DNA of 64,000 nucleotides from Eledone cirrhosa (taxonomy: Eukaryota), in the NCBI GenBank assembly GCA_964016885.1, contig OZ024744.1, forward strand, positions 131,750,001 to 131,814,000, written 5' to 3'. The translations under genes were made by a program, and so were the position numbers. Position 1 is the stretch's first letter. The number at the start of each line of letters is the position of its first letter. Below, one piece after another: positions 1 to 64,000 of the stretch. A model generated the notes under the pieces. It did not search any database. It was not told the origin of the DNA and saw only the letters and a list, made by a program, of their open reading frames with translations.

Positions 1-2363
1 GTTAATTTAGGGTTAAGTTAAGTTGGGGTTAAGTTAAGTTGGGTTTAAATTAAGTTGGGGTTAAATTAAGTTGGGGTAAATTTAAGTTGGGGGTAAGTTA
101 AGTTGGGGTTAAGTTAAGTTGGGGCTGAGTTAAGTTGGGGTTGAGTTAATTTAGGGTTAAGTTAAGTTGGGGTTAAGTTAAGTTGGGTTTAAGTTAAGTT
201 GGGGTTAAATTAAGTTGGGGTTAAGTTAAGTTGGGGGTAAGTTAAGTGGGGTTAAGTTAAGTTGGGGCTAAGTTAAGTTGGGGCTGAGTTAAGTTGGGGT
301 TAAGTTAAGTTGGGGTTAAGTTAAGTTGGGGTTAAGTTAGGTTGTGGTTAAGTTAAGTTGGGGGTAAGTTAAGTTGGGGATAAGTTAAGTTGGGGTTAAT
401 TTAAGTTGGGTCTAATTAAGTTGGGGTTAAGTTAAGTTGGGGTTAAGTTAAGTTGGGATTGAGTTAAGTTGGGGTTAATTTAAGTTGGGGCTAAGTTAAT
501 TTGTGGTTAAGTTAAGTTGGGGTTAAGTTAAGTTGGGGTTAATTTAAGTTGGGGGTAAGTTAAGTTGGGGGCAAGTTAAGATGGGGTTAAGTTAAGTTGG
601 GGTTAAATTAAGTTGGGGTTAAGTTAAGTTGGTGTTAAGTTAAGTTGGGGTTGAGTTAAGTTGGGGTTAAGTTAAGTTGGGTTTATATTAAGTTGGGGTT
701 AAGTTAAGTTGGGGTTAAGTTAAGTTGGGGTTCAGTTAAGTTGCGGTTAATTTAAGTTGGGGTTAAGTTAAGTTGGGGTTAAGTTAAGTTGGGGTTAAGT
801 TAAGTTGGGGTTAAGTTAAGTTGGTGTTAAGTTAAGTTGGGGCTAAGTTAAGTTGGGGCTGAGTTAAGTTGGGGCTGAGTTAAGTTGGGGTTAAGTTAAG
901 TTGGGGTTGAGTTAAGTTGGGGTTAAGTTAAGTTGGGGTTAAGTTGAGTTGGGGTTAAGTTAAGTTGGGGTTTAGTTAAGTTGGGGTTCAGTTAAGTTGG
1001 GGTTAAGTTAAGTTTAGGTTAAGTTGGGGTTAAATTAATTTGGGGTTAAGTTAAGTTGGGGTTTAGTTAAGTTGGGGTTAAGTTAAGTTGGGGTTAATTT
1101 AAGTTGGGGTTAAGTTAAGTTGCGGGTAATTTAAGTTAGGGTTAAGTTAAATTGGGGTTAAGTTAAGTTGGGGTTAAGTTAAGTTGGGGTTAAGTTAAGT
1201 TGGGGGTAAGTTAAGTTGGGGGTAAGTTAAGTTGGGGGTAAGTTAAGTTGGGGTTAAGTTAAGTTGGGGTTGAGTTAAGTTAGGGTTAAGTTAAGTTGGG
1301 GTTGAGTTAAATTGGGGTTAAGTTAAGTTGGGGTTATGTTAAGTTGGGGTTAAGTTAAGTTGCGGTTAAGTTAAGTTGGGGTTAAGTTAAGTTGGGGTTA
1401 AGTTAAATTGGGGTTAAGTTAAGTTGGGGTTAAGTTAAGTTGGGGTTAAGTTAAGTTGGGGTTAAGTTAGATTGTGGTTAAGTTAAGTTGGGGTTAAGTT
1501 AAGTTGGGGTTAAGTTAAGTTGGGGTTAAGTTAAGGCGGGGTTAAGTTGAGTTGGTGTTAAGTTAAGTTGGGGTTAAGTTAAGTTGGGGTTGAGTTAATT
1601 TTGGGTTAACTTAAGTTGGGGGTACTTAAGTTGGGTTTAAGTTAAGTGGGGTTAAGTTAAGTTGGGGTTAAGTTAAGTTGGGGTTAAGTTAAGTTGGGAT
1701 TAAGTTAGGTTGTGGTTAAGTTAAGTTGGGGGTAAGTTAAGTTGGGGGTAAGTTAAGTTGGGGTTAATTTAAGTTGGGTCTAATTAAGTTGGGGTTAAGT
1801 TAAGTTGGGGTTAAGTTAAGTTGGGGTTGAGTTAATTTGGGGTTAACTTAAGTTGGGGGTACTTAAGTTGGGGTTAAGTTAAGTTGGGGTTAAGTTAAGT
1901 GGTGGTTATGTTAAGTTGGGGTTAAGTTAAGTTGGGGTTAATTTAAATTGGGGTTAAGTTAACTTTGTGGTTAAGTTAAGTTGGGGTTAAGTTAAGTTGG
2001 GGTTAAGTTAAGTTGGGGTTCAGTTAAGTTGCGGTTAAGTTAAGTTGGGGTTAAGTTAAGTTGGGGTCAAGTTAAGCTGGGGTTAAGTTAAGTTGGGGTT
2101 AAGTTAGGTTGGTTAGTTAAGTTGAGTTTTAGTTAAGTTGGGGTTAATTTAAGTTGGGTTTAAGTTAAGTTGGGGTTAAGTTAAGTTGGGGTTAAGTTAA
2201 GTTGGGGTTAAGTTAATTTGGGGTTCAGTTAAGTTGGGGTTAAGTCAAGTTGGGGTTAAGTTGGGGTTAAATTAATTTGGGGTAAGTTAAGTTGGGGTTA
2301 AGTTAAGTTGGGGTTAAGTTAAGTTGGGGTTAAGTTAATTTGTGGTTAAGTTAAGTTGGGGTT

Positions 2364-2788
2364 AACCCCAACTTCACTCAACCCCACCTTAACTCAACCC
2401 CAATTTAACTTAACCCCAACTTCACTCAACCCCAACTTAACTTAACCCCAACTTCACTCAACCCCAACTTAACTCAAACCCAACTTAACTTAACCCCAAC
2501 TTAACTTAACCTTAACTTAACTTAACCCCGACTTAACTTAACTTCGACTTAACTTAACCCCAACTTAACTTAACCCCAACTTAACTTAACCCCAACTTAA
2601 CTTAACCACAAATTAACTTAACCCCAACTTAAATTAACCCCAACTTAAATTAACCCCAACTTAACTTAACCCCAACTTAACTTAACCCCAACTTAACTCA
2701 CACCCAACTTAACTTACCCCCAACTTAACTTAACCCCAACTTGACTTAACCCCAACTTAACTTAACCCCAACTTAACTTAACCCCAAA
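2364..2788 (-). repeat. Inverted satellite island 1 (425 bp)
   Basis: Reads (AACCCCAACTTAACTT)n between the junctions GGGGTT|AACCCC and CCCCAAA|TTCGGGG. Confidence 0.97.
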
Positions 2789-3450
2789 TTCGGGGTTAAG
2801 TTAAGTTGGGGTTAAGTTAAGTTAGGCTTAACTTAAGTTGGGGTTAAGTTAAGTTGGGGGTAAGTTAAGTTCTGGGTAAGTTAAGTTGGGGTTAAGTTAA
2901 GTTGGGGTTAAGTTGGGGTTAAGTTAAGTTAGGGTTAAGTTAAGTTGGGGTTGAGTTAAGTTGGGGTTAAGTTAAGTTGGGGTTAAGTTAAGTTGGGGTC
3001 AAGTTAAGTTGGGGTTAAAATTAAGTTGGGGTTAAGTCAAGTTGGGGTTAAGTTAAGTTGGGGTTAATTTAGTTGGGGTTAAGTTAAGTTGGGGCTAAGT
3101 TAAGTTGGGGCTAAGTTAAGTTATGGCTAAGTTAAGTTGGGGTTAAGTTAAGTTGGGGTTAAGTTAAGTTGGGGTTAATTTAAATTGGGGTTAAGTTAAC
3201 TTTGTGGTTAAGTTAAGTTGGGGTTAAGTTAAGTTGGGGTTAAGTTAAGTTGGGGTTGAGTTAAGTTGGGGTTGAGTGAAGTTGGGGTTAAGTTAAGTTG
3301 GGGTTAAGTTAAGTTGGCGTTAAGTTAAGTTGGGGTTGAGTTAAGTTGGGGTTGAGTTAATTTAGGGTTAAGTTAAGTTGGGGTTAAGTTAAGTTGGGTT
3401 TAAATTAAGTTGGGGTTAAATTAAGTTGGGGTAAATTTAAGTTGGGGGTA

Positions 3451-6400
3451 AGTTAAGTTGGGGTTAAGTTAAGTTGGGGTTAAGTTAAGTTGGGGTTAAG
3501 TTAAGTTGGGGTTAAGTTAAGTTGGGGTCAAGTTAAGTTGGGGTTAAAATTAAGTTGGGGTTTAGTTAAGTTGGGGTTCAGTTAAGTTGGGGTTAAGATA
3601 AGTTTAGGTTAAGTTGGGGTTAAATTAATTTGGGGTTAAGTTAAGTTGGGGTTTAGTTAAGTTGGGGTTAAGTTAAGTTGGGGTTAATTTAAGTTGGGGT
3701 TAAGTTAAGTTGCGGGTAATTTAAGTTGGGGTTAAGTTAAGTTGGGGTTAAGTTAAGTTGGGGTTAAGTTAAGTTGGGGGTAAGTTAAGTTGGGGGTAAG
3801 TTAAGTTGGGGGTAAGTTAAGTTGGGGTTAAGTTAAGTTGGGGTTAAGTTAAGTTAGGGTTAAGTTAAGTTGGGGTTGAGTTAAGTTGGGGTTAATTTAA
3901 GTTGGGGTTATGTTAAGTTGGGGTTAAGTTAAATTGGGGTTAAGTTAAGTTGGGGTTAAGTTAAGTTGGGGTTAAGTTAAGTTGGGGTTAAGTTAGATTG
4001 TGGTTAAGTTAAGTTGGGGTTAAGTTAAGTTGGGGTTAATTTAAGTTGGGGTTAAGTTAAGGCGGGGTTAAGTTGAGTTGGTGTTAAGTTAAGTTGGGGT
4101 TAAGTTAAGTTGGGGTTGAGTTAATTTTGGGTTAACTTAAGTTGGGGGTACTTAAGTTGGGTTTAAGTTAAGTGGGGTTAAGTTAAGTTGGGGTTAAGTT
4201 AAGTTGGGGTTTAGTTAAGTTGGGGTTAAGTTAGGTTGTGGTTAAATAAAGTTGGGGGTAAGTTAAGTTGGGGGTAAGTTAAGTTGGGGTTAATTTAAGT
4301 TGGGTCTAATTAAGTTGGGGTTAAGTTAAGTTGGGGTTAAGTAAAGTTGGGGTTGAGTTAAGTTGGGGTTAATTTAAGTTGGGGCTAAGTTAATTTGTGG
4401 TTAAGTTAAGTTGGGGTTAAGTTAAGTTGGGGTTAAGTTAAGTTGGGGCTGAGTTAAGTTGGGGTTGAGTTAATTTAGGGTTAAGTTAAGTTGGGGTTAA
4501 GTTAAGTTGGGTTTAAGTTAAGTTGGGGTTAAATTAAGTTGGGGTTAAGTTAAGTTGGGGGTAAGTTAAGTTGGGGGCAAGTTAAGTTGGGGTTAAGTTA
4601 AGTTGGGGTTAAATTAAGTTGGGGTTAAGTTAAGTTGGTGTTAAGTTAAGTTGGGGTTTATTTAAGTTGGGGTTAATTAAGTTGGGGTTAAGTTTAGTTG
4701 GGGTTAAGTTAAGTTGGGGTTAATTTAAGTTGGGGTTGAGTTAAGTTGGGGTTAAGTTAAGTTGGGTTTATATTAAGTTGGGGTTAAGTTAAGTTGGGGT
4801 TAAGTTAAGTTGGGGTTCAGTTAAGTTGCGGTTAAGTTAAGTTGGGGTTAAGTTAAGTTGGGGTTAAGTTAAGTTGGGGTTAAGTTAAGTTGGTGTTAAG
4901 TTAAGTTGGGGCTAAGTTAAGTTGGGGCTGAGTTAAGTTGGGGCTGAGTTAAGTTGGGGTTAAGTTAAGTTGGGGTTGAGTTAAGTTGGGGTTAAGTTAA
5001 GTTGGGGTTAAGTTAAGTTGGGGTTAAGTTAAGTTGGGGTTAAGTTAAGTTGGGGTTTAGTTAAGTTGGGGTTCAGGTAAGTTGGGGTTAAGTTAAGTTT
5101 AGGTTAAGTTGGGGTTAAATTAATTTGGGTTTAAGTTAAGTTGGGGTTTAGTTAAGTTGGGCTTAAGTTAAGTTGGGGTTAATTTAAGTTGGGGTTAAGT
5201 TAAGTTGCGGGTAATTTAAGTTGGGGTTAAGTTAAGTTGGGGTTAAGTTAAGTTGGGGTTAAGTTAAGTTAGGGTTAAGTTAAGTTGGGGGTAAGTTAAG
5301 TTGGGGGTAAGTTAAGTTGGGGGTAAGTTAAGTTGGGGTTAAGTTAAGTTGGGGTTAAGTTAAGTTAGGGTTAAGTTAAGTTGGGGTTGAGTTAAATTGG
5401 GGTTAAGTTAAGTTGGGGTTATATTAAGTTGGGGTTAAGTTAAGTTGCGGTTAAGTTAAGTTGGGGTTAAGTTAAGTTGGGGTAAAGTTAAATTGGGGTT
5501 AAGTTAAGTTGGGGTTAAGTTAAGTTGGGGTTAATTTAAGTTGGGGTTAAGTTAGATTGTCGTTAAGTTAAGTTGGGGTTAAGTTAAGTTGGGGTTAAGT
5601 TAAGGCGGGGTTAAGTTGAGTTGGTGTTAAGTTAAGTTGGGGTTAAGTTAAGTTGGGGTTGAGTTAATTTTGGGTTAACTTAAGTTGGGGGTACTTAAGT
5701 TGGGTTTAAGTTAAGTGGGGTTAAGTTAAGTTGGGGTTAAGTTAAGTTGGCATTAAGTTAGGTTGTGGTTAAGTTAAGTTGGGGGTAAGTTAAGTTGGGA
5801 GTAAGTTAAGTTGGGGTTAATTTAGGTTGGGTCTAATTAAGTTGGGGTTAAGATAAGTTGGGGTTAAGTTAAGTTGGGGTTGAGTTAATTTGGGGTTAAC
5901 TTAAGTTGGGGGTACTTAAGTTGGGGTTAAGTTAAGTTGGGGTTAAGTTAAGTGGTGGTTATGTTAAGTTGGGGTTAAGTTAAGTTGGGGTTAATTTAAA
6001 TTGGGGTTAAGTTAACTTTGTGGTTAAGTTAAGTTGGGGTTAAGTTAAGTTGGGGTTCAGTTAAGTTGCGGTTAAGTTAAGTTGGGGTTAAGTTAAGTTG
6101 GGGTCAAGTTAAGCTGGGGTTAAGTTAAGTTGGGTTTAAGTTAGGTTGGTTAGTTAAGTTGAGTTTAAGTTAAGTTGGGGTTAATTTAAGTTGGGTTTAA
6201 GTTAAGTTGGGGTTCAGTTAAGTTGGGGTTAAGTTAAGTTTAGGTTAAGTTGGGGTTAAATTAATTTGGGGTTAAGTTAAGTTGGGGTTTAGTTAAGTTG
6301 GGGTTAAGTTAAGTTCGGGTTAATTTAAGTTGGGGTTAAGTTAAGTTGCGGGTAATTTAAGTTGGGGTTAAGTTAAGTTGGGGTTAAGTTAAGTTGGGGT

Positions 6401-9400
6401 TAAGTTAAGTTGGGGTTAAGTTAAGTTGGGGGTAAGTTAAGTTGGGGGTAAGTTAAGTTGGGGGTAAGTTAAGTTGGGGTTAAGTTAAGTTGGGGTTAAG
6501 TTAAGTTAGGGTTAAGTTAAGTTGGGGTTGAGTTAAGTTGGGGTTAAGTTAAGTTGGGGTTATGTTAAGTTGGGGTTAAGTTAAGTTGCGGTTAAGTTAA
6601 GTTGGGGTTAAGTTAAGTTGGGGTTAAGTTAAATTGGGGTTAAGTTAAGTTGGGGTTAAGTTAAGTTGGGGTTAAGTTAAGTTGGGGTTAAGTTAGATTG
6701 TGGTTAAGTTAAGTTGGGGTTAAGTTAAGTTGGGGTTAAGTTAAGTTGGGGTTAAGTTAAGGCGGGGTTAAGTTGAGTTGGTGTTAAGTTAAGTTGGGGT
6801 TAATTTAAGTTGGGGTTGAGTTAATTTTGGGTTAACTTAAGTTGGGGGTACTTAAGTTGGGTTTAAGTTAAGTGGGGTTAAGTTACTTTGGGGTTAAGTT
6901 AAGTTGGGGTTAAGTTAAGTTGGGGTTAAGTTAGGTTGTGGTTAAGTTAAGTTGGGGGTAAGTTAAGTTGGGGGTAAGTTAAGTTGGGGTTAATTTAAGT
7001 TGGGTCTAATTAAGTTGGGGTTAAGTTAAGTTGGGGTTAAGTTAAGTTGGGGTTGAGTTAAGTTGGTGTTAATTTAAGTTGGGGCTAAGTTAATTTGTGG
7101 TTAAGTTAAGTTGGGGTTAAGTTAAGTTGGGGTTAAGTTAAGTTGGGGCTGAGTTAAGTTGGGGTTGAGTTAATTTAGGGTTAAGTTAAGTTGGGGTTAA
7201 GTTAAGTTGGGGTTAAATTAAGTTGGGGTTAAGTTAAGTTGGGGGTAAGTTAAGTTGGGGTTAAGTTAAGTTGGGGCTAAGTTAAGTTGGGGCTGAGTTA
7301 AGTTGGGGTTAAGTTAAGTTGGGGTTAAGTTAAGTTGGGATTAAGTTAGGTTGTGGTTAAGTTAAGTTGGGGGTAAGTTAAGTTGGGGGTAAGTTAAGTT
7401 GGGGTTAATTTAAGTTGGGTCTAATTAAGTTGGGGTTAAGTTAAGTTGGGGTTAAGTTAAGTTGGGGTTGAGTTAAGTTGGGGTTAATTTAAGTTGGGGC
7501 TAAGTTAATTTGTGGTTAAGTTAAGTTGGGGTTAAGTTAAGTTGGGGTTAATTTAAGTTGGGGGTAAGTTAAGTTGGGGGCAAGTTAAGATGGGGTTAAG
7601 TTAAGTTGGGGTTAAATTAAGTTGGGGTTAAGTTAAGTTGGTGTTAAGTTAAGTTGGGGTTGAGTTAAGTTGGGGTTAAGTTAAGTTGGGTTTATATTAA
7701 GTTGGGGTTAAGTTAAGTTGGGGTTAAGTTAAGTTGGGGTTCAGTTAAGTTGCGGTTAATTTAAGTTGGGGTTAAGTTAAGTTGGGGTTAAGTTAAGTTG
7801 GGGTTAAGTTAAGTTGGGGTTAAGTTAAGTTGGTGTTAAGTTAAGTTGGGGCTAAGTTAAGTTGGGGCTGAGTTAAGTTGGGGCTGAGTTAAGTTGGGGT
7901 TAAGTTAAGTTGGGGTTGAGTTAAGTTGGGGTTAAGTTAAGTTGGGGTTAAGTTAAGTTGGGGTTAAGTTAAGTTGGGGTTAAGTTAAGTTGGGGTTTAG
8001 TTAAGTTGGGGTTCAGTTAAGTTGGGGTTAAGTTAAGTTTAGGTTAAGTTGGGGTTAAATTAATTTGGGGTTAAGTTAAGTTGGGGTTTAGTTAAGTTGG
8101 GGTTAAGTTAAGTTGGGGTTAATTTAAGTTGGGGTTAAGTTAAGTTGCGGGTAATTTAAGTTGGGGTTAAGTTAAGTTGGGGTTAAGTTAAGTTGGGGTT
8201 AAGTTAAGTTGGGGTTAAGTTAAGTTGGGGGTAAGTTAAGTTGGGGGTAAGTTAAGTTGGGGGTAAGTTAAGTTGGGGTTAAGTTAAGTTGGGGTTAAGT
8301 TAAGTTAGGGTTAAGTTAAGTTGGGGTTGAGTTAAATTGGGGTTAAGTTAAGTTGGGGTTAAGTTAAGTTGGGGTTAAGTTAAATTGGGGTTAAGTTAAG
8401 TTGGGGTTAAGTTAAGTTGGGGTTAAGTTAAGTTGGGGTTAAGTTAGATTGTGGTTAAGTTAAGTTGGGGTTAAGTTAAGTTGGGGTTAAGTTAAGTTGG
8501 GGTTAAGTTAAGGCGGGGTTAAGTTGAGTTGGTGTTAAGTTAAGTTGGGGTTAAGTTAAGTTGGGGTTGAGTTAATTTTGGGTTAACTTAAGTTGGGGGT
8601 ACTTAAGTTGGGTTTAAGTTAAGTGGGGTTAAGTTAAGTTGGGGTTAAGTTAAGTTGGGGTTAAGTTAAGTTGGGATTAAATTAGGTTGTGGTTAAGTTA
8701 AGTTGGGGGTAAGTTAAGTTGGGGGTAAGTTAAGTTGGGGTTAATTTAAGTTGGGTCTAATTAAGTTGGGGTTAAGTTAAGTTGGGGTTAAGTTAAGTTG
8801 GGGTTGAGTTAATTTGGGGTTAACTTAAGTTGGGGGTACTTAAGTTGGGGTTAAGTTAAGTTGGGGTTAAGTTAAGTGGTGGTTATGTTAAGTTGGGGTT
8901 AAGTTAAGTTGGGGTTAATTTAAATTGGGGTTAAGTTAACTTTGTGGTTAAGTTAAGTTGGGGTTAAGTTAAGTTGGGGTTAAGTTAAGTTGGGGTTCAG
9001 TTAAGTTGCGGTTAAGTTAAGTTGGGGTTAAGTTAAGTTGGGGTCAAGTTAAGCTGGGGTTAAGTTAAGTTGGGGTTAAGTTAGGTTGGTTAGTTAAGTT
9101 GAGTTTTAGTTAAGTTGGGGTTAATTTAAGTTGGGTTTAAGTTAAGTTGGGGTTAAGTTAAGTTGGGGTTAAGTTAAGTTGGGGTTAAGTTAAGTTGGGG
9201 TTAAGTTAAGTTGGGGTTAAGTTAAGTTGGGGTTAAGTTAAGTTGGGGTCAAGTTAAGTTGGGGTTAAAATTAAGTTGGGGTTTAGTTAAGTTGGGGTTC
9301 AGTTAAGTTGGGGTTAAGATAAGTTTAGGTTAAGTTGGGGTTAAATTAATTTGGGGTTAAGTTAAGTTGGGGTTTAGTTAAGTTGGGGTTAAGTTAAGTT

Positions 9401-12400
9401 GGGGTTAATTTAAGTTGGGGTTAAGTTAAGTTGCGGGTAATTTAAGTTGGGGTTAAGTTAAGTTGGGGTTAAGTTAAGTTGGGGTTAAGTTAAGTTGGGG
9501 GTAAGTTAAGTTGGGGGTAAGTTAAGTTGGGGGTAAGTTAAGTTGGGGTTAAGTTAAGTTGGGGTTAAGTTAAGTTAGGGTTAAGTTAAGTTGGGGTTGA
9601 GTTAAGTTGGGGTTAATTTAAGTTGGGGTTATGTTAAGTTGGGGTTAAGTTAAATTGGGGTTAAGTTAAGTTGGGGTTAAGTTAAGTTGGGGTTAAGTTA
9701 AGTTGGGGTTAAGTTAGATTGTGGTTAAGTTAAGTTGGGGTTAAGTTAAGTTGGGGTTAATTTAAGTTGGGGTTAAGTTAAGGCGGGGTTAAGTTGAGTT
9801 GGTGTTAAGTTAAGTTGGGGTTAAGTTAAGTTGGGGTTGAGTTAATTTTGGGTTAACTTAAGTTGGGGGTACTTAAGTTGGGTTTAAGTTAAGTGGGGTT
9901 AAGTTAAGTTGGGGTTAAGTTAAGTTGGGGTTTAGTTAAGTTGGGGTTAAGTTAGGTTGTGGTTAAGTTAAGTTGGGGGTAAGTTAAGTTGGGGGTAAGT
10001 TAAGTTGGGGTTAATTTAAGTTGGGTCTAATTAAGTTGGGGTTAAGTTAAGTTGGGGTTAAGTAAAGTTGGGGTTGAGTTAAGTTGGGGTTAATTTAAGT
10101 TGGGGCTAAGTTAATTTGTGGTTAAGTTAAGTTGGGGTTAAGTTAAGTTGGGGTTAAGTTAAGTTGGGGCTGAGTTAAGTTGGGGTTGAGTTAATTTAGG
10201 GTTAAGTTAAGTTGGGGTTAAGTTAAGTTGGGTTTAAGTTAAGTTGGGGTTAAATTAAGTTGGGGTTAAGTTAAGTTGGGGGTAAGTTAAGTTGGGGGCA
10301 AGTTAAGTTGGGGTTAAGTTAAGTTGGGGTTAAATTAAGTTGGGGTTAAGTTAAGTTGGTGTTAAGTTAAGTTGGGGTTTATTTAAGTTGGGGTTAATTA
10401 AGTTGGGGTTAAGTTTAGTTGGGGTTAAGTTAAGTTGGGGTTAATTTAAGTTGGGGTTGAGTTAAGTTGGGGTTAAGTTAAGTTGGGTTTATATTAAGTT
10501 GGGGTTAAGTTAAGTTGGGGTTAAGTTAAGTTGGGGTTCAGTTAAGTTGCGGTTAAGTTAAGTTGGGGTTAAGTTAAGTTGGGGTTAAGTTAAGTTGGGG
10601 TTAAGTTAAGTTGGTGTTAAGTTAAGTTGGGGCTAAGTTAAGTTGGGGCTGAGTTAAGTTGGGGCTGAGTTAAGTTGGGGTTAAGTTAAGTTGGGGTTGA
10701 GTTAAGTTGGGGTTAAGTTAAGTTGGGGTTAAGTTAAGTTGGGGTTAAGTTAAGTTGGGGTTAAGTTAAGTTGGGGTTTAGTTAAGTTGGGGTTCAGGTA
10801 AGTTGGGGTTAAGTTAAGTTTAGGTTAAGTTGGGGTTAAATTAATTTGGGTTTAAGTTAAGTTGGGGTTTAGTTAAGTTGGGCTTAAGTTAAGTTGGGGT
10901 TAATTTAAGTTGGGGTTAAGTTAAGTTGCGGGTAATTTAAGTTGGGGTTAAGTTAAGTTGGGGTTAAGTTAAGTTGGGGTTAAGTTAAGTTAGGGTTAAG
11001 TTAAGTTGGGGGTAAGTTAAGTTGGGGGTAAGTTAAGTTGGGGGTAAGTTAAGTTGGGGTTAAGTTAAGTTGGGGTTAAGTTAAGTTAGGGTTAAGTTAA
11101 GTTGGGGTTGAGTTAAATTGGGGTTAAGTTAAGTTGGGGTTATATTAAGTTGGGGTTAAGTTAAGTTGCGGTTAAGTTAAGTTGGGGTTAAGTTAAGTTG
11201 GGGTAAAGTTAAATTGGGGTTAAGTTAAGTTGGGGTTAAGTTAAGTTGGGGTTAATTTAAGTTGGGGTTAAGTTAGATTGTCGTTAAGTTAAGTTGGGGT
11301 TAAGTTAAGTTGGGGTTAAGTTAAGGCGGGGTTAAGTTGAGTTGGTGTTAAGTTAAGTTGGGGTTAAGTTAAGTTGGGGTTGAGTTAATTTTGGGTTAAC
11401 TTAAGTTGGGGGTACTTAAGTTGGGTTTAAGTTAAGTGGGGTTAAGTTAAGTTGGGGTTAAGTTAAGTTGGCATTAAGTTAGGTTGTGGTTAAGTTAAGT
11501 TGGGGGTAAGTTAAGTTGGGAGTAAGTTAAGTTGGGGTTAATTTAGGTTGGGTCTAATTAAGTTGGGGTTAAGATAAGTTGGGGTTAAGTTAAGTTGGGG
11601 TTGAGTTAATTTGGGGTTAACTTAAGTTGGGGGTACTTAAGTTGGGGTTAAGTTAAGTTGGGGTTAAGTTAAGTGGTGGTTATGTTAAGTTGGGGTTAAG
11701 TTAAGTTGGGGTTAATTTAAATTGGGGTTAAGTTAACTTTGTGGTTAAGTTAAGTTGGGGTTAAGTTAAGTTGGGGTTCAGTTAAGTTGCGGTTAAGTTA
11801 AGTTGGGGTTAAGTTAAGTTGGGGTCAAGTTAAGCTGGGGTTAAGTTAAGTTGGGTTTAAGTTAGGTTGGTTAGTTAAGTTGAGTTTAAGTTAAGTTGGG
11901 GTTAATTTAAGTTGGGTTTAAGTTAAGTTGGGGTTCAGTTAAGTTGGGGTTAAGTTAAGTTTAGGTTAAGTTGGGGTTAAATTAATTTGGGGTTAAGTTA
12001 AGTTGGGGTTTAGTTAAGTTGGGGTTAAGTTAAGTTCGGGTTAATTTAAGTTGGGGTTAAGTTAAGTTGCGGGTAATTTAAGTTGGGGTTAAGTTAAGTT
12101 GGGGTTAAGTTAAGTTGGGGTTAAGTTAAGTTGGGGTTAAGTTAAGTTGGGGGTAAGTTAAGTTGGGGGTAAGTTAAGTTGGGGGTAAGTTAAGTTGGGG
12201 TTAAGTTAAGTTGGGGTTAAGTTAAGTTAGGGTTAAGTTAAGTTGGGGTTGAGTTAAGTTGGGGTTAAGTTAAGTTGGGGTTATGTTAAGTTGGGGTTAA
12301 GTTAAGTTGCGGTTAAGTTAAGTTGGGGTTAAGTTAAGTTGGGGTTAAGTTAAATTGGGGTTAAGTTAAGTTGGGGTTAAGTTAAGTTGGGGTTAAGTTA

Positions 12401-14914
12401 AGTTGGGGTTAAGTTAGATTGTGGTTAAGTTAAGTTGGGGTTAAGTTAAGTTGGGGTTAAGTTAAGTTGGGGTTAAGTTAAGGCGGGGTTAAGTTGAGTT
12501 GGTGTTAAGTTAAGTTGGGGTTAATTTAAGTTGGGGTTGAGTTAATTTTGGGTTAACTTAAGTTGGGGGTACTTAAGTTGGGTTTAAGTTAAGTGGGGTT
12601 AAGTTACTTTGGGGTTAAGTTAAGTTGGGGTTAAGTTAAGTTGGGGTTAAGTTAGGTTGTGGTTAAGTTAAGTTGGGGGTAAGTTAAGTTGGGGGTAAGT
12701 TAAGTTGGGGTTAATTTAAGTTGGGTCTAATTAAGTTGGGGTTAAGTTAAGTTGGGGTTAAGTTAAGTTGGGGTTGAGTTAAGTTGGTGTTAATTTAAGT
12801 TGGGGCTAAGTTAATTTGTGGTTAAGTTAAGTTGGGGTTAAGTTAAGTTGGGGTTAAGTTAAGTTGGGGCTGAGTTAAGTTGGGGTTGAGTTAATTTAGG
12901 GTTAAGTTAAGTTGGGGTTAAGTTAAGTTGGGGTTAAATTAAGTTGGGGTTAAGTTAAGTTGGGGGTAAGTTAAGTTGGGGTTAAGTTAAGTTGGGGCTA
13001 AGTTAAGTTGGGGCTGAGTTAAGTTGGGGTTAAGTTAAGTTGGGGTTAAGTTAAGTTGGGATTAAGTTAGGTTGTGGTTAAGTTAAGTTGGGGGTAAGTT
13101 AAGTTGGGGGTAAGTTAAGTTGGGGTTAATTTAAGTTGGGTCTAATTAAGTTGGGGTTAAGTTAAGTTGGGGTTAAGTTAAGTTGGGGTTGAGTTAAGTT
13201 GGGGTTAATTTAAGTTGGGGCTAAGTTAATTTGTGGTTAAGTTAAGTTGGGGTTAAGTTAAGTTGGGGTTAATTTAAGTTGGGGGTAAGTTAAGTTGGGG
13301 GCAAGTTAAGATGGGCTTAAGTTAAGTTGGGGTTAAATTAAGTTGGGGTTAAGTTAAGTTGGTGTTAAGTTAAGTTGGGGTTGAGTTAAGTTGGGGTTAA
13401 GTTAAGTTGGGTTTATATTAAGTTGGGGTTAAGTTAAGTTGGGGTTAAGTTAAGTTGGGGTTCAGTTAAGTTGCGGTTAATTTAAGTTGGGGTTAAGTTA
13501 AGTTGGGGTTAAGTTAAGTTGGGGTTAAGTTAAGTTGGGGTTAAGTTAAGTTGGTGTTAAGTTAAGTTGGGGCTAAGTTAAGTTGGGGCTGAGTTAAGTT
13601 GGGGCTGAGTTAAGTTGGGGTTAAGTTAAGTTGGGGTTGAGTTAAGTTGGGGTTAAGTTAAGTTGGGGTTAAGTTAAGTTGGGGTTAAGTTAAGTTGGGC
13701 TTAAGTTAAGTTGGGGTTTAGTTAAGTTGGGGTTCAGTTAAGTTGGGGTTAAGTTAAGTTTAGGTTAAGTTGGGGTTAAATTAATTTGGGGTTAAGTTAA
13801 GTTGGGGTTTAGTTAAGTTGGGGTTAAGTTAAGTTGGGGTTAATTTAAGTTGGGGTTAAGTTAAGTTGCGGGTAATTTAAGTTGGGGTTAAGTTAAGTTG
13901 GGGTTAAGTTAAGTTGGGGTTAAGTTAAGTTGGGGTTAAGTTAAGTTGGGGGTAAGTTAAGTTGGGGGTAAGTTAAGTTGGGGGTAAGTTAAGTTGGGGT
14001 TAAGTTAAGTTGGGGTTAAGTTAAGTTAGGGTTAAGTTAAGTTGGGGTTGAGTTAAATTGGGGTTAAGTTAAGTTGGGGTTAAGTTAAGTTGGGGTTAAA
14101 TTAAATTGGGGTTAAGTTAAGTTGGGGTTAAGTTAAGTTGGGGTTAAGTTAAGTTGGGGTTAAGTTAGATTGTGGTTAAGTTAAGTTGGGGTTAAGTTAA
14201 GTTGGGGTTAAGTTAAGTTGGGGTTAAGTTAAGGCGGGGTTAAGTTGAGTTGGTGTTAAGTTAAGTTGGGGTTAAGTTAAGTTGGGGTTGAGTTAATTTT
14301 GGGTTAACTTAAGTTGGGGGTACTTAAGTTGGGTTTAAGTTAAGTGGGGTTAAGTTAAGTTGGGGCTAAGTTAAGTTGGGGTTAAGTTAAGTTGGGATTA
14401 AATTAGGTTGTGGTTAAGTTAAGTTGGGGGTAAGTTAAGTTGGGGGTAAGTTAAGTTGGGGTTAATTTAAGTTGGGTCTAATTAAGTTGGGGTTAAGTTA
14501 AGTTGGGGTTAAGTTAAGTTGGGGTTGAGTTAATTTGGGGTTAACTTAAGTTGGGGGTACTTAAGTTGGGGTTAAGTTAAGTTGGGGTTAAGTTAAGTGG
14601 TGGTTATGTTAAGTTGGGGTTAAGTTAAGTTGGGGTTAATTTAAATTGGGGTTAAGTTAACTTTGTGGTTAAGTTAAGTTGGGGTTAAGTTAAGTTGGGG
14701 TTAAGTTAAGTTGGGGTTCAGTTAAGTTGCGGTTAAGTTAAGTTGGGGTTAAGTTAAGTTGGGGTCAAGTTAAGCTGGGGTTAAGTTAAGTTGGGGTTAA
14801 GTTAGGTTGGTTAGTTAAGTTGAGTTTTAGTTAAGTTGGGGTTAATTTAAGTTGGGTTTAAGTTAAGTTGGGGTTAAGTTAAGTTGGGGTTAAGTTAAGT
14901 TGGGGTTAAGTTAA
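3451..14914 (+). repeat. Tandem higher-order duplication, period 5,721 bp (two copies; repeated again at about 23784-35247)
   Basis: Rare variants recur at offset 5,721: the C of ATTGTCG at 5561/11282, AGTTACTTTG at 6881/12602, GAGTTTTAG at 9101/14822, GGGTTAAAAT at 3541/9262. Ends are approximate. Confidence 0.9.
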
Positions 14915-15062
14915 TTTGGGGTTCAGTTAAGTTGGGGTTAAGTCAAGTTGGGGATAAGTTGGGGTTAAATTAATTTGGGGTTAAGTTAAGTTGGGGTTAA
15001 GTTAAGTTGGGGTTAAGTTAAGTTGGGGTTAAGTTAATTTGTGGTTAAGTTAAGTTGGGGTT

Positions 15063-15487
15063 AACCCCAACTTCACTCAACCCCACCTTAACTCAACCCC
15101 AACTTAACTTAACCCCAACTTCACTCAACCCCAACTTAACTTAACCCCAACTTCACTCAACCCCAACTTAACTCAAACCCAACTTAACTTAACCCCAACT
15201 TAACTTAACCTTAACTTAACTTAACCCCGACTTAACTTAACTTCGACTTAACTTAACCCCAACTTAACTTAACCCCAACTTAACTTAACCCCAACTTAAC
15301 TTAACCACAAATTAACTTAACCCCAACTTAAATTAAACCCAACTTAAATTAACCCCAACTTAACTTAACCCCAACTTAACTTAACCCCAACTTAACTCAC
15401 ACCCAACTTAACTTACCCCCAACTTAACTTAACCCCAACTTGACTTAACCCCAACTTAACTTAACCCCAACTTAACTTAACCCCAAA
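15063..15487 (-). repeat. Inverted satellite island 2 (425 bp)
   Basis: C-rich orientation with the same two junctions as island 1. Confidence 0.97.
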
Positions 15488-16857
15488 TTCGGGGTTAAGT
15501 TAAGTTGGGGTTAAGTTAAGTTAGGCTTAACTTAAGTTGGGGTTAAGTTAAGTTGGGGGTAACTTAAGTTCTGGGTAAGTTAAGTTGGGGTTAAGTTGGG
15601 GTTAAGTTAAGTTAGGGTTAAGTTAAGTTGGGGTTGAGTTAAGTTGGGGTTAAGTTAAGTTGGGGTTAAGTTAAGTTGGGGTCAAGTTAAGTTGGGGTTA
15701 AAATTAAGTTGGGGTTAAGTCAAGTTGGGGTTAAGTTAAGTTGGGGTTAATTTAGTTGGGGTTAAGTTAAGTTGGGGCTAAGTTAAGTTGGGGCTAAGTT
15801 AAGTTGGGGCTAAGTTAAGTTGGGGTTAAGTTAAGTTGGGGTTAAGTTAAGTTGGGGTTAATTTAAATTGGGGTTAAGTTAACTTTGTGGTTAAGTTACG
15901 TTGGGGTTAAGTTAAGTTGGGGTTAAGTTAAGTTGGGGTTGAGTTAAGTTGGGGTTGAGTGAAGTTGGGGTTAAGTTAAGTTGGGGTTAAGTTAAGTTGG
16001 CGTTAAGTTAAGTTGGGGTTGAGTTAAGTTGGGGTTGAGTTAATTTAGGGTTAAGTTAAGTTGGGGTTAAGTTAAGTTGGGTTTAAATTAAGTTGGGGTT
16101 AAATTAAGTTGGGGTTAATTTAAGTTGGGGGTAAGTTAAGTTGGGGTTAAGTTAAGTTGGGGTTAAGTTAAGTTGGGGGTACTTAAGTTGGGTTTAAGTT
16201 AAGTGGGTTTAAGTTAAGTTGGGGTTAAGTTAAGTTGGCATTAAGTTAGGTTGTGGTTAAGTTAAGTTGGGGGTAAGTTAAGTTGGGAGTAAGTTAAGTT
16301 GGGGTTAATTTAGGTTGGGTCTAATTAAGTTGGGGTTAAGATAAGTTGGGGTTAAGTTAAGTTGGGGTTGAGTTAATTTGGGGTTAACTTAAGTTGGGGG
16401 TACTTAAGTTGGGGTTAAGTTAAGTTGGGGTTAAGTTAAGTGGTGGTTATGTTAAGTTGGGGTTAAGTTAAGTTGGGGTTAATTTAAATTGGGGTTAAGT
16501 TAACTTTGTGGTTAAGTTAAGTTGGGGTTAAGTTAAGTTGGGGTTCAGTTAAGTTGCGGTTAAGTTAAGTTGGGGTTAAGTTAAGTTGGGGTTAAGTTAG
16601 GTTGGTTAGTTAAGTTGAGTTTAAGTTAAGTTGGGGTTAATTTAAGTTGGGTTTAAGTTAAGTTGGGGTTAAGTTAAGTTGGGGTTAAGTTAAGTTGGGG
16701 TTAAGTTAATTTGGGGTTCAGTTAAGTTGGGGTTAAGTCAAGTTGGGGTTAAGTTGGGGTTAAATTAATTTGGGGTTAAGTTAAGTTGGGGTTAAGTTAA
16801 GTTGGGGTTAAGTTAAGTTGGGGTTAAGTTAATTTGTGGTTAAGTTAAGTTGGGGTT

Positions 16858-17266
16858 AACCCCAACTTCACTCAACCCCACCTTAACTCAACCCCAACTT
16901 AACTTAACCCCAACTTCACTCAACCCCAACTTAACTTAACCCCAACTTCACTCAACCCCAACTTAACTCAAACCCAACTTAACTTAACCCCAACTTAACT
17001 TAACCCCAACTTAACTTAACCCCGACTTAACTTAACTTCGACTTAACTTAACCCCAACTTAACTTAACCCCAACTTAACTTAACCCCAACTTAACTTAAC
17101 CACAAATTAACTTAACCCCAACTTAAATTAACCCCAACTTAAATTAACCCCAACTTAACTTAACCCCAACTTAACTCACACCCAACTTAACTTACCCCCA
17201 ACTTAACTTAACTCCAACTTGACTTAACCCCAACTTAACTTAACCCTAACTTAACTTAACCCCAAA
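16858..17266 (-). repeat. Inverted satellite island 3 (409 bp, one monomer shorter)
   Basis: C-rich orientation with the same junctions. Confidence 0.97.
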
Positions 17267-18452
17267 TTCGGGGTTAAGTTAAGTTGGGGTTAAGTTAAGT
17301 TAGGCTTAACTTAAGTTGGGGTTAAGTTAAGTTGGGGTTAAGTTAAGTTAAGGTTAAGTTAAGTTGGGGTTGAGTTAAGTTGGGGTTAAGTTAAGTTGGG
17401 GTTAAGTTAAGTTGGGGTCAAGTTAAGTTGGGGTTAAAATTAAGTTGGGGTTAAGTCAAGTTGGGGTTAAGTTAAGTTGGGGTTAATTTAGTTGGGGTTA
17501 AGTTAAGTTGGGGCTAAGTTAAGTTGGGGCTAAGTTAAGTTGGGGCTAAGTTAAGTTGGGGTTAAGTTAAGTTGGGGTTAAGTTAAGTTGGGGTTAATTT
17601 AAATTGGGGTTAAGTTAACTTTGTGGTTAAGTTACGTTGGGGTTAAGTTAAGTTGGGGTTAAGTTAAGTTGGGGTTGAGTTAAGTTGGGGTTGAGTGAAG
17701 TTGGGGTTAAGTTAAGTTGGGGTTAAGTTAAGTTGGCGTTAAGTTAAGTTGGGGTTGAGTTAAGTTGGGGTTGAGTTAATTTAGGGTTAAGTTAAGTTGG
17801 GGTTAAGTTAAGTTGGGTTTAAATTAAGTTGGGGTTAAATTAAGTTGGGGTTAATTTAAGTTGGGGGTAAGTTAAGTTGGGGTTAAGTTAAGTTGGGGTT
17901 AAGTTAAGTTGGGGTTAAGTTAAGTTGGGGTCAAGTTAAGTTGGGGTTAAAATTAAGTTGGGGTTAAGTCAAGTTGGGGTTAAGTTAATTTGGGGTTAAT
18001 TTAGTTGGGGTTAAGTTAAGTTGGGGCTAAGTTAAGTTGGGGCTAAGTTAAGTTGGGGCTAAGTTAAGTTGGGGTTAATTTAAGTTGGGGTTAAGTTAAG
18101 GTGGGGTTCAGTTAAGTTGCGGTTAAGTTAAGTTGGGGTTAAGTTAAGTTGGGGTTAAGTTAAGTTGGGGTTAAGTTAAGTTGGGGTTCAGTTAAGTTGC
18201 GGTTAAGTTAAGTTGGGGTTAAGTTAAGTTGGGGTTAAGTTAAGTCGGGGTTAAGTTAAGTTGGGGTCAAGTTAAGTTGGGGTTAAGTTAAGTTGGGGTT
18301 AAGTTAAGTTGGTTAGTTAAGTTGAGTTTAAGTGAAGTTGGGGTTAATTTAAGTTGGGGTTAAGTTGGGGTTAAATTAATTTGGGGTTAAGTTAAGTTGG
18401 GGTTAAGTTAAGTTGGGGTTAAGTTAATTTGTGGTTAAGTTAAGTTGGGGTT

Positions 18453-18877
18453 AACCCCAACTTCACTCAACCCCACCTTAACTCAACCCCAACTTAACTT
18501 AACCCCAACTTCACTCAACCCCAACTTAACTTAACCCCAACTTCACTCAACCCCAACTTAACTCAAACCCAACTTAACTTAACCCCAACTTAACTTAACC
18601 CTAACTTAACTTAACCCCGACTTAACTTAACTTCGACTTAACTTAACCCCAACTTAAATTAACCCCAACTTAACTTAACCCCAACTTAACTTAACCACAA
18701 ATTAACTTAACCCCAACTTAAATTAACCCCAACTTAAATTAACCCCAACTTAACTGAACCCCAACTTAACTTAACCCCAACTTAACTCACACCCAACTTA
18801 ACTTACCCCCAACTTAACTTAACCCCAACTTGACTTAACCCCAACTTAACTTAACCCCAACTTAACTTAACCCCAAA
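18453..18877 (-). repeat. Inverted satellite island 4 (425 bp)
   Basis: C-rich orientation with the same junctions; carries a CTGAAC variant shared with island 8. Confidence 0.97.
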
Positions 18878-21800
18878 TTCGGGGTTAAGTTAAGTTGGGG
18901 TTAAGTTAAGTTAGGCTTAACTTAAGTTGGGGTTAAGTTAAGTTGGGGGTAACTTAAGTTCTGGGTAAGTTAAGTTGGGGTTAAGTTGGGGTTAAGTTAA
19001 GTTAGGGTTAAGTTAAGTTGGGGTTGAGTTAAGTTGGGGTTAAGTTAAGTTGGGGTTAAGTTAAGTTGGGGTCAAGTTAAGTTGGGGTTAAAATTAAGTT
19101 GGGGTTAAGTCAAGTTGGGGTTAAGTTAAGTTGGGGTTAATTTAGTTGGGGTTAAGTTAAGTTGGGGCTAAGTTAAGTTGGGGCTAAGTTAAGTTGGGGC
19201 TAAGTTAAGTTGGGGTTAAGTTAAGTTGGGGTTAAGTTAAGTTGGGGTTAATTTAAATTGGGGTTAAGTTAACTTTGTGGTTAAGTTACGTTGGGGTTAA
19301 GTTAAGTTGGGGTTAAGTTAAGTTGGGGTTGAGTTAAGTTGGGGTTGAGTGAAGTTGGGGTTAAGTTAAGTTGGGGTTAAGTTAAGTTGGCGTTAAGTTA
19401 AGTTGGGGTTGAGTTAAGTTGGGGTTGAGTTAATTTAGGGTTAAGTTAAGTTGGGGTTAAGTTAAGTTGGGTTTAAATTAAGTTGGGGTTAAATTAAGTT
19501 GGGGTTAATTTAAGTTGGGGGTAAGTTAAGTTGGGGTTAAGTTAAGTTGGGGTTAAGTTAAGTTGGGGTTAAGTTAAGTTGGGGTCAAGTTAAGTTGGGG
19601 TTAAGTTAAGTTTAGGTTAAGTTGGGGTTAAATTAATTTGGGGTTAAGTTAAGTTGGGGTTTAGTTAAGTTGGGGTTAAGTTAAGTTGGGGTTAATTTAA
19701 GTTGGGGTTAAGTTAAGTTGCGGGTAATTTAAGTTAGGGTTAAGTTAAATTGGGGTTAAGTTAAGTTGGGGTTAAGTTAAGTTGGGGTTAAGTTAAGTTG
19801 GGGGTAAGTTAAGTTGGGGGTAAGTTAAGTTGGGGGTAAGTTAAGTTGGGGTTAAGTTAAGTTGGGGTTAAGTTAAGTTAGGGTTAAGTTAAGTTGGGGT
19901 TGAGTTAAATTGGGGTTAAGTTAAGTTGGGGTTATGTTAAGTTGGGGTTAAGTTAAGTTGCGGTTAAGTTAAGTTGGGGTTAAGTTAAGTTGGGGTTAAG
20001 TTAAATTGGGGTTAAGTTAAGTTGGGGTTAAGTTAAGTTGGGGTTAAGTTAAGTTGGGGTTAAGTTAGATTGTGGTTAAGTTAAGTTGGGGTTAAGTTAA
20101 GTTGGGGTTAAGTTAAGTTGGGGTTAAGTTAAGGCGGGGTTAAGTTGAGTTGGTGTTAAGTTAAGTTGGGGTTAAGTTAAGTTGGGGTTGAGTTAATTTT
20201 GGGTTAACTTAAGTTGGGGGTACTTAAGTTGGGTTTAAGTTAAGTGGGGTTAAGTTAAGTTGGGGTTAAGTTAAGTTGGGGTTAAGTTAAGTTGGCGTTA
20301 AGTTAAGTTGGGGTTGAGTTAAGTTGGGGTTGAGTTAATTTAGGGTTAAGTTAAGTTGGGGTTAAGTTAAGTTGGGTTTAAATTAAGTTGGGGTTAAATT
20401 AAGTTGGGGTAAATTTAAGTTGGGGGTAAGTTAAGTTGGGGTTAAGTTAAGTTGGGGCTGAGTTAAGTTGGGGTTGAGTTAATTTAGGGTTAAGTTAAGT
20501 TGGGGTTAAGTTAAGTTGGGTTTAAGTTAAGTTGGGGTTAAATTAAGTTGGGGTTAAGTTAAGTTGGGGGTAAGTTAAGTGGGGTTAAGTTAAGTTGGGG
20601 CTAAGTTAAGTTGGGGCTGAGTTAAGTTGGGGTTAAGTTAAGTTGGGGTTAAGTTAAGTTGGGGTTAAGTTAGGTTGTGGTTAAGTTAAGTTGGGGGTAA
20701 GTTAAGTTGGGGATAAGTTAAGTTGGGGTTAATTTAAGTTGGGTCTAATTAAGTTGGGGTTAAGTTAAGTTGGGGTTAAGTTAAGTTGGGATTGAGTTAA
20801 GTTGGGGTTAATTTAAGTTGGGGCTAAGTTAATTTGTGGTTAAGTTAAGTTGGGGTTAAGTTAAGTTGGGGTTAATTTAAGTTGGGGGTAAGTTAAGTTG
20901 GGGGCAAGTTAAGATGGGGTTAAGTTAAGTTGGGGTTAAATTAAGTTGGGGTTAAGTTAAGTTGGTGTTAAGTTAAGTTGGGGTTGAGTTAAGTTGGGGT
21001 TAAGTTAAGTTGGGTTTATATTAAGTTGGGGTTAAGTTAAGTTGGGGTTAAGTTAAGTTGGGGTTCAGTTAAGTTGCGGTTAATTTAAGTTGGGGTTAAG
21101 TTAAGTTGGGGTTAAGTTAAGTTGGGGTTAAGTTAAGTTGGGGTTAAGTTAAGTTGGTGTTAAGTTAAGTTGGGGCTAAGTTAAGTTGGGGCTGAGTTAA
21201 GTTGGGGCTGAGTTAAGTTGGGGTTAAGTTAAGTTGGGGTTGAGTTAAGTTGGGGTTAAGTTAAGTTGGGGTTAAGTTGAGTTGGGGTTAAGTTAAGTTG
21301 GGGTTTAGTTAAGTTGGGGTTCAGTTAAGTTGGGGTTAAGTTAAGTTTAGGTTAAGTTGGGGTTAAATTAATTTGGGGTTAAGTTAAGTTGGGGTTTAGT
21401 TAAGTTGGGGTTAAGTTAAGTTGGGGTTAATTTAAGTTGGGGTTAAGTTAAGTTGCGGGTAATTTAAGTTAGGGTTAAGTTAAATTGGGGTTAAGTTAAG
21501 TTGGGGTTAAGTTAAGTTGGGGTTAAGTTAAGTTGGGGGTAAGTTAAGTTGGGGGTAAGTTAAGTTGGGGGTAAGTTAAGTTGGGGTTAAGTTAAGTTGG
21601 GGTTGAGTTAAGTTAGGGTTAAGTTAAGTTGGGGTTGAGTTAAATTGGGGTTAAGTTAAGTTGGGGTTATGTTAAGTTGGGGTTAAGTTAAGTTGCGGTT
21701 AAGTTAAGTTGGGGTTAAGTTAAGTTGGGGTTAAGTTAAATTGGGGTTAAGTTAAGTTGGGGTTAAGTTAAGTTGGGGTTAAGTTAAGTTGGGGTTAAGT

Positions 21801-22696
21801 TAGATTGTGGTTAAGTTAAGTTGGGGTTAAGTTAAGTTGGGGTTAAGTTAAGTTGGGGTTAAGTTAAGGCGGGGTTAAGTTGAGTTGGTGTTAAGTTAAG
21901 TTGGGGTTAAGTTAAGTTGGGGTTGAGTTAATTTTGGGTTAACTTAAGTTGGGGGTACTTAAGTTGGGTTTAAGTTAAGTGGGGTTAAGTTAAGTTGGGG
22001 TTAAGTTAAGTTGGGGTTAAGTTAAGTTGGGATTAAGTTAGGTTGTGGTTAAGTTAAGTTGGGGGTAAGTTAAGTTGGGGGTAAGTTAAGTTGGGGTTAA
22101 TTTAAGTTGGGTCTAATTAAGTTGGGGTTAAGTTAAGTTGGGGTTAAGTTAAGTTGGGGTTGAGTTAATTTGGGGTTAACTTAAGTTGGGGGTACTTAAG
22201 TTGGGGTTAAGTTAAGTTGGGGTTAAGTTAAGTGGTGGTTATGTTAAGTTGGGGTTAAGTTAAGTTGGGGTTAATTTAAATTGGGGTTAAGTTAACTTTG
22301 TGGTTAAGTTAAGTTGGGGTTAAGTTAAGTTGGGGTTAAGTTAAGTTGGGGTTCAGTTAAGTTGCGGTTAAGTTAAGTTGGGGTTAAGTTAAGTTGGGGT
22401 CAAGTTAAGCTGGGGTTAAGTTAAGTTGGGGTTAAGTTAGGTTGGTTAGTTAAGTTGAGTTTTAGTTAAGTTGGGGTTAATTTAAGTTGGGTTTAAGTTA
22501 AGTTGGGGTTAAGTTAAGTTGGGGTTAAGTTAAGTTGGGGTTAAGTTAATTTGGGGTTCAGTTAAGTTGGGGTTAAGTCAAGTTGGGGTTAAGTTGGGGT
22601 TAAATTAATTTGGGGTAAGTTAAGTTGGGGTTAAGTTAAGTTGGGGTTAAGTTAAGTTGGGGTTAAGTTAATTTGTGGTTAAGTTAAGTTGGGGTT

Positions 22697-23121
22697 AACC
22701 CCAACTTCACTCAACCCCACCTTAACTCAACCCCAATTTAACTTAACCCCAACTTCACTCAACCCCAACTTAACTTAACCCCAACTTCACTCAACCCCAA
22801 CTTAACTCAAACCCAACTTAACTTAACCCCAACTTAACTTAACCTTAACTTAACTTAACCCCGACTTAACTTAACTTCGACTTAACTTAACCCCAACTTA
22901 ACTTAACCCCAACTTAACTTAACCCCAACTTAACTTAACCACAAATTAACTTAACCCCAACTTAAATTAACCCCAACTTAAATTAACCCCAACTTAACTT
23001 AACCCCAACTTAACTTAACCCCAACTTAACTCACACCCAACTTAACTTACCCCCAACTTAACTTAACCCCAACTTGACTTAACCCCAACTTAACTTAACC
23101 CCAACTTAACTTAACCCCAAA
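22697..23121 (-). repeat. Inverted satellite island 5 (425 bp; copy of island 1)
   Basis: Same junctions; shares the CCCCAATTTAAC variant with island 1. Confidence 0.97.
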
Positions 23122-26100
23122 TTCGGGGTTAAGTTAAGTTGGGGTTAAGTTAAGTTAGGCTTAACTTAAGTTGGGGTTAAGTTAAGTTGGGGGTAAGTTA
23201 AGTTCTGGGTAAGTTAAGTTGGGGTTAAGTTAAGTTGGGGTTAAGTTGGGGTTAAGTTAAGTTAGGGTTAAGTTAAGTTGGGGTTGAGTTAAGTTGGGGT
23301 TAAGTTAAGTTGGGGTTAAGTTAAGTTGGGGTCAAGTTAAGTTGGGGTTAAAATTAAGTTGGGGTTAAGTCAAGTTGGGGTTAAGTTAAGTTGGGGTTAA
23401 TTTAGTTGGGGTTAAGTTAAGTTGGGGCTAAGTTAAGTTGGGGCTAAGTTAAGTTATGGCTAAGTTAAGTTGGGGTTAAGTTAAGTTGGGGTTAAGTTAA
23501 GTTGGGGTTAATTTAAATTGGGGTTAAGTTAACTTTGTGGTTAAGTTAAGTTGGGGTTAAGTTAAGTTGGGGTTAAGTTAAGTTGGGGTTGAGTTAAGTT
23601 GGGGTTGAGTGAAGTTGGGGTTAAGTTAAGTTGGGGTTAAGTTAAGTTGGCGTTAAGTTAAGTTGGGGTTGAGTTAAGTTGGGGTTGAGTTAATTTAGGG
23701 TTAAGTTAAGTTGGGGTTAAGTTAAGTTGGGTTTAAATTAAGTTGGGGTTAAATTAAGTTGGGGTAAATTTAAGTTGGGGGTAAGTTAAGTTGGGGTTAA
23801 GTTAAGTTGGGGTTAAGTTAAGTTGGGGTTAAGTTAAGTTGGGGTTAAGTTAAGTTGGGGTCAAGTTAAGTTGGGGTTAAAATTAAGTTGGGGTTTAGTT
23901 AAGTTGGGGTTCAGTTAAGTTGGGGTTAAGATAAGTTTAGGTTAAGTTGGGGTTAAATTAATTTGGGGTTAAGTTAAGTTGGGGTTTAGTTAAGTTGGGG
24001 TTAAGTTAAGTTGGGGTTAATTTAAGTTGGGGTTAAGTTAAGTTGCGGGTAATTTAAGTTGGGGTTAAGTTAAGTTGGGGTTAAGTTAAGTTGGGGTTAA
24101 GTTAAGTTGGGGGTAAGTTAAGTTGGGGGTAAGTTAAGTTGGGGGTAAGTTAAGTTGGGGTTAAGTTAAGTTGGGGTTAAGTTAAGTTAGGGTTAAGTTA
24201 AGTTGGGGTTGAGTTAAGTTGGGGTTAATTTAAGTTGGGGTTATGTTAAGTTGGGGTTAAGTTAAATTGGGGTTAAGTTAAGTTGGGGTTAAGTTAAGTT
24301 GGGGTTAAGTTAAGTTGGGGTTAAGTTAGATTGTGGTTAAGTTAAGTTGGGGTTAAGTTAAGTTGGGGTTAATTTAAGTTGGGGTTAAGTTAAGGCGGGG
24401 TTAAGTTGAGTTGGTGTTAAGTTAAGTTGGGGTTAAGTTAAGTTGGGGTTGAGTTAATTTTGGGTTAACTTAAGTTGGGGGTACTTAAGTTGGGTTTAAG
24501 TTAAGTGGGGTTAAGTTAAGTTGGGGTTAAGTTAAGTTGGGGTTTAGTTAAGTTGGGGTTAAGTTAGGTTGTGGTTAAGTTAAGTTGGGGGTAAGTTAAG
24601 TTGGGGGTAAGTTAAGTTGGGGTTAATTTAAGTTGGGTCTAATTAAGTTGGGGTTAAGTTAAGTTGGGGTTAAGTAAAGTTGGGGTTGAGTTAAGTTGGG
24701 GTTAATTTAAGTTGGGGCTAAGTTAATTTGTGGTTAAGTTAAGTTGGGGTTAAGTTAAGTTGGGGTTAAGTTAAGTTGGGGCTGAGTTAAGTTGGGGTTG
24801 AGTTAATTTAGGGTTAAGTTAAGTTGGGGTTAAGTTAAGTTGGGTTTAAGTTAAGTTGGGGTTAAATTAAGTTGGGGTTAAGTTAAGTTGGGGGTAAGTT
24901 AAGTTGGGGGCAAGTTAAGTTGGGGTTAAGTTAAGTTGGGGTTAAATTAAGTTGGGGTTAAGTTAAGTTGGTGTTAAGTTAAGTTGGGGTTTATTTAAGT
25001 TGGGGTTAATTAAGTTGGGGTTAAGTTTAGTTGGGGTTAAGTTAAGTTGGGGTTAATTTAAGTTGGGGTTGAGTTAAGTTGGGGTTAAGTTAAGTTGGGT
25101 TTATATTAAGTTGGGGTTAAGTTAAGTTGGGGTTAAGTTAAGTTGGGGTTCAGTTAAGTTGCGGTTAAGTTAAGTTGGGGTTAAGTTAAGTTGGGGTTAA
25201 GTTAAGTTGGGGTTAAGTTAAGTTGGTGTTAAGTTAAGTTGGGGCTAAGTTAAGTTGGGGCTGAGTTAAGTTGGGGCTGAGTTAAGTTGGGGTTAAGTTA
25301 AGTTGGGGTTGAGTTAAGTTGGGGTTAAGTTAAGTTGGGGTTAAGTTAAGTTGGGGTTAAGTTAAGTTGGGGTTAAGTTAAGTTGGGGTTTAGTTAAGTT
25401 GGGGTTCAGGTAAGTTGGGGTTAAGTTAAGTTTAGGTTAAGTTGGGGTTAAATTAATTTGGGTTTAAGTTAAGTTGGGGTTTAGTTAAGTTGGGCTTAAG
25501 TTAAGTTGGGGTTAATTTAAGTTGGGGTTAAGTTAAGTTGCGGGTAATTTAAGTTGGGGTTAAGTTAAGTTGGGGTTAAGTTAAGTTGGGGTTAAGTTAA
25601 GTTAGGGTTAAGTTAAGTTGGGGGTAAGTTAAGTTGGGGGTAAGTTAAGTTGGGGGTAAGTTAAGTTGGGGTTAAGTTAAGTTGGGGTTAAGTTAAGTTA
25701 GGGTTAAGTTAAGTTGGGGTTGAGTTAAATTGGGGTTAAGTTAAGTTGGGGTTATATTAAGTTGGGGTTAAGTTAAGTTGCGGTTAAGTTAAGTTGGGGT
25801 TAAGTTAAGTTGGGGTAAAGTTAAATTGGGGTTAAGTTAAGTTGGGGTTAAGTTAAGTTGGGGTTAATTTAAGTTGGGGTTAAGTTAGATTGTCGTTAAG
25901 TTAAGTTGGGGTTAAGTTAAGTTGGGGTTAAGTTAAGGCGGGGTTAAGTTGAGTTGGTGTTAAGTTAAGTTGGGGTTAAGTTAAGTTGGGGTTGAGTTAA
26001 TTTTGGGTTAACTTAAGTTGGGGGTACTTAAGTTGGGTTTAAGTTAAGTGGGGTTAAGTTAAGTTGGGGTTAAGTTAAGTTGGCATTAAGTTAGGTTGTG

Positions 26101-29100
26101 GTTAAGTTAAGTTGGGGGTAAGTTAAGTTGGGAGTAAGTTAAGTTGGGGTTAATTTAGGTTGGGTCTAATTAAGTTGGGGTTAAGATAAGTTGGGGTTAA
26201 GTTAAGTTGGGGTTGAGTTAATTTGGGGTTAACTTAAGTTGGGGGTACTTAAGTTGGGGTTAAGTTAAGTTGGGGTTAAGTTAAGTGGTGGTTATGTTAA
26301 GTTGGGGTTAAGTTAAGTTGGGGTTAATTTAAATTGGGGTTAAGTTAACTTTGTGGTTAAGTTAAGTTGGGGTTAAGTTAAGTTGGGGTTCAGTTAAGTT
26401 GCGGTTAAGTTAAGTTGGGGTTAAGTTAAGTTGGGGTCAAGTTAAGCTGGGGTTAAGTTAAGTTGGGTTTAAGTTAGGTTGGTTAGTTAAGTTGAGTTTA
26501 AGTTAAGTTGGGGTTAATTTAAGTTGGGTTTAAGTTAAGTTGGGGTTCAGTTAAGTTGGGGTTAAGTTAAGTTTAGGTTAAGTTGGGGTTAAATTAATTT
26601 GGGGTTAAGTTAAGTTGGGGTTTAGTTAAGTTGGGGTTAAGTTAAGTTCGGGTTAATTTAAGTTGGGGTTAAGTTAAGTTGCGGGTAATTTAAGTTGGGG
26701 TTAAGTTAAGTTGGGGTTAAGTTAAGTTGGGGTTAAGTTAAGTTGGGGTTAAGTTAAGTTGGGGGTAAGTTAAGTTGGGGGTAAGTTAAGTTGGGGGTAA
26801 GTTAAGTTGGGGTTAAGTTAAGTTGGGGTTAAGTTAAGTTAGGGTTAAGTTAAGTTGGGGTTGAGTTAAGTTGGGGTTAAGTTAAGTTGGGGTTATGTTA
26901 AGTTGGGGTTAAGTTAAGTTGCGGTTAAGTTAAGTTGGGGTTAAGTTAAGTTGGGGTTAAGTTAAATTGGGGTTAAGTTAAGTTGGGGTTAAGTTAAGTT
27001 GGGGTTAAGTTAAGTTGGGGTTAAGTTAGATTGTGGTTAAGTTAAGTTGGGGTTAAGTTAAGTTGGGGTTAAGTTAAGTTGGGGTTAAGTTAAGGCGGGG
27101 TTAAGTTGAGTTGGTGTTAAGTTAAGTTGGGGTTAATTTAAGTTGGGGTTGAGTTAATTTTGGGTTAACTTAAGTTGGGGGTACTTAAGTTGGGTTTAAG
27201 TTAAGTGGGGTTAAGTTACTTTGGGGTTAAGTTAAGTTGGGGTTAAGTTAAGTTGGGGTTAAGTTAGGTTGTGGTTAAGTTAAGTTGGGGGTAAGTTAAG
27301 TTGGGGGTAAGTTAAGTTGGGGTTAATTTAAGTTGGGTCTAATTAAGTTGGGGTTAAGTTAAGTTGGGGTTAAGTTAAGTTGGGGTTGAGTTAAGTTGGT
27401 GTTAATTTAAGTTGGGGCTAAGTTAATTTGTGGTTAAGTTAAGTTGGGGTTAAGTTAAGTTGGGGTTAAGTTAAGTTGGGGCTGAGTTAAGTTGGGGTTG
27501 AGTTAATTTAGGGTTAAGTTAAGTTGGGGTTAAGTTAAGTTGGGGTTAAATTAAGTTGGGGTTAAGTTAAGTTGGGGGTAAGTTAAGTTGGGGTTAAGTT
27601 AAGTTGGGGCTAAGTTAAGTTGGGGCTGAGTTAAGTTGGGGTTAAGTTAAGTTGGGGTTAAGTTAAGTTGGGATTAAGTTAGGTTGTGGTTAAGTTAAGT
27701 TGGGGGTAAGTTAAGTTGGGGGTAAGTTAAGTTGGGGTTAATTTAAGTTGGGTCTAATTAAGTTGGGGTTAAGTTAAGTTGGGGTTAAGTTAAGTTGGGG
27801 TTGAGTTAAGTTGGGGTTAATTTAAGTTGGGGCTAAGTTAATTTGTGGTTAAGTTAAGTTGGGGTTAAGTTAAGTTGGGGTTAATTTAAGTTGGGGGTAA
27901 GTTAAGTTGGGGGCAAGTTAAGATGGGGTTAAGTTAAGTTGGGGTTAAATTAAGTTGGGGTTAAGTTAAGTTGGTGTTAAGTTAAGTTGGGGTTGAGTTA
28001 AGTTGGGGTTAAGTTAAGTTGGGTTTATATTAAGTTGGGGTTAAGTTAAGTTGGGGTTAAGTTAAGTTGGGGTTCAGTTAAGTTGCGGTTAATTTAAGTT
28101 GGGGTTAAGTTAAGTTGGGGTTAAGTTAAGTTGGGGTTAAGTTAAGTTGGGGTTAAGTTAAGTTGGTGTTAAGTTAAGTTGGGGCTAAGTTAAGTTGGGG
28201 CTGAGTTAAGTTGGGGCTGAGTTAAGTTGGGGTTAAGTTAAGTTGGGGTTGAGTTAAGTTGGGGTTAAGTTAAGTTGGGGTTAAGTTAAGTTGGGGTTAA
28301 GTTAAGTTGGGGTTAAGTTAAGTTGGGGTTTAGTTAAGTTGGGGTTCAGTTAAGTTGGGGTTAAGTTAAGTTTAGGTTAAGTTGGGGTTAAATTAATTTG
28401 GGGTTAAGTTAAGTTGGGGTTTAGTTAAGTTGGGGTTAAGTTAAGTTGGGGTTAATTTAAGTTGGGGTTAAGTTAAGTTGCGGGTAATTTAAGTTGGGGT
28501 TAAGTTAAGTTGGGGTTAAGTTAAGTTGGGGTTAAGTTAAGTTGGGGTTAAGTTAAGTTGGGGGTAAGTTAAGTTGGGGGTAAGTTAAGTTGGGGGTAAG
28601 TTAAGTTGGGGTTAAGTTAAGTTGGGGTTAAGTTAAGTTAGGGTTAAGTTAAGTTGGGGTTGAGTTAAATTGGGGTTAAGTTAAGTTGGGGTTAAGTTAA
28701 GTTGGGGTTAAGTTAAATTGGGGTTAAGTTAAGTTGGGGTTAAGTTAAGTTGGGGTTAAGTTAAGTTGGGGTTAAGTTAGATTGTGGTTAAGTTAAGTTG
28801 GGGTTAAGTTAAGTTGGGGTTAAGTTAAGTTGGGGTTAAGTTAAGGCGGGGTTAAGTTGAGTTGGTGTTAAGTTAAGTTGGGGTTAAGTTAAGTTGGGGT
28901 TGAGTTAATTTTGGGTTAACTTAAGTTGGGGGTACTTAAGTTGGGTTTAAGTTAAGTGGGGTTAAGTTAAGTTGGGGTTAAGTTAAGTTGGGGTTAAGTT
29001 AAGTTGGGATTAAATTAGGTTGTGGTTAAGTTAAGTTGGGGGTAAGTTAAGTTGGGGGTAAGTTAAGTTGGGGTTAATTTAAGTTGGGTCTAATTAAGTT

Positions 29101-32100
29101 GGGGTTAAGTTAAGTTGGGGTTAAGTTAAGTTGGGGTTGAGTTAATTTGGGGTTAACTTAAGTTGGGGGTACTTAAGTTGGGGTTAAGTTAAGTTGGGGT
29201 TAAGTTAAGTGGTGGTTATGTTAAGTTGGGGTTAAGTTAAGTTGGGGTTAATTTAAATTGGGGTTAAGTTAACTTTGTGGTTAAGTTAAGTTGGGGTTAA
29301 GTTAAGTTGGGGTTAAGTTAAGTTGGGGTTCAGTTAAGTTGCGGTTAAGTTAAGTTGGGGTTAAGTTAAGTTGGGGTCAAGTTAAGCTGGGGTTAAGTTA
29401 AGTTGGGGTTAAGTTAGGTTGGTTAGTTAAGTTGAGTTTTAGTTAAGTTGGGGTTAATTTAAGTTGGGTTTAAGTTAAGTTGGGGTTAAGTTAAGTTGGG
29501 GTTAAGTTAAGTTGGGGTTAAGTTAAGTTGGGGTTAAGTTAAGTTGGGGTTAAGTTAAGTTGGGGTTAAGTTAAGTTGGGGTCAAGTTAAGTTGGGGTTA
29601 AAATTAAGTTGGGGTTTAGTTAAGTTGGGGTTCAGTTAAGTTGGGGTTAAGATAAGTTTAGGTTAAGTTGGGGTTAAATTAATTTGGGGTTAAGTTAAGT
29701 TGGGGTTTAGTTAAGTTGGGGTTAAGTTAAGTTGGGGTTAATTTAAGTTGGGGTTAAGTTAAGTTGCGGGTAATTTAAGTTGGGGTTAAGTTAAGTTGGG
29801 GTTAAGTTAAGTTGGGGTTAAGTTAAGTTGGGGGTAAGTTAAGTTGGGGGTAAGTTAAGTTGGGGGTAAGTTAAGTTGGGGTTAAGTTAAGTTGGGGTTA
29901 AGTTAAGTTAGGGTTAAGTTAAGTTGGGGTTGAGTTAAGTTGGGGTTAATTTAAGTTGGGGTTATGTTAAGTTGGGGTTAAGTTAAATTGGGGTTAAGTT
30001 AAGTTGGGGTTAAGTTAAGTTGGGGTTAAGTTAAGTTGGGGTTAAGTTAGATTGTGGTTAAGTTAAGTTGGGGTTAAGTTAAGTTGGGGTTAATTTAAGT
30101 TGGGGTTAAGTTAAGGCGGGGTTAAGTTGAGTTGGTGTTAAGTTAAGTTGGGGTTAAGTTAAGTTGGGGTTGAGTTAATTTTGGGTTAACTTAAGTTGGG
30201 GGTACTTAAGTTGGGTTTAAGTTAAGTGGGGTTAAGTTAAGTTGGGGTTAAGTTAAGTTGGGGTTTAGTTAAGTTGGGGTTAAGTTAGGTTGTGGTTAAG
30301 TTAAGTTGGGGGTAAGTTAAGTTGGGGGTAAGTTAAGTTGGGGTTAATTTAAGTTGGGTCTAATTAAGTTGGGGTTAAGTTAAGTTGGGGTTAAGTAAAG
30401 TTGGGGTTGAGTTAAGTTGGGGTTAATTTAAGTTGGGGCTAAGTTAATTTGTGGTTAAGTTAAGTTGGGGTTAAGTTAAGTTGGGGTTAAGTTAAGTTGG
30501 GGCTGAGTTAAGTTGGGGTTGAGTTAATTTAGGGTTAAGTTAAGTTGGGGTTAAGTTAAGTTGGGTTTAAGTTAAGTTGGGGTTAAATTAAGTTGGGGTT
30601 AAGTTAAGTTGGGGGTAAGTTAAGTTGGGGGCAAGTTAAGTTGGGGTTAAGTTAAGTTGGGGTTAAATTAAGTTGGGGTTAAGTTAAGTTGGTGTTAAGT
30701 TAAGTTGGGGTTTATTTAAGTTGGGGTTAATTAAGTTGGGGTTAAGTTTAGTTGGGGTTAAGTTAAGTTGGGGTTAATTTAAGTTGGGGTTGAGTTAAGT
30801 TGGGGTTAAGTTAAGTTGGGTTTATATTAAGTTGGGGTTAAGTTAAGTTGGGGTTAAGTTAAGTTGGGGTTCAGTTAAGTTGCGGTTAAGTTAAGTTGGG
30901 GTTAAGTTAAGTTGGGGTTAAGTTAAGTTGGGGTTAAGTTAAGTTGGTGTTAAGTTAAGTTGGGGCTAAGTTAAGTTGGGGCTGAGTTAAGTTGGGGCTG
31001 AGTTAAGTTGGGGTTAAGTTAAGTTGGGGTTGAGTTAAGTTGGGGTTAAGTTAAGTTGGGGTTAAGTTAAGTTGGGGTTAAGTTAAGTTGGGGTTAAGTT
31101 AAGTTGGGGTTTAGTTAAGTTGGGGTTCAGGTAAGTTGGGGTTAAGTTAAGTTTAGGTTAAGTTGGGGTTAAATTAATTTGGGTTTAAGTTAAGTTGGGG
31201 TTTAGTTAAGTTGGGCTTAAGTTAAGTTGGGGTTAATTTAAGTTGGGGTTAAGTTAAGTTGCGGGTAATTTAAGTTGGGGTTAAGTTAAGTTGGGGTTAA
31301 GTTAAGTTGGGGTTAAGTTAAGTTAGGGTTAAGTTAAGTTGGGGGTAAGTTAAGTTGGGGGTAAGTTAAGTTGGGGGTAAGTTAAGTTGGGGTTAAGTTA
31401 AGTTGGGGTTAAGTTAAGTTAGGGTTAAGTTAAGTTGGGGTTGAGTTAAATTGGGGTTAAGTTAAGTTGGGGTTATATTAAGTTGGGGTTAAGTTAAGTT
31501 GCGGTTAAGTTAAGTTGGGGTTAAGTTAAGTTGGGGTAAAGTTAAATTGGGGTTAAGTTAAGTTGGGGTTAAGTTAAGTTGGGGTTAATTTAAGTTGGGG
31601 TTAAGTTAGATTGTCGTTAAGTTAAGTTGGGGTTAAGTTAAGTTGGGGTTAAGTTAAGGCGGGGTTAAGTTGAGTTGGTGTTAAGTTAAGTTGGGGTTAA
31701 GTTAAGTTGGGGTTGAGTTAATTTTGGGTTAACTTAAGTTGGGGGTACTTAAGTTGGGTTTAAGTTAAGTGGGGTTAAGTTAAGTTGGGGTTAAGTTAAG
31801 TTGGCATTAAGTTAGGTTGTGGTTAAGTTAAGTTGGGGGTAAGTTAAGTTGGGAGTAAGTTAAGTTGGGGTTAATTTAGGTTGGGTCTAATTAAGTTGGG
31901 GTTAAGATAAGTTGGGGTTAAGTTAAGTTGGGGTTGAGTTAATTTGGGGTTAACTTAAGTTGGGGGTACTTAAGTTGGGGTTAAGTTAAGTTGGGGTTAA
32001 GTTAAGTGGTGGTTATGTTAAGTTGGGGTTAAGTTAAGTTGGGGTTAATTTAAATTGGGGTTAAGTTAACTTTGTGGTTAAGTTAAGTTGGGGTTAAGTT

Positions 32101-35100
32101 AAGTTGGGGTTCAGTTAAGTTGCGGTTAAGTTAAGTTGGGGTTAAGTTAAGTTGGGGTCAAGTTAAGCTGGGGTTAAGTTAAGTTGGGTTTAAGTTAGGT
32201 TGGTTAGTTAAGTTGAGTTTAAGTTAAGTTGGGGTTAATTTAAGTTGGGTTTAAGTTAAGTTGGGGTTCAGTTAAGTTGGGGTTAAGTTAAGTTTAGGTT
32301 AAGTTGGGGTTAAATTAATTTGGGGTTAAGTTAAGTTGGGGTTTAGTTAAGTTGGGGTTAAGTTAAGTTCGGGTTAATTTAAGTTGGGGTTAAGTTAAGT
32401 TGCGGGTAATTTAAGTTGGGGTTAAGTTAAGTTGGGGTTAAGTTAAGTTGGGGTTAAGTTAAGTTGGGGTTAAGTTAAGTTGGGGGTAAGTTAAGTTGGG
32501 GGTAAGTTAAGTTGGGGGTAAGTTAAGTTGGGGTTAAGTTAAGTTGGGGTTAAGTTAAGTTAGGGTTAAGTTAAGTTGGGGTTGAGTTAAGTTGGGGTTA
32601 AGTTAAGTTGGGGTTATGTTAAGTTGGGGTTAAGTTAAGTTGCGGTTAAGTTAAGTTGGGGTTAAGTTAAGTTGGGGTTAAGTTAAATTGGGGTTAAGTT
32701 AAGTTGGGGTTAAGTTAAGTTGGGGTTAAGTTAAGTTGGGGTTAAGTTAGATTGTGGTTAAGTTAAGTTGGGGTTAAGTTAAGTTGGGGTTAAGTTAAGT
32801 TGGGGTTAAGTTAAGGCGGGGTTAAGTTGAGTTGGTGTTAAGTTAAGTTGGGGTTAATTTAAGTTGGGGTTGAGTTAATTTTGGGTTAACTTAAGTTGGG
32901 GGTACTTAAGTTGGGTTTAAGTTAAGTGGGGTTAAGTTACTTTGGGGTTAAGTTAAGTTGGGGTTAAGTTAAGTTGGGGTTAAGTTAGGTTGTGGTTAAG
33001 TTAAGTTGGGGGTAAGTTAAGTTGGGGGTAAGTTAAGTTGGGGTTAATTTAAGTTGGGTCTAATTAAGTTGGGGTTAAGTTAAGTTGGGGTTAAGTTAAG
33101 TTGGGGTTGAGTTAAGTTGGTGTTAATTTAAGTTGGGGCTAAGTTAATTTGTGGTTAAGTTAAGTTGGGGTTAAGTTAAGTTGGGGTTAAGTTAAGTTGG
33201 GGCTGAGTTAAGTTGGGGTTGAGTTAATTTAGGGTTAAGTTAAGTTGGGGTTAAGTTAAGTTGGGGTTAAATTAAGTTGGGGTTAAGTTAAGTTGGGGGT
33301 AAGTTAAGTTGGGGTTAAGTTAAGTTGGGGCTAAGTTAAGTTGGGGCTGAGTTAAGTTGGGGTTAAGTTAAGTTGGGGTTAAGTTAAGTTGGGATTAAGT
33401 TAGGTTGTGGTTAAGTTAAGTTGGGGGTAAGTTAAGTTGGGGGTAAGTTAAGTTGGGGTTAATTTAAGTTGGGTCTAATTAAGTTGGGGTTAAGTTAAGT
33501 TGGGGTTAAGTTAAGTTGGGGTTGAGTTAAGTTGGGGTTAATTTAAGTTGGGGCTAAGTTAATTTGTGGTTAAGTTAAGTTGGGGTTAAGTTAAGTTGGG
33601 GTTAATTTAAGTTGGGGGTAAGTTAAGTTGGGGGCAAGTTAAGATGGGCTTAAGTTAAGTTGGGGTTAAATTAAGTTGGGGTTAAGTTAAGTTGGTGTTA
33701 AGTTAAGTTGGGGTTGAGTTAAGTTGGGGTTAAGTTAAGTTGGGTTTATATTAAGTTGGGGTTAAGTTAAGTTGGGGTTAAGTTAAGTTGGGGTTCAGTT
33801 AAGTTGCGGTTAATTTAAGTTGGGGTTAAGTTAAGTTGGGGTTAAGTTAAGTTGGGGTTAAGTTAAGTTGGGGTTAAGTTAAGTTGGTGTTAAGTTAAGT
33901 TGGGGCTAAGTTAAGTTGGGGCTGAGTTAAGTTGGGGCTGAGTTAAGTTGGGGTTAAGTTAAGTTGGGGTTGAGTTAAGTTGGGGTTAAGTTAAGTTGGG
34001 GTTAAGTTAAGTTGGGGTTAAGTTAAGTTGGGCTTAAGTTAAGTTGGGGTTTAGTTAAGATGGGGTTCAGTTAAGTTGGGGTTAAGTTAAGTTTAGGTTA
34101 AGTTGGGGTTAAATTAATTTGGGGTTAAGTTAAGTTGGGGTTTAGTTAAGTTGGGGTTAAGTTAAGTTGGGGTTAATTTAAGTTGGGGTTAAGTTAAGTT
34201 GCGGGTAATTTAAGTTGGGGTTAAGTTAAGTTGGGGTTAAGTTAAGTTGGGGTTAAGTTAAGTTGGGGTTAAGTTAAGTTGGGGGTAAGTTAAGTTGGGG
34301 GTAAGTTAAGTTGGGGGTAAGTTAAGTTGGGGTTAAGTTAAGTTGGGGTTAAGTTAAGTTAGGGTTAAGTTAAGTTGGGGTTGAGTTAAATTGGGGTTAA
34401 GTTAAGTTGGGGTTAAGTTAAGTTGGGGTTAAATTAAATTGGGGTTAAGTTAAGTTGGGGTTAAGTTAAGTTGGGGTTAAGTTAAGTTGGGGTTAAGTTA
34501 GATTGTGGTTAAGTTAAGTTGGGGTTAAGTTAAGTTGGGGTTAAGTTAAGTTGGGGTTAAGTTAAGGCGGGGTTAAGTTGAGTTGGTGTTAAGTTAAGTT
34601 GGGGTTAAGTTAAGTTGGGGTTGAGTTAATTTTGGGTTAACTTAAGTTGGGGGTACTTAAGTTGGGTTTAAGTTAAGTGGGGTTAAGTTAAGTTGGGGTT
34701 AAGTTAAGTTGGGGTTAAGTTAAGTTGGGATTAAATTAGGTTGTGGTTAAGTTAAGTTGGGGGTAAGTTAAGTTGGGGGTAAGTTAAGTTGGGGTTAATT
34801 TAAGTTGGGTCTAATTAAGTTGGGGTTAAGTTAAGTTGGGGTTAAGTTAAGTTGGGGTTGAGTTAATTTGGGGTTAACTTAAGTTGGGGGTACTTAAGTT
34901 GGGGTTAAGTTAAGTTGGGGTTAAGTTAAGTGGTGGTTATGTTAAGTTGGGGTTAAGTTAAGTTGGGGTTAATTTAAATTGGGGTTAAGTTAACTTTGTG
35001 GTTAAGTTAAGTTGGGGTTAAGTTAAGTTGGGGTTAAGTTAAGTTGGGGTTCAGTTAAGTTGCGGTTAAGTTAAGTTGGGGTTAAGTTAAGTTGGGGTCA

Positions 35101-35395
35101 AGTTAAGCTGGGGTTAAGTTAAGTTGGGGTTAAGTTAGGTTGGTTAGTTAAGTTGAGTTTTAGTTAAGTTGGGGTTAATTTAAGTTGGGTTTAAGTTAAG
35201 TTGGGGTTAAGTTAAGTTGGGGTTAAGTTAAGTTGGGGTTAAGTTAATTTGGGGTTCAGTTAAGTTGGGGTTAAGTCAAGTTGGGGATAAGTTGGGGTTA
35301 AATTAATTTGGGGTTAAGTTAAGTTGGGGTTAAGTTAAGTTGGGGTTAAGTTAAGTTGGGGTTAAGTTAATTTGTGGTTAAGTTAAGTTGGGGTT

Positions 35396-35820
35396 AACCC
35401 CAACTTCACTCAACCCCACCTTAACTCAACCCCAACTTAACTTAACCCCAACTTCACTCAACCCCAACTTAACTTAACCCCAACTTCACTCAACCCCAAC
35501 TTAACTCAAACCCAACTTAACTTAACCCCAACTTAACTTAACCTTAACTTAACTTAACCCCGACTTAACTTAACTTCGACTTAACTTAACCCCAACTTAA
35601 CTTAACCCCAACTTAACTTAACCCCAACTTAACTTAACCACAAATTAACTTAACCCCAACTTAAATTAAACCCAACTTAAATTAACCCCAACTTAACTTA
35701 ACCCCAACTTAACTTAACCCCAACTTAACTCACACCCAACTTAACTTACCCCCAACTTAACTTAACCCCAACTTGACTTAACCCCAACTTAACTTAACCC
35801 CAACTTAACTTAACCCCAAA
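35396..35820 (-). repeat. Inverted satellite island 6 (425 bp; copy of island 2)
   Basis: Same junctions; shares the ATTAAACCC variant with island 2. Confidence 0.97.
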
Positions 35821-37190
35821 TTCGGGGTTAAGTTAAGTTGGGGTTAAGTTAAGTTAGGCTTAACTTAAGTTGGGGTTAAGTTAAGTTGGGGGTAACTTAA
35901 GTTCTGGGTAAGTTAAGTTGGGGTTAAGTTGGGGTTAAGTTAAGTTAGGGTTAAGTTAAGTTGGGGTTGAGTTAAGTTGGGGTTAAGTTAAGTTGGGGTT
36001 AAGTTAAGTTGGGGTCAAGTTAAGTTGGGGTTAAAATTAAGTTGGGGTTAAGTCAAGTTGGGGTTAAGTTAAGTTGGGGTTAATTTAGTTGGGGTTAAGT
36101 TAAGTTGGGGCTAAGTTAAGTTGGGGCTAAGTTAAGTTGGGGCTAAGTTAAGTTGGGGTTAAGTTAAGTTGGGGTTAAGTTAAGTTGGGGTTAATTTAAA
36201 TTGGGGTTAAGTTAACTTTGTGGTTAAGTTACGTTGGGGTTAAGTTAAGTTGGGGTTAAGTTAAGTTGGGGTTGAGTTAAGTTGGGGTTGAGTGAAGTTG
36301 GGGTTAAGTTAAGTTGGGGTTAAGTTAAGTTGGCGTTAAGTTAAGTTGGGGTTGAGTTAAGTTGGGGTTGAGTTAATTTAGGGTTAAGTTAAGTTGGGGT
36401 TAAGTTAAGTTGGGTTTAAATTAAGTTGGGGTTAAATTAAGTTGGGGTTAATTTAAGTTGGGGGTAAGTTAAGTTGGGGTTAAGTTAAGTTGGGGTTAAG
36501 TTAAGTTGGGGGTACTTAAGTTGGGTTTAAGTTAAGTGGGTTTAAGTTAAGTTGGGGTTAAGTTAAGTTGGCATTAAGTTAGGTTGTGGTTAAGTTAAGT
36601 TGGGGGTAAGTTAAGTTGGGAGTAAGTTAAGTTGGGGTTAATTTAGGTTGGGTCTAATTAAGTTGGGGTTAAGATAAGTTGGGGTTAAGTTAAGTTGGGG
36701 TTGAGTTAATTTGGGGTTAACTTAAGTTGGGGGTACTTAAGTTGGGGTTAAGTTAAGTTGGGGTTAAGTTAAGTGGTGGTTATGTTAAGTTGGGGTTAAG
36801 TTAAGTTGGGGTTAATTTAAATTGGGGTTAAGTTAACTTTGTGGTTAAGTTAAGTTGGGGTTAAGTTAAGTTGGGGTTCAGTTAAGTTGCGGTTAAGTTA
36901 AGTTGGGGTTAAGTTAAGTTGGGGTTAAGTTAGGTTGGTTAGTTAAGTTGAGTTTAAGTTAAGTTGGGGTTAATTTAAGTTGGGTTTAAGTTAAGTTGGG
37001 GTTAAGTTAAGTTGGGGTTAAGTTAAGTTGGGGTTAAGTTAATTTGGGGTTCAGTTAAGTTGGGGTTAAGTCAAGTTGGGGTTAAGTTGGGGTTAAATTA
37101 ATTTGGGGTTAAGTTAAGTTGGGGTTAAGTTAAGTTGGGGTTAAGTTAAGTTGGGGTTAAGTTAATTTGTGGTTAAGTTAAGTTGGGGTT

Positions 37191-37599
37191 AACCCCAACT
37201 TCACTCAACCCCACCTTAACTCAACCCCAACTTAACTTAACCCCAACTTCACTCAACCCCAACTTAACTTAACCCCAACTTCACTCAACCCCAACTTAAC
37301 TCAAACCCAACTTAACTTAACCCCAACTTAACTTAACCCCAACTTAACTTAACCCCGACTTAACTTAACTTCGACTTAACTTAACCCCAACTTAACTTAA
37401 CCCCAACTTAACTTAACCCCAACTTAACTTAACCACAAATTAACTTAACCCCAACTTAAATTAACCCCAACTTAAATTAACCCCAACTTAACTTAACCCC
37501 AACTTAACTCACACCCAACTTAACTTACCCCCAACTTAACTTAACTCCAACTTGACTTAACCCCAACTTAACTTAACCCTAACTTAACTTAACCCCAAA
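37191..37599 (-). repeat. Inverted satellite island 7 (409 bp; copy of island 3)
   Basis: Same junctions; shares the AACTCCAAC variant with island 3. Confidence 0.97.
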
Positions 37600-38785
37600 T
37601 TCGGGGTTAAGTTAAGTTGGGGTTAAGTTAAGTTAGGCTTAACTTAAGTTGGGGTTAAGTTAAGTTGGGGTTAAGTTAAGTTAAGGTTAAGTTAAGTTGG
37701 GGTTGAGTTAAGTTGGGGTTAAGTTAAGTTGGGGTTAAGTTAAGTTGGGGTCAAGTTAAGTTGGGGTTAAAATTAAGTTGGGGTTAAGTCAAGTTGGGGT
37801 TAAGTTAAGTTGGGGTTAATTTAGTTGGGGTTAAGTTAAGTTGGGGCTAAGTTAAGTTGGGGCTAAGTTAAGTTGGGGCTAAGTTAAGTTGGGGTTAAGT
37901 TAAGTTGGGGTTAAGTTAAGTTGGGGTTAATTTAAATTGGGGTTAAGTTAACTTTGTGGTTAAGTTACGTTGGGGTTAAGTTAAGTTGGGGTTAAGTTAA
38001 GTTGGGGTTGAGTTAAGTTGGGGTTGAGTGAAGTTGGGGTTAAGTTAAGTTGGGGTTAAGTTAAGTTGGCGTTAAGTTAAGTTGGGGTTGAGTTAAGTTG
38101 GGGTTGAGTTAATTTAGGGTTAAGTTAAGTTGGGGTTAAGTTAAGTTGGGTTTAAATTAAGTTGGGGTTAAATTAAGTTGGGGTTAATTTAAGTTGGGGG
38201 TAAGTTAAGTTGGGGTTAAGTTAAGTTGGGGTTAAGTTAAGTTGGGGTTAAGTTAAGTTGGGGTCAAGTTAAGTTGGGGTTAAAATTAAGTTGGGGTTAA
38301 GTCAAGTTGGGGTTAAGTTAATTTGGGGTTAATTTAGTTGGGGTTAAGTTAAGTTGGGGCTAAGTTAAGTTGGGGCTAAGTTAAGTTGGGGCTAAGTTAA
38401 GTTGGGGTTAATTTAAGTTGGGGTTAAGTTAAGGTGGGGTTCAGTTAAGTTGCGGTTAAGTTAAGTTGGGGTTAAGTTAAGTTGGGGTTAAGTTAAGTTG
38501 GGGTTAAGTTAAGTTGGGGTTCAGTTAAGTTGCGGTTAAGTTAAGTTGGGGTTAAGTTAAGTTGGGGTTAAGTTAAGTCGGGGTTAAGTTAAGTTGGGGT
38601 CAAGTTAAGTTGGGGTTAAGTTAAGTTGGGGTTAAGTTAAGTTGGTTAGTTAAGTTGAGTTTAAGTGAAGTTGGGGTTAATTTAAGTTGGGGTTAAGTTG
38701 GGGTTAAATTAATTTGGGGTTAAGTTAAGTTGGGGTTAAGTTAAGTTGGGGTTAAGTTAATTTGTGGTTAAGTTAAGTTGGGGTT

Positions 38786-39210
38786 AACCCCAACTTCACT
38801 CAACCCCACCTTAACTCAACCCCAACTTAACTTAACCCCAACTTCACTCAACCCCAACTTAACTTAACCCCAACTTCACTCAACCCCAACTTAACTCAAA
38901 CCCAACTTAACTTAACCCCAACTTAACTTAACCCTAACTTAACTTAACCCCGACTTAACTTAACTTCGACTTAACTTAACCCCAACTTAAATTAACCCCA
39001 ACTTAACTTAACCCCAACTTAACTTAACCACAAATTAACTTAACCCCAACTTAAATTAACCCCAACTTAAATTAACCCCAACTTAACTGAACCCCAACTT
39101 AACTTAACCCCAACTTAACTCACACCCAACTTAACTTACCCCCAACTTAACTTAACCCCAACTTGACTTAACCCCAACTTAACTTAACCCCAACTTAACT
39201 TAACCCCAAA
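38786..39210 (-). repeat. Inverted satellite island 8 (425 bp; copy of island 4)
   Basis: Same junctions; CTGAAC variant. Confidence 0.97.
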
Positions 39211-40428
39211 TTCGGGGTTAAGTTAAGTTGGGGTTAAGTTAAGTTAGGCTTAACTTAAGTTGGGGTTAAGTTAAGTTGGGGGTAACTTAAGTTCTGGGTA
39301 AGTTAAGTTGGGGTTAAGTTGGGGTTAAGTTAAGTTAGGGTTAAGTTAAGTTGGGGTTGAGTTAAGTTGGGGTTAAGTTAAGTTGGGGTTAAGTTAAGTT
39401 GGGGTCAAGTTAAGTTGGGGTTAAAATTAAGTTGGGGTTAAGTCAAGTTGGGGTTAAGTTAAGTTGGGGTTAATTTAGTTGGGGTTAAGTTAAGTTGGGG
39501 CTAAGTTAAGTTGGGGCTAAGTTAAGTTGGGGCTAAGTTAAGTTGGGGTTAAGTTAAGTTGGGGTTAAGTTAAGTTGGGGTTAATTTAAATTGGGGTTAA
39601 GTTAACTTTGTGGTTAAGTTACGTTGGGGTTAAGTTAAGTTGGGGTTAAGTTAAGTTGGGGTTGAGTTAAGTTGGGGTTGAGTGAAGTTGGGGTTAAGTT
39701 AAGTTGGGGTTAAGTTAAGTTGGCGTTAAGTTAAGTTGGGGTTGAGTTAAGTTGGGGTTGAGTTAATTTAGGGTTAAGTTAAGTTGGGGTTAAGTTAAGT
39801 TGGGTTTAAATTAAGTTGGGGTTAAATTAAGTTGGGGTTAATTTAAGTTGGGGGTAAGTTAAGTTGGGGTTAAGTTAAGTTGGGGTTAAGTTAAGTTGGG
39901 GTTAAGTTAAGTTGGGGTCAAGTTAAGTTGGGGTTAAAATTAAGTTGGGGTTAAGTCAAGTTGGGGTTAAGTTAATTTGGGGTTAATTTAGTTGGGGTTA
40001 AGTTAAGTTGGGGCTAAGTTAAGTTGGGGCTAAGTTAAGTTGGGGCTAAGTTAAGTTGGGGTTAATTTAAGTTGGGGTTAAGTTAAGGTGGGGTTCAGTT
40101 AAGTTGCGGTTAAGTTAAGTTGGGGTTAAGTTAAGTTGGGGTTAAGTTAAGTTGGGGTTAAGTTAAGTTGGGGTTCAGTTAAGTTGCGGTTAAGTTAAGT
40201 TGGGGTTAAGTTAAGTTGGGGTTAAGTTAAGTCGGGGTTAAGTTAAGTTGGGGTCAAGTTAAGTTGGGGTTAAGTTAAGTTGGGGTTAAGTTAAGTTGGT
40301 TAGTTAAGTTGAGTTTAAGTGAAGTTGGGGTTAATTTAAGTTGGGGTTAAGTTAAGTTGGGGTTAAGTTAAGTTGGGGTTAAGTTAAGTTGGGGTTAAAT
40401 TAATTTGTGGTTAAGTTAAGTTGGGGTT

Positions 40429-40708
40429 AACCCCAACTTCACTCAACCCCACCTTAACTCAACCCCAACTTAACTTAACCCCAACTTCACTCAACCCCAA
40501 CTTAACTTAACCCCAACTTCACTCAACCCCAACTTAACTCAACCCCAACTTAACTTAACCCCAACTTAACTTAACCCTAACTTAACTTAACCCCGACTTA
40601 ACTTAACTTCGACTTAACTTAACCCCAACTTAACTTAACCCCAACTTAACTTAACACAAATTAACTTAACCCCAACTTAAATTAACCCCAACTTAAATTA
40701 ACCCCAAA
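40429..40708 (-). repeat. Inverted satellite island 9 (280 bp, internally shortened)
   Basis: Same junctions; lacks the right-hand CACACCC/CTTGAC monomers; AACACAAA 1-bp deletion. Confidence 0.96.
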
Positions 40709-43700
40709 TTCGGGGTTAAGTTAAGTTGGGGTTAAGTTAAGTTAGGCTTAACTTAAGTTGGGGTTAAGTTAAGTTGGGGGTAAGTTAAGTTCTGGGTAAG
40801 TTAAGTTGGGGTTAAGTTGGGGTTAAGTTAAGTTAGGGTTAAGTTAAGTTGGGGTTGAGTTAAGTTGGGGTTAATTTAGTTGGGGTTAAGTTAAGTTGGG
40901 GCTAAGTTAAGTTGGGGCTAAGTTAAGTTGGGGTTAAGTTAAGTTGGGGCTAAGTTAAGTTGGGGCTAAGTTAAGTTGGGGTTAAGTTAAGTTGGGGTTA
41001 AGTTAAGTTGGGGTTAATTTAAATTGGGGTTAAGTTAACTTTGTGGTTAAGTTAAGTTGGGGTTAAGTTAAGTTGGGGTTGAGTTAAGTTGGGGTTGAGT
41101 GAAGTTGGGGTTAAGTTAAGTTGGGGTTAAGTTAAGTTGGCGTTAAGTTAAGTTGGGGTTGAGTTAAGTTGGGGTTGAGTTAATTTAGGGTTAAGTTAAG
41201 TTGGGGTTAAGTTAAGTTGGGTTTAAGTTGAGTTGGGGTTAAATTAAGTTGGGGTTAAATTAAGTTGGGGTTAAGTTAAGTTGGGGGTAAGTTAAGTTGG
41301 GGTTAAGTTAAGTTGGGGTTAAGTTAAGTTGGGGTCAAGTTAAGTTGGGGTTAAAATTAAGTTGGGGTTAAGTCAAGTTGGGGTTAAGTTAAGTTGGTGT
41401 TAAGTTAAGTTGGGGCTAAGTTAAGTTGGGGTTGAGTTAAGTTGGGGTTAATTTAAATTGGGGTTAAGTTAACTTTGTGGTTAAGTTAAGTTGGGGTTAA
41501 GTTAAGTTGGGGTTAAGTTAAGTTGGGGTTGAGTTAAGTTGGGGTTGAGTGAAGTTGGGGTTAAGTTAAGTTGGGTTTAAGTTAAGTTGGCGTTAAGTTA
41601 AGTTGGGGTTGAGTGATGTTGGGGTTGAGTTAATTTAGGTTTAAGTTAAGTTGGGGTTAAGTTTAGTTTGATTTTAAGTTAAGTTGGTGTTAAGTTAAGT
41701 TGGGACTAAGTTAAGTTGGGGTTGAGTTAAGTTGGGGTTAATTTAAATTGGGGTTAAGTTAACTTTGTGGTTAAGTTAAGTTGGGGTTAAGTTAAGTTGG
41801 GGTTAAGTTAAGTTGGGGTTGAGTTAAGTTGGGGTTGAGTGAAGTTGGGGTTAAGTTAAGTTGGGGTTAAGTTAAGTTGGCGTTAAGTTAAGTTGGGGTT
41901 GAGTTAAGTTGGGGTTGAGTTAATTTGGGGTTAAGTTAAGTTGGGGTTAAGTTAAGTTGGGTTTAAGGTAAGTTGGGGTTAAGTTAAGTTGGGGGTAAGT
42001 TAAGTTGGGGTTAATTAAGTTGGGGTTAAGTTAAGTTGGGGTTAAGTTAAGTTGGGGTCAAGTTAAGTTGGGGTTAAAATTAAGTTGGGGTTAAGTCAAG
42101 TTGGGGTTAAGTTAAGTTGGGGTTAATTTAGTTGGGGTTAAGTTAAGTTGGGGCTAAGTTAAGTTGGGGCTAAGTTAAGTTGGGGCTAACTTAAGTTGGG
42201 GTTAAGTTAAGTTGGGGTTAAGTTAAGGTGGGGTTAATTTAAGTTGGGGTCAACTTAAATTGGGGTTAAGTTAAGTTGGGGTTAAGTTAAGTTGGGGTTA
42301 AGTTAAGTTGGGGTTAAGTTAAGTTGGTGTTAAGTTAAGTTGGGGCTAAGTTAAGTTGGGGCTGAGTTAAGTTGGGGCTGAGTTAAGTTGGGGTTAAGTT
42401 AAGTTGGGGTTGAGTTAAGTTGGGGTTAAGTTAAGTTGGGGTTAAGTTAAGTTGGGGTTAAGTTAAGTTGGGGTTAAGTTAAGTTGGGGTTGAGTTAAGT
42501 TGGGGTTAAGTTAAGTTGGGGTTAAGTTAAGTTGGGGTTCAGTTAATTTGGGGTTAAGTTAAGTTGGGGTTAAGATGGGGTTAAATTAAGTCGGGGTTAA
42601 GTTAAGTTAGGGTTAATTTAAGTTGGAGTTGAGTTATGTTGGGGTTAAGTTAAGTTGGGGTTAAGTTAAGTTGCAGTTAATTTAAGTTGAGGTTAAGTTA
42701 AGTTGGGGTTAAGTTAAGTTGGGGTTAAGTTAAGTTGGGGCTAAGTTAAGTTGGGGCTAAGTTAAGTTGGGGCTAAGTTAAGTTGGGGTTCAGTTAAGTT
42801 GGGGTTAAGTTAAGTTTGGGTTAAGTTGGGGTTAAATTAAGTTGGGGTTAAGTTAAGTTGGGGTTTAGTTAAGTTGGGGTTAAGTTAAGTTGGGGTTAAT
42901 TTAAGTTGGGGTTAAGTTAAGTTGGGGTTAAGTTAAGTGGTGGTTATGTTAAGCTGGGGTTAAGTTAAGTTGGGGTTAATTTAAATTGGGGTTAAGTTAA
43001 CTTTGTGGTTAAGTTAAGTGGGGGTTAAGTTAAGTTGGGGTTAAGTTAAGTTGGGGTTAATTTAAGTTGGGGTTAATTTAAGTCGGGGTTAAGTTAAGTT
43101 GGCGTTGAGTTAAGTTGGGGTTAATTTAAGTTGGGGCTAAGTTAATTTGTGGTTAAGTTAAGTTGGGGTTAAGTTGGGGTTGAGTTAAGTTGGGGTTGAG
43201 TTAATTTAGGGTTAAGTTAAGTTGGGGTTAAGTTAAGTTGGGTTTAAGTTAAGTTGGGGTTAAATTAAGTTGGGGTTAAATTAAGTTGGGGTTAAGTTAG
43301 GTTGGGGGTAAGTTAAGTTGGGGGCAAGTTAAGTTGGGGTTAAGTTAAGTTGGGGTCAAATTAAGTTGGGGTTAAGTTAAGTTGGTGTTAAGTTAAGTTG
43401 GGGTTTATTTAAGTTGGGGTTAATTAAGTTGGGGTTAAGTTAAGTTGGGGTTAAGTTAAGTTGGGGTTAATTTAAGTTGGGGTTGAGTTAAGTTGGGGTT
43501 AAGTTAAGTTGGGTTTATATTAAGTTGGGGTTAAGTTAAGTTGGGGTTAAGTTAAGTTGGGGTTCAGTTAAGTTGCGGTTAAGTTAAGTTGGGGTTAAGT
43601 TAAGTTGGGGTTAAGTTAAGTTGGGGTTAAGTTAAGTTGGGGTTAAGTTAAGTTGGTGTTAAGTTAAGTTGGGGCTAAGTTAAGTTGGGGCTGAGTTAAG

Positions 43701-45174
43701 TTGGGGTTAAGTTAAGTTGGGGTTGAGTTAAGTTGGGGTTAAGTTAAGTTGGGGTTAAGTTAAGTTGGGGTTTAGTTAAGTTGGGGTTCAGTTAAGTTGG
43801 GGTTAAGTTAAGTTTGGGTTAAGTTGGGGTTAAATTAATTTGGGGTTAAGTTAAGTTGGAGTTTAGTTTAGTTGGGGTTAAGTTAAGTTGGGGTTAATTT
43901 AAGTTGGGGTTAAGTTAAGTTGCGGGTAATTTAAGTTGGGGTTAAGTTAAGTTGGGGTTAAGTTAAGTTGGGGTTAAGTTAAGTTGGGGTTAAGTTAAGT
44001 TGGGGTTAAGTTAAGTTGGGGTTAAGTTAAGTTGGGGTTAAGTTAAGTTGGGGTCAAGTTAAGTTGGGGTTAAAATTAAGTTGGGGTTTAGTTAAGTTGG
44101 GGTTCAGTTAAGTTGGGGTTAAGTTAAGTTTAGGTTAAGTTGGGGTTAAATTAATTTGGGGTTAAGTTAAGTTGGGGTTTAGTTAAGTTGGGGTTAAGTT
44201 AAGTTGGGGTTAATTTAAGTTGGGGTTAAGTTAAGTTGCGGGTAATTTAAGTTGGGGTTAAGTTAAGTTGGGGTTAAGTTAAGTTGGGGTTAAGTTAAGT
44301 TGGGGGTAAGTTAAGTTGGGGGTAAGTTAAGTTGGGGGTAAGTTAAGTTGGGGTTAAGTTAAGTTGGGGTTAAGTTAAGTTAGGGTTAAGTTAAGTTGGG
44401 GTTGAGTTAAGTTGGGGTTAAGTTAAGTTGGGGTTATGTTAAGTTGGGGTTAAGTTAAATTGGGGTTAAATTAAGTTGGGGTTAAGTTAAGTTGGGGTTA
44501 AGTTAAGTTGGGGTTAAGTTAGATTGTGGTTAAGTTAAGTTGGGGTTAAGTTAAGTTGGGGTTAATTTAAGTTGGGGTTAAGTTAAGGCGGGGTTAAGTT
44601 GAGTTGGTGTTAAGTTAGGTTGGGGTTAAGTTAAGTTGGGGTTGAGTTAATTTTGGGTTAATTTAAGTTGGGGGTACTTAAGTTGGGTTTAAGTTAAGTG
44701 GGGTTAAGTTAAGTTGGGGTTAAGTTAAGTTGGGGTTTAGTTAAGTTGGGGTTAAGTTAGGTTGTGGTTAAGTTAAGTTGGGGGTAAGTTAAGTTGGGGG
44801 TAAGTTAAGTTGGGGTTAATTTAAGTTGGGTCTAATTAAGTTGGGGTTAAGTTAAGTTGGGGTTAAGTAAAGTTGGGGTTGAGTTAAGTTGGGGTTAATT
44901 TAAGTTGGGGCTAAGTTAATTTGTGGTTAAGTTAAGTTGGGGTTAAGTTAAGTTGGGGTTAAGTTAAGTTGGGGCTGAGTTAAGTTGGGGTTGAGTTAAT
45001 TTAGGGTTAAGTTAAGTTGGGGTTACGTTAAGTTGGGTTTAAGTTAAGTTGGGGTTAAATTAAGTTGGGGTTAAGTTAAGTTGGGGGTAAGTTAAGTTGG
45101 GGGCAAGTTAAGTTGGGGATAAGTTAAGTTGGGGTTAAATTAAGTTGGGGTTAAGTTAAGTTGGTGTTAAGTTA

Positions 45175-48100
45175 AGTTGGGGTTTATTTAAGTTGGGGTT
45201 AATTAAGTTGGGGTTAAGTTTAGTTGGGGTTAAGTTAAGTTGGGGTTAATTTAAGTTGGGGTTGAGTTAAGTTGGGGTTAAGTTAAGTTGGGTTTATATT
45301 AAGTTGGGGTTAAGTTAAGTTGGGGTTAAGTTAAGTTGGGGTTCAGTTAAGTTGCGGTTAATTTAAGTTGGGGTTAAGTTAAGTTGGGGTTAAGTTAAGT
45401 TGGGGTTAAGTTAAGTTGGGGTTAAGTTAAGTTGGGGTTAAGTTAAGTTGGGGTTTAGTTAAGTTGGGGTTCAGTTAAGTTGGGGTTAAGTTAAGTTTAG
45501 GTTAAGTTGGGGTTAAATTAATTTGGGTTTAAGTTAAGTTGGGGTTTAGTTAAGTTGGGCTTAAGTTAAGTTGGGGTTAATTTAAGTTGGGGTTAAGTTA
45601 AGTTGCGGGTAATTTAAGTTGGGGTTAAGTTAAGTTGGGGTTAAGTTAAGTTGGGGTTAAGTTAAGTTAGGGTTAAGTTAAGTTGGGGGTAAGTTAAGTT
45701 GGGGGTAAGTTAAGTTGGGGGTAAGTTAAGTTGGGGTTAAGTTAAGTTGGGGTTAAGTTAAGTTAGGGTTAAGTTAAGTTGGGGTTGAGTTAAATTGGGG
45801 TTAAGTTAAGTTGGGGTTATGTTAAGTTGGGGTTAAGTTAAGTTGCGGTTAAGTTAAGTTGGGGTTAAGTTAAGTTGGGGTAAAGTTAAATTGGGGTTAA
45901 GTTAAGTTGGGGTTAAGTTAAGTTGGGGTTAATTTAAGTTGGGGTTAAGTTAGATTGTCGTTAAGTTAAGTTGGGGTTAAGTTAAGTTGGGGTTAAGTTA
46001 AGGCGGGGTTAAGTTGAGTTGGTGTTAAGTTAAGTTGGGGTTAAGTTAAGTTGGGGTTGAGTTAATTTTGGGTTAACTTAAGTTGGGGGTACTTAAGTTG
46101 GGTTTAAGTTAAGTGGGGTTAAGTTAAGTTGGGGTTAAGTTAAGTTGGCATTAAGTTAGGTTGTGGTTAAGTTAAGTTGGGGGTAAGTTAAGTTGGGAGT
46201 AAGTTAAGTTGGGGTTAATTTAGGTTGGGTCTAATTACGTTGGGGTTAAGATAAGTTGGGGTTAAGTTAAGTTGGGGTTGAGTTAATTTGGGGTTAACTT
46301 AAGTTGGGGGTACTTAAGTTGGGGTTAAGTTAAGTTGGGGTTAAGTTAAGTGGTGGTTATGTTAAGTTGGGGTTAAGTTAAGTTGGGGTTAATTTAAATT
46401 GGGGTTAAGTTAACTTTGTGGTTAAGTTAAGTTGGGGTTAAGTTAAGTTGGGGTTCAGTTAAGTTGCGGTTAAGTTAAGTTGGGGTTAAGTTAAGTTGGG
46501 GTCAAGTTAAGCTGGGGTTAAGTTAAGTTGGGGTTAAGTTAGGTTGGTTAGTTAAGTTGAGTTTAAGTTAAGTTGGGGTTAATTTAAGTTGGGTTTAAGT
46601 TAAGTTGGGGTTAAGTTAAGTTGGGGTTAAGTTAAGTTGGGGTCAAGTTAAGTTGGGGTTAAAATTAAGTTGGGGTTTAGTTAAGTTGGGGTTCAATTAA
46701 GTTGGGGTTAAGTTAAGTTTAGGTTAAGTTGGGGTTAAATTAATTTGGGGTTAAGTTAAGTTGGGGTTTAGTTAAGTTGGGGTTAAGTTAAGTTGGGGTT
46801 AATTTAAGTTGGGGTTAAGTTAAGTTGCGGGTAATTTAAGTTGGGGTTAAGTTAAGTTGGGGTTAAGTTAAGTTGGGGTTAAGTTAAGTTGGGGTTAAGT
46901 TAAGTTGGGGGTAAGTTAAGTTGGGGGTAAGTTAAGTTGGGGGTAAGTTAAGTTGGGGTTGAGTTAAGTTGGGGTTAAGTTAAGTTGGGGTTATGTTAAG
47001 TTGGGGTTAAGTTAAGTTGGGGTTAAGTTAAATTGGGGTTAAGTTAAGTTGGGGTTAAGTTAAGTTGGGGTTAAGTTAACTTGGGGTTTATTTAAGTTGG
47101 GGTTAATTAAGTTGGGGTTAAGTTTAGTTGGGGTTAAGTTAAGTTGGGGTTAATTTAAGTTGGGGTTGAGTTAAGTTGGGGTTAAGTTAAGTTGGGTTTA
47201 TATTAAGTTGGGGTTAAGTTAAGTTGGGGTTAAGTTAAGTTGGGGTTCAGTTAAGTTGCGGTTAATTTAAGTTGGGGTTAAGTTAAGTTGGGGTTAAGTT
47301 AAGTTGGGGTTAAGTTAAGTTGGGGTTAAGTTAAGTTGGGGTTAAGTTAAGTTGGGGTTTAGTTAAGTTGGGGTTCAGTTAAGTTGGGGTTAAGTTAAAT
47401 TTAGGTTAAGTTGGGGTTAAATTAATTTGGGTTTAAGTTAAGTTGGGGTTTAGTTAAGTTGGGCTTAAGTTAAGTTGGGGTTAATTTAAGTTGGGGTTAA
47501 GTTAAGTTGCGGGTAATTTAAGTTGGGGTTAAGTTAAGTTGGGGTTAAGTTAAGTTGGGGTTAAGTTAAGTTAGGGTTAAGTTAAGTTGGGGGTAAGTTA
47601 AGTTGGGGGTAAGTTAAGTTGGGGGTAAGTTAAGTTGGGGTTAAGTTAAGTTGGGGTTAAGTTAAGTTAGGGTTAAGTTAAGTTGGGGTTGAGTTAAATT
47701 GGGGTTAAGTTAAGTTGGGGTTATTTTAAGTTGGGGTTAAGTTAAGTTGCGGTTAAGTTAAGTTGGGGTTAAGTTAAGTTGGGGTAAAGTTAAATTGGGG
47801 TTAAGTTAAGTTGGGGTTAAGTTAAGTTGGGGTTAATTTAAGTTGGGGTTAAGTTAGATTGTCGTTAAGTTAAGTTGGGGTTAAGTTAAGTTGGGGTTAA
47901 GTTAAGGCGGGGTTAAGTTGAGTTGGTGTTAAGTTAAGTTGGGGTTAAGTTAAGTTGGGGTTGAGTTAATTTTGGGTTAACTTAAGTTGGGGGTACTTAA
48001 GTTGGGTTTAAGTTAAGTGGGGTTAAGTTAAGTTGGGGTTAAGTTAAGTTGGCATTAAGTTAGGTTGTGGTTAAGTTAAGTTGGGGGTAAGTTAAGTTGG

Positions 48101-48990
48101 GAGTAAGTTAAGTTGGGGTTAATTTAGGTTGGGTCTAATTAAGTTGGGGTTAAGATAAGTTGGGGTTAAGTTAAGTTGGGGTTGAGTTAATTTGGGGTTA
48201 ACTTAAGTTGGGGGTACTTAAGTTGGGGTTAAGTTAAGTTGGGGTTAAGTTAAGTGGTGGTTATGTTAAGTTGGGGTTAAGTTAAGTTGGGGTTAATTTA
48301 AATTGGGGTTAAGTTAACTTTGTGGTTAAGTTAAGTTGGGGTTAAGTTAAGTTGGGGTTCAGTTAAGTTGCGGTTAAGTTAAGTTGGGGTTAAGTTAAGT
48401 TGGGGTCAAGTTAAGCTGGGGTTAAGTTAAGTTGGGGTTAAGTTAGGTTGGTTAGTTAAGTTGAGTTTAAGTTAAGTTGGGGTTAATTTAAGTTGGGTTT
48501 AAGTTAAGTTGGGGTTAAGTTAAGTTGGGGTTAAGTTAAGTTGGGGTCAAGTTAAGTTGGGGTTAAAATTAAGTTGGGGTTTAGTTAAGTTGGGGTTCAA
48601 TTAAGTTGGGGTTAAGTTAAGTTTAGGTTAAGTTGGGGTTAAATTAATTTGGGGTTAAGTTAAGTTGGGGTTTAGTTAAGTTGGGGTTAAGTTAAGTTGG
48701 GGTTAATTTAAGTTGGGGTTAAGTTAAGTTGCGGGTAATTTAAGTTGGGGTTAAGTTAAGTTGGGGTTAAGTTAAGTTGGGGTTAAGTTAAGTTGGGGTT
48801 AAGTTAAGTTGGGGGTAAGTTAAGTTGGGGGTAAGTTAAGTTGGGGGTAAGTTAAGTTGGGGTTGAGTTAAGTTGGGGTTAAGTTAAGTTGGGGTTATGT
48901 TAAGTTGGGGTTAAGTTAAGTTGGGGTTAAGTTAAATTGGGGTTAAGTTAAGTTGGGGTTAAGTTAAGTTGGGGTTAAGTTAAGTTGGGG
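45175..48990 (+). repeat. Tandem higher-order duplication, period 1,904 bp (two copies)
   Basis: GGTTTATTTA at 45181/47085, the C of ATTGTCG at 45959/47863, and GTTCAATT at 46691/48595 all show offset 1,904. Ends are approximate. Confidence 0.88.
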
Positions 48991-51133
48991 TTAAGTTAGA
49001 TTGTGGTTAAGTTAAGTTGGGGTTAAGTTAAGTTGGGGTTAAGTTAAGTTGGGGTTGAGTTAATTTTGGGTTAACTTAAGTTGGGGGTACTTAAGTTGGG
49101 TTTAAGTTAAGTGGGGTTAAGTTAAGTTGGGGTTAAGTTAAGTTGGGGTTAAGTTAAGTTGGGGTTAAGTTAGGTTGTGGTTAAGTTAAGTTGGGGGTAA
49201 GTTAAGTTGGGGGTAAGTTAAGTTGGGGTTAATTTAAGTTGGGTCTAATTAAGTTGGGGTTAAGTTAAGTTGGGGTTAAGTTAAGTTGGGGTTGAGTTAA
49301 GTTGTTGTTAATTTAAGTTGGGGCTAAGTTAATTTGTGGTTAAGTTAGGTTGGGGTTAAGTTAAGTTGGGGTTAAGTTAAGTTGGGGCTGAGTTAAGTTG
49401 GGGTTGAGTTAATTTAGGGTTAAGTTAAGTTGGGGTTAAGTTAAGTTGGGTTTAAGTTAAGTTGGGGGTAAGTTAAGTTGGGGGCAAGTTAAGTTGGGGT
49501 TAAGTTAAGTTGGGGTTAAATTAAGTTGGGGTTAAGTTAAGTTGGTGTTAAGTTAAGTTGGAGTTAAGTTAAGTTGGGGTTAAGTTAAGTTGGGGTTAAG
49601 TTAAGTTGGGGTTAAGTTAAGTTGGTGTTAAGTTAAGTTGGGGCTAAGTTAAGTTGGGGCTGAGTTAAGTTGGGGCTGAGTTAAGTTGGGGTTAAGTTAA
49701 GTTGGGGTTGAGTTAAGTTGGGGTTAAGTTAAGTTGGGGTTAAGTTAAGTTGGGGTTAAGTTAAGTTGGGGTTAAGTTAAGTTGGGGTTTAGTTAAGTTG
49801 GGGTTCAGTTAAGTTGGGGTTAAGTTAAGTTTAGGTTAAGTTGGGGTTAAATTAATTTGGGTTTAAGTTAAGTTGGGGTTTAGTTAAGTTGGGCTTAAGT
49901 TAAGTTGGGGTTAATTTAAGTTGGGGTTAAGTTAAGTTGCGGGTAATTTAAGTTGGGGTTAAGTTAAGTTGGGGTTAAGTTAAGTTGGGGTTAAGTTAAG
50001 TTAGGGTTAAGTTAAGTTGGGGGTAAGTTAAGTTGGGGGTAAGTTAAGTTGGGGGTAAGTTAAGTTGGGGTTAAGTTAAGTTGGGGTTAAGTTAAGTTAG
50101 GGTTAAGTTAAGTTGGGGTTGAGTTAAATTGGGGTTAAGTTAAGTTGGGGTTATGTTAAGTTGGGGTTAAGTTAAGTTGCGGTTAAGTTAAGTTGGGGTT
50201 AAGTTAAGTTGGGGTAAAGTTAAATTGGGGTTAAGTTAAGTTGGGGTTAAGTTAAGTTGGGGTTAATTTAAGTTGGGGTTAAGTTAGATTGTCGTTAAGT
50301 TAAGTTGGGGTTAAGTTAAGTTGGGGTTAAGTTAAGGCGGGGTTAAGTTGAGTTGGTGTTAAGTTAAGTTGGGGTTAAGTTAAGTTGGGGTTGAGTTAAT
50401 TTTGGGTTAACTTAAGTTGGGGGTACTTAAGTTGGGTTTAAGTTAAGTGGGTTTAAGTTAAGTTGGGGTTAAGTTAAGTTGGCATTAAGTTAGGTTGTGG
50501 TTAAGTTAAGTTGGGGGTAAGTTAAGTTGGGAGTAAGTTAAGTTGGGGTTAATTTAGGTTGGGTCTAATTAAGTTGGGGTTAAGATAAGTTGGGGTTAAG
50601 TTAAGTTGGGGTTGAGTTAATTTGGGGTTAACTTAAGTTGGGGGTACTTAAGTTGGGGTTAAGTTAAGTTGGGGTTAAGTTAAGTGGTGGTTATGTTAAG
50701 TTGGGGTTAAGTTAAGTTGGGGTTAATTTAAATTGGGGTTAAGTTAACTTTGTGGTTAAGTTAAGTTGGGGTTAAGTTAAGTTGGGGTTCAGTTAAGTTG
50801 CGGTTAAGTTAAGTTGGGGTTAAGTTAAGTTGGGGTCAAGTTAAGCTGGGGTTAAGTTAAGTTGGGGTTAAGTTAGGTTGGTTAGTTAAGTTGAGTTTAA
50901 GTTAAGTTGGGGTTAATTTAAGTTGGGTTTAAGTTAAGTTGGGGTTAAGTTAAGTTGGGGTTAAGTTAAGTTGGGGTTAAGTTAATTTGGGGTTCAGTTA
51001 AGTTGGGGTTAAGTCAAGTTGGGGTTAAGTTGGGGTTAAATTAATTTGGGGTTAAGTTAAGTTAGGGTTAAGTTAAGTTGGGGTTAAGTTAAGTTGGGGT
51101 TAAGTTAATTTGTGGTTAAGTTAAGTTGGGGTT

Positions 51134-51542
51134 AACCCCAACTTCACTCAACCCCACCTTAACTCAACCCCAACTTAACTTAACCCCAACTTCACTCAAC
51201 CCCAACTTAACTTAACCCCAACTTCACTCAACCCCAACTTAACTCAAACCCAACTTAACTTAACCCCAACTTAACTTAACCCTAAGTTAACTTAACCCCG
51301 ACTTAACTTAACTTCGACTTAACTTAACCCCAACTTAACTTAACCCCAACTTAACTTAACCCCAACTTAACTTAACCACAAATTAACTTAACCCCAACTT
51401 AAATTAACCCCAACTTAAATTAACCCCAACTTAACTTAACCCCAACTTAACTCACACCCAACTTAACTTACCCCCAACTTAACTTAACCCCAACTTGACT
51501 TAACCCCAACTTAACTTAACCCCAACTTAATTTAACCCCAAA
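51134..51542 (-). repeat. Inverted satellite island 10 (409 bp)
   Basis: C-rich orientation with the same junctions. Confidence 0.97.
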
Positions 51543-52771
51543 TTCGGGGTTAAGTTAAGTTGGGGTTAAGTTAAGTTAGGCTTAACTTAAGTTGGGGTTA
51601 AGTTAAGTTGGGGGTAAGTTAAGTTCTGGGTAAGTTAAGTTGGGGTTAAGTTGGGGTTAAGTTAAGTTAGGGTTAAGTTAAGTTGGGGTTGAGTTAAGTT
51701 GGGGTTAAGTTAAGTTGGGGTTAAGTTAAGTTGGGGTCAAGTTAAGTTGGGGTTAAAATTAAGTTGGGGTTAAGTCAAGTTGGGGTTAAGTTAAGTTGAG
51801 GTTAATTTAGTTGGGGCTAAGTTAAGTTGGGGCTAAGTTAAGTTGGGGCTAAGTTAAGTTGGGGTTAAGTTAAGTTGGGGTTAAGTTAAGTTGGGGTTAA
51901 TTTAAATTGGGGTTAAGTTAACTTTGTGGTTAAGTTACGTTGGGGTTAAGTTAAGTTGGGGTTAAGTTAAGTTGGGGTTGAGTTAAGTTGGGGTTGAGTG
52001 AAGTTGGGGTTAAGTTAAGTTGGGGTTAAGTTAAGTTGGCGTTAAGTTAAGTTGGGGTTGAGTTAAGTTGGGGTTGAGTTAATTTAGGGTTAAGTTAAGT
52101 TGGGGTTAAGTTAAGTTGGGTTTAAATTAAGTTGGGGTTAAATTAAGTTGGGGTTAATTTAAGTTGGGGGTAAGTTAAGTTGGGGTTAAGTTAAGTTGGG
52201 GTTAAGTTAAGTTGGGGTTAAGTTAAGTTGGGGTCAAGTTAAGTTGGGGTTAAAATTAAGTTGGGGTTAAGTCAAGTTGGGGTTAAGTTAATTTGGGGTT
52301 AATTTAGTTGGGGTTAAGTTAAGTTGGGGCTAAGTTAAGTTGGGGCTAAGTTAAGTTGGGGCTAAGTTAAGTTGGGGTTAATTTAAGTTGGGGTTAAGTT
52401 AAGGTGGGGTTCAGTTAAGTTGCGGTTAAGTTAAGTTGGGGTTAAGTTAAGTTGGGGTTAAGTTAAGTTGGGGTTAAGTTAAGTTGGGGTTCAATTAAGT
52501 TGCGGTTAAGTTAAGTTGGGGTTAAGTTAAGTTGGGGTTAAGTTAAGTCGGGGTTAAGTTAAGTTGGGGTCAAGTTAAGTTGGGGTTAAGTTAAGTTGGG
52601 GTTAAGTTAAGTTGGTTAGTTAAGTTGAGTTTAAGTGAAGTTGGGGTTAATTTAAGTTGGGGTTAAGTTGGGGTTAAATTAATTTGGGGTTAAGTTAAGT
52701 TGGGGTTAAGTTAAGTTGGGGTTAAGTTAAGTTGGGGTTAAGTTAATTTGTGGTTAAGTTAAGTTGGGGTT

Positions 52772-53196
52772 AACCCCAACTTCACTCAACCCCACCTTAA
52801 CTCAACCCCAACTTAACTTAACCCCAACTTCACTCAACCCCAACTTAACTTAACCCCAACTTCACTCAACCCCAACTTAACTCAAACCCAACTTAACTTA
52901 ACCCCAACTTAACTTAACCCTAACTTAACTTAACCCCGACTTAACTTAACTTTGACTTAACTTAACCCCAACTTAACTTAACCCCAACTTAACTTAACCC
53001 CAACTTAACTTAACCACAAATTAACTTAACCCCAACTTAAATTAACCCCAACTTAAATTAACCCCAACTTAACTTAACCCCAACTTAACTTAACCCCAAC
53101 TTAACTCACACCCAACATAACTTACCCCCAACTTAACTTAACCCCAACTTGACTTAACCCCAACTTAACTTAACCCCAACTTAACTTAACCCCAAA
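52772..53196 (-). repeat. Inverted satellite island 11 (425 bp)
   Basis: C-rich orientation with the same junctions; private TTTGAC and AACATAA variants. Confidence 0.97.
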
Positions 53197-54382
53197 TTCG
53201 GGGTTAAGTTAAGTTGGGGTTAAGTTAAGTTAGGCTTAACTTAAGTTGGGGTTAAGTTAAGTTGGGGGTAACTTAAGTTCTGGGTAAGTTAAGTTGGGGT
53301 TAAGTTGGGGTTAAGTTAAGTTAGGGTTAAGTTAAGTTGGGGTTGAGTTAAGTTGGGGTTAAGTTAAGTTGGGGTTAAGTTAAGTTGGGGTCAAGTTAAG
53401 TTGGGGTTAAAATTAAGTTGGGGTTAAGTCAAGTTGGGGTTAAGTTAAGTTGGGGTTAATTTAGTTGGGGTTAAGTTAAGTTGGGGCTAAGTTAAGTTGG
53501 GGCTAAGTTAAGTTGGGGCTAAGTTAAGTTGGGGTTAAGTTAAGTTGGGGTTAAGTTAAGTTGGGGTTAATTTAAATTGGGGTTAAGTTAACTTTGTGGT
53601 TAAGTTACGTTGGGGTTAAGTTAAGTTGGGGTTAAGTTAAGTTGGGGTTGAGTTAAGTTGGGGTTGAGTGAAGTTGGGGTTAAGTTAAGTTGGGGTTAAG
53701 TTAAGTTGGCTTTAAGTTAAGTTGGGGTTGAGTTAAGTTGGGGTTGAGTTAATTTAGGGTTAAGTTAAGTTGGGGTTAAGTTAAGTTGGGGTTAATTTAA
53801 GTTGGGGGTAAGTTAAGTTGGGGTTAAGTTAAGTTGGGGTTAAGTTAAGTTGGGGTTAAGTTAAGTTGGGGTCAAGTTAAGTTGGGGTTAAAATTAAGTT
53901 GGGGTTAAGTCAAGTTGGGGTTAAGTTAATTTGGGGTTAATTTAGTTGGGGTTAAGTTAAGTTGGGGCTAAGTTAAGTTGGGGCTAAGTTAAGTTGGGGC
54001 TAAGTTAAGTTGGGGTTAATTTAAGTTGGGGTTAAGTTAAGGTGGGGTTCAGTTAAGTTGCGGTTAAGTTAAGTTGGGGTTAAGTTAAGTTGGGGTTAAG
54101 TTAAGTTGGGGTTAAGTTAAGTTGGGGTTCAGTTAAGTTGCGGTTAAGTTAAGTTGGGGTTAAGTTACGTTGGGGTTAAGTTAAGTCGGGGTTAAGTTAA
54201 GTTGGGGTCAAGTTAAGTTGGGGTTAAGTTAAGTTGGGGTTAAGTTAAGTTGGTTAGTTAAGTTGAGTTTAAGTGAAGTTGGGGTTAATTTAAGTTGGGG
54301 TTAAGTTAAGTTGGGGTTAAGTTAAGTTGGGGTTAAGTTAAGTTGGGGTTAAATTAATTTGTGGTTAAGTTAAGTTGGGGTT

Positions 54383-54678
54383 AACCCCAACTTCACTCAA
54401 CCCCACCTTAACTCAACCCCAACTTAACTTAACCCCAACTTCACTCAACCCCAACTTAACTTAACCCCAACTTCACTCAACCCCAACTTAACTCAACCCC
54501 AACTTAACTTAACCCCAACTTAACTTAACCCTAACTTAACTTAACCCCGACTTAACTTAACTTCGACTTAACTTAACCCCAACTTAACTTAACCCCAACT
54601 TAACTTAACCCCAACTTAACTTAACACAAATTAACTTAACCCCAACTTAAATTAACCCCAACTTAAATTAACCCCAAA
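54383..54678 (-). repeat. Inverted satellite island 12 (296 bp, internally shortened)
   Basis: Same junctions; shares AACACAAA and the right-hand loss with island 9. Confidence 0.96.
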
Positions 54679-57600
54679 TTCGGGGTTAAGTTAAGTTGGG
54701 GTTAAGTTAAGTTAGGCTTAACTTAAGTTGGGGTTAAGTTAAGTTGGGGGTAAGTTAAGTTCTGGGTAAGTTAAGTTGGGGTTAAGTTGGGGTTAAGTTA
54801 AGTTAGGGTTAAGTTAAGTTGGGGTTGAGTTAAGTTGGGGTTAATTTAGTTGGGGTTAAGTTAAGTTGGGGCTAAGTTAAGTTGGGGCTAAGTTAAGTTG
54901 GGGTTAAGTTGGGGTTAAGTTAAGTTGGGGTTAATTTAAATTGGGGTTAAGTTAACTTTGTGGTTAAGTTAAGTTGGGGTTAAGTTAAGTTGGGGTTGAG
55001 TTAAGTTGGGGTTGAGTGAAGTTGGGGTTAAGTTAAGTTGGGGTTAAGTTAAGTTGGCGTTAAGTTAAGTTGGGGTTGAGTTAAGTTGGGGTTGAGTTAA
55101 TTTAGGGTTAAGTTAAGTTGGGGTTAAGTTAAGTTGGGTTTAAGTTGAGTTGGGGTTAAATTAAGTTGGGGTTAAATTAAGTTGGGGTTAAGTTAAGTTG
55201 GGGGTAAGTTAAGTTGGGGTTAAGTTAAGTTGGGGTTAAGTTAAGTTGGGGTCAAGTTAAGTTGGGGTTAAAATTAAGTTGGGGTTAAGTCAAGTTGGGG
55301 TTAAGTTAAGTTGGTGTTAAGTTAAGTTGGGGCTAAGTTAAGTTGGGGTTGAGTTAAGTTGGGGTTAATTTAAATTGGGGTTAAGTTAACTTTGTGGTTA
55401 AGTTAAGTTGGGGTTAAGTTAAGTTGGGGTTAAGTTAAGTTGGGGTTGAGTTAAGTTGGGGTTGAGTGAAGTTGGGGTTAAGTTAAGTTGGGTTTAAGTT
55501 AAGTTGGCGTTAAGTTAAGTTGGGGTTGAGTGATGTTGGGGTTGAGTTAATTTAGGGTTAAGTTAAGTTGGGGTTAAGTTAAGTTGGGTTTAAGTTAAGT
55601 TGGTGTTAAGTTAAGTTGGGACTAAGTTAAGTTGGGGTTGAGTTAAGTTGGGGTTAATTTAAATTGGGGTTAAGTTAACTTTGTGGTTAAGTTAAGTTGG
55701 GGTTAAGTTAAGTTGGGGTTAAGTTAAGTTGGGGTTGAGTTAAGTTGGGGTTGAGTGAAGTTGGGGTTAAGTTAAGTTGGGGTTAAGTTAAGTTGGCGTT
55801 AAGTTAAGTTGGGGTTGAGTTAAGTTGGGGTTGAGTTAATTTAGGGTTAAGTTAAGTTGGGGTTAAGTTAAGTTGGGTTTAAGGTAAGTTGGGGTTAAGT
55901 TAAGTTGGGGGTAAGTTAAGTTGGGGTTAATTAAGTTGGGGTTAAGTTAAGTTGGGGTTAAGTTAAGTTGGGGTCAAGTTAAGTTGGGGTTAAAATTAAG
56001 TTGGGGTTAAGTCAAGTTGGGGTTAAGTTAAGTTGGGGTTAATTTAGTTGGGGTTAAGTTAAGTTGGGGCTAAGTTAAGTTGGGGCTAAGTTAAGTTGGG
56101 GCTAAGTTAAGTTGGGGTTAAGTTAAGTTGGGGTTAAGTTAAGGTGGGGTTAATTTAAGTTGGGGTCAACTTAAATTGGGGTTAAGTTAAGTTGGGGTTA
56201 AGTTAAGTTGGGGTTAAGTTAAGTTGGGGTTAAGTTAAGTTGGGGTTAAATTAAGTTGGTGTTAAGTTGTGTTGGGGCTAAGTTAAGTTGGGGCTGAGTT
56301 AAGTTGGGGCTGAGTTAAGTTGGGGTTAAGTTAAGTTGGGGTTGAGTTAAGTTGGGGTTAAGTTAAGTTGGGGTTAAGTTAAGTTGGGGTTAAGTTAAGT
56401 TGGGGTTAAGTTAAGTTGGGGTTGAGTTAAGTTGGGGTTAAGTTAAGTTGGGGTTCAGTTAATTTGGGGTTAAGTTAAGTTGGGGTTAAGATGGGGTTAA
56501 ATTATGTTGGGGTTAAGTTAAGTTGGGGTTAAGTTAAGTTGGGGTTCAGTTAAGTTGGGGTTAAGTTAAGTTGGGGTTAAGATGGGGTTAAATTAAGTTG
56601 GGGTTAAGTTAAGTTGGGGTTAAGTTAAGTCGGGGTTAAGTTAAGTCGGGGTTAAGTTAAGTTAGGGTTAATTTAAGTTGGAGTTGAGTTATGTTGGGGT
56701 TAAGTTAAGTTGGGGTTAAGTTAAGTTGCAGTTAATTTAAGTTGAGGTTAAGTTGAGTTGGGGTTAAGTTAAGTTGGGGTTAAGTTAAGATGGGGCTAAG
56801 TTAAGTTGGGGCTAAGTTAAGTTGGGGCTAAGTTAAGTTGGGATTCAGTTAAGTTGGGGTTAAGTTAAGTTTGGGTTAAGTTAAGTTGGGTTTATATTAA
56901 GTTGGGGTTAAGTTAAGTTGGGGTTAAGTTAAGTTGGGGTTCAGTTAAGTTGCGGTTAAGTTAAGTTGGGGTTAAGTTAAGTTGGGGTTAAGTTAAGTTG
57001 GGGTTAAGTTAAGTTGGGGTTAAGTTAAGTTGGTGTTAAGTTAAGTTGGGGCTAAGTTAAGTTGGGGCTGAGTTAAGTTGGGGTTAAGTTAAGTTGGGGT
57101 TGAGTTAAGTTGGGGTTTAGTTAAGTTGGGGTTCAGTTAAGTTGGGGTTAAGTTAAGTTTGGGTTAAGTTGGGGTTAAATTAATTTGGGGTTAAGTTAAG
57201 TTGGGGTTTAGTTTAGTTGGGGTTAAGTTAAGTTGGGGTTAATTTAAGTTGGGGTTAAGTTAAGTTGCGGGTAATTTAAGTTGGGGTTAAGTTAAGTTGG
57301 GGTTAAGTTAAGTTGGGGTTAAGTTAAGTTGGGGTTAAGTTAAGTTGGGGTTAAGTTAAGTTGGGGTTAAGTTAAGTTGGGGTTAAGTTAAGTTGGGGTC
57401 AAGTTAAGTTGGGGTTAAAATTAAGTTGGGGTTTAGTTAAGTTGGGGTTCAGTTAAGTTGGGGTTAAGTTAAGTTTAGGTTAAGTTGGGGTTAAATTAAT
57501 TTGGGGTTAAGTTAAGTTGGGGTTTAGTTAAGTTGGGGTTAAGTTAAGTTGGGGTTAATTTAAGTTGGGGTTAAGTTAAGTTGCGGGTAATTTAAGTTGG

Positions 57601-60600
57601 GGTTAAGTTAAGTTGGGGTTAAGTTAAGTTGGGGTTAAGTTAAGTTGGGGGTAAGTTAAGTTGGGGGTAAGTTAAGTTGGGGGTAAGTTAAGTTGGGGTT
57701 AAGTTAAGTTGGGGTTAAGTTAAGTTAGGGTTAAGTTAAGTTGGGGTTGAGTTAAGTTGGGGTTAAGTTAAGTTGGGGTTATGTTAAGTTGGGGTTAAGT
57801 TAAATTGGGGTTAAATTAAGTTGGGGTTAAGTTAAGTTGGGGTTAAGTTAAGTTGGGGTTAAGTTAGATTGTGGTTAAGTTAAGTTGGGGTTAAGTTAAG
57901 TTGGGGTTAATTTAAGTTGGGGTTAAGTTAAGGCGGGGTTAAGTTGAGTTGGTGTTAAGTTAAGTTGGGGTTAAGTTAAGTTGGGGTTGAGTTAATTTTG
58001 GGTTAACTTAAGTTGGGGGTACTTAAGTTGGGTTTAAGTTAAGTGGGGTTAAGTTAAGTTGGGGTTAAGTTAAGTTGGGGGTAAGTTAAGTTGGGGTTAA
58101 TTTAAGTTGGGTCTAATTAAGTTGGGGTTAAGTTAAGTTGGGGTTAAGTAAAGTTGGGGTTGAGTTAAGTTGGGGTTAATTTAAGTTGGGGCTAAGTTAA
58201 TTTGTGGTTAAGTTAAGTTGGGGTTAAGTTAAGTTGGGGTTAAGTTAAGTTGGGGCTGAGTTAAGTTGGGGTTGAGTTAATTTAGGGTTAAGTTAAGTTG
58301 GGGTTACGTTAAGTTGGGTTTAAGTTAAGTTGGGGTTAAATTAAGTTGGGGTTAAGTTAAGTTGGGGGTAAGTTAAGTTGGGGGCAAGTTAAGTTGGGGA
58401 TAAGTTAAGTTGGGGTTAAATTAAGTTGGGGTTAATTTAAGTTGGTGTTAAGTTAAGTTGGGGTTTATTTAAGTTGGGGTTAATTAAGTTGGGGTTAAGT
58501 TTAGTTGGGGTTAAGTTAAGTTGGGGTTAATTTAAGTTGGGGTTGAGTTAAGTTGGGGTTAAGTTAAGTTGGGTTTATATTAAGTTGGGGTTAAGTTAAG
58601 TTGGGGTTAAGTTAAGTTGGGGTTCAGTTAAGTTGCGGTTAATTTAAGTTGGGGTTAAGTTAAGTTGGGGTTAAGTTAAGTTGGGGTTAAGTTAAGTTGG
58701 GGTTAAGTTAAGTTGGGGTTAAGTTAAGTTGGGGTTAAGTTAAGTTGGGGTTTAGTTAAGTTGGGGTTCAGTTAAGTTGGGGTTAAGTTAAGTTTAGGTT
58801 AAGTTGGGGTTAAATTAATTTGGGTTTAAGTTAAGTTGGGGTTTAGTTAAGTTGGGCTTAAGTTAAGTTGGGGTTAATTTAAGTTGGGGTTAAGTTAAGT
58901 TGCGGGTAATTTAAGTTGGGGTTAAGTTAAGTTGGGGTTAAGTTAAGTTGGGGTTAAGTTAAGTTAGGGTTAAGTTAAGTTGGGGGTAAGTTAAGTTGGG
59001 GGTAAGTTAAGTTGGGGGTAATTTAAGTTGGGGTTAAGTTAAGTTGGGGTTAAGTTAAGTTAGGGTTAAGTTAAGTTGGGGTTGAGTTAAATTGGGGTTA
59101 AGTTAAGTTGGGGTTATGTTAAGTTGGGGTTAAGTTAAGTTGCGGTTAAGTTAAGTTGGGGTTAAGTTAAGTTGGGGTAAAGTTAAATTGGGGTTAAGTT
59201 AAGTTGGGGTTAAGTTAAGTTGGGGTTAATTTAAGTTGGGGTTAAGTTAGATTGTCGTTAAGTTAAGTTGGGGTTAAGTTAAGTTGGGGTTAAGTTAAGG
59301 CGGGGTTAAGTTGAGTTGGTGTTAAGTTAAGTTGGGGTTAAGTTAAGTTGGGGTTGAGTTAATTTTGGGTTAACTTAAGTTGGGGGTACTTAAGTTGGGT
59401 TTAAGTTAAGTGGGGTTAAGTTAAGTTGGGGTTAAGTTAAGTTGGCATTAAGTTAGGTTGTGGTTAAGTTAAGTTGGGGGTAAGTTAAGTTGGGAGTAAG
59501 TTAAGTTGGGGTTAATTTAGGTTGGGTCTAATTAAGTTGGGGTTAAGATAAGTTGGGGTTAAGTTAAGTTGGGGTTGAGTTAATTTGGGGTTAACTTAAG
59601 TTGGGGGTACTTAAGTTGGGGTTAAGTTAAGTTGGGGTTAAGTTAAGTGGTGGTTATGTTAAGTTGGGGTTAAGTTAAGTTGGGGTTAATTTAAATTGGG
59701 GTTAAGTTAACTTTGTGGTTAAGTTAAGTTGGGGTTAAGTTAAGTTGTGGTTCAGTTAAGTTGCGGTTAAGTTAAGTTGGGGTTAAGTTAAGTTGGGGTC
59801 AAGTTAAGCTGGGGTTAAGTTAAGTTGGGGTTAAGTTAGGTTGGTTAATTAAGTTGAGTTTAAGTTAAGTTGGGGTTAATTTAAGTTGGGTTTAAGTTAA
59901 GTTGGGGTTAAGTTAAGTTGGGGTTAAGTTAAGTTGGGGTCAAGTTAAGTTGGGGTTAAAATTAAGTTGGGGTTTAGTTAAGTTGGGGTTCAGTTAAGTT
60001 GGGGTTAAGTTTAGGTTAAGTTGGGGTTAAATTAATTTGGGGTTAAGTTAAGTTGGGGTTTAGTTAAGTTGGGGTTAAGTTAAGTTGGGGTTAATTTAAG
60101 TTGGGGTTAAGTTAAGTTGCGGGTAATTTAAGTTGGGGTTAAGTTAAGTTGGGGTTAAGTTAAGTTGGGGTTAAGTTAAGTTGGGGTTAAGTTAAGTTGG
60201 GGGTAAGTTAAGTTGGGGGTAAGTTAAGTTGGGGGTAAGTTAAGTTGGGGTTAAGTTAAGTTGGGGTTAAGTTAAGTTAGGGTTAAGTTAAGTTGGGGTT
60301 GAGTTAAGTTGGGGTTAAGTTAAGTTGGGGTTATGTTAAGTTGGGGTTAAGTTAAGTTGGGGTTAAGTTAAATTGGGGTTAAGTTAAGTTGGGGTTAAGT
60401 TAAGTTGGGGTTAAGTTAAGTTGGGGTTAAGTTAGATTGTGGTTAAGTTAAGTTGGGGTTAAGTTAAGTTGGGGTTAAGTTAAGTTGGGGTTAAGTTAAG
60501 GCGGGGTTAAGTTGAGTTGGTGTTAAGTTAAGTTGGGGTTAAGTTAAGTTGGGGTTGAGTTAATTTTGGGTTAACTTAAGTTGGGGGTAAGTTAAGTTGG

Positions 60601-60769
60601 GGGTAAGTTAAGTTGGGGTTAATTTAAGTTGGGTCTAATTAAGTTGGGGTTAAGTTAAGTTGGGGTTAAGTTAAGTTGGGGTTGAGTTAAGTTGGTGTTA
60701 ATTTAAGTTGGGGCTAAGTTAATTTGTGGTTAAGTTAGGTTGGGGTTAAGTTAAGTTGGGGTTAAGTTA

Positions 60770-63700
60770 AGTTGGGGCTGAGTTAAGTTGGGGTTGAGTT
60801 AATTTAGGGTTAAGTTAAGTTGGGGTTAAGTTAAGTTGGGTTTAAGTTAAGTTGGGGTTAAATTAAGTTGGGGTTAAGTTAAGTTGGGGGTAAGTTAAGT
60901 TGGGGTTAAGTTAAGTTGGGACTAAGTTAAGTTGGGGCTGAGTTAAGTTGGGGTTAAGTTAAGTTGGGGTTAAGTTAAGTTGGGGTTAAGTTAGGTTGTG
61001 GTTAAGTTAAGTTGGGGGTAAGTTAAGTTGGGGGTAAGTTAAGTTGGGGTTAATTTAAGTTGGGTCTAATTAAGTTGGGGTTAAGTTAAGGTGGGGTTAA
61101 GTTAAGTTGGGGTTGAGTTAAGTTGGGGTTAATTTAAGTTGGGGCTAAGTTAATTTGTGGTTAAGTTAAGTTGGGGTTAAGTTAAGTTGGGGTTAATTTA
61201 AGTTGGGGGTAAGTTAAGTTGGGGGCAAGTTAAGATGGGTTAAGTTAAGTTGGGGTTAAATTAAGTTGGGGTTAAGTTAAGTTGGTGTTAAGTTAAGTTG
61301 GGGTTGAGTTAAGTTGGGGTTAAGTTAAGTTGGGTTTATATTAAGTTGGGGTTAAGTTAAGTTGGGGTTCAGTTAAGTTGCGGTTAATTTAAGTTGGGGT
61401 TAAGTTAAGTTGGGGTTAACTTAAGTTGGGGTTAAGTTAAGTTGGGGTTAAGTTAAGTTGGTGTTAAGTTAAGTTGGGGCTAAGTTAAGTTGGGGCTGAG
61501 TTAAGTTGGGGCTGAGTTAAGTCGGGGTTAAGTTAAGTTGGGGTTGAGTTAAGTTGGGGTTAAGTTAAGTTGGGGTTAAGTTAAGTTGGGGTTAAGTTAA
61601 GTTGGGGTTAAGTTAAGTTGGGGTTTAGTTAAGTTGGGGTTCAGTTAAGTTGGGGTTAAGATAAGTTTAGGTTAAGTTGGGGTTAAATTAATTTGGGGTT
61701 AAGTTAAGTTGGGGTTTAGTTAAGTTGGGGTTAAGTTAAGTTGGGGTTAATTTAAGTTGGGGTTAAGTTAAGTTGCGGGTAATTTAAGTTGGGGTTAAGT
61801 TAAGTTGGGGTTAAGTTAAGTTGGGGTTAAGTTAAGTTGGGGTTAAGTTAAGTTGGGGGTAAGTTAAGTTGGGGTTAAGTTAAGTTGGGGTTAAGTTAAG
61901 TTAGGGTTAAGTTAAGTTGGGGTTGAGTTAAATTGGGGTTAAGTTAAGTTGGGGTTATGTTAAGTTGGGGTTAAGTTAAGTTGCGGTTAAGTTAAGTTGG
62001 GGTTAAGTTAAGTTGGGGTTAAGTTAAATTGGGGTTAAGTTAAGTTGGGGTTAAGTTAAGTTGGGGTTAAGTTAAGTTGGGGTTAAGTTAGATTGTGGTT
62101 AAGTTAAGTTGGGGTTAAGTTAAGTTGGGGCTAAGTTAAGTTGGGGTTAAGTTAAGGCGGGGTTAAGTTGAGTTGGTGTTAAGTTAAGTTGGGGTTAAGT
62201 TAAGTTGGGGTTGAGTTAATTTTGGGTTAACTTAAGTTGGGGGTACTTAAGTTGGGTTTAAGTTAAGTGGGGTTAAGTTAAGTTGGGGTTAAGTTAAGTT
62301 GGGGTTAAGTTAAGTTGGGATTAAATTAGGTTGTGGTTAAGTTAAGTTGGGGGTAAGTTAAGTTGGGGGTAAGTTAAGTTGGGGTTAATTTAAGTTGGGT
62401 CTAATTAAGTTGGGGTTAAGTTAAGTTGGGGTTAAGTTAAGTTGGGGTTGAGTTAATTTGGGGTTAACTTAAGTTGGGGGTACTTAAGTTGGGGTTAAGT
62501 TAAGTTGGGGTTAAGTTAAGTGGTGGTTATGTTAAGTTGGGGTTAAGTTAAGTTGGGGTTAATTTAAATTGGGGTTAAGTTAACTTTGTGGTTAAGTTAA
62601 GTTGGGGTTAAGTTAAGTTGGGGTTAAGTTAAGTTGGGGTTCAGTTAAGTTGCGGTTAAGTTAAGTTGGGGTTACGTTAAGTTGGGGTCAAGTTAAGCTG
62701 GGGTTAAGTTAAGTTGGGGTTAAGTCAGGTTGGTTAGTTAAGTTGAGTTTTAGTTAAGTTGGGGTTAATTTAAGTTGGGTTTAAGTTAAGTTGGGGTTAA
62801 GTTAAGTTGGGGTTAAGTTAAGTTGGGGTTAAGTTAATTTGGGGTTCAGTTAAGTTGGGGTTAAGTCAAGTTGGGGTTAAGTTGGGGTTAAATTAATTTG
62901 GGGTTAAGTTAAGTTGGGGTTAAGTTAAGTTGGGGTTAAGTTAAGTTGGGGTTAAGTTAATTTGTGGTTAAGTTAAGTTGGGGTTAACCCCAACTTCACT
63001 CAACCCCACCTTAACTCAACCCCAACTTAACTTAACCCCAACTTCACTCAACCCCAACTTAACTTAACCCCAACTTCACTCAACCCCAACTTAACTCAAA
63101 CCCAACTTAACTTAACCCCAACTTAACTTAACCTTAACTTAACTTAACCCCGACTTAACTTAACTTCGACTTAACTTAACCCCAACTTAACTTAACCCCA
63201 ACTTAACTTAACCCCAACTTAACTTAACCACAAATTAACTTAACCCCAACTTAAATTAATCCCAACTTAAATTAACCCCAACTTAACTTAACCCCAACTT
63301 AACTTAACCCCAACTTAACTCACACCCAACTTAACTTACCCCCAACTTAACTTAACCCCAACTTGACTTAACCCCAACTTAACTTAACCCCAACTTAACT
63401 TAACCCCAAATTCGGGGTTAAGTTAAGTTGGGGTTAAGTTAAGTTAGGCTTAACTTAAGTTGGGGTTAAGTTAAGTTGGGGGTAAGTTAAGTTCTGGGTA
63501 AGTTAAGTTGGGGTTAAGTTAAGTTGGGGTTAAGTTGGGGTTAAGTTAAGTTAGTGTTAAGTTAAGTTGGGGTTGAGTTAAGTTGGGGTTAAGTTAAGTT
63601 GGGGTTAAGTTAAGTTGGGGTCAAGTTAAGTTGGGGTTAAAATTAAGTTGGGGTTAAGTCAAGTTGGGGTTAAGTTAAGTTGGGGTTAATTTAGTTGGGG

Positions 63701-64000
63701 TTAAGTTAACTTGGGGCTAAGTTAAGTTGGGGCTAAGTTAAGTTATGGCTAAGTTAAGTTGGGGTTAAGTTAAGTTGGGGTTAAGTTAAGTTGGGGTTAA
63801 TTTAAATTGGGGTTAAGTTAACTTTGTGGTTAAGTTAAGTTGGGGTTAAGTTAAGTTGGGGTTAAGTTAAGTTGGGGTTGAGTTAAGTTGGGGTTGAGTG
63901 AAGTTGGGGTTAAGTTAAGTTGGGGTTAAGTTAAGTTGGCGTTAAGTTAAGTTGGGGTTGAGTTAAGTTGGGGTTGAGTTAATTTAGGGTTAAGTTAAGT
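60770..64000 (+). repeat. Diverged copy of about 120-3380 (and 20450-23710)
   Basis: Same variant order around a solitary island. The rare AAGTTATGGCT marker is at ~3118, ~23451 and ~63740. Confidence 0.78.
62986..63410 (-). repeat. Inverted satellite island 13 (425 bp)
   Basis: C-rich orientation with the same junctions. Confidence 0.97.

What the first reader, a model, noticed from the sequence alone, without database searches (positions are those of the whole stretch)
2364..63410. One strand-switched island propagated 13 times inside a polarised 16-bp satellite
Seen: 13 reverse-orientation islands (425 bp x8, 409 bp x3, 296 bp and 280 bp) with identical entry and exit junctions. They share internal variants (CTTCACTC x3, CCACCTT, CCCCGAC) and flanks (TTTGTGG upstream, TTAGGCTTAAC downstream). 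Inference: a single ancestral inversion was amplified as part of higher-order units. Known: closely spaced inverted repeats are usually unstable, so repeated retention is notable. It could be a dyad-symmetry landmark, as proposed for non-B DNA in centromere specification, or a neutral passenger.
Basis: partly seen in the sequence, partly recalled or inferred. Interest (0 to 1): 0.75.

Follow-up and report, generated by a model that had tools for sequence, protein, structure and literature searches.

The report
Amplified inversion fossil in satellite array
Thirteen short back-to-front patches in a 16-base repeat are copies of one patch present at least 800 times along an 8-million-base array; it likely began as a copying error, likely rides along as a passenger, and likely gives the array rare places to turn round or end.

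Summary
In detail: 13 reverse islands with the stated junctions and shared variants. They are 9 distinct sequences; four pairs come from one 20.3-kb tandem duplication. They belong to one family with at least 805 copies in an 8.4-Mb array; its junctions and length do vary array-wide.

Two further, independent island families (29 and 3 copies) are inverted copies of their own flank, joined at the monomer's self-complementary TTAA. This matches a known template-switch type.

Tests favour a passenger. Junctions mutate as often as neighbouring markers. Islands lie in recent duplications at chance rate, 20 vs 18.9. Island-less deletion haplotypes also spread. About half the array has none.

Islands still matter mechanically: centre flips rebuild the same junction, and a large strand switch and both joints to a neighbouring satellite lie inside islands.

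No chromatin data; raw reads not examined. Amplified inversion seams are published for Tribolium, and this scan noted this same family in other windows. New member of a known kind.

The parts
1..64000 (+). 16-bp satellite, G-rich strand on +, part of an 8.38-Mb array (C28:126,967,456-135,348,068, two 200-N gaps)
2362..2790 (-). island 1, 429 bp; twin of island 5
15061..15489 (-). island 2, 429 bp; twin of island 6
16856..17268 (-). island 3, 413 bp (one monomer less); twin of island 7
18451..18879 (-). island 4, 429 bp; twin of island 8
22695..23123 (-). island 5, 429 bp
35394..35822 (-). island 6, 429 bp
37189..37601 (-). island 7, 413 bp
38784..39212 (-). island 8, 429 bp
40427..40710 (-). 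island 9, 284 bp, internal deletion next to the exit
51132..51544 (-). island 10, 413 bp
52770..53198 (-). island 11, 429 bp
54381..54680 (-). island 12, 300 bp, same deletion lineage as island 9
62984..63412 (-). island 13, 429 bp
1..39937 (+). recent tandem duplication, unit 20,333 bp (starts about 810 bp before the window), carrying 4 islands per unit
3449..14914 (+). island-free tandem duplication, unit 5,721 bp (repeated at 23782-35247)
45177..48983 (+). island-free tandem duplication, unit 1,904 bp

Best explanation
The 13 islands are copies of one reverse-oriented satellite patch that likely arose by a polymerase template switch at the monomer's own self-complementary TTAA and has likely been multiplied as a passenger inside ordinary tandem duplications of the array. 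Shown: one family of at least 805 copies, nested subfamilies laid out in blocks along the array, length changes mostly in whole monomers, duplication units of 0.2-20 kb with or without islands. Inferred: (1) the entry junction formed at TTAA; the exit formed separately or was trimmed (one-base overlap, 14 bases short of a reciprocal flip); (2) the seam lasts because the usual fates of a close inverted repeat here (centre flips, whole-monomer slips) rebuild the same seam; (3) as the only opposite-facing homology in a one-way array, islands serve now and then as turning points for larger rearrangements.
For: Single origin: shared internal haplotype and flank markers across subfamilies. Mechanism by analogy inside the same satellite: family 2 (29 sites, C28:128.56-129.60 Mb) and family 3 (3 sites, C18) carry an inverted copy of their own upstream flank plus an inverted spacer of 4 and 2 monomers, the 3-1-2-4 type of PMC5453318 (passages). 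TTAA use: 4 of 5 junctions not picked by a TTAA entry search, against 20 of 256 random phase joins (P=1.7e-4; 3 of 4, P=0.0018, if the family-3 exit is dropped). Passenger: distinct changes per site 10/12 (entry), 12/14 (exit) versus 10/16 and 9/9 in pinned neighbours; 20 islands inside 30 recent tandem duplications versus 18.9 at random, 17 of 30 without any; 18 of 302 downstream markers in island zones lack the island, 11 of them joining the island's own two flanks; haplotype decay around junctions within the range of control markers; no family-1 exit in 168, 94 and 40 kb sampled from three zones totalling about 4.7 Mb. Self-rebuilding seam: 2 centre-flip events among 342 entries. Turning points: strand switch at 133.355 Mb inside an island with no gap; nested reversals at 131.324-131.326 and 128.585 Mb; both joints to a 32-bp satellite inside islands.
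Against: For this family itself no mirror flank or forward donor was found (best forward matches 6-9 mismatches per 160 bp in 1.55 Mb), so its origin by template switch is by analogy; its exit does not use TTAA. The four central bases are altered in only 2 of 310 entries. Duplication junctions lie within 150 bp outside islands in 5 of 30 cases versus 2.3 expected (P=0.077), and ends of long matches 133 versus 89 (non-independent counts), a hint that islands may provoke breaks. The family reached about 1,000 copies while the other two reached 29 and 3. Allele counts are lower bounds and copies are related, so power is modest.
Confidence: 0.75

Rival explanations
1. Selected dyad landmark: islands would extrude hairpins or cruciforms that mark a centromere or chromatin domain.
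For: Island plus flanks is predicted to fold at -440.6 kcal/mol versus -82.7 for a forward stretch of equal length; exit 60-mer -29.6, entry 60-mer -11.8, forward -3.1. Density is fairly even, 22-35 per 100 kb, over most island zones. The central four bases rarely change. The same idea is proposed for Tribolium (PMC13081366, PMC12581902, passages).
Against: Junction cores mutate like their neighbours, perfect arms range 1-43 bp and lengths 106-442 bp (a longer 474-490-bp type appears); deletion haplotypes spread; about half the array lacks islands; roughly 53,000 of 64,581 hits of a monomer pattern fall in this one array, so it is not seen on all chromosomes of this assembly. Any reversed patch in a satellite would fold as well.
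Confidence: 0.1
2. Selfish driver: hairpins at islands would stall forks and trigger break-induced re-copying, so island-bearing units amplify themselves.
For: Mild excess of breakpoints just outside islands (5 vs 2.3 of 30; 133 vs 89 non-independent ends); far higher copy number than the two other families.
Against: Islands are not over-represented in recent duplications (20 vs 18.9), the median junction distance is not shorter (1381 vs 991 bp), and island-free duplications are common.
Confidence: 0.1
3. Origin at the array edge: the island would be a captured copy of a reverse stub that links the 16-bp array to an older, related 32-bp satellite, i.e. a fossil of the array's birth (a variant of the origin step; compatible with later passenger spread).
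For: At 135,347,793 an entry junction and a 275-bp island-like stub with variants shared by several subfamilies run on into a degenerate 32-bp satellite of the island's orientation, in an otherwise island-free zone; this would explain the non-reciprocal exit and the missing donor.
Against: A second such end near 124.600 Mb has a different joint and a locally typical island, which fits truncation of existing islands better. The stub stops about 5 bases short of the islands' exit point.
Confidence: 0.2
4. Assembly or sequencing artefact (fold-back chimeric reads), or a TTAA-targeting or fold-back transposon.
For: The assembly has gaps in the array; TTAA is the target word of piggyBac elements (recalled).
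Against: Hundreds of copies carry nested, region-specific point variants and do not mirror their flanks; no foreign termini, no TTAA at the exit, lengths change in monomer steps.
Confidence: 0.03

Closest known systems
Tribolium macro-dyad symmetries with conserved inversion sites (T. madens INV_1a, INV_1b, INV_2, PMC13081366; T. freemani TfSat01, PMC12581902; passages read)
   Same: A few satellite strand-switch junction types, without foreign sequence, repeated hundreds to thousands of times at high identity in megabase arrays; hairpin function proposed but untested.
   Different: There the arms are kilobases long, roughly balanced and on many chromosomes; here short out-and-back patches of 0.1-0.5 kb sit in a one-way array on one contig, and sequence tests point to passive spread.
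Four-point template switch, type 3-1-2-4: inverted repeat with inverted spacer (Loytynoja and Goldman, PMC5453318; passages read)
   Same: Families 2 and 3 have this anatomy; the centre flips resemble spacer inversion between inverted repeats.
   Different: Described for short events in unique human DNA; here fragments are 150-250 bp, the join word is built into every monomer, and the product is then amplified. Not shown for the window's own family.
Human HSat3B5 (chr9) and beta-satellite arrays with over 200 inversion breakpoints; 1.7-Mb inversion in the chr1 active array (10.1101/2021.07.12.452052; passages read)
   Same: Many strand switches and megabase-scale reversed blocks inside satellite arrays.
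   Different: The passages seen count breakpoints and do not trace them to one amplified junction pair; inversions there are noted mainly in diverged arrays.
Fold-back inverted duplications with a disomic spacer (Hermetz et al., PMC3907307; abstract only)
   Same: Short inverted sequence at the turn, spacer between the arms.
   Different: Megabase one-off rearrangements after a break; the spacer there is single-copy and not described as inverted; here two switches return to the original strand.
Non-B DNA model of centromere specification (Kasinathan and Henikoff, PMC5889037; search listing and start of abstract only)
   Same: Dyad symmetry in satellite DNA predicted to fold.
   Different: That model concerns dyads under 10 bp within monomers; no centromere mapping exists for this array in my calls.

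Membership tests
Satellite with amplified, conserved inversion junctions (Tribolium type) | Few junction types repeated many times at high identity | tested here: met
   At least 805 exits of one family; 267 of 310 entry cores identical
Satellite with amplified, conserved inversion junctions (Tribolium type) | No extraneous sequence at the switch | tested here: met
   Junctions consist of monomer fragments only
Tribolium macro-dyad symmetry proper | Kilobase-long, roughly balanced opposite subarrays | tested here: not met
   Islands 106-490 bp, 3-10% of sequence in island zones
Tribolium macro-dyad symmetry proper | Present on many or all chromosomes | tested here: not met
   All 92 entry hits on C28; first 100 of 805 exit hits on C28, none on lower-numbered contigs; later contigs not listed
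Template switch type 3-1-2-4 | Reverse fragment copies the adjacent upstream flank | tested here: inconclusive
   Met for families 2 and 3; not seen for the window's family
Template switch type 3-1-2-4 | Spacer present only in inverted form | tested here: met
   Family 2 spacer: 29 reverse hits, 1 forward hit lying in a re-inverted copy
Reciprocal in-place inversion | Junctions conserve repeat phase (24 bases between G and C runs) | tested here: not met
   4 plus 6 bases in family 1; no reciprocal-type exit among the 4 sites
Centromeric non-B DNA landmark | CENP-A or kinetochore occupancy; structure formed in vivo | not testable with these tools
   Folding prediction only
Centromeric non-B DNA landmark | Junction sequence or geometry under constraint | tested here: not met
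   caveat: central 4 bases changed in only 2 of 310
TTAA-targeting or fold-back transposon | Own termini and a duplicated target at both ends | tested here: not met
   No non-satellite termini; exit lacks TTAA

The most novel reading that the evidence does not exclude
The roughly 1,000 islands are kept as regularly spaced hairpin or cruciform landmarks that define a functional (centromere or heterochromatin) sub-domain of the array, and also dictate where the array can invert and where it ends, so a single old copying error became the array's architectural hinge.
Probability: 0.1. Interest if true: 0.75.

Novelty: new member of a known kind. Interest (0 to 1): 0.35.

Why it matters
Conserved, repeated inversion seams in satellites are being read as signs of function (Tribolium papers). 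This array offers a worked null model: three independent island families at 3, 29 and about 1,000 copies, a built-in join word, seams that rebuild themselves, and chance-rate carriage in duplications. It also shows how tiny reversed patches could supply the only homology for large inversions in a one-way array. Island-rich and island-free zones of the same satellite make the dyad hypothesis directly testable with one chromatin experiment.

Tried and rejected
Exit junction as a fold at a second palindromic word: rejected, the window's form is likely derived, since most other subfamilies carry a different base at that site. Island as a mirror triplication of both flanks: rejected for this family. 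Family 3 as a clean reciprocal flip (my note): superseded, it copies its flank. Wide-gap junction searches were swamped by family 1 and gave no unbiased census. First duplication scan found only 2 events through too strict chaining; redone, which left out the mixed-orientation block at 131.924-132.010 Mb. First island set (351 kept of 370, 19 dropped) held some short forward flanks miscalled as islands; redone (328 exits, 310 with a called entry, 18 without, among them the long type). The family-2 positive control gave 2 mismatches, probably because segmentation trimmed the adjacent flank; one search shows the match. In one search, 2 of 33 'no island' rows were miscalls and 13 lie outside family-1 zones. 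The exact breakpoints of the 131.324-131.326 Mb reversal were not reconstructed against an intact long island. Paper searches for the monomer (19 unrelated hits) and for cephalopod centromere satellites found no description of this satellite; two searches sought amplified satellite inversions. Supplements of the papers were not read and may hold junction-level detail.

Full report
Setting. The window is a pure 16-bp satellite (4,025 copies, 88% matches) at C28:131.750-131.814 Mb of a 3.0-Gb assembly. The array runs from 126,967,456 to 135,348,068 on a 136.5-Mb contig, with 200-N gaps at 131.987 and 132.7935 Mb. I fetched 200 stretches, of which about 1.5 Mb lay in the array at the time of the main counts; sampling favoured island-bearing places. 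A scaled count puts about 53,000 of 64,581 hits of a 36-base monomer pattern in this array. A smaller array lies on C18 and a composite repeat on C2. Whether the array is centromeric is unknown. An earlier scan note calls the genome a likely octopus; I did not test that.

Observation. They are 9 distinct sequences; four pairs are twins from one 20,333-bp tandem duplication. The long island-free gaps are themselves recent duplications of 5,721 and 1,904 bp.

One family, many copies. The window's entry 22-mer has 92 hits, all on C28; its exit 22-mer 155; a degenerate exit pattern 805, a lower bound since two subtypes escape it. Scaling sampled densities gives about 1,000. Subfamilies defined by exit variants occupy blocks along the array and share internal variant monomers and flank markers, which argues for one origin and against chimeric reads. 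Lengths run from 106 to about 490 bp, mostly in monomer steps. Three zones totalling about 4.7 Mb gave no family-1 exit in 168, 94 and 40 kb sampled, and the genome-wide list has none between 124.69 and 130.248 Mb.

How islands form. The monomer holds TTAA twice, and TTAA is its own reverse complement. Searches for other TTAA joins found two independent families: family 2, 29 sites at 128.56-129.60 Mb, and family 3, 3 sites on C18. Both carry an inverted copy of the monomers just upstream plus an inverted spacer; the family-2 spacer occurs 29 times reversed and once forward, in a re-inverted copy. This is type 3-1-2-4 of the four-point template-switch model (PMC5453318, passages). Of five junctions not picked by a TTAA entry search, four use TTAA, where 20 of 256 random phase joins would (P=1.7e-4; 3 of 4, P=0.0018, without the family-3 exit, which one search also targeted). 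Families 2 and 3 were found by TTAA searches, so families with other joins may be missed. For the window's family the entry is a TTAA join, but the exit has a one-base overlap and is 14 bases short of a reciprocal flip; no mirror flank or forward donor was found (62 of 74 forward marker hits were not listed and are only presumed to lie in reversed blocks). Its origin by template switch is therefore inferred by analogy.

Why the seam lasts. Two centre-flip events among 342 entries moved the first three island monomers into the flank and left the same junction. Slips by whole monomers would do the same. Islands are also lost: 18 of 302 downstream markers in island zones lack one, in at least five contexts, and 11 join the island's own two flanks.

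Passenger tests. Distinct changes per site are 10/12 at the entry and 12/14 at the exit, against 10/16 and 9/9 in pinned neighbours. Thirty recent tandem duplications contain 20 islands versus 18.9 by random placement; 17 contain none. Haplotype decay around junctions lies within the range of control markers, the island side of the entry at the low end. Against this reading: the four central bases change in only 2 of 310 entries; duplication junctions fall within 150 bp outside islands in 5 of 30 cases versus 2.3 (P=0.077), and ends of long matches 133 versus 89, with 55 versus 76 inside islands (non-independent counts). Predicted folding is strong (-440.6 versus -82.7 kcal/mol), as any reversed patch would give.

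Turning points. The reversed block ending at 133.355 Mb returns to forward inside an island, with no gap nearby. A reversed block starts at 131,964,569 with a different TTAA join; the gaps leave open whether these are one event. Nested reversals at 131.324-131.326 and 128.585 Mb contain reversed junctions; their exact breakpoints were not reconstructed. The array's east end is an entry junction and a 275-bp island-like stub that runs into a related, degenerate 32-bp satellite of the island's orientation; a detached block at 124.60 Mb ends the same way with a different joint. In a one-way array islands are the only opposite-facing homology, so this is expected once they exist. Whether the east stub is the donor or a truncated copy is open.

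Comparison. Amplified, conserved inversion seams are published for Tribolium satellites (PMC13081366, PMC12581902; passages), and hundreds of strand switches for human HSat3B5 and beta satellite (10.1101/2021.07.12.452052; passages). This array works like those but lacks their long balanced arms, so I do not file it as a macro-dyad system. I found no paper on this satellite. Earlier notes of this scan describe the same family from other windows; they are unchecked, gave me three paper leads, and are not counted as support.

Verdict. Real; one amplified strand-switch fossil, most likely a passenger (0.75), with a side role as hinge for rearrangements. New member of a known kind; interest 0.35. 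Independent raw reads and chromatin remain untested.

Noticed in passing
L188:7793-10000, L179, L180 (C28:135.348-135.41 Mb); L101 (C28:124.59-124.60 Mb): Degenerate 32-bp satellite (about 74% matches) built from subunits like those of the 16-mer; abuts the array inside an island at both ends seen; also forms an array on C8 at 30.9-31.1 Mb with its own strand switches. Possibly an older relative of the 16-mer.
   Followed up: partly
L012, L013, L014, L081-L087, L115 (C28:132.1-132.79 Mb); L166-L174 (128.56-129.6 Mb); L037 (C2:209.19 Mb): AT-rich repeat blocks of 0.7-3.2 kb are embedded and co-amplified in the array; in the 132-Mb zone one joint lies inside an island. A similar AT-rich satellite adjoins the C2 composite array.
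   Followed up: partly
L037:5000-10000, L038 (C2:209.2-209.3 Mb): Composite tandem unit: runs of the 16-mer with its own variants alternate with a roughly 230-bp non-satellite segment, near the middle of a 416-Mb contig.
   Followed up: no
C28:131.9875-132.7935 Mb: A 0.8-Mb forward piece sits between two 200-N gaps with reversed array on both sides; its orientation or placement may be a scaffolding choice. The 124.6-Mb block has the same island subtype and also ends at a gap.
   Followed up: partly
L175:4805 (C28:130,474,802): One island has a new exit junction through TTAA, replacing the family exit.
   Followed up: partly
L077, L078 (C28:131.385, 131.397 Mb): Two exit junctions have become perfect 14-bp palindromes by one change; could be quasi-palindrome correction or a common monomer variant.
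   Followed up: no
window-wide: The G-rich strand has four-G runs every 16 bases, a possible G-quadruplex substrate; islands put the complementary C runs on the same strand. Not tested.
   Followed up: no
L105:2840-3048, L106:9553-9761 (C28:124.69, 124.76 Mb): A 208-bp patch of the 16-mer lies inside a repeated non-satellite element, suggesting carriage by a dispersed repeat.
   Followed up: no
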